Positions 1 through 64,000 of a stretch of 64,000 nt of DNA are shown here, piece by piece. The stretch comes from a virus: positions 96,001 to 160,000 of IMG/VR virus record IMGVR_UViG_3300045912_000789; one strand, 5' to 3'. The number at the start of each line of letters is the position of its first letter. Positions within the stretch are counted from its first letter, which is position 1. The position numbers were made by a program, and so were the translations under genes. The notes under the pieces were generated by a model. The model saw only the letters and a list, made by a program, of their open reading frames with translations, was not told where the DNA came from and ran no database searches.

Positions 1-1089
1 TTCTCGCACTTCCGGTGCGAGGAGTGCACGATCACGGACGTCAACCGCAAGACGTTCACGGTCACGGCCGAGTCGCGCCACACCGCCAAGACGATCGAGG
101 ATATCCAGGTCCTCGTGCCGTACCACCACTACGCCAACGGCGAGGGCATTCACCACCTTCCCGAGGTCGGCGCGATCTGCCTCGTCGGCTGGCCGAACGA
201 CAACACGCCGCCGTTCGTCATGGGCTACCTCGGGGCGGCGAGCGTGGAGCAGAGCACGGATGGCGCCCCCGAGCGCTCCACCGTGGCTGCCGAAGGCTCG
301 GACACCGACGCCAGCTTCCGCTCGCGCCGCCCGCAGCTCAACCCGGGCGACATCGCGTTCACCACCCGAGACGAGAACTTCATCATCCTGCGGCGCGGCG
401 GTGTCCTACAGATCGGTGCCACGCCGATCTCCCAGCGCGTCTACATCCCCGTCTTGAACTTCATCAAGGACTTCGCCGAGAACTACGAGATGCACACGTT
501 CGGCGGCGACGTGTCGTGGACCGTGGGTCGTCAGGAGGACGATCCTTCGGGCGACGCACCCGCGACGTACACGTTCCACCTCAACGAGTTCGCCCAGGAC
601 GCGAAGGCCACGGTGCGCATCCAGCACATGCCGCTGGGCGGCAGCGACAAGGCGGCGTGGCAGGTGCACATCGCTCCGCAGGGCATCGATCGGGATGACG
701 GCAGCGTCGAGAACGAGAAGTACTCGATGGTCATCACCACGGGGGGCAACTTCGCCGAGATCATCGGGGCAGACCGCAGCGTCCACGTGAAGGGGAACGA
801 CGAGCTGACCATCGACGGCAGCCGAACCACCGACATCACCGGCGACGACGTCACCACGGCGAACGGCAAGATCGAACTCATCGCGAGCCAGAGCGCCGTC
901 CTCGCCGGCCTCATGGTGAAGCTCGCCAGCCGTAGCGCCAGCGATCCCGCCGTTCTCGGCCGCGAGCTGGTGCAGGTGCTGAGCACCGCGATGTTCATCG
1001 TGGATCCCACGACGAACCAGGCGACGCCCTCCCCGGCGTTCGTCGCAGCCCTCCAGACGATTCTGTCCAGGAAGGTGTTCCTGGAGTAA
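1..1089 (+). CDS. Baseplate central spike / Gp5-GpV-like protein (5'-truncated; frame open from base 1)
   Basis: Frame 1 is open from the window start. It has an OB-fold-like motif (LPEVGAICLVGW) and a C-terminal beta-helix-type repeat (DRSVHVKGNDELTIDGSRTTDITGDDVTTANGKIEL). Confidence 0.65.
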   Translation, partial: FSHFRCEECTITDVNRKTFTVTAESRHTAKTIEDIQVLVPYHHYANGEGIHHLPEVGAICLVGWPNDNTPPFVMGYLGAASVEQSTDGAPERSTVAAEGSDTDASFRSRRPQLNPGDIAFTTRDENFIILRRGGVLQIGATPISQRVYIPVLNFIKDFAENYEMHTFGGDVSWTVGRQEDDPSGDAPATYTFHLNEFAQDAKATVRIQHMPLGGSDKAAWQVHIAPQGIDRDDGSVENEKYSMVITTGGNFAEIIGADRSVHVKGNDELTIDGSRTTDITGDDVTTANGKIELIASQSAVLAGLMVKLASRSASDPAVLGRELVQVLSTAMFIVDPTTNQATPSPAFVAALQTILSRKVFLE

Positions 1090-1100
1090 GGTGTGGTACC

Positions 1101-3185
1101 ATGACCGCCATGGATCTCTTCGTCAGCAAGCCCCAGCTCACGTTCCCTCCGGCCTCGGCCACGAAGGCTGCGTCGGCTCAGCTCGACGAGGACACCGAGT
1201 CGTGGCCGCGGCAGATCCTCACGGAGCTGTTCCGCACGACCCCCGAGACGAGCGACTACACGCCCCGCGTCGAGATGATGAAGGTCGACGAGGAGCAGGG
1301 CTACGGGCTCGGCGTGATCGTGATCGAGAACGCCACCGACAGTTCGCTGTCGATCGCCCGCACCGGTCCGACGAGCAAGCGTGTCCTCGTGCCGGTCGTC
1401 ATCAAGAACCACACGCTCTGCCCCCTCGATCTGATCATGCTCCGCTCGGGGCGCATGCTCCCGCTGAACGGCCACACGCTGCGCGAGGCGCTGTTCCGGC
1501 CGGAGACCTTCGAGATGATCACCGAGGACTGGGACGACACCTCGCTCTGGAACCAGTTCTACCCGCCGGGCCGCTCCGACAACGACTTCGGCGCCGGCAT
1601 CTCGCAGGGCATCGGCGGCGGCACCCAGGGCGCCGTCACGTTCATCCAGGGCCCCGGCATGAAGCTCAGCGCGGACTATGTCCTGCTGAAGGCGCTGGCG
1701 AGCACGATGTTCGCGCCGGACATCGAGGAGGTCGCCAAGGCGGCCAGCGTGCCCGGCGTCGCCGACGTGATGGTCGACACCAACTCGGCGCTGTTCGGGG
1801 CCGCTCGCGTCCTGGCGGAGGCCGAGAAGACCGCCCTGCGCGACGCCAGCGGGCTCCTGAAGTCCGCGAGCGTCTCGGCCCGGCCGGACGTCATCCAGAT
1901 GGGCTACGACGACGCCCAGGGCCGCTACTGGGTCAAGATGGCCAGCCGGTCGGCGTTCAGCGCGCCCCGCCCGGTGTTCATGGGCCGCGCCGAGGCGCTC
2001 AAGTTCGCCGGCGCCGAGGTCGTGTCGAAGGTCGACACTGAGGGGGTCGTGACCGTCAGTCCCACGCCGGTCAAGGCCACCGAGATCCAGCTCGACGCCT
2101 CGAAGTGGGCGATCGTCGACAAGCCCGGCATCTACAAGGTGAAGACGGTCCACGGCAAGGAGCAGGTCGGCTGGGTCATCCCGAACCTCGTCGATCTCGA
2201 CGGCACCTTCGTGCCGATGTCCGTGTTCACCAACGGCGCGGCGGCGATGGTCCAGGACCAGATCGTCGGCGCACACGTCGCGGCCGGCGTGGACCTGCCG
2301 AGCGGTCCGGCGAAGGGCACCGGGATCTTCTACTGCTCGGGCCAGGGCGGGGTGCAGGGCACCGTGCCGGTGCTCGTGCAGGGTTCCGAGGAGGGGATGA
2401 GCGGCGGCTCGTCGTTCCTCGTCCGCAGCCTCACCGGCGAGGAGACTCGGATCCGCCTGGTGCCCGGCCTGGCGAAGATGGTCGTCCTCAAGGGCGAGTT
2501 CCACATGCCGGCGGGGGCGAAGTTCCTCCCGCTCAACGAGGAGACCATGGTGCCGCTCGTCTCGGACGTCAGCGGCATCTCGAAGACCGCCGCGGACATG
2601 ACGCGGCCCACGATCACGCTGTTCGGAGGCGACGCCGACGAGGTGTCGGTGCGCTTCCAGGGGATGCCCAAGCTCGCAAGCGTCACGAACTCCCGTCTCA
2701 CCCACGACTCGGCGGCCTTCCTGCTCTGCCTCGCCGGAGCGCCCGCCAAGATCGCCCACACCAAGATCGCAGCCGCCGCCATGGGCCACACCGTCGAGGT
2801 GCTCGGCCTGCACGACGTGCGTCTCGCGACCGATCTCATCGAACAGACCCGCAAGACCGCCTCCGACCGCAGCCGCGAGGTGATGGCCCTGCGCCGTTAC
2901 CTCGTGAAGGAGGCCGCAGCGCTCCCGGATGCGATGACCGTCGACGCCGTCCTGTCGCTCGGCTTCATCAACTCCGAGAACGTGCGCACGTTCATCAGCA
3001 GCATCCCCTACCTGGAGAAGTGCCTCTCGAAGGTCTGCGAGCTGGTGCTCGGCAGCCGCCTCGGGCTCACGGAGATCCCGGAGTTCGCGGCGGCACGAGC
3101 GGCGCGCGCCCTCGACGAGGTGATCCAGGGTCTCAAGGCGCTCGCGCTGCGCGACGTCCAGGAGGGTGCATCGGCAGGTCGCTGA
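1101..3185 (+). CDS. Large putative virion/head protein of unknown function, rich in K-x-A motifs (alternative start 1110)
   Basis: 694-aa ORF with strong GC3 bias in the structural operon. Repeated TKAAS, EKTA, LKSAS, SKTAA, PKLAS, RKTAS, VKEAA. Confidence 0.6.
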   Translation: MTAMDLFVSKPQLTFPPASATKAASAQLDEDTESWPRQILTELFRTTPETSDYTPRVEMMKVDEEQGYGLGVIVIENATDSSLSIARTGPTSKRVLVPVVIKNHTLCPLDLIMLRSGRMLPLNGHTLREALFRPETFEMITEDWDDTSLWNQFYPPGRSDNDFGAGISQGIGGGTQGAVTFIQGPGMKLSADYVLLKALASTMFAPDIEEVAKAASVPGVADVMVDTNSALFGAARVLAEAEKTALRDASGLLKSASVSARPDVIQMGYDDAQGRYWVKMASRSAFSAPRPVFMGRAEALKFAGAEVVSKVDTEGVVTVSPTPVKATEIQLDASKWAIVDKPGIYKVKTVHGKEQVGWVIPNLVDLDGTFVPMSVFTNGAAAMVQDQIVGAHVAAGVDLPSGPAKGTGIFYCSGQGGVQGTVPVLVQGSEEGMSGGSSFLVRSLTGEETRIRLVPGLAKMVVLKGEFHMPAGAKFLPLNEETMVPLVSDVSGISKTAADMTRPTITLFGGDADEVSVRFQGMPKLASVTNSRLTHDSAAFLLCLAGAPAKIAHTKIAAAAMGHTVEVLGLHDVRLATDLIEQTRKTASDRSREVMALRRYLVKEAAALPDAMTVDAVLSLGFINSENVRTFISSIPYLEKCLSKVCELVLGSRLGLTEIPEFAAARAARALDEVIQGLKALALRDVQEGASAGR

Positions 3186-4123
3186 TGCTCCGACACCCCG
3201 CTCGCCACTACATCTACTACCTGTTCTCGAAGAGGGGGATGACCACGTCGGACGTGGTCACCCACCTCGACGATCTCCGCATGCCTCTGCCCCAGCTCGA
3301 CACCGAGCTGGTGAAGTTCATCCGGCGGATGGTGCGTGCTCGCCAGGAGATGGAGATCCCTCCGGGGTTCGACCCGCTGGCCGAGCAGATGAACCCCGAC
3401 ACGATCCGCTTCCTCAACCACTGGCAGATCGGGGACATGTGGCGGAAGGACCCCTTCGTGGGTCTCGCCATCGACATCCTCAGCGAGCCCGTGGTCCGCC
3501 GCATGATCGAGGCCCTGCTCCTCGGCCCCATCAGCCCCACCGCCATCGCGGCCCGGGTGAAGAACCGGTTCGGCTTCGACGAGTCGGTGATGAACGTGCG
3601 TGTGATCAACGCGTACGCGCACTACTTCTGGAACATCAGCGCGCTCAGCTCGGCGGAGTGGCGGACCCTGATCACGCGCTGGCTCCCCGACGAGAACAAC
3701 AACGACTACCTCGGGGCGCTGGGATCTCCGCGAAGCCCCGCCGGCGCTGCGCTCACCCTGGCGCTCGTGGACCGCAGCGCGGAGAGCCTGAGCCCGGTCG
3801 TCCAGTACTCGGCGTTCCGAGACCACGGCTTCTCGCTCTTCATGGAGCACGCGCTACTCCAGACGCGTCCCTCGCTTCAGCGCACGCAGGGCGCGTTCAT
3901 GGCGTTCAACATGGTGAAGATGGCCGACGAGGAGCTGACCAAGCATCGCGGCGGCTCGGCGGATCTGCTCGAAGAGTTCCGCAAGATCCAGACGCTGTAC
4001 GATCCTAGTCGGATGACGTCGGTGAAGGAGCTGCCTGCTCTGGCACCTGCCGTCATCGACGTGAAGCCCGAAGACTTCGAGGAAGTCCCCGAGGTCCAGC
4101 CCGAAGACAAGGAGATCGCATGA
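3185..4123 (+). CDS. Hypothetical protein (candidate terminase small subunit by position)
   Basis: ATG overlaps the previous stop (TGATG). 312-aa helical-looking ORF upstream of the terminase. Confidence 0.5.
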   Translation: MLRHPARHYIYYLFSKRGMTTSDVVTHLDDLRMPLPQLDTELVKFIRRMVRARQEMEIPPGFDPLAEQMNPDTIRFLNHWQIGDMWRKDPFVGLAIDILSEPVVRRMIEALLLGPISPTAIAARVKNRFGFDESVMNVRVINAYAHYFWNISALSSAEWRTLITRWLPDENNNDYLGALGSPRSPAGAALTLALVDRSAESLSPVVQYSAFRDHGFSLFMEHALLQTRPSLQRTQGAFMAFNMVKMADEELTKHRGGSADLLEEFRKIQTLYDPSRMTSVKELPALAPAVIDVKPEDFEEVPEVQPEDKEIA

Positions 4124-4515
4124 GCATCGCACCGGCAACCGAGGAAGAGAAGGAAGTGCTCGACGGGGGCTCGCCCCTCCGCGGACTGAAGGACGCCATC
4201 CCCGATCGCATGGCGAAGCAGACGGCGGACTACGACGTCGTCTACGGGATCCGCGCCGACGACCAGGCGATGATCTTCCACTTCTTCCCGCCGGGGAGCG
4301 ACCCGCCGAACAAGCTGGGCTCCTGGCGGGACGCCTACCGGATCCACGACCGCCTCGAAGCGGCCATCCCGAAGGCGTTCGACATCCGCTTCGTGAAGGC
4401 CACCTACACGAGCGAGCTGCGCAGCTTCTGCATCATCGTGCGGGGCCTCGGCCGTTCGATGGACCCCTGGCACTTCGTCCATCGCTTCTTCGAGGCGATC
4501 GACGCCCCTCTCTGA
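4120..4515 (+). CDS. Hypothetical protein
   Basis: RBS AAGGAG and ATGA overlap with the previous gene. Confidence 0.6.
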   Translation: MSIAPATEEEKEVLDGGSPLRGLKDAIPDRMAKQTADYDVVYGIRADDQAMIFHFFPPGSDPPNKLGSWRDAYRIHDRLEAAIPKAFDIRFVKATYTSELRSFCIIVRGLGRSMDPWHFVHRFFEAIDAPL

Positions 4516-4714
4516 TCGTCATCCGGTAGGCCTTCGGGAAGCCAACGGAGAACGACGTGCCATGCGCGCGGTTGTACTCCTTGATGAACTTCTCGGAGGC
4601 CTGGCGGAACTGATCGCTGGGAGGCAAACTGAACCGGAACCACATCACCCCGTCCTGATCTCGCCGGGAGTCGGCGACCGCACTTCCCAGCCAGGTCAAG
4701 AACAGACCGGACAT
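4433..4714 (-). CDS. Possible small antisense hypothetical protein
   Basis: Fills the 4515-4713 gap with a protein-like core (DQDGVMWFRFSLPPSDQFRQASEKFIKEYN). Confidence 0.3.
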   Translation of the reverse strand: MSGLFLTWLGSAVADSRRDQDGVMWFRFSLPPSDQFRQASEKFIKEYNRAHGTSFSVGFPKAYRMTIREGRRSPRRSDGRSARGPSNGRGPAR

Positions 4715-6548
4715 GGCATCGAGACCCATCTTCGCCGACATCGACTACAGCTCCTTCGAGGGTGGGGACCGCTCGAAGCAAAGATACGTCGATGATCCGT
4801 TCGCCACCAGCGCTGCCCGGGCGGCTCGGTCGCCGGCGCAGATCGCGCTGCGCACCTCCCAGTGGACCTCCCACATGGTGCGGGTGAAGGACGGCGACCG
4901 GGGGCGGGTCTCGCCCATGGTGTTCGATGAGCGGCGCTACCTGCTGCGGCCGTACGACACCGAGGCGCGCGAGATCCTCTTCATGACCAGCCGCCAGACC
5001 GAGAAGTCGACGACGCTAGGCAACAAGCTGATCGCGCTCTGCGGGATGAACTGGTACCAGAACGCTCTGTTCGTCACCCCCTCGGCGACGCAGACGAAGG
5101 TCTTCAGCTCGGCGCGTATCGACGACATCGTCGAGATCAGCCCGATGGTCAAGGCGCTCACCCACAAGAGCCTGACCTGGAACATCCTGGAGAAGGAGTT
5201 CCTCACCCAGTCGAAGATCTACCTGCGGTACGCGTTCCTCAACGCTGATCGTATCCGCGGTATCTCGGTCAGCAGCATCTTCTACGACGAGGTGCAGGAC
5301 CTCCTGAAGGACGTCATCCCCGTCATCCGTGAGTCCGCGTCGCGCTTCCGCAACGCGCTGCACGTCTACTCGGGTACGCCGAAGACGTTCGACAACTCGA
5401 TCGAGGGGATCTGGGGAAAGCAGTCGACCATGTCCGAATGGGTAGTTCCGTGCGAGCACCACACCCCCTGCCACTGGATCGTGCTGGGGCCGAAGAACAT
5501 CGGGAAGAAGGGGCCCATCTGCGAGCGCTGTGGGCACGCGATCAACCCCGAACATCCGCAGGCGCAGTGGGTGGCGATGAACCCCGGCGCGACCGTCGAG
5601 GGCTACCGCATCTGCCGTCTGATGGTGCCCTGGTACTTCAAGCCGGACTTCACCGACAAGGACCCGTACAAGGCGTGGAAGTCGATCATCCACACCCTGG
5701 AGACCTATCCCACCGCTCAGTTCATGAACGAGGTCATGGCGATCTCGTACGACAGCGGAACGAAGCCGCTGACGCGCGGTGAGGTGGCCCGGGCGTGCGA
5801 CGAGACCGACACGTACATGATGGACGAGGAGCAGGTCGCAGAGCTGGCGAAGTCGCACCAGCTCTACGGCGGGATCGACTGGGGCACCGGCGAGAACGCC
5901 TACACCGTCATGACGGTGGGCGGGTACGTCCGTGGGGACAGCAGCTTCCAGATCCTCTACGCCAAGCGCTTCGACGGCTTGCTCACGGACCCCGAGCCGC
6001 AGATGAAGGAGATCATCCGGCTCATCAACCGGTTCCGCCTGAAGTACGTCGGCTGCGACTACGGCATGGGCTTCGTGCAGAACAAGAAGCTCACCAGCAT
6101 CTTCTCGGCCAAGAAGATCTTCCAGTTCCAGTACGCCGCCCGAGCGCCGAAGAAGATCGTCTACAAGGCAGCCCTGAACCGGTCGCTCGTCTTCCGCACG
6201 GCGGTGATGGCGGACATCTTCTCGGCGATCAAGACGATGAAGATCCGGCTGCCGTCGTGGGAGGTCTTCAAGGCCCCCTACGCCGAGGACCTGCTCAGCA
6301 TCCACGCCGAGTACTCGGACACGCTGCGCATGATCAAGTACGACAAGCCACGCAGCATCCCCGACGACACCTTCCACTCGATCCTCTACACGATGATCGT
6401 GAGCTTCTTCGATCACCGACGACCCGACATCATCGCGCCCATCCAGGAGGTCTCGACCGAGGAGGCCGCCGCGCGTGTCCGCGAAGAGGTCGCCATCGAA
6501 GAGATCGAGATGCACGTGGCGAACGACTGGTCGCGCAGCGAATGGTAG
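4713..6548 (+). CDS. terL: Terminase large subunit
   Basis: Walker A-like TSRQTEKSTT, Walker B FYDEVQD, coupling motif SGTP, Zn-finger CEH..C..CERC, RNase H-like GIDWG and late PDDTFHS. Confidence 0.9.
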   Translation: MASRPIFADIDYSSFEGGDRSKQRYVDDPFATSAARAARSPAQIALRTSQWTSHMVRVKDGDRGRVSPMVFDERRYLLRPYDTEAREILFMTSRQTEKSTTLGNKLIALCGMNWYQNALFVTPSATQTKVFSSARIDDIVEISPMVKALTHKSLTWNILEKEFLTQSKIYLRYAFLNADRIRGISVSSIFYDEVQDLLKDVIPVIRESASRFRNALHVYSGTPKTFDNSIEGIWGKQSTMSEWVVPCEHHTPCHWIVLGPKNIGKKGPICERCGHAINPEHPQAQWVAMNPGATVEGYRICRLMVPWYFKPDFTDKDPYKAWKSIIHTLETYPTAQFMNEVMAISYDSGTKPLTRGEVARACDETDTYMMDEEQVAELAKSHQLYGGIDWGTGENAYTVMTVGGYVRGDSSFQILYAKRFDGLLTDPEPQMKEIIRLINRFRLKYVGCDYGMGFVQNKKLTSIFSAKKIFQFQYAARAPKKIVYKAALNRSLVFRTAVMADIFSAIKTMKIRLPSWEVFKAPYAEDLLSIHAEYSDTLRMIKYDKPRSIPDDTFHSILYTMIVSFFDHRRPDIIAPIQEVSTEEAAARVREEVAIEEIEMHVANDWSRSEW

Positions 6549-6560
6549 CAAAGTGAGATT

Positions 6561-6594
6561 GCCGAGGCCCCGAGCTTTCGCCCGGGGCTCCGGC
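6561..6594. terminator. GC-rich hairpin between convergent genes
   Basis: GCCGAGGCCCCG...CGGGGCTCCGGC inverted repeat just after the terL stop. Confidence 0.6.
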
Positions 6595-6611
6595 TTCCTC
6601 ACTCGCCGCGG

Positions 6612-7166
6612 TCAGCGGCTGGCGCGCTCGGGCGCGAACGGCCCGACCTCGGCGACGTACATCCCGACGCCCGTGGCCGCGCCGGCCACGACCGTCGCGC
6701 CCAGGACGCCGAGCGCGACCGCCTGCCAGGTCTCCAGGCCCTTCTTCGGCGCCTGCACGAGCCCACGCTCGTACGCGGCCTCGATGCCGATGGCCTGGAG
6801 CCCGCGCTCCGCGATGCCCTTCACGACCGGACCGGGATCCGCCGTGGTGAGCGCGCTGAGCGCCTGGTCCTTGGTCACCGGCACCTGGACCGGCTCCCAG
6901 GGGTTGGCGAGGCCGACCTTCGCCAGCCAGGAGTCGTTCTGCTTCGGCGCCTGGAGCGTCGGGGTCGGCGCGCCCTGGGCGGGCGCCGCGGCGGGCGGCG
7001 CGGCGACCGGGGCCCGGAAGCCCTTCGTCACCTGCGCGAGCGCCTCCGCCATCATCTTGCGGTTCTCGGCCACGAGGTTCTCGTGGTTGGCCTTGCCGAT
7101 CTCCTGGACGCGGCTGATGAGGGCCTGGAACTCGGGGGACATCTGGGTCTGGGTCTCGGTGGTCAT
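6612..7166 (-). CDS. Hypothetical protein with C-terminal transmembrane segment
   Basis: RBS AAGGAGAG; hydrophobic AVALGVLGATVVAGAATGVGMYV. Confidence 0.7.
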   Translation of the reverse strand: MTTETQTQMSPEFQALISRVQEIGKANHENLVAENRKMMAEALAQVTKGFRAPVAAPPAAAPAQGAPTPTLQAPKQNDSWLAKVGLANPWEPVQVPVTKDQALSALTTADPGPVVKGIAERGLQAIGIEAAYERGLVQAPKKGLETWQAVALGVLGATVVAGAATGVGMYVAEVGPFAPERASR

Positions 7167-7215
7167 CGTGGTCTCTCCTTCGATTCGGTGTTGGTGAGCG
7201 TTCTGCTCCTCTACT

Positions 7216-7223
7216 GCTCATAG
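7216..7223 (-). promoter_or_regulatory. CTATNAG phage promoter motif (CTATGAGC); second copy at 7302-7309
   Basis: Member of a motif family seen at least 14 times upstream of non-structural genes. Confidence 0.6.
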
Positions 7224-7315
7224 CCGATCTTGCGACGTTTTTGACGCTGATCGCCCATGGCAAGCCCAGGAGACACCCGATCAGCGCCTCCTTTTTCGAT
7301 CGCTTATAGCTGGAT

Positions 7316-7687
7316 TTAGCGGCGTTTTGATCGCCGCCGCCGGACCTGGCGATCGTCCTCGTCGGCCTCTTCCTCGGCCACCTCTACCCGGACCCTCGGG
7401 TATTCCGCGTCGATCTTGTCGCGGATGCCCTCGGCCAAGGACCGGTCGGCGATGAGGATGCTGGCGACGGTCTCCAGCTTCTCGGCCTTCTCCAGCCGGT
7501 GGCGGTGGCGCTGCTCGGCGCGGTCCTTCGCCTGGCGCTCTTCTCGCTCATCGCGAGACGTTTCGATCCTGTGCTCGACCCATCGGTAGAGCCCGACCGA
7601 GGCTCCGCCGGCGAGGGTGACGCACGATAGGCCGAGAGCCACCACTGCATCGTGGTGGCTCAGGATCTCCCGGATGATCTCGTTCAT
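7316..7687 (-). CDS. Small membrane protein (one N-terminal TM, charged C-terminus)
   Basis: ATG overlaps the gyrB stop; AVVALGLSCVTLAGGASVGLY followed by a coiled coil. Confidence 0.6.
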   Translation of the reverse strand: MNEIIREILSHHDAVVALGLSCVTLAGGASVGLYRWVEHRIETSRDEREERQAKDRAEQRHRHRLEKAEKLETVASILIADRSLAEGIRDKIDAEYPRVRVEVAEEEADEDDRQVRRRRSKRR

Positions 7688-9627
7688 CAGATATCCAGCT
7701 CCCCGACGAACAGGGCGTTGTTCTCGATGAACTCCCGCCGGGCGTCGACGTTGCTGCCCATGAACAGGTCGAAGTAGCGCTCCGCGGCGATGGCGTCGGT
7801 GATCTCCACCTGCTTCAGCGCGCGTCCTTCGGGGTTCATGGTCGTGGCCCAGAGGTCGGGTGCGTTCATCTCGCCCAGACCCTTGAACCGCTGGATCTGG
7901 AGAGTCTTCCGCTGCTCGGTCGACAGCCCCTCGCGGAGCGCGTCCAGCGCGGCGTCGTCGGTCAGGAACTGGATGTTCTTCCGACCCGGGATCTTCACGC
8001 CGTACAGCGGGGGCTGCGCGATGTAGAGGTGGCCCTTGTAGACCAGCTCCGGCATGCACCGGTAGAAGAACGTCAGGAGCAGCGTGCGGATGTGCGCGCC
8101 GTCGACGTCTGCGTCGGTGAGCAGGATCACCTTGTGGTAGCGGAGCTTCGAGAGGTTGAAGGTGTTCGCCTGAACGATCCCGCAGTCCAGGGCGGTGATG
8201 ATGGTGCCGATCTCCTTGTTCTCCAGGATGCGGTCCGCGCCCTCGTCCTCCACGTTCAGCACCTTGCCGCGGAGCGGGAGGATCGCCTGGAATCGCCGGT
8301 CCCGGCCGCCCTTCGCCGAACCGCCGGCGCTGTCACCCTCGACGATGAACAGCTCGCACTCCTCCGGCTTCTTCGACTGGCAGTCGGCGAGCTTGCCGGG
8401 GAGGTAGCTGGCGTCGAGCCACTCCTTGCGCTGCACCCCCTCGCGCGCCTTTCGGGCTGCCTCGCGCGCCATCGCGTTCACCACCGCGCGCTCAGCGATC
8501 TTCTTGGCGACGCCGGGGTTGTCCTTGAAGTACCACTCCACCTGGTCGACGAACATCTGCTCGACGAGCGTCTTGGCTTTCGGGGTGACGAGCTTGTCCT
8601 TGGTCTGGCTGCTGAACGCGACCTCCGAGATGCGGAGGTTGACGATCGCGACGATGCCCTCTCGGATGTCGCCGCCGGTGAGCCCGTCCTCGGGCAGGTT
8701 CTTCAGGAGGTTGTGCTCCTTCGCGTAGGCGGTGACGAGCCGGGTGAGTCCGTTCTTGAAGCCGGTGAGGTGCGTCCCACCGTCACGGTTGTACGTGTTG
8801 TTGGCGTAGCACCGGATGTCCTCTTCGTGGCTGTCGGTCCAGCAGAAGACGAGATCGCAGTTCGACCGGTCGCTGAACGACAGGATCGGGATGAGCGTCT
8901 TCTTTTTGCCAACGACCTCGGCGAGGTAGTCCTTCACGCCGCCCTTGTAGAAGTACGTCTCCGACCACTCCTTCTTGGCGCGCTTGTCGGTGAAGACGAT
9001 CGTCAGGCCGGGGTTCAGGAAGGCCAGCTCCCGCAGGCGCTCGCCGACCTGCTTGCGATCGTACTCGGTGACGCCCTTGAAGATCTGGAGATCACGCTTC
9101 CACGTCACCTTCGTGCCGTGCTTCGTCGTGCGGTCGCCCTTGTGGACGTTGTCCTCGGGGATCCCGCGCTCGTAGCGCTGCGTCCAGATGAAGCCGTCTC
9201 GATGGACCTCGGCCACGAGCCACTCGCTCACGGCGTTGACTGCCGAGACGCCGACGCCGTGGAGACCGGCGGACTTCTCGTAGCTGCCCTGGTCGAACTT
9301 CCCGCCGGCGTGCAGATCGCACATGACCATCTGGAGAGCGGAGACCTTCTCCTCGGGGTGGATGTCGGTCGGGATGCCACGGCCGTTGTCCACCACCTCG
9401 CAGATCCCGTCTTCCAGCAGCGTCACGTGGATCTGATCGCAGTGCCCACCGAGATGCTCGTCGACGCTGTTGTCGACGACCTCCTTGATGCAGTGGTGCA
9501 GGGCGTCCCCGCTGGTCGGGTCGCCGAGGTACATGCCGGGACGCTCACGAACGGCCTCCAAGCCCTTCAGCTTCCGGATGGCGCCGGCGTCGTACTTCTT
9601 CGGTTCGATCTTGTCCTTCTTCGCCAC
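7687..9627 (-). CDS. gyrB: Type IIA topoisomerase subunit B (GyrB/ParE-like)
   Basis: GHKL motifs EVVDNSVDE, DNGRGIP, GGKF, GLHGVG; TOPRIM EGDSA, PLRGK, DADVDG; RFKGLGEMN. GTG start with a GGAG RBS. Confidence 0.95.
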   Translation of the reverse strand: MAKKDKIEPKKYDAGAIRKLKGLEAVRERPGMYLGDPTSGDALHHCIKEVVDNSVDEHLGGHCDQIHVTLLEDGICEVVDNGRGIPTDIHPEEKVSALQMVMCDLHAGGKFDQGSYEKSAGLHGVGVSAVNAVSEWLVAEVHRDGFIWTQRYERGIPEDNVHKGDRTTKHGTKVTWKRDLQIFKGVTEYDRKQVGERLRELAFLNPGLTIVFTDKRAKKEWSETYFYKGGVKDYLAEVVGKKKTLIPILSFSDRSNCDLVFCWTDSHEEDIRCYANNTYNRDGGTHLTGFKNGLTRLVTAYAKEHNLLKNLPEDGLTGGDIREGIVAIVNLRISEVAFSSQTKDKLVTPKAKTLVEQMFVDQVEWYFKDNPGVAKKIAERAVVNAMAREAARKAREGVQRKEWLDASYLPGKLADCQSKKPEECELFIVEGDSAGGSAKGGRDRRFQAILPLRGKVLNVEDEGADRILENKEIGTIITALDCGIVQANTFNLSKLRYHKVILLTDADVDGAHIRTLLLTFFYRCMPELVYKGHLYIAQPPLYGVKIPGRKNIQFLTDDAALDALREGLSTEQRKTLQIQRFKGLGEMNAPDLWATTMNPEGRALKQVEITDAIAAERYFDLFMGSNVDARREFIENNALFVGELDI

Positions 9628-9629
9628 GG

Positions 9630-9881
9630 TCACTCCATTCCCACGAGGTGCCAGATCAGTCCGATGTGGTGCTGGACGATCGGGTTGCTCTTGTACTTGT
9701 CGCCCAGCTTGCGGCTGATCCCGACGTAGGAACGCCGGAAGCATTCCTGGTCGTACGTCGAGAACTGCGGCCACAGCTCTCTGATCGCGCGGTAGTAGTT
9801 GATGATCTGCTCTGGGTCATCATCCATCGCACTGGCTGCCCAGTGCAGGACCCAGAACAGGGTGCCTTCGGCGACCTTCAC
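9630..9881 (-). CDS. Hypothetical protein
   Basis: Protein-like ORF directly upstream of gyrB. Start uncertain (9881 or 9887). Confidence 0.55.
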   Translation of the reverse strand: MKVAEGTLFWVLHWAASAMDDDPEQIINYYRAIRELWPQFSTYDQECFRRSYVGISRKLGDKYKSNPIVQHHIGLIWHLVGME

Positions 9882-9896
9882 GGCCACCCGAGGTAG

Positions 9897-10376
9897 CTAC
9901 GTACCGGCCTTCTGTGCGCTTCCATGTAGACCTCCTCGCCTGCTGATAGCTGCGAGGACGGTCTTGATCCGCAGGGGGTTGCCGGCGACGTCGCGCGGAG
10001 CGATCTTGCGCAGGCCCTGGAGGTTCAGCAGATCCTGCGCGATGCTCAGGAGGTGTTGTCGGCAGGTCTCCAGGTCGATGCCGTTCTCGATGAAACGATC
10101 GAGCAGCACGAGGAACGGGTGCCACGGGGTGGGGTCGCGCAGACGACGGGCCATCAGGAGCAGCGCCCGGGCGTCGAGGACGTAGATCTGGCGCTCCCAG
10201 TGCCGAGCCGTGACCTCGTCGTCGAACGCCTCCTGCCGGCAGGCGTCGAAGTAGAGCGTGGTGAGGTGGGTGGGGTGCGGTAGCTGGTGGGCTGCGCCGA
10301 GCAGCAGCGTCTCCACGATCCCCATCTTCCGTGAGAGATCTGCGAGGGTCGCGCGGTCGGCGAGGGTGTCGGTCAT
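9897..10376 (-). CDS. Hypothetical protein
   Basis: GC3-biased ORF MTDTLADRATL... Confidence 0.6.
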   Translation of the reverse strand: MTDTLADRATLADLSRKMGIVETLLLGAAHQLPHPTHLTTLYFDACRQEAFDDEVTARHWERQIYVLDARALLLMARRLRDPTPWHPFLVLLDRFIENGIDLETCRQHLLSIAQDLLNLQGLRKIAPRDVAGNPLRIKTVLAAISRRGGLHGSAQKAGT

Positions 10377-10471
10377 GCGATTCCTGGTGCGTTGAGGGAT
10401 CCGATCCTGTATGTATTCCCCTAACGGGCCGAAGTAGGCTACCATTCGGCCAGATCCCCGTGGAGACCCTC

Positions 10472-11293
10472 ATGACCAGCCACGACACCTCCCCGTTCAT
10501 CGGGCGGTCCGTCGATCCCCAGAGCCTGGAGGCGATGGGGAAGCAGGCTGCCCGTGCCGCCGAGACGGCCGGGATCAGCATGACCGACGCCGTCGTCCAG
10601 ACGATCGGCCACGTCAAGCTGAACTCCGAGCAGGTCCGGCGCGTGGTCGAGTACGCCAACATCGAGATGTTCAACCGCAAGTTCGCGGCGATGTCGGGGT
10701 ACGTCCGCGCGGTCCACATCGACGGCGGTCCGGCGGACCCCGTCCAGGTCATGCAGAACCTCAACGATGCGGCTCGGCCGCGGGAGGTGATCGTGGACTC
10801 CATGGAGTACTCGATGCCGCCGGATCTCGTGAAGTCGTCGGGTGCGATGCACTTCGACTTCGTCCCGGAGCGCACGCGCGCCGGGGCGCTGGGCGAGGTG
10901 TACGCGCTCCAGTCGAAGCTCTCGTCAGCTCACGACGAGCTGGTGCAGAACTTCGAGGCCTCGAAGGAGCGCCTCTCGGAGGCCTTCACGCGCCTGATCG
11001 ATCAGGTGAAGTCGGCCTCCGCCGGCGGAGCAACCCCGGAGGAGATCTACGCGGCCTGGCACCGGGTCCACCCGGAGCTGGCGAAGATCGCCTACGACAA
11101 GCTCAAGGTCGCGATGCGCTCCGACAACGAGAAGGTCGCGGGTCGGATGATCAACCCGGACGCGAAGGTCGTCTCGATCTTCCGCGACTTCGTCAAGGAG
11201 TCGCTGAGCACCGAGGCGCACACCCACGCTCTGCGGAACGTCGAGGCCGAGCTGAGCAAGGTCTCGTCGTGGCTGCGGAAGCACGGAGGCTGA
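10472..11293 (+). CDS. Putative head/internal virion protein
   Basis: First gene of the head operon, RBS GGAG; VKSS, VKSAS and EKVA motifs. Confidence 0.65.
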   Translation: MTSHDTSPFIGRSVDPQSLEAMGKQAARAAETAGISMTDAVVQTIGHVKLNSEQVRRVVEYANIEMFNRKFAAMSGYVRAVHIDGGPADPVQVMQNLNDAARPREVIVDSMEYSMPPDLVKSSGAMHFDFVPERTRAGALGEVYALQSKLSSAHDELVQNFEASKERLSEAFTRLIDQVKSASAGGATPEEIYAAWHRVHPELAKIAYDKLKVAMRSDNEKVAGRMINPDAKVVSIFRDFVKESLSTEAHTHALRNVEAELSKVSSWLRKHGG

Positions 11294-11294
11294 T

Positions 11295-11576
11295 GTGACG
11301 TACCGAGCAACCTCGAACGCGATCCAGCTCCTCAAGACCGCCTCGGCCCTCCAGACGGGTGAGCGGGCGGCGAAGGCTCTGAAGGGCCTCGTCGTCGGCG
11401 GCACCAACCTGGGTGCCGGGGTGGCCAAGGGACTCGATCTCCCCGAGAACGTCGGCCGGGCGGCGGCCATCGCCGGGATGGGCGGGGCCGCCTACGTCGG
11501 CGGCAAGCGCGTCAAGCGCAAGGCAGACGAGCTGAAGTTCCGGCTCATGTACGGCGACCCGGCCCAGTACTACTGA
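11295..11576 (+). CDS. Small Gly/Ala-rich putative virion protein
   Basis: LKTAS motif plus hydrophobic AAAIAGMGGAAYVGG. Confidence 0.6.
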   Translation: MTYRATSNAIQLLKTASALQTGERAAKALKGLVVGGTNLGAGVAKGLDLPENVGRAAAIAGMGGAAYVGGKRVKRKADELKFRLMYGDPAQYY

Positions 11577-11585
11577 GGAGCGATC

Positions 11586-12326
11586 ATGGCAGCCAAGTAC
11601 GCATCGGGCAGCAGCACGTTCGGCAAGCTCCTCTCGGACCCGCACTTCTGGGCGCCGGCCGTCGCGATGGGAGCCGGAGTCGCGGTGACCGGCGCGGCCG
11701 GGGCCGTCCAGAAGCTCGTCGACGCCAGGCAGCAGGCGCGGTCGTTCAAGGAGATGCTGGAGCTGCATCCGCAGCTCAAGACCCGGGATCAGGCGTTCGT
11801 GAAGCGCATCTACACGAGCCTCCACAACGTCAACCCGATGATGGCCCGCGACCCGATGGTCGCCGGAGCCTGGACCGACACGATCATCGAGAGCGGCGGG
11901 CTCGATCAGGGCGCCGCCGCTCGTGCGCTCCTCGAAGGCGTGAAGGACTTGGCGCAGATCCGGTCCTCGATCTCGCAGGCGAAGCAGCGCGAGACCAGCG
12001 CCCCGAAGGCCATCGGCGCCGGCGTCAGCCGGATGGTCGAGCACGGCTTCGCGCGAGGGAAGGAGCTGGAGCGCGAGCACGGCGATCTCGCCGCGGCCCA
12101 CAAGCAGATCAAGGACATCCAGGAGGCGGGCATCCAGGAGCGGGCCCACCGACGAATCGAGGGCCTGACCCGCGCCTACACCGACGCCGCCAGCCGCATG
12201 GAGAAGCTGGTGCAGGGCGGGCACGTGACGCCGCAGCGCGTCGACCAGCTCATGGGCGCCGTGATCAAGAAGCACAGTTCCGCGACGACTCCCGGACAGA
12301 AGCTCATCGCGGCCTGCCGAGGCTGA
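11586..12326 (+). CDS. Putative virion protein with N-terminal hydrophobic helix
   Basis: RBS GAGGAG; AKYAS; APAVAMGAGVAVTGAAGAV. Confidence 0.65.
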   Translation: MAAKYASGSSTFGKLLSDPHFWAPAVAMGAGVAVTGAAGAVQKLVDARQQARSFKEMLELHPQLKTRDQAFVKRIYTSLHNVNPMMARDPMVAGAWTDTIIESGGLDQGAAARALLEGVKDLAQIRSSISQAKQRETSAPKAIGAGVSRMVEHGFARGKELEREHGDLAAAHKQIKDIQEAGIQERAHRRIEGLTRAYTDAASRMEKLVQGGHVTPQRVDQLMGAVIKKHSSATTPGQKLIAACRG

Positions 12327-14107
12327 TGCACACGAAGCGCGCATACTTCGCCGGGGAGCACGACGGAGAACCCCTCGTCCAGATCGTGCGCCCCGGCGAG
12401 CAGGTCAAGACGGCGTCCTTCATGATGCCGTCCGTGCAGTCGTTCATCGATCGGCTGACACCAGATCCCCGCTACACGTACGTCCTCGTCAACGCGATGG
12501 GGTACAGCGAGTTCTACGGCTCGAACTCCAACCGCGACTGGTACGGCCACAACCAGCACCTCGACTTCAACGGGCTGCTGCACTCGCCGCCGGACTTCGG
12601 CAAGGACTACGAGACCGACAAGATGCAGGGCCTGGCGTGGCCCTACGGCTTCCCCAGCTACTACGGCGCGACCGTCTACGCCCACCACAAGAACACCGAT
12701 CCGCAGCAGCTCGGGTTCGGAGACGTGATCTACGTCGCCCCGAATCCGATCATGAAGCGCATCGAGCTGGTCGAGCGCGTGTTCAACGAGGAGGCCCAGA
12801 AGAAGGGGCACACCTCGATCCTGGAACGAATCGCCGCCGGAGAGCGGGTCGACGTCTCGATGGGCTGCAAGGTGCCCTTCGACTTCTGTTCGATCTGCAC
12901 CGACTGGGCACTCGTCAAGAAGGCCTGGAAGACCTTCAATCCCGACGAGCATCGCCACCCCGGCATCGCGATCCTGCACTTCCACAAGACGGTCCAGCCC
13001 ATCCGGGGGCTCGCGATTACCCGCAAGGACTACTGCGAGCACATGCTCCAGATCCCCGGGAAGATCCTACCCGACGGCCGCAAGGTCTTCGTCTACAACG
13101 ACTTCCCCCGCTTCTTCGACATCAGCTTCGTGCTCGTCGGTGCAGATCGCACTGCGCGTGTGATGTGGCACCTCGGGTCGACGAAGCCGACGGAGGGGAC
13201 GACGGCGGGTCCGTGGGCCAAGCGCGAGAACAGTATCGTGCGGCTGCTGGAGAACCTCCTCAACAAGACATCGGCGATCAACATCGCCTCGATGGAGAAG
13301 GAGATCCCCGACGGTTTCGCCCAAGCGGTGAAGCACGACAGCGACACCGCGCCCGACATCAGCGGGACCCTGACGGTGGTCCTGGACGGAGCCGAGGACC
13401 GGAAGCTGATGGCGAAGAAGATCCTCACGGCGCTCGCCGTGTTGGGCATCGTGCCGTCCCCGAGGGAGTTCCAGACCCTCGCCCTCACCCACGTGCCGGG
13501 CGGTGACCTGATCAAGAAGGCGCTCGACGAGAAGGGGGTGGTCTTCGACACCTCGGTCGGCGGGATCGACGACACCTTCAGCGTCAGCGAGAAGCTCTAC
13601 GACGCCAAGCTCACGCAGGCGTTCGCCCCGCTGATGTCCGAGCGGTCGAGCTTCGACCCCTTCCTGACCGAGCGCCTGACCAGCTTCGAGCCGAAGACGG
13701 CGTCCGCACCTGCGATGCCGATCCGCACGGAACTCCTCGACAAGCTGGCGTCCCAGTACAACGGCTACCGGATCTCTACGCTGGAGAACGCCGGGGATCT
13801 CTTCCCGAAGAGCGCCGAGTTCCTGGGTGCCCAGACGGTCGCCAAGATGGGCGGGAAGGGGATCGGCCTGGCCGCTCTTCTCCTCGGTCTGGGGCCCGTG
13901 ATATCTTTGCTTTCGTCGCACCTGCGTAGCAGGCGTGAAGAAGGGCAGCAGATCGGTACCATGGCTTCGTTCGTCGCCGACAATCCGAGCTTCGTGACCA
14001 TCACGACGATCGGCGCCGGTCTGCGAGCCGCCATGGCCATCGACAAGGCCGGAGGCCTGGTCCAAGCTGCGCGCTCTGTCGTCACGGCTGCACGAGGGGT
14101 GCTCTGA
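12326..14107 (+). CDS. Prohead (capsid maturation) protease with Zn-finger insertion and C-terminal extension
   Basis: VYAHH, RIAAGERVDVSMGCKVPFDFCSIC and FFDISFVLVGADRTARV match the HK97/herpes-type protease pattern (H...SxG...xSxVxxxAxxxA). Lies upstream of the scaffold and capsid genes. Confidence 0.75.
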   Translation: MHTKRAYFAGEHDGEPLVQIVRPGEQVKTASFMMPSVQSFIDRLTPDPRYTYVLVNAMGYSEFYGSNSNRDWYGHNQHLDFNGLLHSPPDFGKDYETDKMQGLAWPYGFPSYYGATVYAHHKNTDPQQLGFGDVIYVAPNPIMKRIELVERVFNEEAQKKGHTSILERIAAGERVDVSMGCKVPFDFCSICTDWALVKKAWKTFNPDEHRHPGIAILHFHKTVQPIRGLAITRKDYCEHMLQIPGKILPDGRKVFVYNDFPRFFDISFVLVGADRTARVMWHLGSTKPTEGTTAGPWAKRENSIVRLLENLLNKTSAINIASMEKEIPDGFAQAVKHDSDTAPDISGTLTVVLDGAEDRKLMAKKILTALAVLGIVPSPREFQTLALTHVPGGDLIKKALDEKGVVFDTSVGGIDDTFSVSEKLYDAKLTQAFAPLMSERSSFDPFLTERLTSFEPKTASAPAMPIRTELLDKLASQYNGYRISTLENAGDLFPKSAEFLGAQTVAKMGGKGIGLAALLLGLGPVISLLSSHLRSRREEGQQIGTMASFVADNPSFVTITTIGAGLRAAMAIDKAGGLVQAARSVVTAARGVL

Positions 14108-14169
14108 TCCGCTGAGGTAGCTCCGGGCAACCGATGACGCAGGATCCCCGCCAAGAAGGAAGACACACC

Positions 14170-15258
14170 ATGGATCGCGAAACCGACATCTTCGACCTGG
14201 ACGTCCAGGGAACCTCCTCGGGCGACCTGGACGTCGATCTCGCCAACGCGGGCCACGTCCTCCAGAAGCTCGCCGAGGAGGAGGGCGTCGATCTGAACGC
14301 CCTCTCGGACGCGGACGTGGCGGACCTCGTCAGGGATCTTCTCCGCCCCGAGGGTCCGAACGCACAGACCACCCAGGAGACCCGGAAGGAAGCCAGCGCC
14401 ATGAGCACCGAGACCCAGCCCCTCCCCAACGAGCCGACCTACGCCGACGTGGCGGTCGAGCTGAGCAAGATCGCCGCCGCCGAGGGCATCGATCTCTCGA
14501 AGGTCTCCCGCGAGGAGTACCACGAGGCGTTCGCCAGCCTCGCCGAGCAGATGGCCGACCCCGAGTACGGCCAGGCGAAGGAGGCCGAGGAGGCGAAGCT
14601 CGCCGAGGCCTACGCGCAGGGCCAGCGCATGGCCGACGGCTTCCTCGATCGCCTCAAGGAGGCGGAGGACGAGGCCGAGAAGAAGGAGAAGGAGCGCAAG
14701 GAGAAGGAGGGCGAGGAGGGCAAGAAGGAGGCCGCCGGCGCCGTCCGTGCCGCGCTCCACGGCGCGAAGGACAAGGCGAAGAAGATGCTCGGCAAGGGCG
14801 TCGGGCACGCCGTCCGCGCGGGCGAGAAGGTCCGCGGCGCCGCGTCCTCGGCCGCCAAGGGCGAGCGCGAGTTCCACGAGCGCCTCGGCAAGGGCATGCC
14901 CGAGGGCCTGACCCACGCCGTCGCGAAGCGCATGGAGGGCCCCGCGAAGGATCGCCTCAGCCGTGCGCGCACCGCGGTCGGTCGCGGTGCCACGGCGGCC
15001 GGCGCGGCCGGTGCCGCGGGCGCGGCGGGCGCGGGCTACGCGGCGGGGCGCTCGAAGGAGAGCCTCGACGAGGCGGCGCTCCAGATCGCGGCCGAGATGG
15101 TCCGCGAGATGGGCTTCGATCCCTCCACCGGCGAGAAGCTCGCCGAGGCGCACGTCCCGGCCGAGCCCACCGCCGACGCGGACGGCTGGACCGAGGACGA
15201 GATCGCCGAGCGCGCGGTCGAGTTCATGAAGGAGGCGGGCTACCTCGCCCAGGAGTGA
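14170..15258 (+). CDS. Scaffold/internal head protein (acidic, helical, many KLA/KEA motifs)
   Basis: RBS AAGGA; located between the protease and the capsid gene. Confidence 0.6.
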   Translation: MDRETDIFDLDVQGTSSGDLDVDLANAGHVLQKLAEEEGVDLNALSDADVADLVRDLLRPEGPNAQTTQETRKEASAMSTETQPLPNEPTYADVAVELSKIAAAEGIDLSKVSREEYHEAFASLAEQMADPEYGQAKEAEEAKLAEAYAQGQRMADGFLDRLKEAEDEAEKKEKERKEKEGEEGKKEAAGAVRAALHGAKDKAKKMLGKGVGHAVRAGEKVRGAASSAAKGEREFHERLGKGMPEGLTHAVAKRMEGPAKDRLSRARTAVGRGATAAGAAGAAGAAGAGYAAGRSKESLDEAALQIAAEMVREMGFDPSTGEKLAEAHVPAEPTADADGWTEDEIAERAVEFMKEAGYLAQE

Positions 15259-15473
15259 TCGTGCGGCGCGAAGCTCATCCCGTCCTGATGCTGGAAACCT
15301 GGCTCAAGGAAGCCCAGGCAGCCCAGCGTCCGGCCGGGATGAGCGACGTCCGGCGGCGGACGCCGGTCGGGAAGGACCGCCAGGAGTACGCGCAGCCCAA
15401 CCCGCCCGCAGCCACCACTGCCCCCCACACGATCTCCAACCAGAAGGCTCTCAGCCCACCACCCGTGATGTGA
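15255..15473 (+). CDS. Small hypothetical protein
   Basis: GTGA overlap; fills the gap in the operon. Confidence 0.45.
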   Translation: MIVRREAHPVLMLETWLKEAQAAQRPAGMSDVRRRTPVGKDRQEYAQPNPPAATTAPHTISNQKALSPPPVM

Positions 15474-15480
15474 GGAAACC

Positions 15481-16650
15481 ATGACGACCCTCGCCGACAT
15501 CGTGAACAACGCGCTCTCCCAGTCGGAGAGCAGCCTCAAGCTCGCTTCGGCCCGTGACGCGGCGCCGGCCGTCGAGGGAAGCTCGCTGGCCTTCCTCGAC
15601 GCGGAGCTGGCCCTGCCGACCTCGACGCCGAAGCTCGCCTCGGACGACGAGGACGAGGACGATCGCCGTCCTCCGAAGAAGGACGAGAAGAAGGAGCCGG
15701 AGAAGAAGGCGTCCGTCCACGAGATCGTGGAAGACGCCGACTACGCGATGAAGCTCGCGGAGGCCCTGACGCTCGGCTCGAACATCGTCGCCGCGAAGCT
15801 CGCGTCCGACGGCACCGCGCTCGGCGCTCCCGGACCGCAGGTCCACCAGAGCGGGATGCAGCACGCCCCCACGATCCCGAAGGCGCACTCGAAGGTCAAG
15901 GAGACGATCTCGGGTCCGGCGACCAACGCCGGCCCGAACGGCCTGCCGACCTCGAAGGCGGACTTCACGTCGCCCAACGACCAGTCGGGCCGCGCGAAGA
16001 ACCACCCCGGCAAGACCGCCGCCGACGAGGCGTGGACGAAGTCGAAGACGGCCTCGATCCGCCTCATGCGCGCGAAGACGGCGCAGGCCGAGACGCTCAT
16101 CGAGCTGGGCCAGATCGCGGCGGCCGAGAAGCTGCTCGACGAGGTCCGGGCCGAGCAGGCGAAGCTCGCGCAGGACCCCTCCTCGCCCCCGCCGGTCATG
16201 CCGGCCCACAGCGAGTCGTTCAAGCTCGACACCGAGCCCGGCCCGTCCACGCACATCGGCGACAACGCCGCGCTGATCTCGCTGACGAAGAGCGAGGCGC
16301 GCGACAAGACCACGCGCGAGGCCTCGCAGTACATCAGCGAGCCGCCCAAGAAGGACAACGCGGTCGGCGCGCACATGCTGCGGACCGACGGTCAGAAGCT
16401 GAGCCACCTCGTGCTCCCCGGCGCGCGCAAGACCGCGTCGGCGCAGCCCGCGACGGCCCCGGCTCCCACGACCCCCACCACCGAGAAGAAGGCGTCGATG
16501 GACCCCGCGGTCGGCCGCGCCTACCTCTCGAAGCTCGTCAAGACCGCCGGCGATCCCGAGGCGATGCCCCAGGAGCGCGCGAAGGCCGCCGAGGCCATCA
16601 AGGCGATCAAGGCCAAGATCGGGGTGGACCCCGAGGCTCTCCTGAGCTGA
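15481..16650 (+). CDS. Scaffold/internal head protein, about 12 K-x-A motifs
   Basis: RBS GAGGA; low complexity; LKLAS, PKLAS, AKLAS, GKTAA, SKTAS, RKTAS, VKTAG. Confidence 0.65.
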   Translation: MTTLADIVNNALSQSESSLKLASARDAAPAVEGSSLAFLDAELALPTSTPKLASDDEDEDDRRPPKKDEKKEPEKKASVHEIVEDADYAMKLAEALTLGSNIVAAKLASDGTALGAPGPQVHQSGMQHAPTIPKAHSKVKETISGPATNAGPNGLPTSKADFTSPNDQSGRAKNHPGKTAADEAWTKSKTASIRLMRAKTAQAETLIELGQIAAAEKLLDEVRAEQAKLAQDPSSPPPVMPAHSESFKLDTEPGPSTHIGDNAALISLTKSEARDKTTREASQYISEPPKKDNAVGAHMLRTDGQKLSHLVLPGARKTASAQPATAPAPTTPTTEKKASMDPAVGRAYLSKLVKTAGDPEAMPQERAKAAEAIKAIKAKIGVDPEALLS

Positions 16651-16675
16651 ACTTCCCGGAAGGAGACAGACGAAC

Positions 16676-17080
16676 ATGAACAACATGGAGAAGGTGGCGC
16701 ACGAGGTGCCCGGCATCATGCAGGCGGCCTCGCAGCACCTCGTCAAGCTCGCCGGGAAGAACGTCGAGCTGGTGAAGCGAGCGGAGGCCGCGGAGCACGA
16801 GAACCGCGTCATGAAGCTCGCACGTCGGATGGAGATCCGCGGGCTGCACACGAACCTGTCCTTCGAGGACAAGATCGCGCAGCTCATGGAGGTCCCTCTC
16901 GACAAGCTCGCGACGATGGAGCAGGCGGTCGAGATGGCCGCCGGCGGCGTGCGGCTCGGGAAGGTCGCGGAGACCGACTCGGGCAGCAAGATCGCGTCGT
17001 CCGGCTACGAGCCGTCCGGGGGTTCCTCGGACGTCGACGAGCTGGAGGTCTTCATCGAGAGTCAGGCGGCTCTCACCTGA
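16676..17080 (+). CDS. Small coiled-coil scaffold-like protein
   Basis: RBS AAGGAG; seven K-x-A motifs in 134 aa. Confidence 0.65.
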   Translation: MNNMEKVAHEVPGIMQAASQHLVKLAGKNVELVKRAEAAEHENRVMKLARRMEIRGLHTNLSFEDKIAQLMEVPLDKLATMEQAVEMAAGGVRLGKVAETDSGSKIASSGYEPSGGSSDVDELEVFIESQAALT

Positions 17081-17130
17081 GCCGGGATGACCTGAACAGC
17101 AGAGAGACCGTCAACAAGGAGATCTGAATC

Positions 17131-17613
17131 ATGGCCAGCTACGATCGCAAGTTCGAGGTCATCCAGCCCACCCTGGACCGCCTCGTCCGCAAGCCCCTGG
17201 AGGTCGCCGACGTGCGCCTCCTCGACCCGACCGGCGCCGGTGGAGCGGTGGTCGCCCTCATCGCCGGCGAGCTGGTCCAGCTCGACTCCACCTACAAGTG
17301 GATCCGGGCCGCGACCTTCACGCAGCCGTCGTTCTTCTCGGTCGAAGACCGGGGCGACTACGGCGTCCAGGCGTCGCGCAAGCTCAGCGCGATCATGGGC
17401 GGCGGCGCCTTCGAGTGCGACACCATCGTCTACAACACCGGGCTGACCACGGTCGGCGCGGCGGTGCAGGCAGGCGTCGTCAACAACAGCCTCTCGGGCA
17501 GCGTCAACCGCGCCGGCCTCGTCGCCAGCGCCGGCGGCGTCGTCCTCGGCTACGTCACGCGCGTGGCGGCCCTGAACAACGGCCTCCTCCGCATCCTCCA
17601 GACCCTGGTCTGA
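17131..17613 (+). CDS. Putative head decoration/cement protein
   Basis: Small beta-rich protein immediately upstream of the major capsid gene. Confidence 0.5.
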   Translation: MASYDRKFEVIQPTLDRLVRKPLEVADVRLLDPTGAGGAVVALIAGELVQLDSTYKWIRAATFTQPSFFSVEDRGDYGVQASRKLSAIMGGGAFECDTIVYNTGLTTVGAAVQAGVVNNSLSGSVNRAGLVASAGGVVLGYVTRVAALNNGLLRILQTLV

Positions 17614-17666
17614 TCCCCCTCATCGGACGCAGACCCTCAACGAGATCCACGAAGGAGAACCAGACC

Positions 17667-18782
17667 ATGGCCAGCCACAAGGAGATGCTCCTCAACCAGC
17701 TCTCCGACCCCGCCGCGAAGACCAAGATCGCAGCGAAGTTCGGAGGCTACATCCGCGACCGCCTGCGCGAGTCGTCGTTCGCCGAGCAGGTGCTCCCGCC
17801 GGAGAACGTCGACCGCTCGCAGTGCCAGGTCTCGACCCAGCACGACTCGCTCGTGAAGATCGAGTACCTGGAGCCGCGCTCGCGCGCGATGACGGTGACG
17901 TTCCGCGGCGAGCCCCGCGCGAACTTCATCCGCGGCGAGAAGGTCGAGGTGCCGTTCATCACCGTGATGAGCGACATGTTCCAGAAGCCGGAGCAGGAGT
18001 TCCTCGCGTACGCCTTCCCGATCGGGAAGGTGATCGAGCAGAACGCCGTGCGCGACCTCGGCGAGGTGCAGGACCGCGAGTTCCTCATCCACATCGAGGC
18101 CGCCATCCAGGCGCTCCAGACCGAGGCGAACGGCGGCACCCCGACGGCGCTCAACGCGACTACGGTCGGCGCCGGCTCGGTCGTCGAGTTCTCGGCGACG
18201 AAGGGCGAGCTGGCGCGCATCGCGGCCAGCAACACGGCGGTCTCGCTGCCGATCCAGCGGCCGGACATCATCCGGCTCATCAAGCTGCTCGACGGCAACC
18301 GCCTGGAGAGCAACCTCATCCTGATCACGACGGTCGACTGGGACGACATCCTGGCGTGGACCGTCGAGGACCAGGGCGACAAGCTCCAGTCCGAGACGGC
18401 GGTGCAGGGGTGGAAGTACAACCTCCTCCTCGGCAAGCGCTACGTCCGGACGATCAAGACGGACATCCTCCGTCCCGGCAACGTGTACTGCTTCACGAGC
18501 TCGGACTTCCTCGGGAAGTTCTACGTGCTCAACAACGTGAAGTTCTACATCGACAAGTACATCAACATGCTGAAGTTCGTCGCCTGGAAGGACATCGGCA
18601 TGTCGATCATCAACATCGCGTCGGTCCGCAAGCTGGAGCTGTACTCCGGCGACGCGAACCCGACGACGAACGCGGACGGCATCCTCGGCTCGGTCACCCC
18701 GGTGGCGGAGGAGGATCTCGGCCGGCCGAACAACCGGGCGGGCAACCGCCAGTTCTTCCCGCAGGTGGTCAGCATCGGCTGA
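17667..18782 (+). CDS. Major capsid protein (putative)
   Basis: RBS AAGGAG; 371 aa; very strong codon bias; follows protease, scaffold and decoration genes; followed by a hairpin. YIRDRLRESSFAEQVLPP resembles HK97-fold N-arm/E-loop entries. Confidence 0.7.
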   Translation: MASHKEMLLNQLSDPAAKTKIAAKFGGYIRDRLRESSFAEQVLPPENVDRSQCQVSTQHDSLVKIEYLEPRSRAMTVTFRGEPRANFIRGEKVEVPFITVMSDMFQKPEQEFLAYAFPIGKVIEQNAVRDLGEVQDREFLIHIEAAIQALQTEANGGTPTALNATTVGAGSVVEFSATKGELARIAASNTAVSLPIQRPDIIRLIKLLDGNRLESNLILITTVDWDDILAWTVEDQGDKLQSETAVQGWKYNLLLGKRYVRTIKTDILRPGNVYCFTSSDFLGKFYVLNNVKFYIDKYINMLKFVAWKDIGMSIINIASVRKLELYSGDANPTTNADGILGSVTPVAEEDLGRPNNRAGNRQFFPQVVSIG

Positions 18783-18819
18783 TCGCCCCGCGGAAGGCTC
18801 CCGACTGGACCCAGCCACC

Positions 18820-18850
18820 GGAGGGGCATCGGCACTGCCGGTGCCCCTTC
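18820..18850 (+). terminator. Hairpin after the capsid gene
   Basis: GAGGGGCATCGGC-ACT-GCCGGTGCCCCTTC. Confidence 0.55.
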
Positions 18851-18872
18851 TGTGCATCAAGGAGATCGAACC

Positions 18873-19718
18873 ATGGACAGCTCGCAGAACACGCTCCCCC
18901 GGCAGCTCCACCTCCTCGGGGCCGGCCATCACCCGTCCACCAAGACCGTGCGCCGGTCGCATCGCTTCGCCGAGAAGTCGTTCCTGATCGGCTCGCTGCC
19001 GATCCGGCCGAACCGGCGGGTTCCGGTGACCGTCGAGTTCATCGTCGGCCATCTCGACGAGATCATCGACCGCGTGAAGCGCGGGACGCTGCTCGTGCAG
19101 CACTCCGCCGACACGTTCGTCGATCCCGACGAGCTGCGCGCCATCGCGGCCGTCTACCGCGGCGAGACGCCGCCCGGGCCCATCGTGAAGCTCGCGCCGG
19201 ACGACGAGCCGGACGACGACGTCATCGACAACCCCGAGGACGACGGCAACCACGAGGACCCCTCGCAGGTCGAGGAGCCCACGGACGAGCCGGCGGCCGA
19301 GGAGCCCAACCCCGCCGAGGAGGCGTTCGGCGAGGACGCTCCCGAGGCCCAGGAGCCCGCCGAGGAGCCCATGGACGCCCCGGAGGCCCCGGAGGAGCCC
19401 ACGGAGTCCTACGACGCCCCGGAGGCCGACTACGACGCCCCCGGGGACCTCCACGAGCCCGAGCCGGCCATGGAGGGCATGGACGAGCCCGACATGGGCG
19501 GGGAGGCGCTGGAGGCCGCCCCGAAGCTCGCCGAGGAGGCTCCCGTCGACGAGGCCGTCGAGCCCGCCGTCGAGCAGCGCTGGCTGCCCGAGGGCTTCGA
19601 GAAGCTCGGCAAGAAGAAGCTGCTCGCGCTCTGCAAGGAGCGCGACATCACGGTGGAGGGCTCGCGGGTCGACGCCGACCAGCTCGTCCGCCTCCTCACC
19701 TCCTGGAAGAACGGCTGA
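18873..19718 (+). CDS. Acidic E/P/D-repeat protein with C-terminal HeH/SAP-like helix pair
   Basis: DAPEA/EEP repeats; FEKLGKKKLLALCKERDITV...DQLVRLL. Confidence 0.65.
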   Translation: MDSSQNTLPRQLHLLGAGHHPSTKTVRRSHRFAEKSFLIGSLPIRPNRRVPVTVEFIVGHLDEIIDRVKRGTLLVQHSADTFVDPDELRAIAAVYRGETPPGPIVKLAPDDEPDDDVIDNPEDDGNHEDPSQVEEPTDEPAAEEPNPAEEAFGEDAPEAQEPAEEPMDAPEAPEEPTESYDAPEADYDAPGDLHEPEPAMEGMDEPDMGGEALEAAPKLAEEAPVDEAVEPAVEQRWLPEGFEKLGKKKLLALCKERDITVEGSRVDADQLVRLLTSWKNG

Positions 19719-19736
19719 TCACGTCGAGGGTGAAGG

Positions 19737-20249
19737 ATGGCTTCCCAGCTACAGGGTCTTGGTCAGCCGGCGAACATGCAGACGCTGGAGGCTCACATCC
19801 AGAGCGTCCGGTTGTTCATGCGTGACTTCGCCCAGCTCAACCTGCTGATCCGTGGCGAGGAGTCGTCCGACAGGATGATCGCGTGGGCGACCATGGACTT
19901 CCTGTCGAACTTCAACGGCACCCCGCCGTTCAGCACCTTCAACCTCGACGATCTCCTCTTCTCGTACAACCTCCAGCACTTCGCGGTGCGCGGGACCGTG
20001 ATCTCGCTCCTCCAGAGCCTGATGATGATCTACGCGCGCAACCACCTGCCCTTCTCGGATGGTGGCCTGAGCGTGAACTTCAACGACAAGGCGCCCCTCA
20101 TCCAGTCGATGCTCCAGCTCTTCCAGGCCGCGTACGAGCAGGACAAGCGCCAGATCAAGACGGCCATCAACGTCGCTGGTATCATGGACGCCGGCCCGAG
20201 TGGCGTGCACAGCGACTACTACGCCCTGAGTGCGATCGGATTCTACTGA
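19737..20249 (+). CDS. Putative head-tail adaptor
   Basis: 170-aa helical protein after the capsid gene with an FSDGGLSVNF beta-hairpin typical of adaptors. Confidence 0.5.
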   Translation: MASQLQGLGQPANMQTLEAHIQSVRLFMRDFAQLNLLIRGEESSDRMIAWATMDFLSNFNGTPPFSTFNLDDLLFSYNLQHFAVRGTVISLLQSLMMIYARNHLPFSDGGLSVNFNDKAPLIQSMLQLFQAAYEQDKRQIKTAINVAGIMDAGPSGVHSDYYALSAIGFY

Positions 20250-20258
20250 GGAGGCAGC

Positions 20259-20738
20259 ATGGCCTACGAAGTCTGCGTCGGAGACAAGTACCGGATCGAG
20301 GATCGCCTCAACGGCGGCGCGCGCCTCGGGCCGTTCCCCAGCAGCGGGCTGCCCATCGGCGGCCTGACCCTGATCTTCGCCGTCCCCGCGGTGACGGTGA
20401 CCTTCACCGGTGCGCTCGGGGAGGTGCGGACCTGGGCCCAGATCCTCGCCGACCTGGTCGCCCAGGCTCCGACGGTGACGTCGAAGACGCGTCCGGCGAA
20501 CAACGGCCCAGCGGGCTCGGGCAGCGCTCCCGGAGTCGTCCCGAGCAACCAGGTCGAGCTGAGGCTCTACCTGGACACCGGCATCACCATCGACAAGGAC
20601 GGCACGGCCAACACGCTGCTGCGGATCCCCACGGCCGCCGACACCGTCTACCCCGTCGCCGTCGCGCAGACCAAGATCGTGGGCTTCACCCAGGGCCTGG
20701 CGCCGACCGCGTACGCCGTCCTCATCAACCTGAGCTGA
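20259..20738 (+). CDS. Putative virion protein
   Basis: RBS GAGGAGG; beta-rich. Confidence 0.6.
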   Translation: MAYEVCVGDKYRIEDRLNGGARLGPFPSSGLPIGGLTLIFAVPAVTVTFTGALGEVRTWAQILADLVAQAPTVTSKTRPANNGPAGSGSAPGVVPSNQVELRLYLDTGITIDKDGTANTLLRIPTAADTVYPVAVAQTKIVGFTQGLAPTAYAVLINLS

Positions 20739-20751
20739 ACAAGGACTGGTC

Positions 20752-22506
20752 ATGAGCCACTACGCAGAACTGGACCAGGAGATCGTCGCTCTCGGAAACG
20801 GGGCGACTTCGGGCATCTCGCGCGCCGACGCGACGGTGTTCGTCCACGCGCTGCGCAAGCTCGCCGCGCAGGGCGCGCCGGCACCGGATGCCGACCTCGC
20901 CGAGCACGCGACCGAGGTCGCGATGGGCGAGGAGGCTTCGCCCGCCGAGGCCGCGATGCACACGCAGGCCGGGGTGCCGGACGAGAGCGGCCACCTCGAA
21001 GGCGAGTTCGCCGTCCCGCTCGACCAGGTCGTCATGACCCTCGCGCAGATCGTCTCGAACAGCATGCGGCAGCACACCGCGTACTCGTTCTACGGCGAGA
21101 TGATGCGAGATCTCGGGCGCGGCGAGCTGGCCGAGCTGTTCGACGAGCAGGGCAAGGACGAGATGAAGGAGATGAAGTACTTCCTTCGTCGGATGTCCGT
21201 GCTCCACCCGGGCGGCGTGCCGATCCCGGTGGCGCCGACGCCGGAGCCCAGCGCCGACGTCTCGGTCGCACTGCGCTACCTCATCGCCGGCGAGCAGCAG
21301 GCGATCGTCCTGTTCAAGACGCTGCACTCGATGCTCGGGGACAACCCGATGAAGTACACCATCGAGCAGACGATGACAGACGCCCAGGAGCACCTCGATC
21401 GTCTCTGGCAGTACATGCCGGCGACCGAGGCTCCGAAGCAGGCCGGCGCCAAGATCGCGAGCGTCATCACGCGCATGAAGCTCGCGGCGCGCACCGGGGC
21501 AGAGACCGCGCTCGGTCAGGCACTCCAGCAGGGCGTCGAGAAGCCCACGGCGAGCAAGCAGGCGTCGCCCCAGTGGCCCTCGCCGAGCCCCGGGGCGATC
21601 CCCGTGGGGCAGCCCGGCACTGAGCCGCTCAGCACGGTCATCGGTCGCGAGGCGCTGCTCCAGCAGGCGCAGCTCATGAACGAGAACCAGGACCTGCGTG
21701 CGCGCATGGACCAGGCCGCTCAGCAGCAGCTCATGGCGCAGCAGCAGCTCGAAAGCCTCGGCGCGGAGAACGAGAACCTCCAGATGCAGGCCATGCAGGC
21801 CAGCGATCAGGCGCAGATGGCGACCGAGCAGGCGCAGCTCTCCAGCGAGCAGGCGGCGGCGCAGGCGGACGCGAAGATGCGGCTCGCGATCCGCGTGCAG
21901 CAGCTCCGCCAGAACCTCGCCGACATCGTCTCGGCCGACCCCGTCCAGGAGGAGGGTGTCGGCTTCGGCGAGCAGGCCGGCCCCGGCAGCGTCGCGACGT
22001 CGTCGCAGCAGAACCAGATGGCCCAGCAGGCCGCCGCCATGGACCCCACCGGCGGCACCGGCGGAGCCCCCACCCAGGAGGCCGCCGAGGAACAGCAGCA
22101 GGCCGCCAACGCGCAGCAGGAGGCTCAGCAGCAGACCGCCCAGGCCCAGCAGAAGACCAAGGCGGACAGCTCGAAGCCGAAGGGCAAGGGCGGCACGACG
22201 GTCTCCGTGAAGACCTCGGGCATGCCCTCGCTCGTCAAGAAGCCGCTCGTCGAGGCGGGTCACGCGATCGGCGAGGGCATCGGGCAGCACCTCGAACAGG
22301 CCGGCAGCGACGCCATGCGCGGCGGGCTGAAGACGCTCAAGGAGCGCGTCCGCGCCTACGGCAAGGACCCGAAGGTCGTCGGCGGGGCTGCGCTCGCCGC
22401 CGGCGGCTACGTCGGCGCGAAGGCGCACGGCATCAAGAAGCAGCACGAGCGCGACCGAACCCAGAAGGACATCCTGAAGGCCGTCCAGTCGATGGCGAAC
22501 CGCTGA
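20752..22506 (+). CDS. Modular putative head protein: bacterioferritin-like four-helix bundle, Gln-rich coiled coil and Gly-zipper tail
   Basis: DEMKEMKYFLRRM...AGEQQAI...DAQEHLDRL aligns by eye with the Bfr helices. Confidence 0.65.
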   Translation: MSHYAELDQEIVALGNGATSGISRADATVFVHALRKLAAQGAPAPDADLAEHATEVAMGEEASPAEAAMHTQAGVPDESGHLEGEFAVPLDQVVMTLAQIVSNSMRQHTAYSFYGEMMRDLGRGELAELFDEQGKDEMKEMKYFLRRMSVLHPGGVPIPVAPTPEPSADVSVALRYLIAGEQQAIVLFKTLHSMLGDNPMKYTIEQTMTDAQEHLDRLWQYMPATEAPKQAGAKIASVITRMKLAARTGAETALGQALQQGVEKPTASKQASPQWPSPSPGAIPVGQPGTEPLSTVIGREALLQQAQLMNENQDLRARMDQAAQQQLMAQQQLESLGAENENLQMQAMQASDQAQMATEQAQLSSEQAAAQADAKMRLAIRVQQLRQNLADIVSADPVQEEGVGFGEQAGPGSVATSSQQNQMAQQAAAMDPTGGTGGAPTQEAAEEQQQAANAQQEAQQQTAQAQQKTKADSSKPKGKGGTTVSVKTSGMPSLVKKPLVEAGHAIGEGIGQHLEQAGSDAMRGGLKTLKERVRAYGKDPKVVGGAALAAGGYVGAKAHGIKKQHERDRTQKDILKAVQSMANR

Positions 22507-22517
22507 AGGAGACGATC

Positions 22518-24329
22518 ATGAGCCACGTCAACGATCTGGAGGACTTCGTCAACGATCTCTCCGCCCCGGTGAAGATCGCGGAGACGGACCTCGACAACCT
22601 CAGCCTCCCCGAGCTGGAGGCCCTCATGGGTCTCGATCTCACGGAGGACAACGAGAAGGTCGCGTACCTCAACGCCTGCGTGAAGAGCGCGTACGGCGAC
22701 GACCGGTACGGGTCCTGGCTCGATCAGTTCGCCGGCTCGCCGCTGCACGCGAAGGCCCTCCAGCTCTGCGAGGAGGAGCTGGGTCTGGAGCAGGAGCGGC
22801 TCCAGCGTCGGATCGAGCGGCAGGAGCAGAACCAGGGCGACGACGACATCTGGACGCGGCAGGACATGCTGCGACTCCAGAAGGACATGCTCATGCTGGA
22901 GCTGCACAAGTCGAAGGCCGGTCCCGGAGGCGGCAAGGACCCGACGATGCAGCCCCAGGCCGGCGCGGGGCCCGCGGCCGAGGCGCCCCCGAAGCCGGGC
23001 AAGACCACCCCGCCCAAGGAGGGCAAGACCGCCTCGGACGTCCAGACGGTCGGCCAGATCAACAACGGAGACCCGGCCCAGCCGTCGTGGCCTCGCGCCT
23101 CGCTCGGCGTGGACGCGGCGGGTCGGCGGGCGACCCCCGAGGAGGAAGCCGCCCAGGGGCGCGCCGACACCCACGTGCAGCACCGTGATCCCGTCACGAA
23201 GTCGGCGGGCGCGGCGACGCAGCTCGGCGAGGCCGTGATGAAGCGCATCGATCGCGCGCCGGGCGCCGTCCAGCGCGGGGTCGGGATGCTCCACAACGTC
23301 GGCGCTCGGCTGGGCGCGAAGTCCACCGAGAGCGCGGTCGGGCGCGGCATCATGGCGGCCGGCGGGGCTGCGGCGGGAGCAGGTGCGCTCGGTGCCGGGG
23401 CACTCGCCTCGCGCAAGAAGGAGTCCAGCGATCTCACAACTTCGGAGCGCGAGGACCTCAAGAAGAAGCAGTTCGCGCTGCCGGAGAAGAGGAAGTACCC
23501 GATCCCCGACGAGGCCCATGCCCGCAACGCGCTCGCTCGCGCGGCACAGTTCGCTTCGCCCGAGGAGCAGAAGCGCATCCGGGCGGCCGTCGATCGGAAG
23601 TTCCCCGGCATCCAGCTCACCAGCGCCAGCAAGCCGGCGAAGCCCACGGTCGGTCTGCACCACGTGCCCGACAGCAAGAAGGAGTCCTCGCTCCTCGCGG
23701 CCGTGGGGGGCCACCGCGGCCTCCCTTTCGGCGATGAGGGCAAGATCGCGAGCGTCATGAGCACGCTCGCGATGGATGCCGGGTCGCAGGCGAAGCACCT
23801 CGCGCGCATGGGGTCCTACGCCCGCAACGTGCAGAAGGTCCCGCACGCCGTGGTCGCCGCTCGCAACGCGGAGATGCGTGCGTTCACCCCGAAGGCGCTC
23901 CCGACGGCCGCCGCGGCAGCCACCCACACCCCGCCCCCGGTCGCAGTGACGGTGGCCAAGAAGAAGACCCCCACGCAGGCGATCGACCCGATGGCGCTGT
24001 CGCGTCATCTCGCCCAGACCAACCCCCAGCAGGCCATCCAGGCCGGGCGGCAGTTCGGGGCGCCGGTGGTCGGCAACGCGGCGGTGCTCGATCAGCTCTC
24101 GCAGATGAGTTTCGGCAAGCTCAGCGTGAGCAAGAGCTGGATCACTCGCGTCATCCGGCGGGCGAAGGCCACCAAGCTGCGGGTTCGGGACTCCGCTCAG
24201 AAGCATGAGGCAGCGTGGTGGGATCACCGCGTGAAGGGGACCGAACTCACGGACGCGGCCAAGAAGCGCGGCTTGGCTGCTGACGAGCTAGCCGACAAGT
24301 TCAAGAGCATGAAGGGAGCCATGAGCTGA
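22518..24329 (+). CDS. Modular putative head protein with DUF6582-like domain
   Basis: LTTSEREDLKKKQFALPEKRKYPIPDEAHARNALAR; many K-x-A/S motifs. Confidence 0.65.
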   Translation: MSHVNDLEDFVNDLSAPVKIAETDLDNLSLPELEALMGLDLTEDNEKVAYLNACVKSAYGDDRYGSWLDQFAGSPLHAKALQLCEEELGLEQERLQRRIERQEQNQGDDDIWTRQDMLRLQKDMLMLELHKSKAGPGGGKDPTMQPQAGAGPAAEAPPKPGKTTPPKEGKTASDVQTVGQINNGDPAQPSWPRASLGVDAAGRRATPEEEAAQGRADTHVQHRDPVTKSAGAATQLGEAVMKRIDRAPGAVQRGVGMLHNVGARLGAKSTESAVGRGIMAAGGAAAGAGALGAGALASRKKESSDLTTSEREDLKKKQFALPEKRKYPIPDEAHARNALARAAQFASPEEQKRIRAAVDRKFPGIQLTSASKPAKPTVGLHHVPDSKKESSLLAAVGGHRGLPFGDEGKIASVMSTLAMDAGSQAKHLARMGSYARNVQKVPHAVVAARNAEMRAFTPKALPTAAAAATHTPPPVAVTVAKKKTPTQAIDPMALSRHLAQTNPQQAIQAGRQFGAPVVGNAAVLDQLSQMSFGKLSVSKSWITRVIRRAKATKLRVRDSAQKHEAAWWDHRVKGTELTDAAKKRGLAADELADKFKSMKGAMS

Positions 24330-25240
24330 TGCTGCCCATCGAACGGCTCCGGGTGCGAAGCCTGGACGTGGACTCGAACGAGGTCACGTGGGGGATCGCA
24401 GGATCTTCCATGGAGGACGCGCTCGACTACACGTTCCAGGTCTTCCGCTCGGAGTCGCCCGAGGGCCCGTTCGAGCCGATCACGCAGACGTTCGAGGACC
24501 GCTACATCTTCGTCGACCGGCGTCTCCCCGCCGGCGACAAGTTCCGCCAGATCTGGTACCGGCTGCGCGTCACGAAGAAGGGTGGCCAGACGCCGGTCTT
24601 CGAGGACTTCGGCCCGGTCTGCCGACAGGCCGAGCCCGATCTCGTCGCGAACTACATCCGCCGCATGGAGCTGACGCTGTTCACGCAGGCGACGGCGCGG
24701 CTCTGCTGGCTGTTCAAGCGGCGGACGTTCGGAGCCCGCTGCCCGTCGTGCTGGGATCCGGTGAGCGGCAAGAAGGCTCGGGCGAACTGCCTGACCTGCT
24801 ACCAGACCGGCTTCCTCCGAGGCTACCTCAACCCCATCGAGGTCTGGATCCAGATCGATCCGGCCGCGAAGGCCCAGCAGAACCAGGGCCAGCAGGCCGC
24901 TCAGCACACCGCGACCACCGCCCGAACGTCGTTCTACCCGAACATCGTGCCGGGCGACGTGATCGTCGAGGCCGAGAACAAGCGCTGGCGCGTCGACAAG
25001 GTCACCCAGTCGGAGCGCCTTCGTACCCCGATCAAGCAGGAGCTGGTGCTCCTTCAGATCAACGACACCGACATCGAGTACAAGCTCCCGATCAACCTGG
25101 ACGAGGCGCTGCGCGACATCCAGCCGTCGCCGCCTCGGATGTTCACGAACCCCACGGACATCCAGTCGTCGATCGACGAGCGTACCCCCGACGTCTTCGC
25201 GAACTACCGCACGTACCCGCGCGGTCCCCTGGAGGAGTGA
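24329..25240 (+). CDS. Putative neck/head-closure protein with Zn finger
   Basis: FN3-like N-terminus; RCPSCWD...NCLTCYQTGF; GDVIVEAENKRWRV beta-barrel. Confidence 0.55.
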   Translation: MLPIERLRVRSLDVDSNEVTWGIAGSSMEDALDYTFQVFRSESPEGPFEPITQTFEDRYIFVDRRLPAGDKFRQIWYRLRVTKKGGQTPVFEDFGPVCRQAEPDLVANYIRRMELTLFTQATARLCWLFKRRTFGARCPSCWDPVSGKKARANCLTCYQTGFLRGYLNPIEVWIQIDPAAKAQQNQGQQAAQHTATTARTSFYPNIVPGDVIVEAENKRWRVDKVTQSERLRTPIKQELVLLQINDTDIEYKLPINLDEALRDIQPSPPRMFTNPTDIQSSIDERTPDVFANYRTYPRGPLEE

Positions 25241-25830
25241 TGCGATCCGAAGCACCGAGCGAGAAGAGCTACCACCGCGCCATCCACCGGCGCGACGTCG
25301 CCGAGGGCGCGGCCAAGGGCGGGCTCGTCGGGGCGGTCGCCGGGGCCGGCCTGAAGCGCCTGGGCCACAAGGCGGGCCCGCTCGCCGGCGCGGCCCTGGG
25401 AACCCTCGTGGGCGGGGGAGCTGGGCATCTGAAGGGCAGGGAGCGTACGCTTCGGGACACGACCACCCAGGAGCGTCAGCACATGCGCACCGAAGCACGA
25501 ACGAAGAAGAGCAGCGTCGAGGACGCCTTCATGCAGGGCTTCGAGGACGGGATGGCGAAGGAGGCCGTCCTGCCCGCGCTCGCGGCGGTCGGTGCACGCG
25601 TCGCGCCCATGCTCGCGCGGGCGACGCCGATGCTGGCGAACCTCGGGCGCTCGCTCGTGGGCGGCGGCATGCGTGCGGCGAACGCCGTGGGCATGGGCCA
25701 GATGGCGACCGATCTCGTCCGCAAGGGCGTCCGCTCGTCGCCGAACTTCATGCGCAACGCCGGCATCGCCGGCATCGGTGCGGGCGCGGCCGGGCTCGCC
25801 GGCGCCGGGTACATGGCAGGACGAAGCTGA
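25240..25830 (+). CDS. Gly-zipper protein (putative internal/ejection protein)
   Basis: GGLVGAVAGAG, GAALGTLVGGG, GIAGIGAGAAG; AFMQGFEDGMAKEA. Confidence 0.6.
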   Translation: MRSEAPSEKSYHRAIHRRDVAEGAAKGGLVGAVAGAGLKRLGHKAGPLAGAALGTLVGGGAGHLKGRERTLRDTTTQERQHMRTEARTKKSSVEDAFMQGFEDGMAKEAVLPALAAVGARVAPMLARATPMLANLGRSLVGGGMRAANAVGMGQMATDLVRKGVRSSPNFMRNAGIAGIGAGAAGLAGAGYMAGRS

Positions 25831-26387
25831 TGGATCCGGTCTTCGACACGTTCGGGGAGAAGGTCGCGGCGCTCACCCCCATGGTGCGCCCCGGCCTCCT
25901 CGAACGTTCGCAGTTCAAGCTGATGCGGACCCGGGCGCCGAGCGCGCCCCGGGCTCCGATGCCCGGCACCTTCGGGATCTCGACGAAGACCGCCGTCGGG
26001 GTCGACGACATCAGCACTGTCGTCCACGAGGATCCACTGCCCTCGACGCACAAGGGCCTCGCTCGGAAGAAGACGGCCATGGTCCACCCGTCGATGCAGG
26101 CGCCGTCCGAGACGATGACCCGCGAGAAGTGGAAGCAGACGTTCAAGGACGTCCCGATCTCCATCCTCGCCGGCGGCGTGGGCTACGGCATCGGCCGGAC
26201 GCTCGCCGAGGTGATCGGCGAGAAGACCGTCGGCAAGATCATGGTCGAGGGTGGTGGCACGCTGAACGCCACGATGCGACCTGGGTGGGTGAAGGCCATG
26301 CCGTTCGTGACGGCAGCCCTCACTGCCGGCGGCGCGTACGCCGGCAGCCGGCTCCGCGAGGGGCTGAAGAAGCGGAGGGAGGGGTGA
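25830..26387 (+). CDS. Putative internal virion protein with two hydrophobic helices
   Basis: VFDTFGEKVAAL, TKTA and KKTA motifs. Confidence 0.6.
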   Translation: MDPVFDTFGEKVAALTPMVRPGLLERSQFKLMRTRAPSAPRAPMPGTFGISTKTAVGVDDISTVVHEDPLPSTHKGLARKKTAMVHPSMQAPSETMTREKWKQTFKDVPISILAGGVGYGIGRTLAEVIGEKTVGKIMVEGGGTLNATMRPGWVKAMPFVTAALTAGGAYAGSRLREGLKKRREG

Positions 26388-27208
26388 GCGCGACGACCCC
26401 CACGACTCCCGAAGGACCGCTCGTCGGACGAGGCGTCTTCGCTCCGTCTTTCGAGGTCGTGCGCCATGTGATCTCGTTCCTGAAGTGGCGCTTCTCGAAG
26501 TTGCCGCAGGGTGCCTACCGCTACGATGCCGACGCGGAGGGGCCCGAGCAGAAGAACAGCGAGATCTACATCGGCGCGGACACACCGTACCGTCCGGAGT
26601 CGATGGGCAAGCGCCCCGCGATCACGGTGCTGCGCTCGCAGCTCGTGGGGGCCGGCGTCGGACTGGGCGACCTCGCTTTCGTGGATCTCGCGACCGGGGC
26701 CAAGGTCCGCATGGACATGTACCCCACGAACATCATGATCAACGTGCTCAGCACGGAGCCGGTCGAGGCCGAGGGGATCGCCTGGTTCATCCTCCGCGAG
26801 ATCTCGGCGTTCCGCGACGAGATCTGCAAGGAGTCGAAGGGCCTGATCCTCTACATGGGGACCAGGCCGATGGTGTCCCCGCCGTCGCCGGCGGGATCGC
26901 TCGTCGACTCCCCCGAGGTGGAATGGACGGCCGTCGTGCTGTCCTACCCCTGCTACATCCAGGAGCAGGTCACGATGCTGCCGCTCAACCGGCCGATCGT
27001 GCAGGGAATCGACGTCACCGCAACCACCAGCCCTCCGGCCGCTCCCGTCGAGCCGGCGGTTCAACTACAGGGGACGGCGGTACTTCAGCCGCCCCAGACG
27101 GGCTCGGACCGCGCTGCTGCAACGGGTGCTGGCGCGGATCTTCCACAGACGGGCCAAGACGAGGCACAATACAGCGAGCCTCTGACGGTCAAGATCCAGA
27201 CCCGCTAA
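26384..27208 (+). CDS. Putative tail completion/terminator protein
   Basis: GTGA overlap; directly upstream of the sheath gene; RPAITVLRS motif. Confidence 0.5.
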   Translation: MSATTPTTPEGPLVGRGVFAPSFEVVRHVISFLKWRFSKLPQGAYRYDADAEGPEQKNSEIYIGADTPYRPESMGKRPAITVLRSQLVGAGVGLGDLAFVDLATGAKVRMDMYPTNIMINVLSTEPVEAEGIAWFILREISAFRDEICKESKGLILYMGTRPMVSPPSPAGSLVDSPEVEWTAVVLSYPCYIQEQVTMLPLNRPIVQGIDVTATTSPPAAPVEPAVQLQGTAVLQPPQTGSDRAAATGAGADLPQTGQDEAQYSEPLTVKIQTR

Positions 27209-27220
27209 GGAGAACAGCAC

Positions 27221-30200
27221 ATGGCCAGCCCCACCATCGAGAGGCCCAGCGTCCAGGTCATCCAGGAGTTCCGGACCGTCAGCCCGACCATCCTCGTCCC
27301 CACGATGCCCGCGTGCGTCATGGGTCCGTGCGTCCAGGTCGTGGAGGCGGTGCAGGACGACGGGAGCCTGAACCCCGAGGCCCGCATCGCGCTCCCCGCG
27401 CGCATCCCCTTCGCCTTCGTGTCGTCGCCGTTCGAGTACGCGGCCATCGGCACCGACGCGCTGGAGGTCAGCGTCAACAACGCCGCGGCGGAGCAGGTCG
27501 TGTTCCCGACCGGCCCGAACCTCACGGTCGATCAGGTCGCCGACGCGATCAACGAGGAGGCCATCCCCGGCCTCCTCGCGGTGGTGGAGACGAGCGGCAC
27601 GCAGAAGCGCGTCGTCATCTACACGACCGTGACCGGCGAGAACGCCTCGCTGGAGATCGGCGCGGGCACCCACGCCGACGTCATCGCGGCCTTCGGGATC
27701 ACCCGTGGGTACCGGAACGTCGGTGCGTCCGGCTACAACAACTACTGGGCGCTACGCCTGGGCAAGCCGGACTACCCCGATCCGCGCGACATCATCGACG
27801 AGGTCACGATCGACTTCGACACCGTCCGCCTGTTCATCAACGACGGGTCGGGCACGGTGCGCGAGGCGCTGCGCACCGAGTCGTTCCTCGACGGCGCGAC
27901 GGCGGCGGTGACCGTCCAGGACGACGGCGACGGGGACAACCTCTCGCCGTACCTGAACTTCGCCGGCGCGGTCTTCCACGACAAGCCGGCGCAGCTCGTC
28001 GGCACGGTCGACTGGACGACCCTCACCTACCCCGGCGACTTCGGCGTGCTCACGCTGGAGATCATCATCAACGGCGTGACCGTGGTGGTGACCTTCGCCA
28101 ACCCGGCCGACGCCACCGCGGCGGCGCTGGCCATCAACACCGCGCTCGGCGTCAACGGCACCTGCGTGCTGAACGGCTCGAACCAGCCGGTCATCACGTC
28201 GGCGATCACCGGCGCCGGTTCGTCGGTCGAGATCGGCGCCGCCGGCACCATCAACGAGGCGACCATCGGCCTGGCGGTGGGCTCGTACGCGGCGGGCCGC
28301 CCGAGCCGTGCCCGTGCGCAGGGCATCACCGACCTCACGGCGGTGGTCTACGCGTCGGACGTGCAGGGCCGCGTGCTCCGCATGAGCGTCGACGGCGAGC
28401 AGTTCCAGCAGCTCGTGATGCCGGTGACCGTCGTCTCCGCGGCGACGCTCGTCTCGGCGATCAACGCGCTCTGGGGCAACATCGCGAGCCTCAACGGCGC
28501 GAACCGGCTTGTGCTCCGCAGCCTGGCCACCTTCGGTGGTCGGGAGTCGGAGATCCGGGTCGACAAGACCGCGTCGGACGCCACGCTCCTCACGGCCATC
28601 GGCCTCACCGGCGTCAGCGCGCCGTTCCAGACCGTGAGCGTCGTCTACGGCAACGCTTTCTCGCCGCTCGTCGGCGACGAGGTGTGGGTCAACGGCGTGC
28701 GCGTCGGCGAGATCACGGAGGTGCCGGCGACCCCGGACAACCGCCTCCGCCTCAGCGCCGAGCAGCTCCTGACCTACACCGGGTCGTCCTGGATGATCGT
28801 GGCGAAGGGCCTCGACAACAGCGCGGCCACGGCGACGCGGCCCTCCAGCGATCTCCGGGTCGACGTGACCTCGGGGGCGGTGCGGACGAAGCACAACCTC
28901 TTCCGCGAGTCGAACGGCACGCCGACGAACGTCGGGCCGCTCGCGACGTACCTGGCGTACAACGCGCTCCGCAAGGACGTGTCGCCCGCCGGCACGGACT
29001 TCAACCTCCTCCGCTTCGGCACCACGACCGATCTGGAGGCCGCGCTCGCACCGCTCGACACGCAGAACCCGCTCGGGCTCGGGATGTACTTCGCCCTCCT
29101 CAACGCCCCCGGCGTCGAGGTGACGGGCCTGGGCGTCGACGAGACCAGCGACACCGAGCCCGAGGGCTCGCTGGCGAGCTACGTGCGCGCCTTCGAGTAC
29201 CTGGAGTCGAAGGACGTCTACGGCATCGCGCCGCTCACGCACGCGAACGCCGTGGGCCAGGTCGGCCAGGTGCACGTCGACGAGCTGTCCAAGCCGGAGA
29301 ACGGCCTGGAGCGCATCGTCATCCTCAACCCCTCGCGCCCGACGCGGAAGGCGGACACCCTCGTGGCCTCGGCCGCGACGGCGAACGTCGCCGGCCCGCC
29401 GACGAACGTCGTGAACACCGGCATCGCCGATCTCCAGGCGAAGCTGGCGGCGCTCGGCAAGCCCGGGCCCACCTACGTCGAGGCGGACGGCGTCTACCTC
29501 AAGTTCGAGGACGACGAGAACCTCTACCTCATCGAGTCGGTGAGCGGTCCGAACGCGACCGTCAACGACGGCCCGCTGAGCGCGAGCAACACGCTGTTCA
29601 AGGACGGCGGGGGCTCGCCCCTCTTCACCACGGCGATCGTCGATCGCCCGGTGTCGGTCTTCATCCTCGGCGGCAGCCTCGGCAGCCGCACGGACGAGGC
29701 CGACGCCTATGCCGCCATCGCCCGCGGCTACCTCGACCGCCGCGTCATCTGCACGGCGCCCGACACCGCGAAGGCGTCGATCGACGGGCTGGAGACCCAG
29801 CTCGCCGGCTACTACCTCGCGGCGGCGCTCGCCGGCAAGATGTCGGCGGTCTCGCCGAGCCAGCCGCTCACGAACGAGACGCTCGCGGGCTTCACCGGGG
29901 TCATCGGGTCGCAGGACCGCTACTCCGAGATGCAGCTCAAGATCCTCTCGGGCGGTGGGCTCTGGGTCTTCTACCAGGAGGCCGACGGGCAGCCGGTGAA
30001 GACCCGCCACCAGCTCACGACCGACATGACGTCGATCGAGAAGCGAGAGACCAGCATCACGCGGGCGCTCGACTTCACGGCGAAGTTCATCCGGGCGGGG
30101 CTCAAGAACTTCATCGGGCGCTTCAACATCACCCAGAACGTCCAGGACGCGATCTCGATCGTCATCGACGGCCTCGCCGCGTTCCTGATCCGTCAGGGCG

Positions 30201-30325
30201 TGCTGAAGAGCTTCGAGGTCAACGCCATCCGGCAGTCGGCCTCCGCGCCCGACACGCTGGAGATCGACGTCACCGTCGGGGTGCTCTACCCGCTCAACTA
30301 CATCAAGATCACCCTGGTGATCTGA
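27221..30325 (+). CDS. Tail sheath protein (1034 aa, with insertion domains)
   Basis: N-terminal RPSVQVIQE. C-terminal HQLTTD...ETSITRALDFTAK...IDVTVGVLYPLNYIKITLVI is typical of contractile sheaths. Confidence 0.85.
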   Translation: MASPTIERPSVQVIQEFRTVSPTILVPTMPACVMGPCVQVVEAVQDDGSLNPEARIALPARIPFAFVSSPFEYAAIGTDALEVSVNNAAAEQVVFPTGPNLTVDQVADAINEEAIPGLLAVVETSGTQKRVVIYTTVTGENASLEIGAGTHADVIAAFGITRGYRNVGASGYNNYWALRLGKPDYPDPRDIIDEVTIDFDTVRLFINDGSGTVREALRTESFLDGATAAVTVQDDGDGDNLSPYLNFAGAVFHDKPAQLVGTVDWTTLTYPGDFGVLTLEIIINGVTVVVTFANPADATAAALAINTALGVNGTCVLNGSNQPVITSAITGAGSSVEIGAAGTINEATIGLAVGSYAAGRPSRARAQGITDLTAVVYASDVQGRVLRMSVDGEQFQQLVMPVTVVSAATLVSAINALWGNIASLNGANRLVLRSLATFGGRESEIRVDKTASDATLLTAIGLTGVSAPFQTVSVVYGNAFSPLVGDEVWVNGVRVGEITEVPATPDNRLRLSAEQLLTYTGSSWMIVAKGLDNSAATATRPSSDLRVDVTSGAVRTKHNLFRESNGTPTNVGPLATYLAYNALRKDVSPAGTDFNLLRFGTTTDLEAALAPLDTQNPLGLGMYFALLNAPGVEVTGLGVDETSDTEPEGSLASYVRAFEYLESKDVYGIAPLTHANAVGQVGQVHVDELSKPENGLERIVILNPSRPTRKADTLVASAATANVAGPPTNVVNTGIADLQAKLAALGKPGPTYVEADGVYLKFEDDENLYLIESVSGPNATVNDGPLSASNTLFKDGGGSPLFTTAIVDRPVSVFILGGSLGSRTDEADAYAAIARGYLDRRVICTAPDTAKASIDGLETQLAGYYLAAALAGKMSAVSPSQPLTNETLAGFTGVIGSQDRYSEMQLKILSGGGLWVFYQEADGQPVKTRHQLTTDMTSIEKRETSITRALDFTAKFIRAGLKNFIGRFNITQNVQDAISIVIDGLAAFLIRQGVLKSFEVNAIRQSASAPDTLEIDVTVGVLYPLNYIKITLVI

Positions 30326-30333
30326 GGTACGCC

Positions 30334-30633
30334 ATGCCCGAGTTCCGCTACGACAACGTCGCGCGCGCCTTCGACGAGGAGCTGGAGAAGGAGATGCTCC
30401 AGCACTCGTCAGAGAAGGCGGCGAAGCACCAGCCGGAGCCCGAGTCGGGCATCCAGCGCATCGCCAAGGGCAAGACCCCGCTCGACGAGGTCAAGGCCAT
30501 CATCGACGCCTCGCGCTCCAAGAGCGCCGCGCAAGAGGTCGCGGAGCATCGGGTTCGCGGGAAGCTCGCCGCTCTCCGCGACGGGCCGCGGGAGCAGGTC
30601 GAGCAGTTCATCAACCTCGCGAAGAACGGCTGA
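30334..30633 (+). CDS. Small K-x-A-motif protein
   Basis: MPEFRYDNVARAFDEELEKEM...SKSAA...GKLAA. Confidence 0.6.
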   Translation: MPEFRYDNVARAFDEELEKEMLQHSSEKAAKHQPEPESGIQRIAKGKTPLDEVKAIIDASRSKSAAQEVAEHRVRGKLAALRDGPREQVEQFINLAKNG

Positions 30634-30658
30634 CAGGTAGCCGGAACAGGAGATCAGC

Positions 30659-31366
30659 ATGGCCAGCTACGACAACTGGAAGCCGTACGAGGGCTACGTC
30701 CAGAGCGGGGGCGAAGGCCCCGGGATGGTGGACGGGCAGTTCCTCAGCGGCGCGTTCATGGGCATCTTCGCCGGTCCGCCGCGTCTCGCGTCGGTCGGCG
30801 GCGCGCTCACGCTCGGGGCGGCGCTCTCCTCGCCGGCGACGGCGAGCCAGATCGTCTACCCGGTCGGCATCACGCAGAACATGAACCTCAGCCACAACCG
30901 GCAGTTCAGCCGGATCTTCGAGCTGGGGTCGGAGCGCAGCTACTTCATCTCGGGCCGCACCATCGGTCAGCTCGGGCTGTCGCGCGTGCTCTACCACGGG
31001 CCGAGCATCCTCCGGACGCTCTACGCCTACTACCAGGACCTCGTGCCGAACACGCTGGTGCCGAGCGTGTTCCCGAACGTCGGCGCCGGCGCGATGCCGA
31101 ACCCGCACGACGTCGTGATCCCGCCGGGCTACGAGAACTTCTACGCCAACCTGGCGTCGGACCTGTTCTCGCAGCCGATCGGTCTGCTCGTGGTGCTCAA
31201 GGACTCGAACCTCGACACCTACGGCGCGTTCTACCTGGAGTCCTGCTACATCCCGAACCACACGTTCGCGACGGATGCGCAGGGCGTGATCATCCAGGAG
31301 TCGGTCGCGGTGCAGTTCGAGCTGCTGATCCCCATCGCGACGCGGAGCATCGAGCTGATCACCTGA
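30659..31366 (+). CDS. Tail tube protein (putative)
   Basis: Follows the sheath gene; VGITQNMNLSHNRQFSRIFELGS, YLESCYI and IIQESVAVQFE are tube-like. Confidence 0.7.
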   Translation: MASYDNWKPYEGYVQSGGEGPGMVDGQFLSGAFMGIFAGPPRLASVGGALTLGAALSSPATASQIVYPVGITQNMNLSHNRQFSRIFELGSERSYFISGRTIGQLGLSRVLYHGPSILRTLYAYYQDLVPNTLVPSVFPNVGAGAMPNPHDVVIPPGYENFYANLASDLFSQPIGLLVVLKDSNLDTYGAFYLESCYIPNHTFATDAQGVIIQESVAVQFELLIPIATRSIELIT

Positions 31367-31387
31367 ACGGGTGCAAGAGAACGAACC

Positions 31388-31419
31388 AGAGCCCCGGGCG
31401 CTTCGGCACCCGGGGCTCT
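31388..31419. terminator. Bidirectional terminator hairpin
   Basis: AGAGCCCCGGG / CCCGGGGCTCT perfect 11-bp stem between convergent operons. Confidence 0.75.
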
Positions 31420-31468
31420 CGTCGTTCTAGGGGCATGACCACCCCTTACGAGGTGGGCCTGCCCGTCG

Positions 31469-31879
31469 TCAGGACTCCAGCTCGGCGATCCGCTTCTTCA
31501 GCTCCCGCTCCGACAGCTCGGAGAGCTTGCCGTCCTGCTTCTCGGCGAGGATCTGGAGGAGCTTCTCCTTCTCCTTCTTGTTCTCCGCGCGCCGCTTCGC
31601 GTCGGCCTCGTCGGCGAGCTTGACCTCGATGACGCGCTTGACGGTCTCCAGCGCCATCTCCAGCCGGACGTGGGCCGGGGTCTTGGCCGTCGACACGAAG
31701 CTCTCCTCGGTCGCGTCCTTGAACGCCTTGTTGGCGCTCTTCGCGATCGCGTCGAGGTTGAAGCTGTCGTTCGAGCGCAGCGGGACATCCCAGAGCTGTT
31801 CGACGTTCAGCTCTCCCTTCGCCGAGGCGAAGCGGAGCTTGTTGCGGGTGGCGTACTCGAAGAGGTTGATGTTGCTCAC
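31469..31879 (-). CDS. Phage hypothetical protein (coiled coil)
   Basis: RBS AAGGAG; LFEYATRNKLRF...EQLWDVPL. Confidence 0.7.
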   Translation of the reverse strand: MSNINLFEYATRNKLRFASAKGELNVEQLWDVPLRSNDSFNLDAIAKSANKAFKDATEESFVSTAKTPAHVRLEMALETVKRVIEVKLADEADAKRRAENKKEKEKLLQILAEKQDGKLSELSERELKKRIAELES

Positions 31880-31904
31880 GATCTGTCTCCTTGTGTGTTG
31901 ATGA

Positions 31905-33989
31905 TCAGGTGCCGACGTGGACGTTGAAGATGCGCTGCTTCTTGCCCTGCTGGGCGCGGACGAGGAACGTGTCCTTCTTGGTCGACGAGAAGCCCAGGCC
32001 GGCCAGATGCCCGTCCGTGGGTCGGCACTTGGTCTTGTCGCCGATGATCTCGAACACCTTCCGGTGCTCTTCGAGCCGCGGGTGGAGGAACTCGTTGTAG
32101 AACCCGCGCATGTCTTCGTCGCTCTTCGCCCCCTCCAGGACGAAGAAGGTGTGCTTGTTCCCCACGGCGTTGTCGCCCCAGTAGTTCGGGCTGAGCATCA
32201 CCGTGTTGACCTTCACGTACCGCTCGGTCGTCAGGCCCCACTTCTCCTGCGAGATGTTGGCGGACGTGATGCCGGGATCGCCGGCCTCGACGCGCTCCAC
32301 GACGCCGTTCTTCAGGTACAGCGTCACGACCGCGACGTCCTGTCGATTGCGGACCTGCTTGTTGTATGAGTAGTGCGTGAGCTTCCCCGCGTTCTCCACC
32401 TCGATGACGAACCCGGGGTTGTTGCTCTCGCGCTGGTTGTAGTTGTTCACGACGACCCGGTACGCGCCATCCGGCGGCTTGGCGGACCACACCACGTTCT
32501 CGACCGGCTCTCTCGTCTGGCCGCTGCCAGCGTTCATGTCGACGTCGAGCACGCCGCCGGTCCAGCCGCGCTTGTTCCCGAAGAAGATGTGCTCGTGCAG
32601 GCCTCGCACCCCGCGACCCGCCGGCTCGTGGATGTGGATGTCCAGGTCGTCGTAGTTGAACCACGACAGCGAGACACGAAGGAGCGCGCTGTCGACCTTG
32701 CCGCCGGCCTTCTTCACGCGCTCCTTGATCGAGTCGGCGACGTTGCCACCGTAGGACCACGCGAAGTCGTTGCTCCAGCGGAAGAGCTGCTTGGGCTCCG
32801 GGTGCACCGGCGCCGTCAGAGCCATGAGGTTGCCGAGGTGCCGACCGGTGAAGAAGACCTCCATCGCCTGCGTCTCGGGGAGGACGCGGGTCATGAAGTC
32901 CTCGATCGAGATGTCCTCGGCGCGCTCCTCGTCCTTCGCGCTGCTCTGCTTCGTCTGGGCATGCTTCATGAGCACGTCGCCGATGCCGCCCTTCATCAGA
33001 GGCCGGGCGGCGCCGTCGACCCACAGCACGTCCTTCACCGACACGTCGCTCATGACGGCGAACCGGCGCTCCAGAGCGGGCTCCAGGCCCAGCGTCTCGA
33101 TCGTTTCCATCGCCTTCTTCACCATGCCGGGCGTGATGAGGGCGGTGGTCCGCTTGTAGTTCTGCGGGGCGACCTTCGTCTCGAAGCTGCGCACCGCACG
33201 CTCGATGTCCTGGCCCTCGGAGAGATCCTGGACGAGGGTGCCGATGACGGTGTTGCGGAACCGAGCAGCCGGGCTACCTGCGTTCGACCAGACGAAGAGG
33301 GAACGCTCGGCCGGCGAGAGATCGGTCGCCTGGTAGCGTCGCTGCATCTTCTGGAACTCGACGACCGCTCGCTTGTGCTCCTCGCCGCGGTAGAGGCTGT
33401 TGCTCTCGATGAGCGAGAGCACCGTCTCGACGGCACCGTAGGAGAGCTCGACGAGCCCTCGCTCGAAGACCTGGACCGTCGTCCGGTAGTTGCCGCGATC
33501 GGTGTCTGGCAGGGCGGAGCGGAAGCCACGGGGGATCTCGCCCGTGTAGAAGTGATCCCAGGTCAGCGCCTTCTGCGACTCCTTGTCGAGCGAGCGGGTC
33601 TGCTGCGCTCCGAACTGCGTCTCGTTCTTCCCGACTCGGAAGATGTCGCGGATGCCTGCCGAGATCACGGCCTGCCGAAGCTCAGTCGCGACGATGCTGT
33701 ACGGACCAGGCGCGCTCTCCGCGGCGCGGTCCCAGATGGTGATCACCTTCCCGTTCGAGATGGTGATCACGCTGCCGGCTCGGCGGATGAACTGCTTGCA
33801 GCACGAGCAGTCGTGCTCGGTGCGCTTCTTGAAGATCGGGTTGGTTCCTTCGGGGAAAGAGCTGAGGTACTTCGACCAGAGATCGTCCCCGTCCAGGTTG
33901 GCGACGAAGACGGCGTTGATCTCGCCGTCCTTCGTGATGCGCTGGAAAGTGTCGGCGACGACGCGGGCGAACGCGGGGAAGTGGTTCAT
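31905..33989 (-). CDS. Large phage protein with N-terminal HDCSCC motif and C-terminal YfaP/DUF2135-like domain
   Basis: SLSWFNYDDLDIH...GGVLDVDMNAG...PVENVVW; RBS AAGGA. Confidence 0.7.
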   Translation of the reverse strand: MNHFPAFARVVADTFQRITKDGEINAVFVANLDGDDLWSKYLSSFPEGTNPIFKKRTEHDCSCCKQFIRRAGSVITISNGKVITIWDRAAESAPGPYSIVATELRQAVISAGIRDIFRVGKNETQFGAQQTRSLDKESQKALTWDHFYTGEIPRGFRSALPDTDRGNYRTTVQVFERGLVELSYGAVETVLSLIESNSLYRGEEHKRAVVEFQKMQRRYQATDLSPAERSLFVWSNAGSPAARFRNTVIGTLVQDLSEGQDIERAVRSFETKVAPQNYKRTTALITPGMVKKAMETIETLGLEPALERRFAVMSDVSVKDVLWVDGAARPLMKGGIGDVLMKHAQTKQSSAKDEERAEDISIEDFMTRVLPETQAMEVFFTGRHLGNLMALTAPVHPEPKQLFRWSNDFAWSYGGNVADSIKERVKKAGGKVDSALLRVSLSWFNYDDLDIHIHEPAGRGVRGLHEHIFFGNKRGWTGGVLDVDMNAGSGQTREPVENVVWSAKPPDGAYRVVVNNYNQRESNNPGFVIEVENAGKLTHYSYNKQVRNRQDVAVVTLYLKNGVVERVEAGDPGITSANISQEKWGLTTERYVKVNTVMLSPNYWGDNAVGNKHTFFVLEGAKSDEDMRGFYNEFLHPRLEEHRKVFEIIGDKTKCRPTDGHLAGLGFSSTKKDTFLVRAQQGKKQRIFNVHVGT

Positions 33990-34086
33990 GTGGGTCCTTC
34001 TGTGTTCGGTGTGTTCGGTGGAACCTTTACATGAGCTGATAGGAGAGATCGTGAATGACTCCGCGCCGATCACTGGACAAACGAAA

Positions 34087-34115
34087 GCCCCGGGACGACG
34101 TCGCCGTCCCGGGGC
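34087..34115 (-). terminator. Hairpin terminator
   Basis: GCCCCGGGACG / CGTCCCGGGGC. Confidence 0.6.
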
Positions 34116-34156
34116 CTGCGCCTTACTGGCAGAGGCAGTAGCGCACGTCTGAGGCG

Positions 34157-34357
34157 CTACGCCGCGGCCCTCTTCGAGGACCGACTCGCCTTGGTCCTCT
34201 CGCGCTTCTCCTTCCTGCGCCACTTCCGCAGGGACGCCAGCCGGTTGTAGCCCGCCTCGATGAGGCGGTCGGTTGCCTCGGGGATGGTCAGACCCTCGCG
34301 GTTGGCCAGCTCGGCGACGTGGATGGTGGCTTCGTTCGAGACGCGGACGGTCTGCAT
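34157..34357 (-). CDS. Ribbon-helix-helix DNA-binding protein
   Basis: MQTVRVSNEATIHVAELANREGLTIPEATDRLI fits the RHH pattern. Confidence 0.55.
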   Translation of the reverse strand: MQTVRVSNEATIHVAELANREGLTIPEATDRLIEAGYNRLASLRKWRRKEKRERTKASRSSKRAAA

Positions 34358-34486
34358 ACGGATTCTCCTGTGCCTGGGTGCGGTGTGGGCTGTCGCCCGG
34401 TGTGGTCCGCGCAGGAGCAGGCCGCATGCCAGCAAAAAGAACACGGCCAGAGGAGACCCGCGAGGGCCTCCCCGGACCGTGGAGGA

Positions 34487-35050
34487 TCAGCGGACGTAGC
34501 CGCGCTCGGCGATCATCTTGCCGGCGCGCAGCAGGCCCTCGTCCGAGCCGACGTCGGGGTTCAGGCCGGTGACGTACCGGTTGAACATCGAGAAGGCCGA
34601 GGCGATCAGCGCGGCGTCGTGGACCTCCTGGTCGGTCAGGCCCTCCGGGCGCTCGACGAGCGCGTGGTTGCCGATGTTGTAGGCGATCGACATCAGGCTG
34701 ACGTCGCGCTTGCTCATCGGGAAGCTCATGGTCGCCAGCTCCTCGATCGGCCTGGCGTTCACGAACCCGCCGAGGAAACTGCTCGCCGCCCCGAAGGCGA
34801 AGAAGACGTCCTCGAAGCCCACCTTGCCGTCGAGCGCGACGAGCACGGCGGCGTGCGACTTCGCGCAGAACTCGCAGCCGTTGAACATCGAGACCGTGAC
34901 CGCGATCAGCTCGCGCTCACGGCGGCTGAGCGAACCGGGCTCGACCATGAGGAACTGCGCCAGCTCGCGCAGGCGCCGGCCGGACTCCGGGTAGGTCTCC
35001 AGGAGACCGATGATGCCGGGGAGGTTGTCGTTGATGTGGATCTTGCTCAT
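34487..35050 (-). CDS. AhpD/carboxymuconolactone decarboxylase family peroxidase
   Basis: LSRRERELIAVTVSMFNGCEFCAKSH (CxxCxxxH); FSMFNRYV. Confidence 0.85.
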   Translation of the reverse strand: MSKIHINDNLPGIIGLLETYPESGRRLRELAQFLMVEPGSLSRRERELIAVTVSMFNGCEFCAKSHAAVLVALDGKVGFEDVFFAFGAASSFLGGFVNARPIEELATMSFPMSKRDVSLMSIAYNIGNHALVERPEGLTDQEVHDAALIASAFSMFNRYVTGLNPDVGSDEGLLRAGKMIAERGYVR

Positions 35051-35117
35051 GTGTTCTCCTCGGACGATCGTTGGTGATCGCCTCTTCACATGCTCATAGG
35101 GGCAAACGAAGGGCGGT

Positions 35118-35147
35118 TGCCTGGGGAGGCCGCAGCCTCCCCAGGCA
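35118..35147 (-). terminator. Hairpin terminator
   Basis: TGCCTGGGGAGGC / GCCTCCCCAGGCA 13-bp stem. Confidence 0.65.
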
Positions 35148-35152
35148 CCTGG

Positions 35153-35816
35153 TCAGCAGCCGAAGCGGCCGGTGCGGTTGTACTCGTTGTAGTGAGTCGG
35201 GTGGCCCACGCCGTTCCGCTTCGCCTGCTCGATGGTGTCGACGTGCACGCGGAGCGGCGCCTTCGTGCGCATCACGCAGGCGCGCCGCGCGAGGCCCTCG
35301 ATGGGCTGCGTGGGATCGTGGACGACCTCGCAGGGGCCGAGGATCTCCACGTGCCGGGAGACGAGCACCGCGCTCTTCTCCCAGTCGCCGTACTCGACGC
35401 TGGAGCGGTCCATGCGCAGGAGACGCGCGTCGCTGATCTTGCCGCTCTCCGGGATCTCGTAGATCTCGATCAGCGGCCAGTAGTTCTTGATCTCGCGGAG
35501 CTTCGAGTTCTCCTGGACCGTCTGCCCGCTCACCGCGATGGCGCGGTGCGCGGACGGCAGGACGATCACCTCGGTCTCGTACAGCTCGGGCAGCTTGGGC
35601 CGGGGCCACGCCGCGAAGAGCTTGTCGAGCAGCGCGAGCCGGTCGCCGTAGCTCAGCTCGCGGTTCCCGTTGAGCTTCCGGATCTCGGCGTCGAGCTGGG
35701 GACCGGAGAGGACGATCTCGGTCTTCGTATCGGGCTTCACCAACGACGCGCCCTTCTTGGCGCGGCTTGCTGGTCTTCGTCTTGGTCGTGCGGGACACGG
35801 TCTGGGTCGTGGTCAT
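35153..35816 (-). CDS. Hypothetical protein with apparent frameshift near 35762
   Basis: RBS GAGGAG and ATG at 35816 are in one frame; the coding-like body (35153-35761) is in another. Confidence 0.55.
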
Positions 35817-35911
35817 GTTGCTCTCCTCGTTCGACGAGTCCATCTCGCCGATCAAGAGCTGATAGGGATCCGCTTTCCCAGTTCGCGGCCTCTGGGCTAT
35901 ACTCGCGGGCG

Positions 35912-37702
35912 ATGGCTGCCCACAAGCTCCAAGGCCGGATGAAGCTCTACGGGTTCGAGATCTCGATCGAGAACGCGAAGGGCTCCGTGCGTCGGTGGTA
36001 CGACCCTCACGGCAAGGAGAAGGGCCACACCAAGATGCACTTCGACTACGGGTACATCCGTGGGACGAAGGGCACCGACGGTGATCACGTCGACGTCTAC
36101 GTCGGGCCAAACCCGGAGTCCGATCGAGTCTTCATCGTGAACCAGATGAAGAAGCCACCGGTCGACACCGACGGCGCGTGGACGCGCTTCGACGAGCAGA
36201 AGGTGATGCTGGCGTTCAAGGACGCCGCCGCGGCCAAGGCCGCCTACCTCAAGCAGTACGACGATCCGCGCTTCTTCGGCGGGATGAAGGAGATGTCCGT
36301 GGACGACTTCAAGACGAAGGTCATGGCTCGCGAGAACCACGGCAAGAAAATCGCGCAGGACGCCGCCCGGCTTGGACGGCTCTACGCGGAGCTGAACCTG
36401 GCACGCCTCGCCGGCGACGAGCCCATCGTGATGCCGAAGCTCGCCAAGAGCGAGCTGCTGGGAGAGGGGACGCCTGGTATCAGCACGCTGCCGGCGATCA
36501 CCAACTACGCTCAGGCCACGATGTCGAAGCAGGAGCGCAAGGAGGCCGACCGCGAGATGAAGACGTCGGGTCTCTCCCACACCCACGAGACGACCCGCGG
36601 GCTTTCCAGGAAGGCGATCACCGAAGGCAAGCGCGTCGAGGCCGAGCACACCGACGACCCCAACACGGCGCGCCAGATCGCGATCGATCATCTCCACGAA
36701 GACCCGCAATACTACGAGAAGCTGAAGAAGGTGGAGAAGCACGCGGCCGACGACCGGGTGAGCCGCATCGCCGATCGGGTCGACGACGTCGGTCTGGCGA
36801 TGCTCGGGGCTCCGAGCGCAGCGTACCTGACCGGCAGCGTGCTGAAGCGGCTGCCCAGCGCGAAGGCGCGCGCAGCGGGCGTCGGTCTCCAGCACGGGGT
36901 GGAGAAGCTCCGCGCCGGTGTCCACCACGGCGTCGAGGCCGCCGGGCTCGCGCTCGTCTCGCCGACCGTCTCGCATGCCATCGCGAGGAAGATCGACGAG
37001 AAGACGAAGAAGGCCAACGGCGACATGGCCCAGTACTTCATGGACCACCCGGAGAAGCTCAAGGAGAAGCAGGAGCGAGACCGGGCGAAGAAGGCCGAGC
37101 TGGAGAAGATCGCCCAGAGCATCTTCTCCGACTACGAGTACAAGACCGAGAGCGAGAAGACCGCGATCATCGCGATGCTCGGTCGGATGGGCGGGCTCGC
37201 CAGCCGGGCGGGCAAGGCGGTGTCCGGTGGGGCTCGGGCGGCGACCGCCGCGGCGGGGCAGGCCGCCGGACGCGCCAGCTCGGGGCTCAGCTCGGCCGTC
37301 GCCCGCGCCGGCGACAAGCTCAAGGGCGGGTTCATCGCCGGCGAGCGCGGCGTCAGCCAGGCCGTCGGGGAGCGTGCAGCGCGCATGGCGCGGACCCCCG
37401 GCTCGGCCATCTCGAAGGTCCCGGCGGTGACCCCGCCAGCCAGCGTGGCCAAGGGGGGCGTCCCGACCCCCGTCCCGACCACCACGGCGGCTCCTGCGGC
37501 CTCCGCAGCGGCTCCGAGGGGGTCGGGGAAGTGGAACCCCCTGAGCGCTCGAAACCTCGTCCTGGCCGGCGGTGGCGCCGCGCTGGGGCTCGGGGCGTAC
37601 GGTGGCTACAAGGGGATCCAGACGGCCTCGAACCTGCTCCAGACGCACCACGAGGCGCCGCTGGCGCCCCCGGGGTTCGCCGGTACCGGGCGGGTGTTCT
37701 AG
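35912..37702 (+). CDS. Modular protein: InPase-like (inorganic pyrophosphatase-like) domain, DUF5661-like domain and Ala/Gly-rich helices
   Basis: ISIENAKGSVR...DYGYIRGTKGTDGDHVDVYVGP...FDEQKVML; GKRVEAEHTDD...IAIDHLHEDPQYYEKL. Confidence 0.75.
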   Translation: MAAHKLQGRMKLYGFEISIENAKGSVRRWYDPHGKEKGHTKMHFDYGYIRGTKGTDGDHVDVYVGPNPESDRVFIVNQMKKPPVDTDGAWTRFDEQKVMLAFKDAAAAKAAYLKQYDDPRFFGGMKEMSVDDFKTKVMARENHGKKIAQDAARLGRLYAELNLARLAGDEPIVMPKLAKSELLGEGTPGISTLPAITNYAQATMSKQERKEADREMKTSGLSHTHETTRGLSRKAITEGKRVEAEHTDDPNTARQIAIDHLHEDPQYYEKLKKVEKHAADDRVSRIADRVDDVGLAMLGAPSAAYLTGSVLKRLPSAKARAAGVGLQHGVEKLRAGVHHGVEAAGLALVSPTVSHAIARKIDEKTKKANGDMAQYFMDHPEKLKEKQERDRAKKAELEKIAQSIFSDYEYKTESEKTAIIAMLGRMGGLASRAGKAVSGGARAATAAAGQAAGRASSGLSSAVARAGDKLKGGFIAGERGVSQAVGERAARMARTPGSAISKVPAVTPPASVAKGGVPTPVPTTTAAPAASAAAPRGSGKWNPLSARNLVLAGGGAALGLGAYGGYKGIQTASNLLQTHHEAPLAPPGFAGTGRVF

Positions 37703-37750
37703 GCGGGGCGGGGCGGCCCCGAACGGGACGAGGGCCTCCACGCCTCGCTG

Positions 37751-38080
37751 CTATAGCTGAACCGGTCGGCGAAGCTCGGGCAGCCCCAGCTCCTCATCCG
37801 TGATCGGATCTCCCAGCTCGTACCTCTCGATGAAGAGATTGACGAGCGGAGTCCACTGACCGGCTATCGTGGTGGTAGGCGAGATCACTCCGATGACGCC
37901 GAGTATGTCGGAGAGAGCGATCGACGCGTCTACACGTTCGGACTCGTTCTCCTTCGAGAAGATGTAGTTCGAGCCCCACAGGCCGGATGCTGTAGCAACC
38001 AAGAAAACGAGATGATCGCGGAACCCCGCCTGGCGCAGGTACTCGGCCTGCACCAGACGGGGCTCGAACTGATCACTCAC
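37751..38080 (-). CDS. Hypothetical protein
   Basis: ORF coupled to the upstream gene (GTGA). Confidence 0.5.
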   Translation of the reverse strand: MSDQFEPRLVQAEYLRQAGFRDHLVFLVATASGLWGSNYIFSKENESERVDASIALSDILGVIGVISPTTTIAGQWTPLVNLFIERYELGDPITDEELGLPELRRPVQL

Positions 38081-38304
38081 CAGCGCTCCATCCAGCGGAG
38101 GAGGGACTGGTCGGCGATGAGCGCAGCGCGAGTCGCGAGCGCCTCGGCGGTTCCGGCTTCGATGAGGCCGCCCGGCTTGCCACTGCTCGGGCGGACCTGC
38201 AACAGCAGAACCAGGGCGGTGTCGTAGCAGCGCTCCCAGTGGGCGCGCGCCTCGAACCGCTTGCTCTCGTCGAGGGCCTCGACCCTCTTCTTCACGGTCG
38301 TCAT
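38077..38304 (-). CDS. Hypothetical protein
   Basis: ATGA overlap; MTTVKKRVEALDESK. Confidence 0.5.
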   Translation of the reverse strand: MTTVKKRVEALDESKRFEARAHWERCYDTALVLLLQVRPSSGKPGGLIEAGTAEALATRAALIADQSLLRWMERW

Positions 38305-38783
38305 GCGTACTCGTGGGGCTCGGTCAGCGACTCGTAGAGCCGCCGAAGCGTGGTGTTCCAGGTGATCGATTCGCGGATGCGCGTCAGGAACGCCTGGATG
38401 CCCGAGCGGTAGAGCGAGTAGGCGCCGTCGTGGCAGTAGACCGCCTCGATGTAGCCCTTCTCGCGGTTCACGTTGGTGATCGCCCAGCCCTTGTTCAGGA
38501 TGAAGTAGGCCGTGGGGCGGTCGGGATCCTGCCGCCCGTAGGGCTGCCAGCTCGCCGGCTTCTCGCCGGTGATCCACTTGGACTTCGTCATGAGATCGAA
38601 GGCCTCCTGGATGCCGAGCTTGTGGACGATGTCGAAGCACTGGAAGTCGTGGATGTACGTCCCGTGCTCGTTGAACATGATCTCTCGTGCCATCGGTGTC
38701 CTCGTCGGTTCGGTGTGGTGGATGGGGCACTCGCACTCGTGGTGCGCGCACCCGCAGGCATTGCAGGCTCCGTACGCCATCAC
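38301..38783 (-). CDS. Hypothetical protein (Cys/His-rich N-terminus, or later start at MAREIMF)
   Basis: GC3-biased ORF. Confidence 0.55.
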   Translation of the reverse strand: MMAYGACNACGCAHHECECPIHHTEPTRTPMAREIMFNEHGTYIHDFQCFDIVHKLGIQEAFDLMTKSKWITGEKPASWQPYGRQDPDRPTAYFILNKGWAITNVNREKGYIEAVYCHDGAYSLYRSGIQAFLTRIRESITWNTTLRRLYESLTEPHEYA

Positions 38784-39118
38784 GCCTCCACGACCGGCCC
38801 GTTGCGCCGGGCCAGCAGGTGCCGGATGAGAACGCCGTTGAGGGCGATCTCGTCGTGGGTCTCCCGCGCGACGCGCGAGATGCCGCCCATCTGGATGGCG
38901 GCGACGAAGTCGGCCATCTGGCCGCGCTTCACGCGCTCGCGCAGGCCCTCGATGGCGTGCGCCAGCTCGACGTTCCGGAGCAGCAGCTCCGCCTGCTCGT
39001 CGATCAGCTTCGTCACACTGGGGTCGCGGGCGAACTGCTTGCGCAGCTCCATCAGGTTCTTCACGGACATCTGGGTCATGTCCGCGAGCTGTGCCGGGTC
39101 GATGTCGTTGATGGTCAT
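38780..39118 (-). CDS. Hypothetical protein
   Basis: RBS AGGAGGAG with a CTATAAG motif upstream. Confidence 0.65.
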   Translation of the reverse strand: MTINDIDPAQLADMTQMSVKNLMELRKQFARDPSVTKLIDEQAELLLRNVELAHAIEGLRERVKRGQMADFVAAIQMGGISRVARETHDEIALNGVLIRHLLARRNGPVVEA

Positions 39119-39147
39119 ATCTGTCTCCTCCTACTACTTATAGCCGA

Positions 39148-39699
39148 TCAGACGATGATCTTGTCACCGAAATCCTGCTTCTCGAAGACCCCGTTCGACT
39201 TCTCGTCTTCGATCGCATCGGCGAGAGACCTACCGTCCTCCAGGAGGATCTCCTCGTTCTCCTCCTGCTCGCGCTTCTTCCTCAGCTTCTCCTGCTCTCG
39301 GATTCGACGATCACGCTCCTCCTTCGGAACCGACGGTCGGGTGAAAGTCAGCAGCAGCTCGTTCTTCTCGCTGTCGGTGATGTCTCCGGGCAGCTTCGCC
39401 ACGAGCTGCTGGAGGATGGCGTGCTGACGCTCGTCGTAGTGCTCGGGCCGACGCTGGGCGTCGAAGTAGATCTCCCTGATGTCCTGCGCGTACAGGTCGA
39501 GGAGGTTGGTGGGGCGGGTCTTGGTCGTGTCCGCAGTCGACTCGAACGCGCCGGCGTACTCCAGGAAGCTCTTGCCGGCCGCCTCCTGTGGCGCCGCTAT
39601 GAGGGTGCGCAGAGCCTCGATCGGCTGGTGCCGAGGGAGGTGCTCCCGCATGAAGTCCTCGGGGGCGTGCGACGGCTCCGGAGCGGTGGTCTTACGCAT
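39148..39699 (-). CDS. Hypothetical protein
   Basis: Charged helical ORF coupled to the upstream gene. Confidence 0.55.
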   Translation of the reverse strand: MRKTTAPEPSHAPEDFMREHLPRHQPIEALRTLIAAPQEAAGKSFLEYAGAFESTADTTKTRPTNLLDLYAQDIREIYFDAQRRPEHYDERQHAILQQLVAKLPGDITDSEKNELLLTFTRPSVPKEERDRRIREQEKLRKKREQEENEEILLEDGRSLADAIEDEKSNGVFEKQDFGDKIIV

Positions 39700-40381
39700 C
39701 GTCGACAGGGTAGCGCTCCATCGCTTCCGCCGGCAACGCGACCATGGAATCGCCGTTGTAGTTCTTCCAGAGCTTCGATCGATCCGCCCAGGCATCGCCG
39801 GGGCCCAGGCCCTGGCGCCACCGAGCGACCGTGAGGCCCGACTCTTCGAGGACGTGTTCGATCGCGTAGTAGTAGAGCAGCATCTCGATGGGCAGCAGAC
39901 CGAAGGTGTCCTCCTCAGCCGTCCACACCCACTGCTTGTCCTTCTCCTCGGTGGCCACCGCGATGCGGTTGGCGGCTGCCGCGGCAGCCCCGGGGCTCAG
40001 GACGCCACCGCTGCGGCCGATGTGGCCCGTGATGCGGGCGTGTGCGAACGTCGCGACGATGACCGGGCCGTTGACGAGGAAGAGATCGGCCGAGGGGAAC
40101 TCGGTGTTGTCCCGCATCCAGTGCCGTCTCGTCTTCAGGTGGTTCCGGTTCTTGAACATGTCGAAGATCGCACGCGATCTTTCCTTGTTCCAGTCCGGGG
40201 CCACGACCTGGATGATCTCCTTCGGCTCTCGAAGGCACCACATGCCGATCGTTCGGGCCCATCGTGGGCTCAGCGGTCGGGCGTGGCCGGTGAACCGGAT
40301 GCGTTCTGCGGGATCGAGCCCGCGCTTCTTCAGCTCAGGGGACGGGCACATCAGCCAGTCCCACCACGGGATCACGTTCAT
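39692..40381 (-). CDS. Hypothetical protein
   Basis: ATGA overlap, RBS GGAG. Confidence 0.6.
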   Translation of the reverse strand: MNVIPWWDWLMCPSPELKKRGLDPAERIRFTGHARPLSPRWARTIGMWCLREPKEIIQVVAPDWNKERSRAIFDMFKNRNHLKTRRHWMRDNTEFPSADLFLVNGPVIVATFAHARITGHIGRSGGVLSPGAAAAAANRIAVATEEKDKQWVWTAEEDTFGLLPIEMLLYYYAIEHVLEESGLTVARWRQGLGPGDAWADRSKLWKNYNGDSMVALPAEAMERYPVDDA

Positions 40382-41049
40382 GTCTTCTCCGATCTGCATC
40401 GAGTCGAGCAGTACTTCCCATACGCCGGATCGCACACGCGGGCACAGACCGCGCAGGGAACGCCCACGCGCTGGAGGTGCGCGGTCTCGACGGCGATGGC
40501 CATCTCGACGTCGCGCTCGCGCAGGCCGAAGGCCTTGGCCAGGGCGTCCGGCGCGGTACCCTGCTCGAAGTGGAGGAAGAACAGCGCGCGGGCGAGCTGG
40601 TCGTAGTCGAGAGCGGTGCGCAGCACGTACTCCGGGAGATCCCACTGCCCCTTGAGCTGGCTTTGAGCGGCCTGGATCTCCGGGACGTAGCCGTCACCGA
40701 AGGCGTCCACGGCCCAGGCGTCGGCCTCCCTGCGCCGCTCCCAGCCCTTCTTCCGCCTGATCCCCCGGGTCTTCCTCCACTCCATGACGGCGGTCACCGA
40801 GACGTTCGCTGCGCGCGCCAGCGCCTCGTCTGGCATCCCGGCGACAGCCTCCTCGTACCACCCGTCGAGATCCTTGAAGCTCTCGGTGTGGGTCTTCGGA
40901 CGCGTCGGCTTGGGCTTCGAGGGCTTCCGCTTCGGACCACGGGCCAGCTCGCGCACCGAAGGCATCTTGAGCGCGGAGCGCTCGGCCTCGGTGATGATGC
41001 TGTCCAGCCGAGCCCGTACCGACCCCGGCAGGGTCGTGTCCTTCGGCAT
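40378..41049 (-). CDS. Double helix-turn-helix regulator with C-terminal Zn finger
   Basis: MPDEALARAANVSVTAVMEWRK; PDALAKAFGLRERDVE; CAVC...YCSTRC. Confidence 0.65.
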   Translation of the reverse strand: MPKDTTLPGSVRARLDSIITEAERSALKMPSVRELARGPKRKPSKPKPTRPKTHTESFKDLDGWYEEAVAGMPDEALARAANVSVTAVMEWRKTRGIRRKKGWERRREADAWAVDAFGDGYVPEIQAAQSQLKGQWDLPEYVLRTALDYDQLARALFFLHFEQGTAPDALAKAFGLRERDVEMAIAVETAHLQRVGVPCAVCARVCDPAYGKYCSTRCRSEKT

Positions 41050-41234
41050 ACTAACTCCTTACTCCTTGATGAGTTCGGGGACGATGGTGTATGTATTCTC
41101 TTCTAGGTGGGTCCGGCGTCAAGTACTAACTACTCACTCCTCACGCCCCACCTCTACCCCCTCCTTACCCTTCACCGATCGCTCTGGAGCTTCTTGTTCC
41201 TAGAATCCTTCAATCATGTTAGTAGTTAGTATGC
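41046..41234. repeat. Low-GC divergent intergenic region with four TACTAAC boxes (inverted and tandem)
   Basis: TACTAAC at 41049 and 41124 (+); GTTAGTA at 41218 and 41225; pyrimidine tract 41131-41176. Confidence 0.7.
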
Positions 41235-41257
41235 TCTGAGAGAAAGGAGACCGACCC

Positions 41258-41881
41258 ATGGGTGGTTCTACGATTGGCGGGGTCTTCAGGGCCAGGGGCG
41301 TCCTCAGCGCCGAGGCCCAGAAGCTCGTCCGCATGCACTGCGAGAGGGGGAACGCCCAGGCGATGATCGAGGCCGTCGCCGAGTTCCTGGTCTCCGACGG
41401 GATCGCTCGGGGACGGATCCCACCGAACGCCGGAGAGAAGAGGAAGGATCTCCTCGATCGCGCCGAGCAGGCCATGTACAAGGAAGCCGAGGAGTACCAC
41501 TCGAAGGGAGGGGTCCTCGTCGCGAAGGGCTACGTCTCGATCACCGGGCTGGTCGCCGAGATGGCGAAGCACTGGCTTCGAGAGTTCTCGCCCCTGATCC
41601 CCACGGAGGTCAGCCTGAAGGGGACCCTCTCGGATCCGGAGGTCCAGGATCGACTGACCGTCGTCGCTCTGAAGCTGTCCGAGATCCTCGACGAGTACCG
41701 CGAGACGGTCGAGCACGAGAACGAGGCGGGGGAGGTGGTCTCGGAACAGAAGACCGGTACGCTCATGATCCCCCACGACAAGATCGAAGGCTTCTGCCGG
41801 CGAGCGGCGATCGAGATGTTCCGTGCGTTCGAGGAGCCCAACAAGACCAACCACGAGATCATCCACAAGGAGAAGCGATGA
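41258..41881 (+). CDS. Hypothetical protein
   Basis: RBS AAAGGAG; GC3 bias. Confidence 0.65.
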   Translation: MGGSTIGGVFRARGVLSAEAQKLVRMHCERGNAQAMIEAVAEFLVSDGIARGRIPPNAGEKRKDLLDRAEQAMYKEAEEYHSKGGVLVAKGYVSITGLVAEMAKHWLREFSPLIPTEVSLKGTLSDPEVQDRLTVVALKLSEILDEYRETVEHENEAGEVVSEQKTGTLMIPHDKIEGFCRRAAIEMFRAFEEPNKTNHEIIHKEKR

Positions 41882-42465
41882 CGTACAGCGACCTCTACTG
41901 GAACACGACGCCGTTCCTCAGCATCGACACCGAGACCACGGGCTTCGGACGCGACGACCGCATCTGCGAGATTGCCATCGTCGTGGCTCAAGGAACGCGG
42001 GTGCTCGACGTGTTCCACACCCTCGTGGATCCCGAGCGGTGGATCTCCGAGGGCGCACAGGCTGTGCATGGCATCAAGAACGAGGACGTCGAGGGCAAGC
42101 CGAAGTTCCACGAGATCAAGGACAAGGTGCTCAGCTACCTCCGGCGGGACATGCCGTGGGTGGCGCATCAGCTCAGCTTCGACGCCCGCATGCTCTCCTA
42201 CGTGATCCCGCCGGAGGAGTGGCCGCACGGGGTGCCCACGCTGTGCTCGATGGAGTACGCGAAGAAGCACCACCCCTCGCTGAAGCTGCGCCGCGGCCAC
42301 AAGCTGCTCGACGTCGCCGGCGCGCTCCAGATCAACTACGACCCCGCGGCAGCGCACAACGCCCTCAACGACGCCGAGATCCTCGCCCGCATCGTCCCCG
42401 AGATGATGCGCGACCGTCTGATCTCGCAGCATTACACGAAGCTCAGCCACGAGTGGCTGAAGTAG
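41878..42465 (+). CDS. DEDDh 3'-5' exonuclease (DnaQ/epsilon-like)
   Basis: IDTETTG, VAHQLSFD, HNALNDA. Confidence 0.9.
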   Translation: MTYSDLYWNTTPFLSIDTETTGFGRDDRICEIAIVVAQGTRVLDVFHTLVDPERWISEGAQAVHGIKNEDVEGKPKFHEIKDKVLSYLRRDMPWVAHQLSFDARMLSYVIPPEEWPHGVPTLCSMEYAKKHHPSLKLRRGHKLLDVAGALQINYDPAAAHNALNDAEILARIVPEMMRDRLISQHYTKLSHEWLK

Positions 42466-42510
42466 AGCAAGAGATCGAGCTGACGGGGCCCTCGCAGGCC
42501 CCGCAGTCGA

Positions 42511-42780
42511 TCAGTTCAGGAACGGAACGTCCTCGTAGGCGTCGAGCGCCTCGCGCAGCGCCTTCAGGTTCTCGTAGGTCGGCTGGGCCTGGAGGATCAT
42601 GAACGCGGCCACGCACGAGGAGTGGCTGTCGACCCGATCCGGCCCAGGCACGGCCTCCATCACCGCCTTCATGCGGTTCACCTGCTCGACGCAGAGCACG
42701 ACGAACGGGTTCGGCGCGGACTTACCGGCCTCTGCCTCCACCAGCTCAGCCAGTGTCGGGGTTCGCTTCGTCCTCGGCAT
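42511..42780 (-). CDS. Hypothetical protein
   Basis: ORF in a minus-strand cluster. Confidence 0.5.
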   Translation of the reverse strand: MPRTKRTPTLAELVEAEAGKSAPNPFVVLCVEQVNRMKAVMEAVPGPDRVDSHSSCVAAFMILQAQPTYENLKALREALDAYEDVPFLN

Positions 42781-43018
42781 AGAGCTTCCTCGACTCCATG
42801 AAGTACCACCCCCAGACGTCCTCGTTCCAGTAGCGCTTCTCCAGCCGGCGTCGCTTCAGGTACTTCTCCTCGTCCTTCTGGAAGGACTTGAAGAGGTCCA
42901 CTAGTTCGCGATCGCCCGCCTTGTATGCCTGCTGGACGAGCTTCTTGTAGCTCGCGACCCGAGCCTCCGATGCAGCGATGAACTTGGAGAGCTGCTTTCC
43001 CCAGTCGACTTCTGTCAC
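42746..43018 (-). CDS. Hypothetical protein
   Basis: GTGA-coupled ORF. Confidence 0.5.
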   Translation of the reverse strand: MTEVDWGKQLSKFIAASEARVASYKKLVQQAYKAGDRELVDLFKSFQKDEEKYLKRRRLEKRYWNEDVWGWYFMESRKLYAEDEANPDTG

Positions 43019-43266
43019 TTCGAGATCTCACCGGTGTCGAGGTCGACGTAGCCGACGAAGCGGTACCTCCAGCCGAGCCCGTGCTCGGTGTCCTTCGGGT
43101 ACTGCTCCGGCGGCTCGTTGAACGTGCAGCCCTCGCCGACGTGGAGGAACTGCATGTGCCCCATGTTCGCGCTGTCGAGCGCCTGGTTCTGGTAGGCGGC
43201 CCAGCGAGTGCCCTCGCGAGACCGCGACTTCATGATCTCCAGGACCTCGGGGTCGGGCTTGTCCAT
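43015..43266 (-). CDS. Hypothetical protein
   Basis: TGATG-coupled ORF. Confidence 0.6.
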   Translation of the reverse strand: MDKPDPEVLEIMKSRSREGTRWAAYQNQALDSANMGHMQFLHVGEGCTFNEPPEQYPKDTEHGLGWRYRFVGYVDLDTGEISK

Positions 43267-43985
43267 CAGCGCTTCCCCTTGAAGATGTCGTGCGCCGGAT
43301 CGACGACGTTGTCGCGGTTGATGTAGTGGGGATCGACCGGCCGGAACATCACCTCCTCCATCCCGAGCAGCGCCGCGGTGTGGACGGTCGCCTCCTCGAA
43401 GCTGAAGGGTCGGCCGAGGTTCTCGCCGTTCGAGTAGAGATCGGGAGCGAGGTCATAGATGTACGGCGCGAGCAGCTTGTTCGTGTCGTAGCCGACGAAC
43501 GGAGCCTTCGCCTCGTCCAGGATCAGCGGCCACTCCTGGTTCGACTCGCGGAAGGTGATCTTGCGGAGCACGCGCTCCGGCATCCACGCCGCGCTGTCGG
43601 GGTACAGCCCGTGGGGGAAGGCGTGGCAGTACAGCATGGGCTTGCGGTACTTCGACGGCGCGAAGCCGTGCTGGTCGAGCTTGGTGATCGCGTGGTCGAT
43701 GCCACGGAGACCCGGCTCGGTCTGGACGAGCATCATCAGCTCGTGCTGCCACTGGCTGATGATGAAGCGGACCTGCCAGAGCCGCGGGACGAGGCGGCGG
43801 GTGTTGCGGACGTAGGGCGGGACCTCGGTGAGGTAGGCGAGATCGCCCGGCTTGAACGTCGTCTGCGGAGCGTGCTCCATCATGGCGACGAGCATCTCCT
43901 CGTCGGCGAGGGTGAGCGAGCGGGGATCGATGATGGTGATGGGGAGATCGGCATTCCTCCCCGTGTTCGGCAGGAAGATCGTCAT
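43266..43985 (-). CDS. Hypothetical protein
   Basis: RBS GGAGG; CTATAAG upstream. Confidence 0.65.
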   Translation of the reverse strand: MTIFLPNTGRNADLPITIIDPRSLTLADEEMLVAMMEHAPQTTFKPGDLAYLTEVPPYVRNTRRLVPRLWQVRFIISQWQHELMMLVQTEPGLRGIDHAITKLDQHGFAPSKYRKPMLYCHAFPHGLYPDSAAWMPERVLRKITFRESNQEWPLILDEAKAPFVGYDTNKLLAPYIYDLAPDLYSNGENLGRPFSFEEATVHTAALLGMEEVMFRPVDPHYINRDNVVDPAHDIFKGKR

Positions 43986-44031
43986 GGTGCCTCCAAGGTC
44001 TTATAGCCGCGTATCAGCGTTTGGAGGCACC
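43986..44031. promoter_or_regulatory. Symmetric divergent promoter/RBS cassette
   Basis: 11-bp inverted repeat GGTGCCTCCAA / TTGGAGGCACC enclosing back-to-back CTATAAG (-) and GTATCAG (+). Confidence 0.65.
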
Positions 44032-44032
44032 T

Positions 44033-44425
44033 ATGTCGAGCGATCATCTCACGGTGAGCAAGGACGGAGAGGTCTTCGTCCTCCGCTCGTCCGACATCGA
44101 CGTCAAGCAGGCCATCTTCTCCTGGGGCAGCTTCGGAACGGGCTTGCGCATCAAGGAGCACCCGGAGTACTACGGGCAGGATGTCGATCCCCGTAGCCCT
44201 CCTCCCGGCACCGTTCTGCGCGGTGAGGCGGCCCAGAAGTGGGCCACCGAGAACACCGACGATCATCTCTGGGAGTGGAGGCTGACGCGCGAGAGCGTCG
44301 AGGACCTGATGGGCATGATCGCCGGGTCTCTGGCGCCCGAGAGCCCGTACAGGATGGCGGTCGAAGAGGTCAAGGCGAGCGAGCACATCATCGAGGTGCT
44401 CAAGAAGGCAACGGAGGACACGTGA
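44033..44425 (+). CDS. Hypothetical protein
   Basis: RBS GGAGG. Confidence 0.6.
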   Translation: MSSDHLTVSKDGEVFVLRSSDIDVKQAIFSWGSFGTGLRIKEHPEYYGQDVDPRSPPPGTVLRGEAAQKWATENTDDHLWEWRLTRESVEDLMGMIAGSLAPESPYRMAVEEVKASEHIIEVLKKATEDT

Positions 44426-44745
44426 GCAAGGACATGCGCAAGAAGTGCCTGAAGTGCGATCAGGCGGAGCTGTACGCGAAGGTGGTGATCACGAAGATGG
44501 TCCCGCTCGCCGACCGCAACGGCACCCTCAAGATCGGCGGCCAGAAGCTCGGCCAGGCGGATCTGAAGTTCGCCTGGGACAACATCGGCGGCGAGAACGG
44601 GGTCGAGCAGAAGATCCGCGGGCCGATCATCTGCGGCAACTGCGAGACCGAGCACTTCTACGTCGTCGGCGACAAGAACCCGCTGCGTGTGGGCAGCACG
44701 CAGGAGGCGCGCGAACTCGGGTACGAGGAGCTGCGCACGAAGTGA
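44422..44745 (+). CDS. Zn-ribbon hypothetical protein
   Basis: CLKC...CGNC. Confidence 0.6.
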   Translation: MSKDMRKKCLKCDQAELYAKVVITKMVPLADRNGTLKIGGQKLGQADLKFAWDNIGGENGVEQKIRGPIICGNCETEHFYVVGDKNPLRVGSTQEARELGYEELRTK

Positions 44746-45764
44746 GCGACTTCTTCCACACGAGGGGCAAGCCTCCCAAGGGCATCAGCTTCAGCCCGGG
44801 CATGACCGAGGCTCAGAAGCTGGCCCACGTGATGCGCGTCCTGGAAGCCTCCGGGTGGAAGATGTTCCATCCGATGGCGGAGCACGTGATCTTGAGCGTG
44901 GCGCTCAGGAAGGACACGTTCATCCAGGCGGACGTCGCCGACGTCATCGAACCGCATCCGCTGTGGGGCCAGGCCGCCAAGGACTACTTCAACAAGATCG
45001 TGACCCAGGGCTCCGAGATGAAGTCCTGGACCCAGGGCGCAATCGCTCCGGTCATGAACAAGCTCAAGAGGAAGGGCGTGCTGCTGAGCCTCGGCACCAC
45101 GAAAGAGCGCCGCTCGCAGGGCGGATACACTACCCTCTGGAAGCTGAATCCCGAGCACAGGCAACGAATCACCGAAGAACGCAAGGAGGAGAAGATGGCA
45201 GCGAAGAAGAAGACCGAGCAGAAGAGCGACGACCCCCGCGCCTGGCACAAGAAGGCGATGTCGGTCTTCATGGAGCAGGTGGGCGACGGCAAGGGCCTCG
45301 ACGGCTACACGTTCGCCGAGATCCGCAAGATCATGGGCCTCGCCGACCCGAAGGAGCCCGGCTACAACGAGGTCGCCCTGGCGATCACGGAGCTGCGCAA
45401 TGAGGGCTTCCTCGCCCACAAGTTCGCGCACCCCTCGCTGAAGGAGGACTTCTTCGAGGGCGATCCGCTCACCGACATCCCGAACATCCAGAAGCGCGAG
45501 AACGAGCAGAAGCTCAAGCAGCTCGTCTTCTTCGTGCACCCGGCGGCGCTCGCGCTCGGCGACGACGTGCTCGCAGCGGTCGAGGCGGGGGAGTACCCCG
45601 AGGACCACGAGTACGACACGAACTCGACGGTCTTCGATCGTGACCAGGTCTACGCCTGGTTCGACGGCCTCGGCGAGATCATCGACCTCTACGTGACCGA
45701 CGAGGAGCAGAAGGCCACCAGCGCCAAGCTCATCGCGGCCCTGATGCCGGCCAAGTCGGAGTGA
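44742..45764 (+). CDS. Putative tandem winged-helix protein (possible internal start 45195)
   Basis: Two wHTH-like segments; internal AAGGAGG plus in-frame ATG. Confidence 0.55.
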   Translation: MSDFFHTRGKPPKGISFSPGMTEAQKLAHVMRVLEASGWKMFHPMAEHVILSVALRKDTFIQADVADVIEPHPLWGQAAKDYFNKIVTQGSEMKSWTQGAIAPVMNKLKRKGVLLSLGTTKERRSQGGYTTLWKLNPEHRQRITEERKEEKMAAKKKTEQKSDDPRAWHKKAMSVFMEQVGDGKGLDGYTFAEIRKIMGLADPKEPGYNEVALAITELRNEGFLAHKFAHPSLKEDFFEGDPLTDIPNIQKRENEQKLKQLVFFVHPAALALGDDVLAAVEAGEYPEDHEYDTNSTVFDRDQVYAWFDGLGEIIDLYVTDEEQKATSAKLIAALMPAKSE

Positions 45765-45864
45765 TCACCAACCGAGTCTCGCTCGGTAACGCATGCGGGC
45801 TGCATGAGAGTGATCTCTCGTGACAGCCCGCGCGTGTTTTGGGCACAAAGGAGAAGCTCAAGTG

Positions 45865-46392
45865 ATGCAGACGACCCTGGCGCTCATCAAGCCCGACGCC
45901 ATGAAGAACGGGCACATGATCGACATCCTGAAGTTCGCGACCGACTACGGTCTCGTCATCGCCGACATGATGAAGGGCACGTGGAACCGGACGCTGCTCG
46001 CGCAGTTCTACGTCGAGCATTAGGAGCGCGACTTCTTCGTCGACCTGCTCGACTTCATGTCGTCCGGGCCGATGGTCGCGATGACCCTCGTCGGCGACAA
46101 CGCGGTCGAGAGGTGGCGCTTCCTCATGGGCGCGACCGACCCGAAGAAGGCCGCCCCCGGTACCATCCGGAACCTCTGGGGCTCGAAGACCGGTCCGATC
46201 ATGTGGAACTGCGTCCACGGATCGGACAGCCAGGACAGCGCCACCCGCGAGATCGAGATCATCCGTATCGCCACGATGCCTCGAAGAGAGCGCTACGGCC
46301 GGATCAGCGGGTTCGGGGACGAGGCGATGCACCTCCTCAAGAAGCAAGAGGAGATCCGCACGAGGGAACGTGATCGAACTCCGGAAGGGTGA
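45865..46392 (+). pseudogene. ndk: Nucleoside diphosphate kinase interrupted by one in-frame TAG (46021-46023): pseudogene, read-through or sequencing error
   Basis: TLALIKPDA...FYVEH*ERDFFVDLLDFMSSGP...GATDPKKAAPGTIR...NCVHGSDS, all in one frame. Confidence 0.85.
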
Positions 46393-46804
46393 CCTCTTCT
46401 CCTCGGGCGCTGACGCTCTGGTGAACCCGGTGAACTGTGTCGGCGTCTCGGGGAAGGGTCTGGCGAAGGAGTTCGCCAAGCGCTTCAAGGCAGGCGATCG
46501 AATGTACCGCAACGCCTGCATGAGCGGCGAGCTGACCATCGGCTCGGTCGTGATCTGGCGTGGCGAGCCGAGCGTCATCTACCTGCCGACGAAGGACCAC
46601 TGGCGGAACCCGTCGACCATCAGCTACGTGAAGCGTGGGCTCGCCGCTCTGCGGCCGGAGCTGATGGTCGGCGCCTTCGCCAGCGTGGCCATCCCGGCGC
46701 TCGGATGCGGCAACGGCGGACTCCTCTGGGAAGACGTCAGGCCGCTCATCGAGAAGGCGCTGGGTGATCTCGACATCCGGGTGCTTCTCTACGAGCCGGT
46801 GTAG
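46370..46804 (+). CDS. Macrodomain protein (DarG/TARG1-like ADP-ribosylhydrolase)
   Basis: GDLF..ADALVNPVNCVGVSGKGLA; PTKDHWR; IPALGCGNGGLLW. Confidence 0.85.
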   Translation: MIELRKGDLFSSGADALVNPVNCVGVSGKGLAKEFAKRFKAGDRMYRNACMSGELTIGSVVIWRGEPSVIYLPTKDHWRNPSTISYVKRGLAALRPELMVGAFASVAIPALGCGNGGLLWEDVRPLIEKALGDLDIRVLLYEPV

Positions 46805-46813
46805 ACTCGGAGC

Positions 46814-47182
46814 ATGGCCAACGTCACGCTCACCCGCCCGCAGTACGACGCTCTCCGCACCGCCGCGCTCGCCGGCGATACCGCGGAGGTGTCGCGCATC
46901 CTCGACATCGTCGACAAGGCGAACTCGATCAAGCGCTACTTCCTCTACATCCGCTGGCAGGACGTCGGCGGGACTCCGCCGCCCCGCATCGAGCTGGGCA
47001 AGGGGTGGCCCCAGAACCGGACCTACAAGCTGGAGATGGACCGCCCGATCGCCCGCGAGGACGTGAACAGCGTCCTCTCGCAGAAGGCACAGAACCCCAC
47101 GGCCGTGATGGTCACCCCGGATCGCGCCGGCAACGTGGGGTGGACGCTCATCAACGACTACAACTTCTCGATCGGAACATGA
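46814..47182 (+). CDS. Hypothetical protein
   Basis: GC3-biased ORF preceded by TAGACT. Confidence 0.65.
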   Translation: MANVTLTRPQYDALRTAALAGDTAEVSRILDIVDKANSIKRYFLYIRWQDVGGTPPPRIELGKGWPQNRTYKLEMDRPIAREDVNSVLSQKAQNPTAVMVTPDRAGNVGWTLINDYNFSIGT

Positions 47183-47469
47183 ACATCATCTCGGAAGCTC
47201 TACGCAACTTGGTGACCTGGACGCAGGCCCCCGACCCCGACACGCTCGCGCCGCTGCTCGCGGCGATGACCGATGGCGATCTTATGCTCGCCATGACCCA
47301 CATGAAGAACGACCCCGCGGGCCGGATCGCCTGGGCCGAGTACGGCCGGCGTCATGGCTACGTCGATTTCCAGATCAGCGCCGTCGTGTCGGAGGGCCGA
47401 CTGACCGTCCGCTTCGAGGGCGACGCCAAGCCCGTCCATCACGGCGCGATCTTCGAGGTGAAGGCGTGA
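47179..47469 (+). CDS. Hypothetical protein
   Basis: ATGA overlap. Confidence 0.5.
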   Translation: MNIISEALRNLVTWTQAPDPDTLAPLLAAMTDGDLMLAMTHMKNDPAGRIAWAEYGRRHGYVDFQISAVVSEGRLTVRFEGDAKPVHHGAIFEVKA

Positions 47470-47942
47470 CGCAGAACATCGGAGGTGCTCTGCTGCGTGT
47501 GCTGGGGGCGGCGGAGCGCGGCAAGGACGAACCGAACCCGGCGTCGACCTCGGACGCGTTCGACATCATCGACGCGATCCTCTCCTCGAAGGAGTTCCGG
47601 TCCAGGTGCCACGCCCTCTCGAACCTCTCCTCCGAGGTTTCGGTCCAGGCACGCAAGGAGACCTGCCGCTCGCTGCTCATCCTCATGACGAGCAAGCGAG
47701 ACCCGCTCGAAGAGCCGCCCACGAAGGACGGCAAGACGGACTTCACCGTCTACGTCAACACGACGCAGGAGTACTGCTCGCTCGCGGCCCCGCGCCCGAA
47801 CACCAGGTGGTCGGCGCACATCGAGGCGAAGTACAAGAAGTCGGCGGCTCCGGAGTGGGTGCGCGTCTCGCCGCATCTAGCGGAGATGATCAGCGCGTTC
47901 GAGGCCCTCTTCGGGATCCGTGGAAGCCTGCTGGTCGGGTGA
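47466..47942 (+). CDS. Hypothetical protein
   Basis: GTGA overlap. Confidence 0.55.
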   Translation: MTQNIGGALLRVLGAAERGKDEPNPASTSDAFDIIDAILSSKEFRSRCHALSNLSSEVSVQARKETCRSLLILMTSKRDPLEEPPTKDGKTDFTVYVNTTQEYCSLAAPRPNTRWSAHIEAKYKKSAAPEWVRVSPHLAEMISAFEALFGIRGSLLVG

Positions 47943-47979
47943 TCGAATCACCTATCAGCAGACACACGGAGGTGCTCAT

Positions 47980-48597
47980 ATGAGCAACGAACACACGAAC
48001 ACCGAATCGAACCCCAGCAACGACCAGCAGAACCGGCGGCACCGGAAGCGGAATCGCCGGCCCCGCACGATGCGGTGGTTCCACGAGAGCAACGTGGGCC
48101 CCGACCACGGCATCGCGAACACGGTCGCGAAGTTCTTCATCAGCACCAGCGACAACCCCGAGATCTTCCTCGTGCTGATGAACCGCGAGGACGTCATCCG
48201 CGAGGACGGCACCGTCGGGCTCAAGCCCATCTACGCCGGTGACATCGAGCGGAACGCGGTCCCGATCTCGATGATCGACCTCGACCAGCTCTACAACACG
48301 CTCGTGACGATGAAGTCGCGGCTGGAGCGGATGAAGGACGATTATCGTGCCCGGGGCAGCCGCACGGCCGTCGAGGCCGGCGTGGCGATCGAGAAGGCGG
48401 TCCTGGAGGCCTTCAACGAGAAGCCCCTCCAGCCGAAGCGTTCGCAGCAGCCCGTGCAGCCGCTGACGCATCGGATGGCCATCCCGAAGAAGCTGGTCGC
48501 CGGCGTGCAGCAGCACGCGCCGGCGCCGCCCGAGCCCATGCAGCAGCCCTCGCCGAGCCCCACCACGGACCTCGCGAGCATGCTGCCGGGCTGGTAG
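47980..48597 (+). CDS. Hypothetical protein with Arg-rich N-terminal motif
   Basis: CTATCAGC motif, RBS GGAGG; NRRHRKRNRRPR. Confidence 0.65.
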   Translation: MSNEHTNTESNPSNDQQNRRHRKRNRRPRTMRWFHESNVGPDHGIANTVAKFFISTSDNPEIFLVLMNREDVIREDGTVGLKPIYAGDIERNAVPISMIDLDQLYNTLVTMKSRLERMKDDYRARGSRTAVEAGVAIEKAVLEAFNEKPLQPKRSQQPVQPLTHRMAIPKKLVAGVQQHAPAPPEPMQQPSPSPTTDLASMLPGW

Positions 48598-48652
48598 CCT
48601 GTACCCTCAACCCTCTCCGGCGGGCGCCCTTGCGCCCGCCTTCCTTTGCCCC

Positions 48653-49147
48653 ATGAACGTCTTCTTCAACTGGCAGCGCATCAGGGAGATCACGGATCTC
48701 TACCTGCTGAAGGCTTCTTCGTCTCTGCGCGAAGGGCTCTTCTTCTTTCCCCACGCGTTCGGCTTCATGGCCAGCGTGGACGAGGAACAGAACGGGCTGC
48801 ACGTCGCAGTCCCGCCCAAGATGGTTCGAGATCGTGCGATGTTCGACGGCTTCGTTCGCTACGTCGCGCACAGTCTTCCTCCGCAGGGACGGATCGAGGC
48901 CGCAGGCTTCCTGGTCCTCCTTCCGCGAGAACTTGCAGCGGAGATCGTAGAGGTCGGTCCTTCGGTCCCCGACGTGAAGCACGACCTCGTGTCGATCTTC
49001 CACGTCGAACACGTGTTCGACGGCGTCCACACCTGGGTGCTCGATCGCCCCGACGGAGAGTGGAAGCTGGTCGCGACGGGTACGCGCAGCACAATCCCGC
49101 CGTGTCTCCCCACGAGGGCGTACGGCAACACCGTGGGGCAGGCATGA
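48653..49147 (+). CDS. Hypothetical protein
   Basis: ORF coupled to dcd. Confidence 0.5.
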   Translation: MNVFFNWQRIREITDLYLLKASSSLREGLFFFPHAFGFMASVDEEQNGLHVAVPPKMVRDRAMFDGFVRYVAHSLPPQGRIEAAGFLVLLPRELAAEIVEVGPSVPDVKHDLVSIFHVEHVFDGVHTWVLDRPDGEWKLVATGTRSTIPPCLPTRAYGNTVGQA

Positions 49148-49743
49148 ATCTGAGCGATACGACGATCAAGTGGCGGTGGCAGGACCTCTTCCCCGCAGGG
49201 CACGGAGAGAACGACTCGATCGACAAGGACGTGCAGATCCAACCCTCGACGGTGGATCTCCGGCTCGGTCGGGTCTTCTACGTCCGCAAGGATCCGATGC
49301 TCACGCCCGGGATGATCGACCCCCGCACCTCGGACTCGACGAAGTACTTCGAGCGCATCGAGATGGAGGAGGGTAAGCCGATCATCATGTACCCCGGCCT
49401 GGCGGGGTTCATGCTCGGGCAGACGATGGAGTACGTCTCGATCCCTCCGGACCTCGTCGGCTTCGTCGATGGGCGCAGCAGCTACGGTCGCTGGGGCCTG
49501 CGCATCCACAGCACTGCGGGCCTCATCGACGCGGGGTTCCGAGGGATCATCACCCTGGAGATCTCGCTGGACGGACAGCACCTGATGGAGCTGCATCCCG
49601 GCGAACGGATCTGCCAGATCCGCTTCGAGAAGCTGGACCAGCCGTCCCGGCGCCCGTACGGGCACGAGACGCGCCGGTCGAAGTACCAGAACCAGACCGG
49701 GACTACCCCGAGTCTGTCGAACAAGGACGGAGAACACACATGA
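49144..49743 (+). CDS. dcd: dCTP deaminase
   Basis: IQPSTVDLRLG; GRSSYGRWGL; AGLIDAGFRGIITLE; GERICQI; KYQNQ. Confidence 0.9.
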   Translation: MNLSDTTIKWRWQDLFPAGHGENDSIDKDVQIQPSTVDLRLGRVFYVRKDPMLTPGMIDPRTSDSTKYFERIEMEEGKPIIMYPGLAGFMLGQTMEYVSIPPDLVGFVDGRSSYGRWGLRIHSTAGLIDAGFRGIITLEISLDGQHLMELHPGERICQIRFEKLDQPSRRPYGHETRRSKYQNQTGTTPSLSNKDGEHT

Positions 49744-50303
49744 GCGATGCGAACGAAGGGAAGCCCGTGTACGTCGACGAGGTCACCAAGCTCAAGAACG
49801 AGCTGGCGGGCAAGCAGGCGGCGATCAACGAGTTCCTCCGAGGTCTCCAGGACAAGGACATGGAGATCAAGAGGCTCATCGAGCAGCGCGGCAGACGAGA
49901 CGATTGCATCGAGAACCTGGAGAAGCTCACCCGCAACCAGAAGCGAACCGAGGCGGAGCTGCTGCGGCGCGAGCGCCTGGCCCATCTGCTCGTCGACCAG
50001 GTGACGCAGCTTCTGTACGAGCTGCACGAGGAGCTGTCCGGCGAGGAGTACCAGAAGATCGAGAAGATCAAGGCCCTCACCGCCCGCATGCAGCGCCTCA
50101 TCATGCCCACCGCGCAGATCAACCTGCTCGACTTCTCGATGCAGCTCCGCGCCTGGACCAAGGACGACGAGGAGTTCAAGAAGCGCCTCGCGGACATGGG
50201 CTTCAGCGAGTGGGAGACGATCACTGCGGACCTCAGCAAGTCCTTCCACCTCGAACCCGAACCGGACCCCCAGCAGACCCTCAACTTCACCGGCACGAGA
50301 TGA
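49740..50303 (+). CDS. Coiled-coil hypothetical protein
   Basis: RBS GGAG, ATGA overlaps. Confidence 0.6.
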   Translation: MSDANEGKPVYVDEVTKLKNELAGKQAAINEFLRGLQDKDMEIKRLIEQRGRRDDCIENLEKLTRNQKRTEAELLRRERLAHLLVDQVTQLLYELHEELSGEEYQKIEKIKALTARMQRLIMPTAQINLLDFSMQLRAWTKDDEEFKKRLADMGFSEWETITADLSKSFHLEPEPDPQQTLNFTGTR

Positions 50304-51658
50304 ACATCTACATCCGAGACGATCTTCCTCCGGAGAGCTTGGCCATGCTCCAGGCTCTCTACTCCCGCTCGCCGGCCTCGGTCGTCGAGCACATCAAGAA
50401 GGTCGAAGCGGTCGGCGCCGATCGCTTCATGAAGAACTACTACGTGGGCTACGGCCACCGCAGCATCGGCGACTGCGGGAGCACCACGCTCTTCGTCGAG
50501 GGCGTCTCCATGCTCGCGGCGAAGGCGATCCAGGATTGGCCGCTCTACCGCGGTCAGGAGGCCTCGACCCGCTACATGGACTTCTCCACCGTCAAGATCG
50601 AGGATCCGGTCGGTACGCTGGGCAGCCGTGAGATCCAGGACGCGTGGATGACCTTCTACCACGCGGCCCCGGACGCCGTACGTCAGCACCTGCTGGAGAA
50701 GTACCCCCGCCAGCCCGACGAGAAGGAGGACGTCTACGAGCGTGCGATCAACGCCCGCAAGTTCGACATCCTTCGCGCGTTCCTGCCCGCCGGGGCCACC
50801 ACGAACCTCTCGTGGCACGTGGACCTGCGCCAGGCGGACGACCACCTGAAGTGGCTCACCGAGCACCCGGATCCGACGATTCGCCAGCTCTCGTACAAGA
50901 TCCAGGACGCGCTCGACGAGAAGTACCCGTCGAGCTTCATCGAGCCCGAGGAGCCCGACGAGAAGAAGCGCCTCGCGCGAGAGCAGGCGAACGAGGCAGC
51001 GCGCGCGTGGCGGGGTCAGATGGCCGACCGCTACACCTACTTCGACGACGACATCCATCTCGCGCACGACCCGAAGCCTCGGCCGGTCTCGGTGCAGACG
51101 TCGATCCACGACTACCACCTCCACGAGGTCGCGGATCTTCTCGCGTCGCGTCCGCGGCGCGCCGAGCTGCCGCCGTGGATGTCGAAGTACGGGACGCTCC
51201 GGTCGAGCTTCCTCCTCGACTTCGGCTCGTTCCGGGATCTCCAGCGCCACCGCAACGGCGTCGTCCGGATGCCGCTGCTCACCACGCGCTGGGGCTTCCA
51301 CGCGTGGTACCTCTCCGAGCTACCCGAGGCGCTCGTCAAGGAGGCGAAGCGTCTGGTCGAGGTCCAGAAGACCCGGCTGCGTGCACTCGATCTCTCGGGG
51401 GTCCCGAAGGTCGTCCAGCAGTACTACTGCGCGATGGGCTTCATGGTGGCCTGCGAGGTGACCCAGCCGCTGCCGGCGTGGGTCTACCGAGTCGAGCTGC
51501 GCACGAGCCCCAGCGTGCACCCCACGCTGCGGTCGGTGACGCAGGAGGAGGCGCGCCAGTTCAAGGAGCGCTTCCCCAAGATCGCACTGCACGCGGACAT
51601 GAGCCCGGACACCTGGGACACCCGCCGCGGGAAGCAGACGATCATCGAGAAGGCGTGA
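50300..51658 (+). CDS. thyX: FAD-dependent thymidylate synthase (long tandem-domain ThyX)
   Basis: YYVGYGHRSIGD; QEASTRY; FDILRAFLP; FRDLQRHR; ELRT. Confidence 0.85.
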   Translation: MNIYIRDDLPPESLAMLQALYSRSPASVVEHIKKVEAVGADRFMKNYYVGYGHRSIGDCGSTTLFVEGVSMLAAKAIQDWPLYRGQEASTRYMDFSTVKIEDPVGTLGSREIQDAWMTFYHAAPDAVRQHLLEKYPRQPDEKEDVYERAINARKFDILRAFLPAGATTNLSWHVDLRQADDHLKWLTEHPDPTIRQLSYKIQDALDEKYPSSFIEPEEPDEKKRLAREQANEAARAWRGQMADRYTYFDDDIHLAHDPKPRPVSVQTSIHDYHLHEVADLLASRPRRAELPPWMSKYGTLRSSFLLDFGSFRDLQRHRNGVVRMPLLTTRWGFHAWYLSELPEALVKEAKRLVEVQKTRLRALDLSGVPKVVQQYYCAMGFMVACEVTQPLPAWVYRVELRTSPSVHPTLRSVTQEEARQFKERFPKIALHADMSPDTWDTRRGKQTIIEKA

Positions 51659-51718
51659 ACCAGCACGCCCAAGGTGCTATAAGCATGTGAGCGCGTGAGA
51701 CTGGTCTCTCGCGCTTCT

Positions 51719-52124
51719 GGGCCTGTAACGGTTTCGACGTGGTGATCGACGACTGTGTAGCGTGCCGGGGTTGATCGGTGGGCCCCGTTATCAAGCCGAT
51801 CGTCTGTAGCTGCGAACGACAACAGCTACGCTCCGGCCGCTCTCGCGGCCTGAGCCGTTCGGGTGAGGAGGCCGGCGGCCTCACCCGGGCGTCATTCAGC
51901 CGGAGCAACCTGCGCGGCGCACTCGGTGCGCAGGCCAAGGCAGTAGACCCGAGCGCTGGTGGAGGGCACACGAATCACCGTGCGCCCCTCCGCGAGCCTG
52001 ATCGAGGCATGAGACGCGGGCGCCCTACGGGGCCAAGGTTCTCGGAATCCTCAAGTATCGATCTACGCACGTAGACGCACAGAAGAAGGCATCACGGACC
52101 CGGGTTCGACTCCCGGCGGGTCCA
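51719..52124 (+). ncRNA. ssrA: tmRNA; tag peptide ANDNSYAPAALAA* at 51812-51853
   Basis: Acceptor stem GGGCCTG / CGGGTCC with G3:U70, discriminator A, T-arm CCGGG-TTCGACT-CCCGG, helix CGTGGTG / CATCACG, canonical AND...LAA tag. Confidence 0.93.
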
Positions 52125-52322
52125 TCAACGAAGGGAGGGTAGGATCATGCGCTCCGCCGGCTAAACCCGGCGATCACAACGCCCATCCCGCGAGGGGCCC
52201 ACCGGCGCAGCCGGCTCGGGCCCTTCGTCTTTCGTCCTATCAGATCGTGGAGGGGGACCGCGCACAGCTCTCCTCGGAGCCCAGCTCCCTGGTGCGCGGT
52301 CTCCCTCTGCTGAAAGGACGCC

Positions 52323-52634
52323 ATGAAGTACAACAATGTAGCGATCATCCCGGAGCCCGGGCTGGATGGGATGTCGTACCCGGTGCGCCGGATCGGCCTG
52401 GCACTGGGCTTCGGCAGCAAGGGAGGCAACCTCTCCCACCACATCAACGGGAAGTACAAGAAGATCTTCCGGAAGGACCTGCACTACACCGTGCGGTCGC
52501 ACCGCATGATCTACATGCCGATCGGCCCGCTCCTCACGCTGCTCGGGCTCGTCTCTCACGACGAGCCGAAGTACGCTGCGGCTGTCCTTCGCTTCCTCCC
52601 GAAGCTGCTCGCCTACCACAAGGAGATCGCGTGA
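52323..52634 (+). CDS. Hypothetical protein (possible Bro/antirepressor-like DNA-binding)
   Basis: RBS AAGGA; YPVRRIGLALGF. Confidence 0.55.
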   Translation: MKYNNVAIIPEPGLDGMSYPVRRIGLALGFGSKGGNLSHHINGKYKKIFRKDLHYTVRSHRMIYMPIGPLLTLLGLVSHDEPKYAAAVLRFLPKLLAYHKEIA

Positions 52635-53551
52635 ACGTCACCTACATCGCCCGGAACGGCAAGGCCGGGTTCAAGTCCTCGGGCACCGGCCCGCTCCCCC
52701 CGCCGATCGGCGGACGCCACATCGACAAGACCCTCTGGCTGGTGTCGCAGCTCGAAATGCCCTCGGGCTTCGGCAGCATCCAGAACTGCCACGACAAGGC
52801 CGTGATGTCGGCCGGCATGCTGCACCACATCGCGGTGGTGCCGAAGCAGATGACCCAGGGCTCGCTGTGGAAGCTCCTGATGCGCATGCGCAGCAGCAAC
52901 AGCGAGGCCGTCGTCGCTCTCTACGATCGCCTGGAGAAGAAGAAGAACTGGCAGATCGGTCGGGACGGCGTTCTGCGCGACATGAAGACCGGGGCCGCCG
53001 TCACCGGCCGCGCCATCATGAACGAGATCACGCAGAGCGACGATGCCGTGGTTCCTCCGCCCGGGGAGCCGGGTCACGCGGTCGCGAAGGAGTGGGCGCA
53101 GATGTTCGCTGCGGCGTTCGCCGACTCCTCCACCTACGCCATCCAGGAGGCGTTCGCGGCCGAGTGGATGCTCCAGAGCTACATGGCCGAGGAGACCGTG
53201 GGGTACGTCCGGGCGACCGGCGAGAAGGGCATCACCAGCGCCATCGCGGCCCACCGCACGGACCTCGTGCCGTACGCGGATCTCACGATGGCGGTCTACC
53301 ACTCCTTCAGCGCGAACGCGCCGTCGGTGGCGAAGCAGTGCCTCGTCGAGATGAACTCGAAGACCGGTCTGAAGCCGTTCGAGTGGTGCCAGGCGCTGGT
53401 CAAGAAGCTCGGCACGCGGAAGTACAAGAACTGGGCCGATCGCGAGGACAACACCTCGCGCTACGACCGCACGCGCCTGGCTGCCCACCGCTCGGGCATC
53501 TGGGATCCCGCCACCGTGATCGCCGTCATGCCGGAGAACTTCCGTGGCTGA
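52631..53551 (+). CDS. Putative lysozyme-fold peptidoglycan hydrolase
   Basis: VSQLE..SGFGSIQNCHDKAVMSAGMLH resembles the E...N.xD...S.G..Q lysozyme-like motif. Confidence 0.4.
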   Translation: MNVTYIARNGKAGFKSSGTGPLPPPIGGRHIDKTLWLVSQLEMPSGFGSIQNCHDKAVMSAGMLHHIAVVPKQMTQGSLWKLLMRMRSSNSEAVVALYDRLEKKKNWQIGRDGVLRDMKTGAAVTGRAIMNEITQSDDAVVPPPGEPGHAVAKEWAQMFAAAFADSSTYAIQEAFAAEWMLQSYMAEETVGYVRATGEKGITSAIAAHRTDLVPYADLTMAVYHSFSANAPSVAKQCLVEMNSKTGLKPFEWCQALVKKLGTRKYKNWADREDNTSRYDRTRLAAHRSGIWDPATVIAVMPENFRG

Positions 53552-53765
53552 GACGGCGGACTTCCCCGGCTGCGTCGTGGTCGGAGATCACGGCAAGACC
53601 CTGATGATCAAGGTGCCGCTCAACAAGGACGGCACCAAGACGAAGACCGTGTCGATCCCCAAGTCGCAGATCGACGACGACAGCGAAGTCTACGACGCCG
53701 ACAAGAACAGCACCGGCAAGCTCATCATCCCGATGTGGCTGGCCGAGGATAGAGGACTGATCTGA
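53544..53765 (+). CDS. Small phage protein
   Basis: IPKSQI...IPMWLAEDRGL pattern common in phage small beta proteins. Confidence 0.65.
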   Translation: MAETADFPGCVVVGDHGKTLMIKVPLNKDGTKTKTVSIPKSQIDDDSEVYDADKNSTGKLIIPMWLAEDRGLI

Positions 53766-54370
53766 TGAGGACCGAGAGGATCTACCTGGCGTCGAGCTGG
53801 CGCAACATCTACCAGCCTGACCTGATCACCATGCTCCGCAGCAACGGGTTCGAGGTCTACGACTTCCGCAACCCGCAGACCGGCGGCCCCCAGGGCTACC
53901 GCACGCCCGCGCAGGGCTTCTCCTGGCGTCAGGTCGACGCGGACTGGGGCCGCAGTCGGGAGAACCTGCTCCACCGCTACCGCGAGATGCTGAAGCATCC
54001 CGTGGCGCAGGAGGGCTTCGAGTCCGACTTCAACGCCATGAAGTGGGCGGACACCTGCGTGATCGCTTTGCCCTCGGGTCGCAGCGCGCACCTGGAGTGC
54101 GGCTGGATGGCCGGTGCCGGCAAGAAGATCGTCGTCTACATGCCGCCGGCGACGCAGATCTGCGTGGAGTGCCGGGGCAGCAACTGGGTCGCCGGCAACG
54201 ACTTCATGCGCAACGACCAGTGCAAGCCCTGCGAGGGCACCGGTCACCAGCTCCTCTGGAACTTCGAGCCCGAGCTGATGTACATGATCGGAGACAGCAA
54301 CCCCGACAACGTGCTCGCGTTCAGCCACGACGAGATGCTGAGGCTGCTCCGCGGCACGGAGGCAACATGA
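53765..54370 (+). CDS. Nucleoside 2-deoxyribosyltransferase-like protein with Zn-finger insert
   Basis: IYLASSWRN; DFNAMKWAD; LPSGRSAHLECG; CVECRG...CKPCEGTG. Confidence 0.7.
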   Translation: MRTERIYLASSWRNIYQPDLITMLRSNGFEVYDFRNPQTGGPQGYRTPAQGFSWRQVDADWGRSRENLLHRYREMLKHPVAQEGFESDFNAMKWADTCVIALPSGRSAHLECGWMAGAGKKIVVYMPPATQICVECRGSNWVAGNDFMRNDQCKPCEGTGHQLLWNFEPELMYMIGDSNPDNVLAFSHDEMLRLLRGTEAT

Positions 54371-54756
54371 AGACGATCAAGGAGTACTCGCCCTACATCG
54401 TGGAGGCGTGGGCGGTCTGGGAGGTGATGCGCAAGCTCGGCTTCAAGGCCGACGACATCTACTGGATCTTCGGCAACACGCTGAACGCGAATCCGGCCCC
54501 CGGCATGGCTCTCAACATCGTGCTGCGTACGCAGGGCAAGGAGCTGTCCGTGACCTGCTCGATGCGCCTCACCGACGACGAGGCGAAGAAGTTGGAGGAG
54601 GACTCGCGAGAGTTCCAGGAGACGCTGAACGCCGGCAAGTTCGACGAGGCCGACCTCACCGAGCACCTCCACAAGTCGTACGTCTGGACGAACAAGGAGC
54701 GCTTCCTGCTCGTCCTCAAGGCGAAGGGGTTCGAGTACCCCTTCAAGCTGAACTGA
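54367..54756 (+). CDS. Hypothetical protein
   Basis: RBS GGAGG, ATGA overlap. Confidence 0.6.
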   Translation: MKTIKEYSPYIVEAWAVWEVMRKLGFKADDIYWIFGNTLNANPAPGMALNIVLRTQGKELSVTCSMRLTDDEAKKLEEDSREFQETLNAGKFDEADLTEHLHKSYVWTNKERFLLVLKAKGFEYPFKLN

Positions 54757-54758
54757 TC

Positions 54759-55163
54759 ATGGGCAACCCCCGTGATCTCTGGCGTCCGAAGTACCCCGAG
54801 CGCGAGGGCGGTCAGTGCGCCGGCTGCCCGTTCGGGAAGGACAACGACAAGCAGTTCGGTACGATCCTGAGCCACATCAGGAAGAAGGCTGGCGACGATA
54901 CGCCGATCACGAAGGTGGACATCGCTGCCGCGCGCATCCAGGTGCAGATGGAGCGCGAGACCATGGGCGGCGACTTCATCTGCCACGCGACGGCGTACGG
55001 GCCGGGCACTGAACTGAACGATCAGTCCGAGTTCAGGCAGTGCCCCGGCGCGTCGGAGTACTACCGGAACCTGCCGGTTCCCTCCTATCAGCGTAAGGAG
55101 GACCATGGCAGACGATCAGGTGGTGAAGTACCTCGACGAAGACGACTTCGTTCGGGCTCCTGA
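54759..55163 (+). CDS. Cys-motif hypothetical protein
   Basis: CAGCPF...FICH...CPG. Confidence 0.55.
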   Translation: MGNPRDLWRPKYPEREGGQCAGCPFGKDNDKQFGTILSHIRKKAGDDTPITKVDIAAARIQVQMERETMGGDFICHATAYGPGTELNDQSEFRQCPGASEYYRNLPVPSYQRKEDHGRRSGGEVPRRRRLRSGS

Positions 55164-55509
55164 GCCATTCAATCACATCGTTGCCAGCCCCGTCTTCAGC
55201 CCCGTCTGGGGGCGGGGCTGGCTCGGGTACACCGTCGTCGGAGACCAGATCGATCTCTGGTTCGTGTACGGTGATCGTAGCGGCGCCAGGCTGCTCGACT
55301 ACCTCAACCTGATGACGTACAACGATCGCCAGAACAGTCAGCTCTGGATGATCCTGGTGGGGGCGAAGTCGTGGGACGACGGGTACCACGACGAGGTTCG
55401 TCATCAGACGCTGACGTTTTTGCTGAACCCGCCCGAGGACAGTGTAGTGTTCCGGGTACCGGCTGGGCTGACACAGGCCCTGAAGGACATCGAACGTGAC
55501 CACCGATGA
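55105..55509 (+). CDS. Hypothetical protein
   Basis: CTATCAGC plus AAGGAGG RBS. Confidence 0.6.
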   Translation: MADDQVVKYLDEDDFVRAPEPFNHIVASPVFSPVWGRGWLGYTVVGDQIDLWFVYGDRSGARLLDYLNLMTYNDRQNSQLWMILVGAKSWDDGYHDEVRHQTLTFLLNPPEDSVVFRVPAGLTQALKDIERDHR

Positions 55510-56641
55510 GATCGATCTGGGCGGCAGAGACAAGGCCTCGTCCGAGGCTGCGGCTCTCGACGCCGACAAGCTGATCACCGTCAAGGGCGAGATCATCGAC
55601 CTCTCCAAGAAGTTCTGGAGGGAAGGCTGGGGCTTCGGCAAGGTGAAGCCCCGTGGCGCGGATCCCATCCGCATCACCGGCATTCTCCAGGGCTTCCAGG
55701 TCGGACAGCTCGTGTCGATCGTGGGCAAGTACCACGAGGGCCGGTATGGGGTGGAGCTGCGCGTCGAGACCATCGTCGTCGAGGATCCCACGGACCAGCG
55801 CGGCATCCGCCAGTGGCTCATCGACCGCATCCCACAGATCGGTCCGAAGCGGGCCGAAGAGGTGGCGCGGCGGTTCGGTGACAAGATCTGGGAGGTGCTC
55901 GACACCACGCCGTACTTCCTGACTGAGGTGGATGGCATCACCGCTGGGCGCGTCGACGAGATCGTCCGTGCCTGGAACGAGCACAAGAAGGAGCGCGAGA
56001 AGTACGTGCCCTTCTACGACCTCGGGCTCAGCCATCGGGAGGCGAAGGCCGCTGCCAAGGCCGAGGTCTCCGTGGAGGAGATCGTGGCCGACCCGTTTGT
56101 GCTCTACCTGCGGGTGCCCGGCATCAGCTTCGCGCGCAACGACATCATCGCGGCGCGCGCGAACAGCGCTCGCACGGCCCCGAGCCGGCTTGCTGCCGCG
56201 GCCATCCAGGTCGTGAAGGATGCGGCCTACGACGGCCACACCGGCGTCGACGAGGAGTACATCGTCGAGCATGCTGCGGCGCTCGCCGGGATCCCCCACT
56301 CGAAGGCGCGGGAAGGGCTCGGCTCGGCCATTCGAGGAGAGTTCTTGTCGGTCAGCGAGGAGGACGGCATGATCATGCTGCCGAAGTACTCGAAGGCCGA
56401 GGCTGGTATCGCAGCCAAGATCGAACACCTACTGAACCCCGAAGAGGCACATGGACACGATCACCCTCGACCCCACGCAGGAGGAGGCAGTCAAGATGAT
56501 GCTCACGCAGAAGGTGGGCATCGTGACGGGCGGGCCGGGGACTGGGAAGAGCACGATCCTTCACAGCTTCCTGGACCGTTCGACGGCGAAGCACGTGGCG
56601 CTGGTGGCGCCGACTGGGAAGGCAGCGAAGAGGATCGCTGA
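55496..56641 (+). CDS. RecD2-like helicase, N-terminal part (OB and HhH domains)
   Basis: IPQIGPKRAEEVARRFG; EVDGITAGR; DPFVLYLRVPGISFARND; DGHT. The last ~63 aa overlap the next ORF out of frame. Confidence 0.8.
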   Translation: MTTDEIDLGGRDKASSEAAALDADKLITVKGEIIDLSKKFWREGWGFGKVKPRGADPIRITGILQGFQVGQLVSIVGKYHEGRYGVELRVETIVVEDPTDQRGIRQWLIDRIPQIGPKRAEEVARRFGDKIWEVLDTTPYFLTEVDGITAGRVDEIVRAWNEHKKEREKYVPFYDLGLSHREAKAAAKAEVSVEEIVADPFVLYLRVPGISFARNDIIAARANSARTAPSRLAAAAIQVVKDAAYDGHTGVDEEYIVEHAAALAGIPHSKAREGLGSAIRGEFLSVSEEDGMIMLPKYSKAEAGIAAKIEHLLNPEEAHGHDHPRPHAGGGSQDDAHAEGGHRDGRAGDWEEHDPSQLPGPFDGEARGAGGADWEGSEEDR

Positions 56642-57668
56642 GGTCACCCAGTACGAAGCGATGACGGTGCATCGCCTCCTCGGGGCGAAGCCGTCGGAAG
56701 GCGACGAAGGCTGGCACTTCGAGTTCGGTCCTCACAACCTCCTCACGCACGATGTGATCGTGTGCGACGAGGCGTCGATGCTGGACGCGGAGACCTGCCA
56801 CTACCTGCTCCAGGCGGTGGACACGCACCGCACCCGCGTCTTCTTCATCGGGGACGCCAACCAGCTCCCCAGCGTCGGGCCGGGGCAGGTGTTCGCCGAC
56901 CTGATCAACAGCGGACGGATCCCGGTGAAGCGTCTGACGCACGTTCATCGTGCTGCGGCGAAGAGCTGGGTCTGCCGCAACGCGCCGTTCATCCTCAACG
57001 GAGACATCGACATCATCACGAGCTGCGACGATTTCCGGTTCTACAACATCGACGACCCGGAACGAATCGCGCGTGTGGTGGTGGAACTGGTCACCGAGAA
57101 GATGCCGTCCGCGGGCGTGAAGAACATCCAGGTCCTCACGCTACAGAACGCGGGGCAGATCGGAGTGGAGTCGCTCAACAAGTACCTCCAGTCCAAGATC
57201 AACCCGGTCGCCGGGCGTCACGAGGAGTTCATCGCCGTGCGCGCCAGCAAGGGCACGGTCTACGAGCTTCGAGTGAACGACCTGGTGATGGCCACCGAGA
57301 ACGACTACCATCGCTTCGTGTTCAACGGTGAGATCGGTACCGTTCTCGAAGTGGACCCCTCGACGAAGAAGATGGAGGTCGCCTTCGACGGCCGCATCGT
57401 GGAGTTCGACGCGGAGTCGGTGAAGACGCTGCGGCTGGCGTACGCGCTGACCGTGCATAAGTCGCAGGGATCGGAGTGGGACTGGGTCGTCGTGGTCTGC
57501 CACGGATCGCACGACTACATGTGGAGCCAGCAGCTCCTCTACACGGCGGTCACGCGGGCGAAGAAGGGCGTGGTCATCATCGGCGATCACGCCGGTCTGG
57601 GCGCGGCACTGGTCAACGACGAGCCGCGGCGGCGCATGACGACGCTCGCGAGGAGGTTGGGAACATGA
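56451..57668 (+). CDS. recD: RecD2-like SF1B helicase, catalytic part
   Basis: GGPGTGKS, APTGKAA, DEASM, GDANQLPSV, YALTVHKSQGSE, LLYTAVTRAK. Confidence 0.92.
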   Translation: MDTITLDPTQEEAVKMMLTQKVGIVTGGPGTGKSTILHSFLDRSTAKHVALVAPTGKAAKRIAEVTQYEAMTVHRLLGAKPSEGDEGWHFEFGPHNLLTHDVIVCDEASMLDAETCHYLLQAVDTHRTRVFFIGDANQLPSVGPGQVFADLINSGRIPVKRLTHVHRAAAKSWVCRNAPFILNGDIDIITSCDDFRFYNIDDPERIARVVVELVTEKMPSAGVKNIQVLTLQNAGQIGVESLNKYLQSKINPVAGRHEEFIAVRASKGTVYELRVNDLVMATENDYHRFVFNGEIGTVLEVDPSTKKMEVAFDGRIVEFDAESVKTLRLAYALTVHKSQGSEWDWVVVVCHGSHDYMWSQQLLYTAVTRAKKGVVIIGDHAGLGAALVNDEPRRRMTTLARRLGT

Positions 57669-57913
57669 TGGACCTGCTCCTCGTCGTGATCCTCGTGATC
57701 ATCGCCGTGTACGTGTACTTCAACTATGACATCAACCGGGGTCCAGAGGTTCACGATCCACTGGACCCATTCCCGGCACCAGAGGAACCGCATGCGAGTG
57801 ATCATCGCGGGGAGCCGCTCCATCAAGGAGATGGACGTGCTCAAGGAAGCGATCCGGCTGTCGAACTACGAGATCACCGAGGTGGTGAGCGGCGGCGCCG
57901 GAGGAGTGGATAG
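57665..57913 (+). CDS. Small membrane protein
   Basis: RBS GAGGAGG; LLLVVILVIIAVYVYF. Confidence 0.4.
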   Translation: MMDLLLVVILVIIAVYVYFNYDINRGPEVHDPLDPFPAPEEPHASDHRGEPLHQGDGRAQGSDPAVELRDHRGGERRRRRSG

Positions 57914-58151
57914 TCTCGGGGAGGAGTGGGCCCTGAACAACCGCATCCCCTGCAAGGCCTTCCCCGTGGAGGGCTTCGAGTGGGAGCGGAGAAAGAAGGC
58001 CGGCCTCGATCGGAACGTGCGCATGGCGCACTACGCCGACGCGCTGATCGCGGTCTGGGACGGAGTCTCGTCCGGCACCAAGCACATGATCGACACGATG
58101 CGTGCGCTGGGTAAGCTGGTCTACGTGTACGTCTACGACCCCAACCGATAG
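57792..58151 (+). CDS. SLOG family protein (YspA/DUF2493-like)
   Basis: IIAGSR; VSGGAGGVD; RNVRMAHYADALIAVWDG.SSGTKHMI. Confidence 0.85.
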   Translation: MRVIIAGSRSIKEMDVLKEAIRLSNYEITEVVSGGAGGVDSLGEEWALNNRIPCKAFPVEGFEWERRKKAGLDRNVRMAHYADALIAVWDGVSSGTKHMIDTMRALGKLVYVYVYDPNR

Positions 58152-58160
58152 GAGAACGAC

Positions 58161-58562
58161 ATGGGTGACCATCGACAGTTCGTCGAACCTTCCACGATCG
58201 CCGAGGCCATCAGCCGCAAGCGGACGCTGGAGCGCGACATCTGGAACATCGAGCGCCAGCTCGCCGAGCCCCTGCGCGAGCAGGAGGGGAAGCCGCTGGA
58301 CAAGAAGCAGTACCGTTCCTGGCGCTCGAAGGCCCACAGCAGCCTCGCCTTCAAGAAGGCGGAGCAGGCCTTCCTGAAGGACTGGATCACCGAGCGTCGA
58401 CGGTCCATCGAGGCCAACAAGCTGGGGATCTTCGACCCGAACGATCCCAGAGAGCTGCTCGTGAAGACGCGGGTGGCGCTCAAGAAGGCCCTAGCCGGAG
58501 ACGATCTGGAGCTGGGCCAGCTCTACAACATGATCGATCAGTTCCTCCAGCACGCAGCCTGA
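58161..58562 (+). CDS. Hypothetical protein
   Basis: RBS AGGAG. Confidence 0.65.
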   Translation: MGDHRQFVEPSTIAEAISRKRTLERDIWNIERQLAEPLREQEGKPLDKKQYRSWRSKAHSSLAFKKAEQAFLKDWITERRRSIEANKLGIFDPNDPRELLVKTRVALKKALAGDDLELGQLYNMIDQFLQHAA

Positions 58563-58588
58563 CCGAACCGAACCAAACGAGGAGAGAC

Positions 58589-58915
58589 GTGGACGCCATC
58601 ACCAGATTCAACCTGCGGGGGATCGCCCGCCACACCAAGGGGCTCGTGAAGCACCTCCTGGGGCTGACGCGCCCCATCACCCAGGAGGAGCTGGAGCGCT
58701 CGACCGCGGCGTGGCATCAGCCGCCGGACCCCGGGCACCCGATCGAGCTGTGCCAGTGCGTCGACAAGATGGCGCCTCCGGACATGCACAACGAGGGCTG
58801 CCCCTGGGCCGCGGCGATGTGCAGGACGTGCCACGGCGACGGGTACTGCCCGAACTGCATGGGAGACGGCACGGAGCCGAAGGCTCCGTCGCCCGATCTC
58901 GTGGAGGTACCCTGA
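58589..58915 (+). CDS. Zn-finger hypothetical protein
   Basis: CRTCHGDG.CPNCMGDG DnaJ-type repeats. Confidence 0.6.
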   Translation: MDAITRFNLRGIARHTKGLVKHLLGLTRPITQEELERSTAAWHQPPDPGHPIELCQCVDKMAPPDMHNEGCPWAAAMCRTCHGDGYCPNCMGDGTEPKAPSPDLVEVP

Positions 58916-59403
58916 TGAAGGAGGCCCTTCAGTACCTGCGAGGACTGAGGGGCCACCTGTACCAGGTGCCCCTGATCGCCTTCGTAGGTCACGTCTGTCG
59001 AACCTGGTACGCCGACGAGAACACGACGTGTGCGGTCATGGAGATCCTGCGCAGCGAGCGCATGTTCCAACCGGTGCACACGAAGCCCACCGGCTTCGAC
59101 CTGATGGTGAGCAAGATCGCCGGGTACCTCGGGCTGGTGGGGTTCGAGGTCGCCCCGGCGGGACAGGACAAGGAGGGCCGCACCATCCGCGATCCCGGCA
59201 TGTTGGATGGGGTGGCGTTCGTGGTGGCCTTCCCGGTGGAGAAGCCGCCGAAGACGGACGAGTTCGGGAAGCCGGTGAAGTCCGCGGTCGAGAAGCTCGA
59301 CTGGAGAACGGCTGATCCCGAGCTGGCCAAGACGATCGAAGCCATGGGCATCCCAGTGCTCGTGGTGTACCGAACTGGCGAGACCCAGTGGATCTCGCAA
59401 TGA
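58915..59403 (+). CDS. Hypothetical protein
   Basis: TGATG coupling, RBS GGAGG. Confidence 0.55.
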   Translation: MKEALQYLRGLRGHLYQVPLIAFVGHVCRTWYADENTTCAVMEILRSERMFQPVHTKPTGFDLMVSKIAGYLGLVGFEVAPAGQDKEGRTIRDPGMLDGVAFVVAFPVEKPPKTDEFGKPVKSAVEKLDWRTADPELAKTIEAMGIPVLVVYRTGETQWISQ

Positions 59404-59414
59404 GGAGAGACACG

Positions 59415-60215
59415 ATGACCCTGATCCCGATCGACGAGTTCAAGAAGCTGAAGCGCGACGACATGTTCGTGAAGCTCGCGGCCAGCGCCCCCGACCTGGT
59501 GAAGGGGAAGACCCGCGCCAAGAAGGAGGAGCTGGTCGAGATCTACGAGACCCTGCTCAAGCAGACCGAGCTGAGCAACGAGGTGATCGACGAGGTCATC
59601 GCGGAGGAGAAGGACATCCACACGCAGGCGGCCGAGGAGGCGTTCAGGACGCACACCGAGACGGGTCGCTTCCCGTCGGACGAGCCCAACCTCGCGAACA
59701 CCCCGCTGCGCACGGAGGAGGCGAAGGAGCTGCGGGACGCATTTGCGGAGCCCCTGGCCATCCCCGCGGACTTCACCGAGATCGAGAGCCGCATCGCGGC
59801 GTCGATGATGCCGGTCGAGCCGTCCGAGCAGGAGAAGCGGATGGCCCAGGCCATGGGGCTCGGCGGGCTTGCTCAGGCGTCCATGGACGCCTACGACCGC
59901 GAGAAGCCCTACGGCGGTGGGATCCCGAAGAACACCGCGGTGCTCTCCGATCACGAGCACGTCGTGGGGGTTACGGGCGACCGCTCCATGGTCACCGACA
60001 TGCCCGTGGGCGTCGTGGTCAGCCGCAAGGCGCAGGTCGAGCGCGAGCTGGCGAAGCTGAAGCACCCCCAGCTCGTCCTGATCGCCACGTACAAGCACGT
60101 GCCGAAGAACGGGAACCGTCGGCAGCGCAAGCTGGCGGAGAGCCTGCTGAAGCGGGTGCGGAAGTTCCTGCCCAAGGGCATCACGATCGACGAGGCGATG
60201 GCGGTGCTCCCGTGA
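59415..60215 (+). CDS. Hypothetical protein
   Basis: RBS GAGGAG. Confidence 0.65.
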   Translation: MTLIPIDEFKKLKRDDMFVKLAASAPDLVKGKTRAKKEELVEIYETLLKQTELSNEVIDEVIAEEKDIHTQAAEEAFRTHTETGRFPSDEPNLANTPLRTEEAKELRDAFAEPLAIPADFTEIESRIAASMMPVEPSEQEKRMAQAMGLGGLAQASMDAYDREKPYGGGIPKNTAVLSDHEHVVGVTGDRSMVTDMPVGVVVSRKAQVERELAKLKHPQLVLIATYKHVPKNGNRRQRKLAESLLKRVRKFLPKGITIDEAMAVLP

Positions 60216-60394
60216 GCATCGAGCGGATGAAGAAGCTGATGGCGGATCTGGAGAAGATCAACCGTCAGCGCCACTTCGACATGGCCCCGGCGGTTTCGCC
60301 TCCGGGGCCTACGTCTCCCAGGGCCAGGCGGCCTTGGGAGACCGGCCCGATCACTACCGACTACCTACCTGTATCGAACCGGAGCACTTCATGA
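60212..60394 (+). CDS. Small hypothetical protein
   Basis: Coupled on both sides (GTGA, ATGA). Confidence 0.45.
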   Translation: MSIERMKKLMADLEKINRQRHFDMAPAVSPPGPTSPRARRPWETGPITTDYLPVSNRSTS

Positions 60395-60921
60395 GAGACA
60401 GCATCCCCGTCAGCCAGAAGCACGGCGTCAACCCGTCCGTGCAGATCTGCTTCTACTGCAAGAAGGCGATCGGAGTCGCCCTCTTCGGGAAGCTCCACGC
60501 CGGCAAGGTGAAGGAGATGTTCGGCGAGGAGTTCGCGAAGAGCGCTCCCCGTGCGGCCGACCCCAACGACATCGAGGCGCCTCGCGAGGTGGTGCTGGAT
60601 CTGGAGCCCTGCGAGGGCTGCACGGTCTTCTACCCCCACTCCAAGCACGGGGTCTTCCTGATCGAGTGCGACGAGCGTGACGTCGAGGTTCGGGAGCACG
60701 GTCGGAGGGTCCTGAAGAGGATCCCGCAGCCGACCGGGAACTTCGTCGTCATGAAGGACGAGGCGATCAAGCGCATCTTCCAGCCGGGGAAGCTGGTCGA
60801 GGACGTCCTGAAGAAGCGGATCGCGCAGATGGACCGCGAGACCTGGGCGATGCTGGGCCTGAACGACGCTCCGGAGAAGCTGATCGAGCCCGAGGGCGGG
60901 ACCGGACCGAGCCCGGACTGA
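60391..60921 (+). CDS. Phage Zn-binding hypothetical protein
   Basis: KHGVNPS..ICFYC...EPCEGC. Confidence 0.65.
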   Translation: MRDSIPVSQKHGVNPSVQICFYCKKAIGVALFGKLHAGKVKEMFGEEFAKSAPRAADPNDIEAPREVVLDLEPCEGCTVFYPHSKHGVFLIECDERDVEVREHGRRVLKRIPQPTGNFVVMKDEAIKRIFQPGKLVEDVLKKRIAQMDRETWAMLGLNDAPEKLIEPEGGTGPSPD

Positions 60922-61017
60922 CGGCAGGGGCTCCCCGGGTGACCGGGCGAGCCCCTGATCGTTTGCCTGTCAAACAGGCCCCGGAATCCCCTATGAGCAG
61001 GTACAAGGAGAAAGATC

Positions 61018-62136
61018 ATGCGAACCATCACCATCATGTTCATGCTCACGCTACTGATCGGCTGCGGTGAGCAGTCGGTCGTTCCCATGACCGACGCCGG
61101 CGTGATCGGCGACGGTTCCGTCCAGGAGGATGCCGATGCGGCAGAGGAAGCTGACGCGGGAGATCGAGACAGCTCGACGCCGGACGCGGGGACGCCTGAC
61201 AGCGGAACTCGTTCGGATGCCGGCCGCGACAGCGGCACGGACAGCGGCATGCCGGATGCCGGCACGCCGGACTCCAGCACGCCTGGAGACGCGGGGACCG
61301 ACAGCTCGGTTCCCGACGCCGGCACTGACGCGGCGGTAGACGCCGGCCCGCCGCGCCCCGTGGGTGCTGCGGTCGACGTCTCTGGCTCGCGTTGCGCGCT
61401 GGACAGCGCTGGCTCGGTGTGGTGCTGGGGCCGTTGGACGCCCGTCGAGGACGTGCGCCTGATGGGTGCCGGCTTCGATAGCGTCTCGGGCTCCTGCGCG
61501 CTCCGCGGCAGCGAGGTCTGGTGCGCCGAGTTCACCACCGAGACCATGGTCCCGGTGATCGAGGGCTCGGCAACGCTGGAGGTCGATACGATCTCCGAGT
61601 ACAGCGACCTGGCCCGCGGCTGCGGCCATCGCCTGACCCCGGAGGGCTGGGGCGAGGCGGTGTGCTGGACCGACGGTGGCAGCGTCGCCCGCGAGGGCGG
61701 CACCGGGGCCACCCTCGTGGCGGTCTCGGCGACCAGCCCGCGCGAGGTCTCCGCCATCGGCGGCTCGTGGGAGGCGTACGATGTCAACCCGCCGAGCACG
61801 TGCCGCAGCGATGGCACCCGAGCGTCGTGCGTGCGAGACACCGGCGGGTCGTACGACGCGGCGCGGCCCGCGGGTGACCACTACACCTTGGGCTTCGGCA
61901 TGAGCTGCGCGCACAACGCAGGCATGACGACGTGCTCGACCGCCATCGCGGGTCTCTCGACGGCCTACGTCGACGACGGGACCTTCCACGACCAGTCGGT
62001 CTCCTGGCCGATCGGAACGTGGTCGACGGTCGGCGGCGTGCCGCGCTACCACGAGGCGCGCGGCATCTGCATCAGCGGGAACACCCTGCGGTGCTACGAG
62101 GACAGCGGCGCGCTGGCGTACACTGTGAACTGGTGA
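61018..62136 (+). CDS. Lipoprotein with myxobacterial-style DAG/DSG linker and degenerate RCC1-like Cys repeats
   Basis: Signal peptide II lipobox LIGC; repeated DAG/DSG; CALDSAGSVWCWG. Confidence 0.75.
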   Translation: MRTITIMFMLTLLIGCGEQSVVPMTDAGVIGDGSVQEDADAAEEADAGDRDSSTPDAGTPDSGTRSDAGRDSGTDSGMPDAGTPDSSTPGDAGTDSSVPDAGTDAAVDAGPPRPVGAAVDVSGSRCALDSAGSVWCWGRWTPVEDVRLMGAGFDSVSGSCALRGSEVWCAEFTTETMVPVIEGSATLEVDTISEYSDLARGCGHRLTPEGWGEAVCWTDGGSVAREGGTGATLVAVSATSPREVSAIGGSWEAYDVNPPSTCRSDGTRASCVRDTGGSYDAARPAGDHYTLGFGMSCAHNAGMTTCSTAIAGLSTAYVDDGTFHDQSVSWPIGTWSTVGGVPRYHEARGICISGNTLRCYEDSGALAYTVNW

Positions 62137-62207
62137 TCCATCGGGGCTCCCGGCTTCGGCCGGTTGAGCCCCGATCTCTTGCTCCTATCAGCCTGTGGAG
62201 GCTCTGC

Positions 62208-62720
62208 ATGAAGGAAGAAGATGCCGCCAGGATCTTCAAGGCGGCCAGTTCCATCGGCTGGATGTTCGAGATCGATCTGCTGGGGGACGAGTCTATCGTC
62301 CCCCTTCCCGGTCCTGGGGGTGAGGGGGACTATCGCCTCTCGGATTCCGAGCACATCGTTCACGAGCTGGCACACGTGGTTCTCTACGGGCTAGATCTCT
62401 ACCCCGCGGACACCGCGATGATCCGGCTGAGCGACTACTGCCGGGAGCTGCCCGAGCAGGAGCAGCGGGTCAACGAGCTGGAGACTTTCTCGGTAACGGC
62501 CGAGGTGATGCGGCAACTCGGTGTCGAGATCGAGGATGGCGTGTACACCGACTCGATGGAGATCGCGATCCACGGAATCGAGGTGCCGGAGGGCTACGAC
62601 TACCCCGAGCGTCGGCGGCAGGCGTGGATCATGGAGCAGTTCAGAACGTTCCATCAGACCGAGCGCGGACGGGCCGCGGTCGAGAAGCTGATGGGTCTGA
62701 TGAGGAGCGCAGGAGCATGA
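62208..62720 (+). CDS. HExxH zincin-like metallopeptidase
   Basis: HIVHELAHVV with a downstream NELE; CTATCAGC upstream. Confidence 0.6.
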   Translation: MKEEDAARIFKAASSIGWMFEIDLLGDESIVPLPGPGGEGDYRLSDSEHIVHELAHVVLYGLDLYPADTAMIRLSDYCRELPEQEQRVNELETFSVTAEVMRQLGVEIEDGVYTDSMEIAIHGIEVPEGYDYPERRRQAWIMEQFRTFHQTERGRAAVEKLMGLMRSAGA

Positions 62721-62869
62721 CGAAGGAGGAGCTGAAGAAGAAGATCGAGGAGGCGCTGGTGCCGTGTGCGGCCTGCTGCCTGGACGACGAACGAGACCAC
62801 AAGAGGGTGGTCGATGCGCTGGTGCGCGCGCTGCACCCTCTCGTAGAAGGGAAAGAGCAGGCACGATGA
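62717..62869 (+). CDS. Small hypothetical protein
   Basis: ATGA coupling; CAACC. Confidence 0.5.
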   Translation: MTKEELKKKIEEALVPCAACCLDDERDHKRVVDALVRALHPLVEGKEQAR

Positions 62870-63417
62870 ACATCAACGAGTGGGCGACCCACGTTCACCA
62901 GCTCGCCGTCGAGAAGGGCTGGTGGGAGAAGCAGATCAAGGAGGGCAAGGTCGATCCCGAGCTGGTGAAGGAGAAGGTCCCGGAGAAGCTGAACCTCATC
63001 CATGATGAGATCTCTGAGGGCTCGGGCGAGGCCCGGCAGGATCTGTGGGACACCTACTGGAACCTGCGGGACGGCCGCATCACCCTCGGCGAGATCAAGA
63101 AGTACGTGGACGATGCCTGGGAGGGCGACGGGAACGCCCAGGTCGAGATCATGCGGCTCATCCACCAGGCGGGCATGGACGCGAAGGCGCTGCCTGCGCC
63201 CATCTCGACCATGGACCGCAGCGTGTTCTTCACGCAGCTCGTCCACCACATCAACCTGCGGTACAAGCCGGAGGGGTTCGGGATCGAGGTGATCGACGGC
63301 GTCATCCGGAGCCTCGATCTCCTCGAAGCGCTTGGCTACAACACCGAGGCGCTCATGGCAATGAAGCACACCTACAACAAGACCCGGCCGCATCGGCACG
63401 GCAACAAGAGGTTCTGA
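62866..63417 (+). CDS. MazG-like nucleotide pyrophosphohydrolase with insertion
   Basis: EKLNLIHDEISE...IEVIDGVIRSLD...KHTYNKTRPHRHGNK. Confidence 0.75.
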   Translation: MNINEWATHVHQLAVEKGWWEKQIKEGKVDPELVKEKVPEKLNLIHDEISEGSGEARQDLWDTYWNLRDGRITLGEIKKYVDDAWEGDGNAQVEIMRLIHQAGMDAKALPAPISTMDRSVFFTQLVHHINLRYKPEGFGIEVIDGVIRSLDLLEALGYNTEALMAMKHTYNKTRPHRHGNKRF

Positions 63418-64000
63418 TGATCTACGTGAACTTCGATCTGGAGACGACGGGACCGTCTCCGGACAAGAACGCCATCCTTCAGATCGGTGCAGTCGCCCAC
63501 GACTCGTCGAGCTGGGCGGAGATCGGGCACTTCAGTGGCAACATCGCCATCCCGCCGAACCGCGAGTGGGACCCCGAGACTCGCACGTGGTGGGAGACCG
63601 ACGAAGAGGCCGGCAAGGACAAGCTGGAGCTGGTGATGCAGAGCCCGTGGTCCACCGGCTGGGCCATGAAGGCCTTCTTCGACTGGCTGATCTACCTGCC
63701 GAACTGCCAGCTCACGACGACGTCGGACCGGCGCATCGCGTTCGTCGCCAATCCGATCGCCTACGACATGCCCTTCCTTCGGTCGTACATGCGCGAGTAC
63801 GTCGGCGCGACGTGGGAAGAGTGGGCTCAGGCGAACAAGGCCGGGCTCGGGGGCATCGACCTGCCCACCCTGGCGATGTGCGTCATGGGCGCCGACACCC
63901 GAGACGACATCCCGGCCTATCCCGACGCTCGTCGTCGGATGTGGCCTGAGCGGTGGTCCCCCAAGGGCCTGCCGCACACGCACGTCGCGATCGACGATGC
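63417..64000 (+). CDS. DEDDh 3'-5' exonuclease (3'-truncated by the window; absent from the ORF track)
   Basis: Translated by hand: MIYVNFDLETTGP...ILQIGAV...ANPIAYDMPFL...HTHVAIDD. Confidence 0.85.
   Translation, partial: MIYVNFDLETTGPSPDKNAILQIGAVAHDSSSWAEIGHFSGNIAIPPNREWDPETRTWWETDEEAGKDKLELVMQSPWSTGWAMKAFFDWLIYLPNCQLTTTSDRRIAFVANPIAYDMPFLRSYMREYVGATWEEWAQANKAGLGGIDLPTLAMCVMGADTRDDIPAYPDARRRMWPERWSPKGLPHTHVAIDD

Follow-up and report, generated by a model that had tools for sequence, protein, structure and literature searches.

The 172-kb genome of this uncultured phage carries a set of head genes whose products share a short motif, K-x-A-[SAG]. The window analysed here is a stretch of 64,000 nucleotides with 80 ORFs, of which an initial annotation had named 14 as dense in a related three-residue motif, K-[TLIVSEQA]-[AS], leaving 66 others. 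The features on which the argument draws are these, with the type of evidence in brackets:

1101..3185, plus strand: 694-aa head-associated protein, fold unknown; K-x-A-[SAG] is found 10 times, from residue 22 on (enrichment)
10460..11293, plus strand: 277-aa relative of Arash gp220 encoded in the head module; sites at residues 28, 76 (KFAA), 184 and 225 (enrichment, conservation)
11295..11576, plus strand: small head-module protein, 93 aa, with a single K-T-A-S at residue 14 (site kept in the L002 orthologue)
12326..14107, plus strand: capsid-maturation (prohead) serine protease, 593 aa (fold matches, invariant His and Ser)
12407..12418, plus strand: K28-T-A-S31, predicted N-terminal self-processing site of the protease (conservation, low pLDDT)
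14170..15258, plus strand: Ala/Glu/Lys-rich, scaffold-like protein, 362 aa, with sites at residues 33, 73, 100 and 186 (enrichment)
15481..16650, plus strand: low-complexity head protein, 389 aa, with nine K-x-A-[SAG] sites, seven of them K-x-A-S (enrichment)
16676..17080, plus strand: small head protein, 134 aa, with seven K-x-A sites (enrichment)
17667..18782, plus strand: HK97-fold major capsid protein, 371 aa (NCBIfam capsid_Caudo_2, E 1e-10)
20752..22506, plus strand: 584-aa product of the head module, in which residues 97-218 form a ferritin-like domain (Pfam Ferritin, E 1.8e-6)
22518..24329, plus strand: 603-aa product of the head module; sites at residues 170, 228 and 409 (five copies of the four-residue motif where 1.7 are expected, p 0.03)
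25830..26387, plus strand: 185-aa protein, borderline as a carrier; KVAA at residue 11 (3 against 0.9 expected, p 0.04)
30334..30633, plus strand: borderline carrier, 99 aa (3 against 1.0 expected, p 0.06)

Judged by its modelled fold, the product of ORF 12326-14107 is a capsid-maturation serine protease, as the initial annotation had proposed. Structure searches match it to T4 gp21 (5jbl) and to the VZV protease, each with Z 9.0, and it superimposes on T4 gp21 with an rmsd of 2.8 Å over 131 of 165 residues. The top PDB matches from Foldseek are all herpesvirus proteases, and a viral structure library gives 87 matches, among them phage G gp19 and many that are labelled prohead protease. His121 and Ser178 are invariant among the homologues. 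The protein is predicted to comprise a propeptide (residues 1-30, ending in K28-T-A-S31), a catalytic domain (~31-288), a flexible linker (289-326) and a helical C-terminal domain (327-593); the AlphaFold model, based on a 60-sequence alignment, has a pLDDT of 84.6, and the parts modelled with low confidence are exactly residues 27-30 and 289-326. A genome-wide search detected no S77, S78 or ClpP family protease elsewhere in the genome.

No gapped tripeptide is more over-represented in the window proteins than K-x-A-S (29 copies where 6.3 are expected, p 4e-11), according to an unbiased scan whose top 4-mer is KTAS. In 11 head-module ORFs, a set chosen after the data had been seen, there are 43 copies of K-x-A-[SAG], where composition shuffles predict 11.6 (z ~10). 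Local shuffling in 15-residue blocks leaves z unchanged at ~10, and the reversed motif, [SAG]-A-x-K, is at background with 10 copies in these ORFs. Outside the head set the genome is at background for K-x-A-[SAG]; another strong carrier is encoded beyond the window, at genome positions 78632-80206 (9 against 0.97 expected). K-x-A falls within residues 4-40 in all 11 head ORFs, compared with 37 of the 176 other proteins. Searched as degenerate DNA, the pattern turns up 29 times in frame 0 but a single time in frame 1, and the 29 sites are encoded by 25 distinct 12-mers that use both Ser codon families; the enrichment is thus one of protein sequence and not of DNA.

The three-residue motif of the initial annotation is enriched as claimed when the 14 named ORFs are pooled (88 against 38.9 in composition shuffles, z 8.7; 48 against 11.8, z 10.9, with [SAG] as the fourth residue), whereas the remaining 66 ORFs are at expectation (51 against 53.3). 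Taken singly, eight of the 14 are enriched over composition shuffles: ORFs 1101, 10460, 14170, 15481 and 16676 for the three-residue motif, and ORFs 12326, 20752 and 22518 only with [SAG] as the fourth residue. ORFs 25830 and 30334 are borderline by the same shuffles, and for ORFs 11295, 11586, 25237 and 35912 they give no individual enrichment. The seven copies counted in ORF 16676 are there, as are the VKTAS (residue 28), NKTSA (314), PKTAS (457) and DKLAS (473) of the protease; ORF 15481 is indeed dense, with 14 copies where about 12 had been counted. The motif is real but narrower than first described.

The comparison was extended to 83 related loci, whose GC content runs from 48 to 66%. 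There, ORFs encoded on the same strand as the protease contain 2234 sites against 650 expected and 630 copies of the reversed motif, and ORFs on the opposite strand contain 62 against 51 expected. The third position, described initially as Ala or Ser, is Ala only (K-x-A-[SAG] 3.40 times expectation, K-x-S-[SAG] 1.06 times), and the first is Lys only, Arg giving 0.85. Ser is enriched 6.7-fold at position 4, x is mostly Thr, Leu, Val or Ile, and Pro, Val and Ile are depleted after the motif Ala. A longer variant, F-x-[DE]-x-[LFM]-x-K-x-A, had also been proposed; Met, Phe or Leu at -2 and Glu at -4 are enriched in the relatives, and Phe at -6 is not. In homologues, the motif Lys (0.53) and Ala (0.55) are about twice as conserved as other Lys (0.25), other Ala (0.29) and the flanks (0.25; p ~1e-6), site positions are retained across orthologues, and the contexts of the sites are dissimilar apart from the motif itself. 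These comparisons provide good support for the view that the motif behaves as a selected processing signal, one that is directional, acts at the protein level, is conserved in position and is common to the 83 related loci.

The best-conserved sites are those of the protease. K-x-A occupies the residue-28 column in 57 of 60 homologues (30-50% identity), followed by Ser in 19, Ala in 17 and Gly in 9, and both K28 and A30 are at least 90% conserved. Over all the protease homologues K-x-A-[SAG] occurs 207 times against 45 expected, and conserved K-x-A sites flank the catalytic domain on both sides. Two further copies, K457-T-A-S and K473-L-A-S, are located in the helical C-terminal domain, the latter within a confidently predicted helix (469-487). 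With some copies in such helices, not every one can be an accessible site. The major capsid protein, which is homologous to those of Arash and phage G, has K20-I-A-A23 near its N-terminus (nucleotides 17724-17735), where KIA had been noted at residues 20-22. In each of the 44 capsid homologues whose N-terminus aligns, K-[ILVM]-A stands at about residues 20-29; the next residue is Ala, Glu or Gln, not Ser.

Among the other carriers, ORF 1101 has 10 sites against 1.03 expected (p 1e-7), and its orthologues keep those at alignment columns 281, 303, 497, 526, 557, 587 and 605. The three-residue motif occurs nine times in ORF 10460 (1.8 expected), where the motif Lys and Ala are conserved at 0.73 and 0.72 in 57 homologues against 0.23 for the flanks, and 11 times in ORF 14170 (3.7 expected, p 0.002). 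For ORF 15481 the expectation is 5.5 for its 14 copies and 1.7 for seven of the four-residue form, with sites kept in orthologues at residues 20, 189 and 317; for ORF 16676 it is 1.1 for seven copies (z 6.2), with sites kept at alignment columns 11, 29, 82 and 111. In ORF 20752 (six K-x-A-[SAG] against 1.1 expected), K-x-A sites lie on both sides of the ferritin-like domain, at residues 36 and 229-272, and the KLAA copies in alignment columns 40 and 254 recur in three of three orthologues. ORF 22518 has K-E-S-S at residues 301 and 388, flanking a small conserved domain; residues 305-365 of the protein match phrog_16160 and DUF6582. The N-terminal leaders of the head proteins have nothing obvious in common beyond the motif, and the separate capsid-targeting function suggested initially is therefore not supported.

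We propose that the phage's own capsid-maturation protease, ORF 12326-14107, recognises K-x-A-[SAG] as its signal, and put the probability at about 0.7. The cleavage code of the initial annotation is well supported; we infer that the motif is cut, that the enzyme responsible is ORF 12326-14107 and that it cleaves directly after the Ala. Recognition would usually involve Thr, Leu, Val or Ile at x and would favour Met, Phe or Leu two residues before the Lys. The 593-residue precursor, made up of propeptide, catalytic domain of the T4 gp21/assemblin fold, flexible linker and helical tail, would release itself inside the assembled prohead by a cut at K28-T-A-S31, in the linker past the catalytic domain, or both. 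Its next targets would be the major capsid protein and about ten head proteins, each losing a short leader of 14-36 residues at the N-terminus. The multi-site proteins (ORFs 15481, 1101, 14170 and 16676) would be cut to fragments, either clearing scaffold from the head or freeing folded modules, the ferritin-like domain in ORF 20752 being an example. The injected modules of the initial annotation are not supported; where 9-14 sites fall in fewer than 400 residues, as in ORF 15481, the protein resembles at least as closely a scaffold or core component that is broken down to clear it, and ORF 15481 is a candidate core or scaffold protein that may be cut into small pieces. A cut after Ala would match the P3-x-P1 register of T4 (L/I-x-E), of phiKZ and SPN3US (S/A/G-x-E) and of assemblin (V/L/I-x-A, before S).

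How does such an enzyme compare with those already characterised? T4 gp21 (MEROPS S77, PDB 5JBL), the best structural match to ORF 12326, is likewise one protease for the capsid and many core proteins, with a three-residue P3-x-P1 register and removal of short N-terminal leaders (predicted here). Its sites, in gp23, gp24, gp22, gp67, gp68, the internal proteins and Alt, are (L/I)-x-Glu, whereas the predicted P1 here is Ala and P3 is Lys. At 212 aa it also contrasts with the 593 aa and long helical C-terminal domain of ORF 12326, and at the sequence level neither PF03420 nor hhalign gave a match between the two. N-terminal self-cleavage activates T4 gp21 (PMC9958956). The phiKZ gp175 and SPN3US gp245 enzymes (MEROPS S80) cut at (S/A/G)-x-Glu or A-x-Glu and, as here, serve a large myophage head in which many proteins bear a short motif; they cut always after Glu, at positions mapped by mass spectrometry, whereas the predicted sites here are Lys-x-Ala. 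In these phages extra motif copies lie inside propeptides, the protease cuts its own C-terminal part, and the motifs, like that of T4, have Glu at P1 (PMC5694885), from which the present motif differs as was first stated.

Herpesvirus assemblin (MEROPS S21; PrV pUL26, HSV, HCMV, VZV) resembles ORF 12326 in its architecture: the protease occupies the N-terminus and is joined to a scaffold-like part at the C-terminus. It cuts after Ala, before Ser or Thr, at its release (R) and maturation (M) sites, YLQA-T and VQA-S in PrV (PMC4498786). Unlike ORF 12326 it has a Ser-His-His triad, Val, Leu or Ile rather than Lys at P3, and few sites, confined to its own precursor and scaffold, compared with about ten proteins predicted here; there is no sequence similarity between the two. 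Many of the viral-library structure matches carry the name of HK97 gp4-type prohead proteases (Pfam Peptidase_S78, COG3740; E 1e-5 to 1e-4), whose place in the head gene order is identical, and PF04586 has no match in the genome. HK97-type enzymes mainly remove a single capsid delta domain, rather than processing many proteins.

In two cultured phages the catalytic domain has homologues recognisable by sequence (E 2e-8 to 1e-16, with identity of just 25-26%): gp19 of Bacillus/Lysinibacillus phage G, annotated as a head maturation protease (PMC12484599), and gp222 of Salmonella phage Arash. Phage G gp19 differs from ORF 12326 in lacking the long C-terminal domain, but shares K-x-A-[SAG] sites on both sides of the catalytic domain; Arash gp220, gp223 and gp225 are also motif-rich. 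Phage G is the one relative found with a mapped capsid terminus. N-terminal sequencing gives a capsid protein minus 27 residues (PMC5646251, Table 1), and the cut therefore follows Ala27, between RVALA and QAMA. It has Ala at P1 but not Lys at P3, and falls two residues beyond R-V-A, leaving the register and the role of the Lys unproven. Mass spectrometry of Arash virions, in a preparation that also held many non-virion enzymes, covers the motif-rich homologues at 80-100%, implying at face value that uncut molecules exist.

The motif might instead be an uncut binding or assembly signal, a contact peptide that docks core and scaffold proteins onto the protease, the portal or the inner capsid surface as a capsid-targeting code. 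The copy in the first 40 residues of each head ORF, the copies in well-ordered helices, the peptide coverage of up to 100% in Arash virions and the phage G capsid cut away from K-x-A would all be compatible with this. Docking does not readily explain 9-14 copies along the whole length of a protein, however, and the copies in the protease flank its catalytic domain in flexible segments, like the auto-processing sites of T4 gp21, SPN3US gp245 and assemblin (PMC9958956, PMC5694885, PMC4498786). Small residues at positions 3 and 4, with Pro, Val and Ile depleted after the Ala, are moreover the typical pattern of protease subsites, and we regard an uncut signal as unlikely.

Cleavage by some other protease, of host or phage, is improbable. 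It is sequence that ties the specificity to ORF 12326, and in staphylococcal phage 80alpha a host protease does process capsid and scaffold proteins; yet the motif travels with this protease family across GC contents and hosts (Bacillus-type phage G, Salmonella phage Arash, uncultured phages of 48-66% GC), is best conserved in the ORF 12326 protease itself, and has no other detectable capsid-protease family in the genome to read it. There is only a very slight chance that the pattern is a functionless by-product of composition, low complexity, helix propensity or shared head-protein ancestry. The carriers are rich in Ala and Lys, and several have helical or low-complexity stretches, but this account is disfavoured by the z of ~10 under both global and local shuffles with the reversed motif at background, by the dissimilar site contexts, by the roughly twofold conservation of motif residues over other Lys and Ala of the same proteins, and by the recurrence of the enrichment in relatives from 48% to 66% GC.

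If K-x-A-[SAG] is indeed the signal read by ORF 12326-14107, the predicted cutting rule would set this enzyme apart from the phage proteases studied to date, which cut after glutamate.

The virus record that holds the window is complete (171,909 bp, 64-70% GC), and with the window genes called by codon usage its landmarks are as follows.

4713-6548: large terminase
12326-14107, plus strand: ORF 12326 (ORFs are named by their window start), candidate capsid-maturation serine protease of 593 residues
17667-18782, plus strand: HK97-fold major capsid protein
27221-30325: tail sheath
Minus strand, within the window: recognisable type II topoisomerase gene
Genome 83221-85143, just beyond the window: portal gene

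Within the head module the genes run in the order 10460, 11295, 11586, 12326 (the candidate protease), 14170 (Ala/Glu/Lys-rich), 15481, 16676, 17131 and 17667 (the capsid protein); ORF 12326 adjoins scaffold-like genes and lies upstream of the major capsid gene. This order is kept in related IMG/VR loci and in the Salmonella phage Arash. A megablast search of GenBank phages with 7.7 kb gave no match, and the only cultured phages in which tblastn found an ORF 12326 homologue were Arash, three Vibrio phages and the Bacillus/Lysinibacillus phage G.

The initial annotation had picked out by eye a pattern, K-[TLIVSEQA]-[AS], in 14 named ORFs, and had read it as a combined cleavage and capsid-targeting code by which polyproteins are cut into injected modules. 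The copies that it listed are present in the sequence, and pooled over these ORFs the pattern has 88 occurrences where composition shuffles predict 38.9 (48 against 11.8 when the fourth residue is S, A or G), while the other 66 window ORFs carry it at expectation. The high density claimed for individual ORFs does not hold throughout: ORFs 11295, 11586, 25237 and 35912 show no enrichment of their own, and 25830 and 30334 are borderline. Nor does Ser belong at the third position, where a position scan in relatives finds Ala only. As a separate observation, ORF 35912 (35912-37702, plus strand) has an N-terminal InPase domain (PF18823, E 1e-38) together with DUF5661, and a longer frame from 35090 matches PHROG families labelled minor head protein, DarB-like or endolysin.

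An unbiased scan, in which all three-letter and gapped patterns were scored across the window proteins so as to avoid the by-eye motif, places K-x-A-S first among gapped tripeptides (29 against 6.3 expected, p 4e-11) and KTAS first among 4-mers. Across the whole genome K-x-A-S occurs 37 times against 14.4 expected, concentrated in the same head ORFs and in one gene outside the window (genome 78632-80206). For 11 head-module ORFs, a set chosen after inspection of the data and backed by the unbiased scans and by the relatives, K-x-A-[SAG] is found 43 times against 11.6 expected, and the reversed motif 10 times; in the other 195 genes K-x-A-[SAG] stays at background level. Composition or low-complexity sequence can be rejected as the cause from the shuffle controls on these head-module ORFs, in which shuffling within 15-residue blocks gives the same result (z 10.1), with a maximum of 21 among 300 shuffles. 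A motif acting at the level of the DNA was likewise rejected: the 29 sites are encoded by 25 different 12-mers, with Ser codons from both families, and of the matches to a degenerate DNA pattern 29 fall in frame 0 and one in frame 1. K-x-A falls within residues 4-40 in all 11 head ORFs, compared with 21% of other proteins. A T4-type capsid targeting sequence would be a common N-terminal leader, sufficient for packaging and taken off by the protease; by eye the leaders of the head ORFs share no similarity except the motif and, at position -2, a hydrophobic residue.

Elsewhere in the window, a 372-residue ORF (61018-62136, plus strand) is devoid of lysine, compared with a proteome average of about 5%, and C-x-x-C is over-represented in the window proteome as a whole (17 against 2.8 expected), probably reflecting several small zinc-binding proteins.

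The same motif is enriched in relatives. In 83 related loci drawn from two IMG/VR scans, with proteases 30-64% identical to ORF 12326 and locus GC ranging from 48% to 66%, ORFs on the protease strand contain 2234 copies of K-x-A-[SAG] against 650 expected (630 for the reversed motif), compared with 62 against 51 expected for ORFs on the opposite strand. Position by position, Lys alone is enriched at the first (3.4-fold; Arg 0.85) and Ala alone at the third; the fourth favours Ser (6.7-fold), then Ala, Phe and Glu, with Pro, Val and Ile depleted; the variable position prefers Thr, then Leu, Val and Ile. Upstream preferences are for Met, Phe or Leu at -2 and for Glu at -4 and -1, bearing out in part a longer variant of the motif that had been proposed initially. 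Alignments of orthologues show that many sites stay K-x-A-[S/A/G] in place while their surroundings change. Conservation is 0.53 for Lys in the motif (0.25 for Lys elsewhere in these proteins) and 0.55 for Ala (0.29 elsewhere), with the flanks at 0.25 (p ~1e-6). Among homologues of the capsid protein, all 44 in which the N-terminus is aligned have K-[ILVM]-A near residues 20-29. Arash (53% GC) and phage G (low-GC, Bacillus-type) show the same pattern around their own protease homologues. When distant relatives were used to train a position weight matrix, it separated head from other sites only modestly (16 of the 23 top sites), and it carries no weight in the reading below. Confined to head proteins and retained by relatives, the over-representation is of the kind to be looked for in a prohead-protease cleavage motif in the sense of T4 (L/I)-x-E or phiKZ (S/A/G)-x-E.

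ORF 12326, like most of the motif carriers, has no PHROG, Pfam or NCBIfam match. A Pfam scan of it at E <= 0.1 found nothing, Peptidase_S77 and Peptidase_S78 included; across the genome PF03420 (Peptidase_S77) had no match at E <= 1, hhalign of the ORF 12326 family alignment with T4 gp21 gave a probability of 0.2, and a profile search of PDB sequences returned nothing. Since profiles for S77, S78 and ClpP find no match anywhere in the genome, ORF 12326 is the only detectable candidate protease. Its family is very large: a library clustered at 50% identity contains 1,956 representatives that match at E <= 0.001. An AlphaFold model built with a 60-sequence alignment reached pLDDT 84.6 (34 from the single sequence). 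The model comprises an alpha/beta domain, approximately residues 31-288, and a helical domain, 327-593, with low confidence exactly at residues 27-30 and 289-326. Exhaustive structural comparison with VIA-align, in which the matches extend over residues 44-285, ranks T4 gp21 (5jbl; Z 9.0, rmsd 2.8 Å over 131 residues) and the VZV protease (Z 9.0) first, followed by those of HCMV (6.7) and KSHV (6.3). The top Foldseek matches in the PDB are all herpesvirus proteases, weak at E 0.13, and a viral structure library gives 87 matches at E <= 0.001, many of them named prohead protease or COG3740 and among them phage G gp19 (9e-12), which is listed as a head maturation protease (PMC12484599). In the 60 homologues, His121, Ser178, Asp186 and Asp265 are among the invariant residues. 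On this modelling we conclude that ORF 12326 has the capsid-maturation serine protease fold of assemblin, T4 gp21 and HK97 gp4; fold and position in the head module both fit the role of capsid protease first assigned to it, with the activity itself predicted.

Two side observations concern ORF 12326 and its homologues. In the C-terminal helical domain of ORF 12326, residues 508-530 form a hydrophobic stretch rich in Gly, Ala and Leu, GIGLAALLLGLGPVISLL, which resembles a membrane or oligomerisation segment; a similar stretch is found at the C-terminal end of ORF 20752, a head-module protein. Many homologues are 900-1350 residues long owing to one to three insertions at about 181-192, 237 and 285. 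In one that is 90% identical to ORF 12326, the insert directly following S178-M-G is an intein that contains Hint, LAGLIDADG and intein-splicing domains, and two inteins are present in another homologue (P0003). To our knowledge, a capsid protease with inteins placed beside its presumed catalytic Ser is unusual.

The protease family is itself rich in the motif, with 207 copies of K-x-A-[SAG] against 45 expected among the homologues. Lys28 and Ala30 are nearly invariant in the 60-sequence alignment (K-x-A is present at residue 28 in 57 of 60), and, after the catalytic domain, reference positions 282, 299, 313 and 319 are K-x-A columns as well. The residue 28 site and those in the region of 289-326 lie in low-pLDDT segments; some other copies are within confident helices, for example K473-L-A-S. 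A propeptide site, a catalytic domain and then linker sites make up the layout that would be expected, by analogy, of a self-processing enzyme: T4 gp21 activates by removing its own N-terminus (PMC9958956), SPN3US gp245 removes its C-terminus (PMC5694885), and assemblin frees itself from its C-terminal scaffold at the R site (PMC4498786).

We propose that K-x-A-[SAG] would be the recognition signal of the ORF 12326 protease. The scissile bond most likely follows the motif Ala, which would give the same P3-x-P1 register as in T4, (L/I)-x-E, and in phiKZ and SPN3US, (S/A/G)-x-E (PMC5694885), and would match the x-A/S or x-A/T bond cut by assemblin (PMC4498786). The preference for Ser, Ala or Gly at the fourth position, with depletion of Pro, Val and Ile, fits a P1' subsite. 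We put at about 0.45, a little short of even, the probability that the cleavage rule of this clade is near that of assemblin, with cutting after Ala and before Ser and with Lys at P3. In a limited search of the open-access literature we found no description of Lys-x-Ala specificity for a phage protease.

The sole mapped terminus found in a relative comes from phage G, whose capsid protein is encoded with 282 residues and processed to 255, as determined by N-terminal sequencing (PMC5646251, Table 1); the masses that we compute, 31.2 and 28.2 kDa, agree with the figures in that paper. The cut is placed after Ala27, between RVALA and QAMA, and supports Ala at P1. However, its P3 residue is not Lys, and R-V-A, the phage G counterpart of K-I-A in the capsid protein studied here, ends two residues before the cut, which makes the register and the role of Lys tentative. 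Virion proteomics of Arash gives 80-100% coverage of the motif-rich homologues in a table too coarse for termini to be mapped; taken at face value this coverage implies that uncut molecules exist, in a preparation that also holds many enzymes unlikely to be virion parts.

What might such a protease release? Judged by their sequences, ORF 15481, which has nine K-x-A-[SAG] sites in 389 low-complexity residues, ORF 14170 and ORF 16676 look like scaffold or core proteins that end up as fragments. ORF 20752 (20752-22506, plus strand) has a ferritin-like (Ferritin/Dps) domain at residues 97-218 (Pfam, E 1.8e-6), flanked by conserved K-x-A sites at residue 36 and at 229-272; a match in the viral structure library is named 'Ferritin/DPS protein domain containing protein'. 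This arrangement of sites fits the release of a folded module, and ORF 20752 may be a protein of the ferritin/Dps type that the capsid encloses, recalling the ferritin-like cargo of encapsulins. In ORF 22518, K-E-S-S at 301 and 388 flanks a small conserved domain. The gene outside the window (genome 78632-80206, plus strand; L086:2632-4206) encodes a 524-residue protein with no Pfam match but with nine K-x-A-[SAG] sites against 0.97 expected, among them two K-L-A-S copies within residues 1-36. This protein, whose gene lies apart from the head module, is a probable further substrate.

That head maturation depends on a dedicated protease is well known. Measured rules for phage enzymes are few, however, and the proteases of T4, phiKZ, 201phi2-1 and SPN3US all cut after Glu, in contrast to the Lys-x-Ala-Ser rule proposed here. 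The ORF 12326 clade is very large and almost wholly uncultured, and reaches phage G and Arash. If the rule is true, the boundaries of mature capsid, scaffold and internal proteins would be predictable in hundreds of uncultured large phages as well as in Arash and G, and head proteins that release folded modules could be told from those probably degraded; the rule is directly testable with existing cultured phages. The processed head proteome, including an in-capsid ferritin-like cargo, could then be read straight from sequence. Ala at P1 and Ser at P1' would be a second likeness between phage and herpesvirus capsid proteases, extending their kinship from the fold to the substrate rule.

What the first reader, a model, noticed from the sequence alone, without database searches (positions are those of the whole stretch)
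21030..21420. Bacterioferritin-like domain embedded in a putative virion protein, with a remodelled ferroxidase site
Seen: LAQIVSNSMRQHTAY...DEMKEMKYFLRRM...LIAGEQQAI...DAQEHLDRL. Known: E. coli Bfr ligands are E18, E51, H54, E94, E127 and H130, with heme ligand M52 (DEMKH). By-eye alignment: E51, M52, E94 and H130 are kept, while E18>S, H54>E and E127>A are changed. The domain lies between RKLA and PKQA/AKIA motifs and is followed by a Gln-rich coiled coil. Inference: a packaged ferritin-fold module that may bind metal or heme, protect DNA, or poison host Bfr/encapsulin iron stores as a dominant-negative subunit.
Basis: partly seen in the sequence, partly recalled or inferred. Interest (0 to 1): 0.7.

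Follow-up and report, generated by a model that had tools for sequence, protein, structure and literature searches.

The report
Ferritin-like domain in phage head-module protein
A 584-residue protein encoded between the capsid and tail-sheath genes of an uncultured 172-kb phage contains a genuine ferritin-type four-helix domain whose iron site was rebuilt once in this phage's lineage but is intact in most relatives, making it a candidate metal-binding passenger of the virus head, although packaging has not been shown.

Summary
Observation confirmed. ORF 20752-22506 (+) carries a ferritin/bacterioferritin-fold domain at residues 77-228: Pfam Ferritin is above its gathering score, the AlphaFold2 (AF2) bundle has pLDDT >90, and VIA-align gives Z 17-19 to Bfr, mini-Bfr and Dps. 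An exhaustive profile search finds 405 representative clusters, all long proteins with the domain near the N-terminus and none from a cultured phage. Of 187 members, 98 keep the full di-iron set EEHEEH and all keep the Tyr25 equivalent. The window's pattern marks one clade (support 100/99), with coordinated conserved core changes including a new His108, so this is remodelling and not decay. Heme binding is not supported (Met in 10/187). The domain is acidic, which argues against Dps-like DNA binding. The gene slot is conserved in seven related phages. K-x-A/S motifs flank the domain across the family and are about 9-fold enriched (as K-x-A-S) in head-module proteins. The major capsid protein (MCP) has exactly one, at residue 20. 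A homolog of the phage G gp19 maturation protease lies upstream. Packaging and cleavage are inferred, not shown. This scan found the same family before on other DNA.

The parts
20752..22506 (+). Gene for the 584-aa ferritin-domain protein
   Evidence: ORF with GC3 0.94. AAGGA lies 7 nt upstream of the ATG. 99-100% identical protein in public data and the own genome.
20752..20865 (+). N-terminal leader, residues 1-38, ending in the conserved K36-L-A38 (20857-20865); candidate propeptide or targeting segment
   Evidence: K36/A38 kept in 50/57. K-x-[A/S] within 45 aa upstream of the domain in 146/159 family members against 58 expected. Helical in the AF2 model.
20980..21435 (+). Ferritin-like four-helix-bundle domain, residues 77-228
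   Evidence: Pfam above GA; AF2; Foldseek; VIA Z 17-19 spanning model residues 77-228; profile vs PDB finds DpsL, mini-Bfr and Bfr.
21061..21084 (+). Helix A site residues: S104 (Bfr E18 position, ligand lost), H108 (clade-specific, candidate new ligand), Y111 (Bfr Y25 equivalent)
   Evidence: S/N/G at 104 in 26/26 of the clade against E in the canonical class. H108 in 24/26 against M/Q elsewhere. Tyr invariant in 187/187.
21160..21171 (+). Helix B motif E137-M138-K139-E140 (Bfr E51-M52-K53-H54)
   Evidence: E137 26/26 in the clade. E140 26/26 in the clade, H in 98 canonical and D in 36. Met138 not conserved.
21292..21294 (+). E181 (Bfr E94), retained ligand
   Evidence: 56/57; 26/26 in the clade.
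21382..21393 (+). Helix D A211-Q-E-H214 (Bfr E127-x-x-H130): bridging Glu lost, His kept
   Evidence: A211 in 24/26 of the clade against E in 98/98 canonical. H214 26/26.
21451..21462 (+). K234-I-A-S237, conserved motif just after the domain; candidate protease site
   Evidence: K234/A236 in 51/57, an island of conservation in a variable linker. Downstream K-x-[A/S] in 139/186 against 90 expected.
21556..21567 (+). K269-Q-A-S272, second K-x-A-S motif
   Evidence: Kept in 38/57. The protein has 2 K-x-A-S against 0.26 expected.
21637..22161 (+). Gln/Ala-rich acidic region, residues 296-470, containing the conserved block 368-412 (21853-21987)
   Evidence: 24% Q, 20% A, pI 4.2, no clear heptad. 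Block AKMRL..R.QQ.RQ.LAD..S.DPV.EEG.GFG is >=90% conserved at many positions. Coiled-coil Pfam hits in a few relatives.
22210..22218 (+). K487-T-S489 within the 'SVKTS' motif
   Evidence: Kept in 27 of the 36 homologs that have this region.
22219..22503 (+). Basic C-terminal region, residues 490-584, with the Gly/Ala-rich segment VVGGAALAAGGYVGA
   Evidence: pI 10.06. Poorly conserved and absent in shorter homologs.
22518..24329 (+). Adjacent 603-aa gene whose modules are fused to the ferritin protein in relatives
   Evidence: DUF6582/phrog_16160 module. 18 family proteins carry its modules in the same polypeptide as the ferritin domain.
17667..18782 (+). Major capsid protein (371 aa from the likely true start), with a single K-I-A-A at residues 20-23 (17724-17735)
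   Evidence: phrog_2522; Arash MCP hit. Exactly one K-x-[A/S] within the MCP coding sequence in each of 8 phages, always at residues 20-23.
12326..14107 (+). 593-aa protein; N-terminal ~285 aa is the candidate prohead maturation protease (invariant H120/H121, S178 in VDVSMG)
   Evidence: Homologous to phage G gp19 (E 5e-9), Arash gp222 and Vibrio D-phages. gp19 is annotated as head maturation protease (PMC12484599) and lies between portal and MCP. Atlas leads to Peptidase_S77/S78. The AF2 model was too poor to test.
14134..17080 (+). Three K-x-A/S-dense genes (374, 389 and 134 aa, plus a 72-aa ORF) upstream of the MCP; scaffold/core candidates
   Evidence: K-x-[A/S] 11, 16 and 8 against 6.3, 9.0 and 1.8 expected. 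K-x-A-S 7 against 0.43 in the 389-aa protein.
27221..31366 (+). Tail sheath (1034 aa) and downstream tube-like gene
   Evidence: phrog_2839/279 tail sheath. Homologs of Arash gp236/gp237, phage G and Myrna sheath.
4713..6548 (+). Terminase large subunit
   Evidence: phrog_675, E 4.7e-44.

Best explanation
The gene encodes a modular pro-protein of the phage's late head-to-tail operon. Its parts are a ~38-residue leader, an acidic ferritin-like four-helix bundle of the intrasubunit di-iron (Bfr/DpsL/mini-Bfr) type, and a long Gln-rich, then basic, tail. Shown: the fold; the family (at least 405 representative clusters, all long phage-type proteins with the domain near the N-terminus); the conserved gene slot between MCP and sheath; the single-origin remodelling of the metal site in the window's clade; and the family-wide conservation of K-x-A/S motifs bracketing the domain. 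Inferred: the protein is built into the prohead and cut by the gp19-type maturation protease at K-x-A/S sites (K36, K234, K269, K487), leaving a ~22-kDa acidic ferritin-like domain as a head-internal passenger. This resembles T4 internal proteins or phiKZ-type inner-head proteins, and is functionally analogous to ferritin cargo of encapsulins. In most relatives the domain should be a working di-iron oxidase: full EEHEEH ligand set, invariant Tyr, and an extra invariant His and Trp in the canonical class. In the window's clade two ligands (E18 and the bridging E127) were lost and a new core His appeared one turn away. The likely remaining site is H108/E137/E140/E181/H214, binding one metal or a differently bridged pair, so classical ferroxidase turnover is doubtful but metal binding probably persists.
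For: Fold. Site mapping and classes. Single clade with support 100/99. Coordinated, conserved clade-specific core substitutions (S104, H108, Q133, E140, F188, A211), with E137/E181/H214 26/26. Family size and architecture. Synteny in 7 related viral contigs, including canonical-site phages L008 and L009. Tight gene spacing, an SD sequence and no + strand terminators. K-x-A-S 19 against 2.2 expected in head-module proteins with flat controls. Conserved K36/K234 islands. Family-wide flanking motifs 146/159 against 58, and 139/186 against 90. MCP with exactly one K-[I/L]-A-A at residue 20 in 8 phages, and a K-E-A near the N-terminus of the Arash MCP. Protease homolog of phage G gp19. Fusion of neighbouring-gene modules to the ferritin protein in 18 relatives. 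Precedents for ferritin-fold proteins in virion preparations: phage G gp346 (PMC12484599; also rank 11 in the BFVD fold search) and Sajous1 gp217 (PMC10892097).
Against: There is no proteomic or structural evidence that this protein is in any virion, and no cultured phage carries it. The number of K-x-[A/S] sites in this protein is at chance (6 against 6.2); only their position and conservation speak for function. Cleavage specificity K-x-A/S is inferred from statistics alone. The protease domain could not be confirmed by Pfam/PHROGs or by fold (pLDDT 49), and phage G's MCP has no N-terminal K-x-A. BLAST found no leader shared with other head proteins. The gene lies among neck-like genes, not next to the scaffold genes, and is absent from the distant relative Arash.
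Confidence: 0.5

Rival explanations
1. A late-expressed but non-packaged cytoplasmic enzyme. The ferritin-like domain would manage iron or peroxide in the infected cell during virion assembly, and its position in the structural operon would only provide late timing.
For: Most relatives have a complete di-iron site and an invariant Tyr, as expected of a working enzyme wherever it acts. Free-standing phage Dps/ferritin genes are usually read this way (PMC6669764). There is no direct virion evidence.
Against: This does not explain the conserved N-terminal leader and the K-x-A/S motifs bracketing the domain across the family. It also does not explain the long non-enzymatic tails, the module exchange with the neighbouring head-module gene, or the strictly conserved slot inside the head-to-tail block.
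Confidence: 0.2
2. A purely structural use of the four-helix bundle, as a core, scaffold or inner-body building block, with the metal site vestigial, at least in the window's clade.
For: Two of six ligands are lost in the window's clade. A second class (KE[A/M/F]E[D/G]H) and several singletons have also lost ligands, and L010's copy has a helix-B deletion. The long Gln-rich helical tail resembles scaffold-like proteins.
Against: The remaining ligands E137, E140, E181 and H214 are 26/26 in the clade, and a new His108 is fixed next to the lost ligand, which points to a maintained site. 98/187 members keep all six ligands and 187/187 keep the Tyr. Real scaffold candidates with dense cleavage motifs lie upstream of the MCP.
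Confidence: 0.13
3. A neck- or tail-associated iron carrier ('Ferrojan horse'). The ferritin-like protein would sit on the tail or neck and present iron to host uptake receptors, as proposed for Vi01-like phage Sajous1 gp217.
For: The gene lies between homologs of Arash gp233 and gp234, neck-like genes just upstream of the sheath. Sajous1 gp217 (ferritin by Phyre2) lies in an operon with a tail completion protein and was seen by MS (PMC10892097).
Against: K-x-A-S motifs are characteristic of the head-module proteins here, and the sheath carries only one. The ferritin protein shares these motifs and exchanges modules with other K-x-A/S-bearing proteins. The Sajous1 authors themselves found no dependence on the iron-uptake pathway.
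Confidence: 0.07
4. One reading: a heme-binding bacterioferritin mimic, or a dominant-negative subunit that poisons host Bfr or encapsulin iron stores after injection.
For: The window keeps Met138 at the Bfr heme-ligand position, and the fold superposes on Bfr at rmsd ~2.0-2.8 A.
Against: Met is present in only 10/187 members and is replaced by I or L in close relatives. Identity to Bfr is ~17-20%. The host is unknown, and there is no test of hetero-oligomerisation.
Confidence: 0.03

Closest known systems
Bacterioferritin (E. coli Bfr 1bcf/4cvs; Blastochloris viridis 4am2)
   Same: Four-helix bundle with a long B-C loop; intrasubunit di-iron site positions E, ExxH, E, ExxH; Tyr25 equivalent. 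VIA Z ~18, rmsd 2.2-2.8 A over ~140 residues. Best sequence hit in the PDB.
   Different: Only ~17-20% identity. The window has 4 of 6 ligands. The heme Met is not conserved in the family. The domain is embedded in a 584-aa protein with a 76-residue N-terminal and a 356-residue C-terminal extension that could not fit a closed 24-mer unless cleaved. There is no clear E helix.
Mini-bacterioferritin (Ca. Methanoperedens, 9qq4/9qq5; PMC13168243) and the 139-aa ferritin-like diiron-carboxylate protein 2qqy
   Same: Compact ~135-aa bundle without an E helix. Top structural matches (Z 18.4-19.0, rmsd 2.0-2.2 A). Profile hit E 1.4e-3.
   Different: mBfr is a free-standing 12-mer with coproheme and a complete di-iron centre. 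Here the domain is part of a phage polyprotein-like precursor, the site is remodelled, and the oligomeric state is unknown.
Dps-like proteins DpsL (Sulfolobus 2clb; Bacteroides thioferritin 2vzb; P. aeruginosa PA4880 8w1d)
   Same: Bfr-type intrasubunit site in a Dps-sized protein. Best profile-vs-PDB hit (2clb, E 1.3e-3) and top Foldseek hit (2vzb).
   Different: Cellular, free-standing dodecamers with an intact site.
Ferritin-like cargo of encapsulins (Flp, EncFtn, double-ferritin-fold ferroxidases)
   Same: The concept is a ferritin-like enzyme addressed to the inside of an HK97-fold shell. A recent paper explicitly asks whether phage procapsids could co-assemble such cargo (PMC13669383).
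   Different: No encapsulin-type C-terminal loading peptide. The shell here is a real phage capsid with terminase, protease and tail genes. The domain is a full four-helix bundle, not the two-helix EncFtn.
Protease-processed internal head proteins of large myoviruses (T4 IPs/Alt with capsid-targeting sequence; phiKZ/SPN3US inner-head and ejection proteins; PMC5694885)
   Same: Encoded in or near the head module; N-terminal propeptide ending in a short protease motif; the motif recurs in many head proteins and in the MCP N-terminus; paralogous, modular proteins.
   Different: The motif here would be K-x-A/S, not T4's (L/I)-x-E or the giant phages' A/S/G-x-E. The protease is of the phage G gp19 type. 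Neither cleavage nor packaging has been measured. None of the known internal proteins has a ferritin fold.
Ferritin-fold proteins reported from virion preparations: Bacillus phage G gp346 and Vi01-like phage Sajous1 gp217
   Same: Phage-encoded ferritin-like proteins detected by particle MS. gp346 is a weak structural match (BFVD rank 11).
   Different: Short, free-standing proteins outside this family. No tblastn similarity.

Membership tests
Ferritin-like superfamily (Pfam PF00210 Ferritin) | Score above the curated Pfam gathering threshold | tested here: met
   28.4 bits against 24.5, residues 97-218. 56/57 distant relatives also hit, best E 9e-19.
Ferritin-like superfamily (Pfam PF00210 Ferritin) | Up-down-down-up four-helix bundle with a long crossover loop between helices B and C | tested here: met
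   AF2 helices 90-121, 124-151, 170-195, 200-220 with an 18-residue loop, pLDDT 91-98. VIA Z 17.3-19.0 to ferritins.
Ferritin-like superfamily (Pfam PF00210 Ferritin) | Complete di-iron ligand set E / ExxH / E / ExxH | tested here: not met
   The window has S104, E137-x-x-E140, E181, A211-x-x-H214, i.e. 4 of 6 positions with metal-capable side chains and 3 identical to Bfr. The set is met in 98/187 relatives.
Bacterioferritin proper | Conserved Met52 heme ligand at the dimer interface | tested here: not met
   Met138 is present in the window, but Met occurs in only 10/187 family members, and I or L replaces it in close relatives.
Bacterioferritin proper | 24-mer cage with a C-terminal E helix | not testable with these tools
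   Only single chains can be folded. The extensions of 76 and 356 residues argue against a closed cage for the uncleaved protein (inference).
Dps (DNA-binding mini-ferritin) | Basic tail or surface for DNA binding | tested here: not met
   The domain between the K-x-A sites has pI 4.67. Only the poorly conserved C-terminal 95 residues are basic.
Dps (DNA-binding mini-ferritin) | Intersubunit ferroxidase site | tested here: inconclusive
   The conserved ligands align with the intrasubunit Bfr/DpsL site. Oligomer interfaces could not be modelled.
Encapsulin cargo (Flp/EncFtn) | C-terminal cargo-loading peptide and an adjacent encapsulin shell gene without portal, terminase or tail | tested here: not met
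   The C-terminus is variable or absent in relatives. The shell gene is a phage MCP in a genome with terminase, sheath and tube.
Prohead-protease-processed internal head proteins | Encoded within the head/structural module, with conserved synteny | tested here: met
   Same slot between MCP and sheath in 7 related contigs.
Prohead-protease-processed internal head proteins | Propeptide ending in the phage's protease motif, which also occurs in the MCP and other head proteins | tested here: inconclusive
   K-x-A-S is 19 against 2.2 expected in the head module. Conserved K36 and K234 sites. Single K-I-A-A at MCP residue 20. Cleavage itself is not demonstrated.
Prohead-protease-processed internal head proteins | Presence in purified virions or proheads and mapped cleavage termini | not testable with these tools
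   No cultured member of the family.

The most novel reading that the evidence does not exclude
A large lineage of uncultured ~160-200-kb myoviruses uses its capsid like an encapsulin. A ferritin-like di-iron enzyme is addressed to the prohead as a pro-protein, released inside by a maturation protease with K-x-A/S specificity, and carried, and possibly injected, with the DNA. In the window's clade the enzyme's centre has been re-engineered into a new 2-His/3-carboxylate site with a different chemistry.
Probability: 0.3. Interest if true: 0.8.

Novelty: new variant of a known kind. Interest (0 to 1): 0.58.

Why it matters
Encapsulins, which are HK97-fold shells that enclose ferritin-like enzymes, are thought to be related to phage capsids. 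A recent paper asks whether phage procapsids might themselves co-assemble enzymatic cargo (PMC13669383). A widespread phage family (at least 405 representative clusters) places a mostly intact ferritin-type di-iron domain, bracketed by the putative head-protease motif, in the head-to-tail module, and this would make that question directly testable. The window's clade adds a natural experiment in active-site remodelling: two ligands lost, one His gained, all fixed. It also points to an undescribed prohead-protease specificity (K-x-A/S). None of this is in cultured phages, so it is invisible to current phage proteomics.

Tried and rejected

(2) megablast and tblastn against 50,697 deposited phages found no homolog of the ferritin protein, whether queried with the window's copy or with two distant canonical members. 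The only match was a DUF6582-like stretch in Streptomyces phages.

(3) PHROGs has no family for this protein.

(4) Protease confirmation by structure failed. AF2 on a 7-sequence alignment gave pLDDT 49, so I did not fold-search it. Pfam and PHROGs gave nothing, and the Atlas gave only 0.89-0.90 leads to Peptidase_S77/S78.

(5) A simple count of K-x-[A/S] in the ferritin protein is at chance. I therefore rejected density as evidence for this protein and used positional conservation instead.

(6) A heptad periodicity test of the Gln-rich region was negative or unclear.

(7) BLAST of the ferritin protein against the phage's own proteome found no shared leader or paralog.

(8) I first mis-assigned E127 to D210. 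This was corrected to A211.

(9) Model coordinates are not exposed to scripts, so ligand geometry, including H108, could not be measured.

(10) The phage G MCP shows no N-terminal K-x-A, so the motif cannot be generalised to all gp19-type proteases.

(11) Arash's 116-protein 'structural' proteome includes ribonucleotide reductases and was judged too permissive to use.
Full report
WHAT IS THERE. The finding lies in ORF 20752..22506 (+), 584 aa. The window is part of a 171,909-bp IMG/VR virus record rated complete by CheckV. The record has 64-71% G+C and about 174 ORFs with a strong GC3 signal. Their coordinates correspond to residues ~94-223.

THE DOMAIN IS A REAL FERRITIN FOLD.
- Pfam Ferritin (PF00210) scores 28.4 bits, above its 24.5-bit gathering cut-off, at residues 97-218.
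- phmmer against PDB sequences puts a bacterioferritin first (4am2, E 0.018).
- A family profile finds DpsL 2clb, mini-bacterioferritin 9qq4 and Bfr 4am2 at E 1e-3 to 4e-3.
- An AlphaFold2 model of residues 1-260, built on 57 homologs, has mean pLDDT 86. Blocks of 91-98 cover four long helices (90-121, 124-151, 170-195, 200-220) joined by a long B-C loop.
- Foldseek returns bacterioferritins, thioferritin, mini-Bfr and Dps at probability 1.00.
- VIA-align gives Z 17.3-19.0, rmsd 2.0-2.8 A over 132-144 residues for the top rows, spanning model residues 77-228. That is above the ~13 level that generic helical bundles can reach.

THE SITE.

| E. coli Bfr | Window |
|---|---|
| E18 | S104 |
| E51 | E137 |
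| M52 | M138 |
| H54 | E140 |
| E94 | E181 |
| E127 | A211 |
| H130 | H214 |
| Y25 | Y111 |

THE FAMILY. A word-based search found 58 homologs, many on 150-200-kb contigs. An exhaustive profile search with a domain-only alignment found 405 representative clusters at E <= 1e-3 and 138 at E <= 1e-30. In nearly all of them the domain starts 25-90 residues from the N-terminus of a protein of roughly 400-1,340 aa. Pfam sees Ferritin in 56/57 and Rubrerythrin in 36/57 distant members, and no other recurrent domain. No deposited phage genome has a homolog.

Among 187 members the six ligand positions read as follows:

| Pattern | Members |
|---|---|
| EEHEEH (canonical) | 98 |
| EEDEEH | 34 |
| [S/N/G]EEE[A/S/G]H (window's class) | 26 |
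| KE[A/M/F]E[D/G]H | about 16 |
| Degenerate one-offs | a few |

The Tyr25 equivalent is invariant (187/187). The heme-Met position is Met in only 10/187.

REMODELLING, NOT DECAY. A maximum-likelihood tree of the domain places all 24 window-class sequences of the first set in one clade (support 100/99). The canonical class forms another clade (100/99), and EEDEEH sequences form the backbone. Within the window's clade, E137, E140, E181 and H214 are 26/26. A set of core positions changed together and then stayed fixed:
- E104 > S/N/G
- M/Q108 > H (24/26)
- H133 > Q (H in 98/98 canonical)
- H/D140 > E
- W188 > F (W in 98/98 canonical)
- E211 > A

His108 lies one helical turn after the lost E18-equivalent and three residues before the invariant Tyr. 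I therefore propose, as inference, a new site made of H108, E137, E140, E181 and H214. Loss of the bridging E127-equivalent makes classical di-iron ferroxidase turnover doubtful.

CONTEXT. The gene sits in a + strand block:
- 593-aa gene (12326)
- three K-x-A/S-dense genes (14134-17080)
- MCP (phrog_2522; homolog of the Arash MCP)
- three small genes
- ferritin gene
- 603-aa gene
- two conserved genes
- tail sheath (phrog_2839/279) and tube

The terminase large subunit is at 4713-6548. Gaps around the ferritin gene are 9-13 nt, an AAGGA lies 7 nt before the ATG, and no + strand terminator-like site occurs between 16.5 and 27.5 kb. The same order, with the ferritin gene in the same slot, is found in all seven related viral contigs that have flanks, including two ~195-kb phages whose copies have the canonical site. 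In the only distant cultured relative, Salmonella phage Arash, the homologs of the genes at 19737 and 24329 are adjacent. The 20259/ferritin/603-aa trio is therefore a lineage-specific insertion.

Eighteen family members carry, in the same polypeptide as the ferritin domain, modules that in this phage belong to the neighbouring 603-aa gene. The DUF6582-like module is in 11, the C-terminal module in 6, and a third module in 1. The two genes are thus a modular set.

THE K-x-A/S MOTIFS. Earlier first-reader notes on this genome proposed a K-x-A/S protease code. I tested it.
- K-x-[A/S] is modestly enriched in the head module (80 against 54 expected), but in the ferritin protein its count is at chance (6 against 6.2).
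- The sharper form K-x-A-S is 19 against 2.2 expected in head-module proteins and 17 against 10.8 elsewhere. Three control patterns are flat.
- In the ferritin protein, four sites are islands of conservation in variable linkers: K36-L-A (50/57), K234-I-A (51/57), K269-Q-A (38/57) and SVK487TS (27 of the 36 with that region).
- Across the wide family, a K-x-[A/S] lies within 45 residues upstream of the domain in 146/159 (58 expected) and within 40 residues downstream in 139/186 (90 expected). K-x-A-S totals 213 against 51 expected.
- Independently, the MCP, whose true start is M124 of the called ORF (window 17667), has exactly one K-x-[A/S] within its 371 residues in each of eight phages. It is always K-[I/L]-A-A at residues 20-23. 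The Arash MCP has a K-E-A near its N-terminus, but phage G's MCP does not.

The 593-aa protein's conserved N-terminal domain (invariant H120/H121 and S178) is homologous to phage G gp19 (E 5e-9), Arash gp222 and Vibrio D-phage proteins. gp19 is annotated as the head maturation protease (PMC12484599) and lies between portal and MCP. I could not confirm the protease fold because the model had pLDDT 49.

MECHANISM.
- Shown: fold, family, site evolution, synteny, motif statistics.
- Inferred: the protein enters the prohead as a precursor and is cut at the K-x-A/S sites by the gp19-type protease. The acidic ~22-kDa ferritin-like domain (pI 4.7) stays in the head as a passenger. This is comparable to T4 internal proteins and phiKZ/SPN3US inner-head proteins with their protease-removed propeptides (PMC5694885), and functionally analogous to encapsulin ferritin cargo (PMC13669383).

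The few, boundary-placed sites contrast with the dense sites of the scaffold-like proteins upstream of the MCP. This suggests release of folded domains as opposed to degradation. Precedents for ferritin-fold proteins in particle preparations exist: phage G gp346 and Sajous1 gp217.

Heme binding is not supported, since the Met is not conserved. DNA protection by the domain is unlikely because it is acidic. Dominant-negative poisoning of host Bfr has no evidence. The coiled coil is not verified.

RIVALS. These are a non-packaged late cytoplasmic iron/ROS enzyme; a purely structural bundle; and a neck/tail 'Ferrojan horse' iron carrier. They are weighed in the structured fields.

STATUS. This scan has already met the family on other DNA, for example a 556-aa homolog in a 177-kb phage and a report of about 190 clusters. 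Those notes agree with this reading, but they are not independent evidence. The literature I could search does not describe the family.

Noticed in passing
window 51719-52124 (+): A tmRNA gene (tag ANDNSYAPAALAA) is encoded inside this complete phage genome. It could hint at the host or at translational takeover.
   Followed up: no
window 17081-17666: There is a ~590-nt stretch between the 134-aa gene and the true MCP start. The Arg-rich in-frame upstream extension of the MCP ORF still aligns at the protein level in close relatives, and an alternative ORF lies at 17131-17613. This could be a conserved leader RNA or an overlooked gene.
   Followed up: partly
window 1101-3185 (+), and G000 78596-80206 (+): These two proteins outside the head block are the other strong K-x-A-S carriers (6 against 0.25 and 4 against 0.22 expected). 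The 694-aa one, next to the terminase, may be the portal or another packaged protein. PHROGs finds nothing.
   Followed up: partly
window 22518-24329 (+): The 603-aa neighbour has a DUF6582/phrog_16160 module (residues ~305-365) framed by two KKESS motifs, and a C-terminal module. Both occur fused to ferritin domains in other phages.
   Followed up: partly
family-wide (P0059-P0188): A second, independent remodelled class KE[A/M/F]E[D/G]H (~16 representatives) exists. The canonical class has an extra invariant His (window position 133) and Trp (position 188), suggesting a third metal or electron-transfer element.
   Followed up: partly
L010:10052-10390: The ferritin-like domain of this 35-kb contig's phage is degenerate, with the helix-B region deleted and ligands lost. 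The domain can therefore decay in some lineages.
   Followed up: no
window 24329-25240 (+): A well-conserved 303-aa protein (54-74% identity in relatives; homolog of Arash gp234; phrog_2806) has a CxxC...CxxC pair, probably a zinc-binding neck or tail-completion protein.
   Followed up: no
window 35090-37702 (+): In this 870-aa protein, residues 275-412 match a domain shared by minor head proteins, DarB-like antirestriction proteins and endolysins. It is a possible virion-borne enzyme.
   Followed up: no
window 7687-9774 (-) and 49904-51658 (+): A topoisomerase II large subunit and a thymidylate-synthase-like protein are encoded near the structural block.
   Followed up: no
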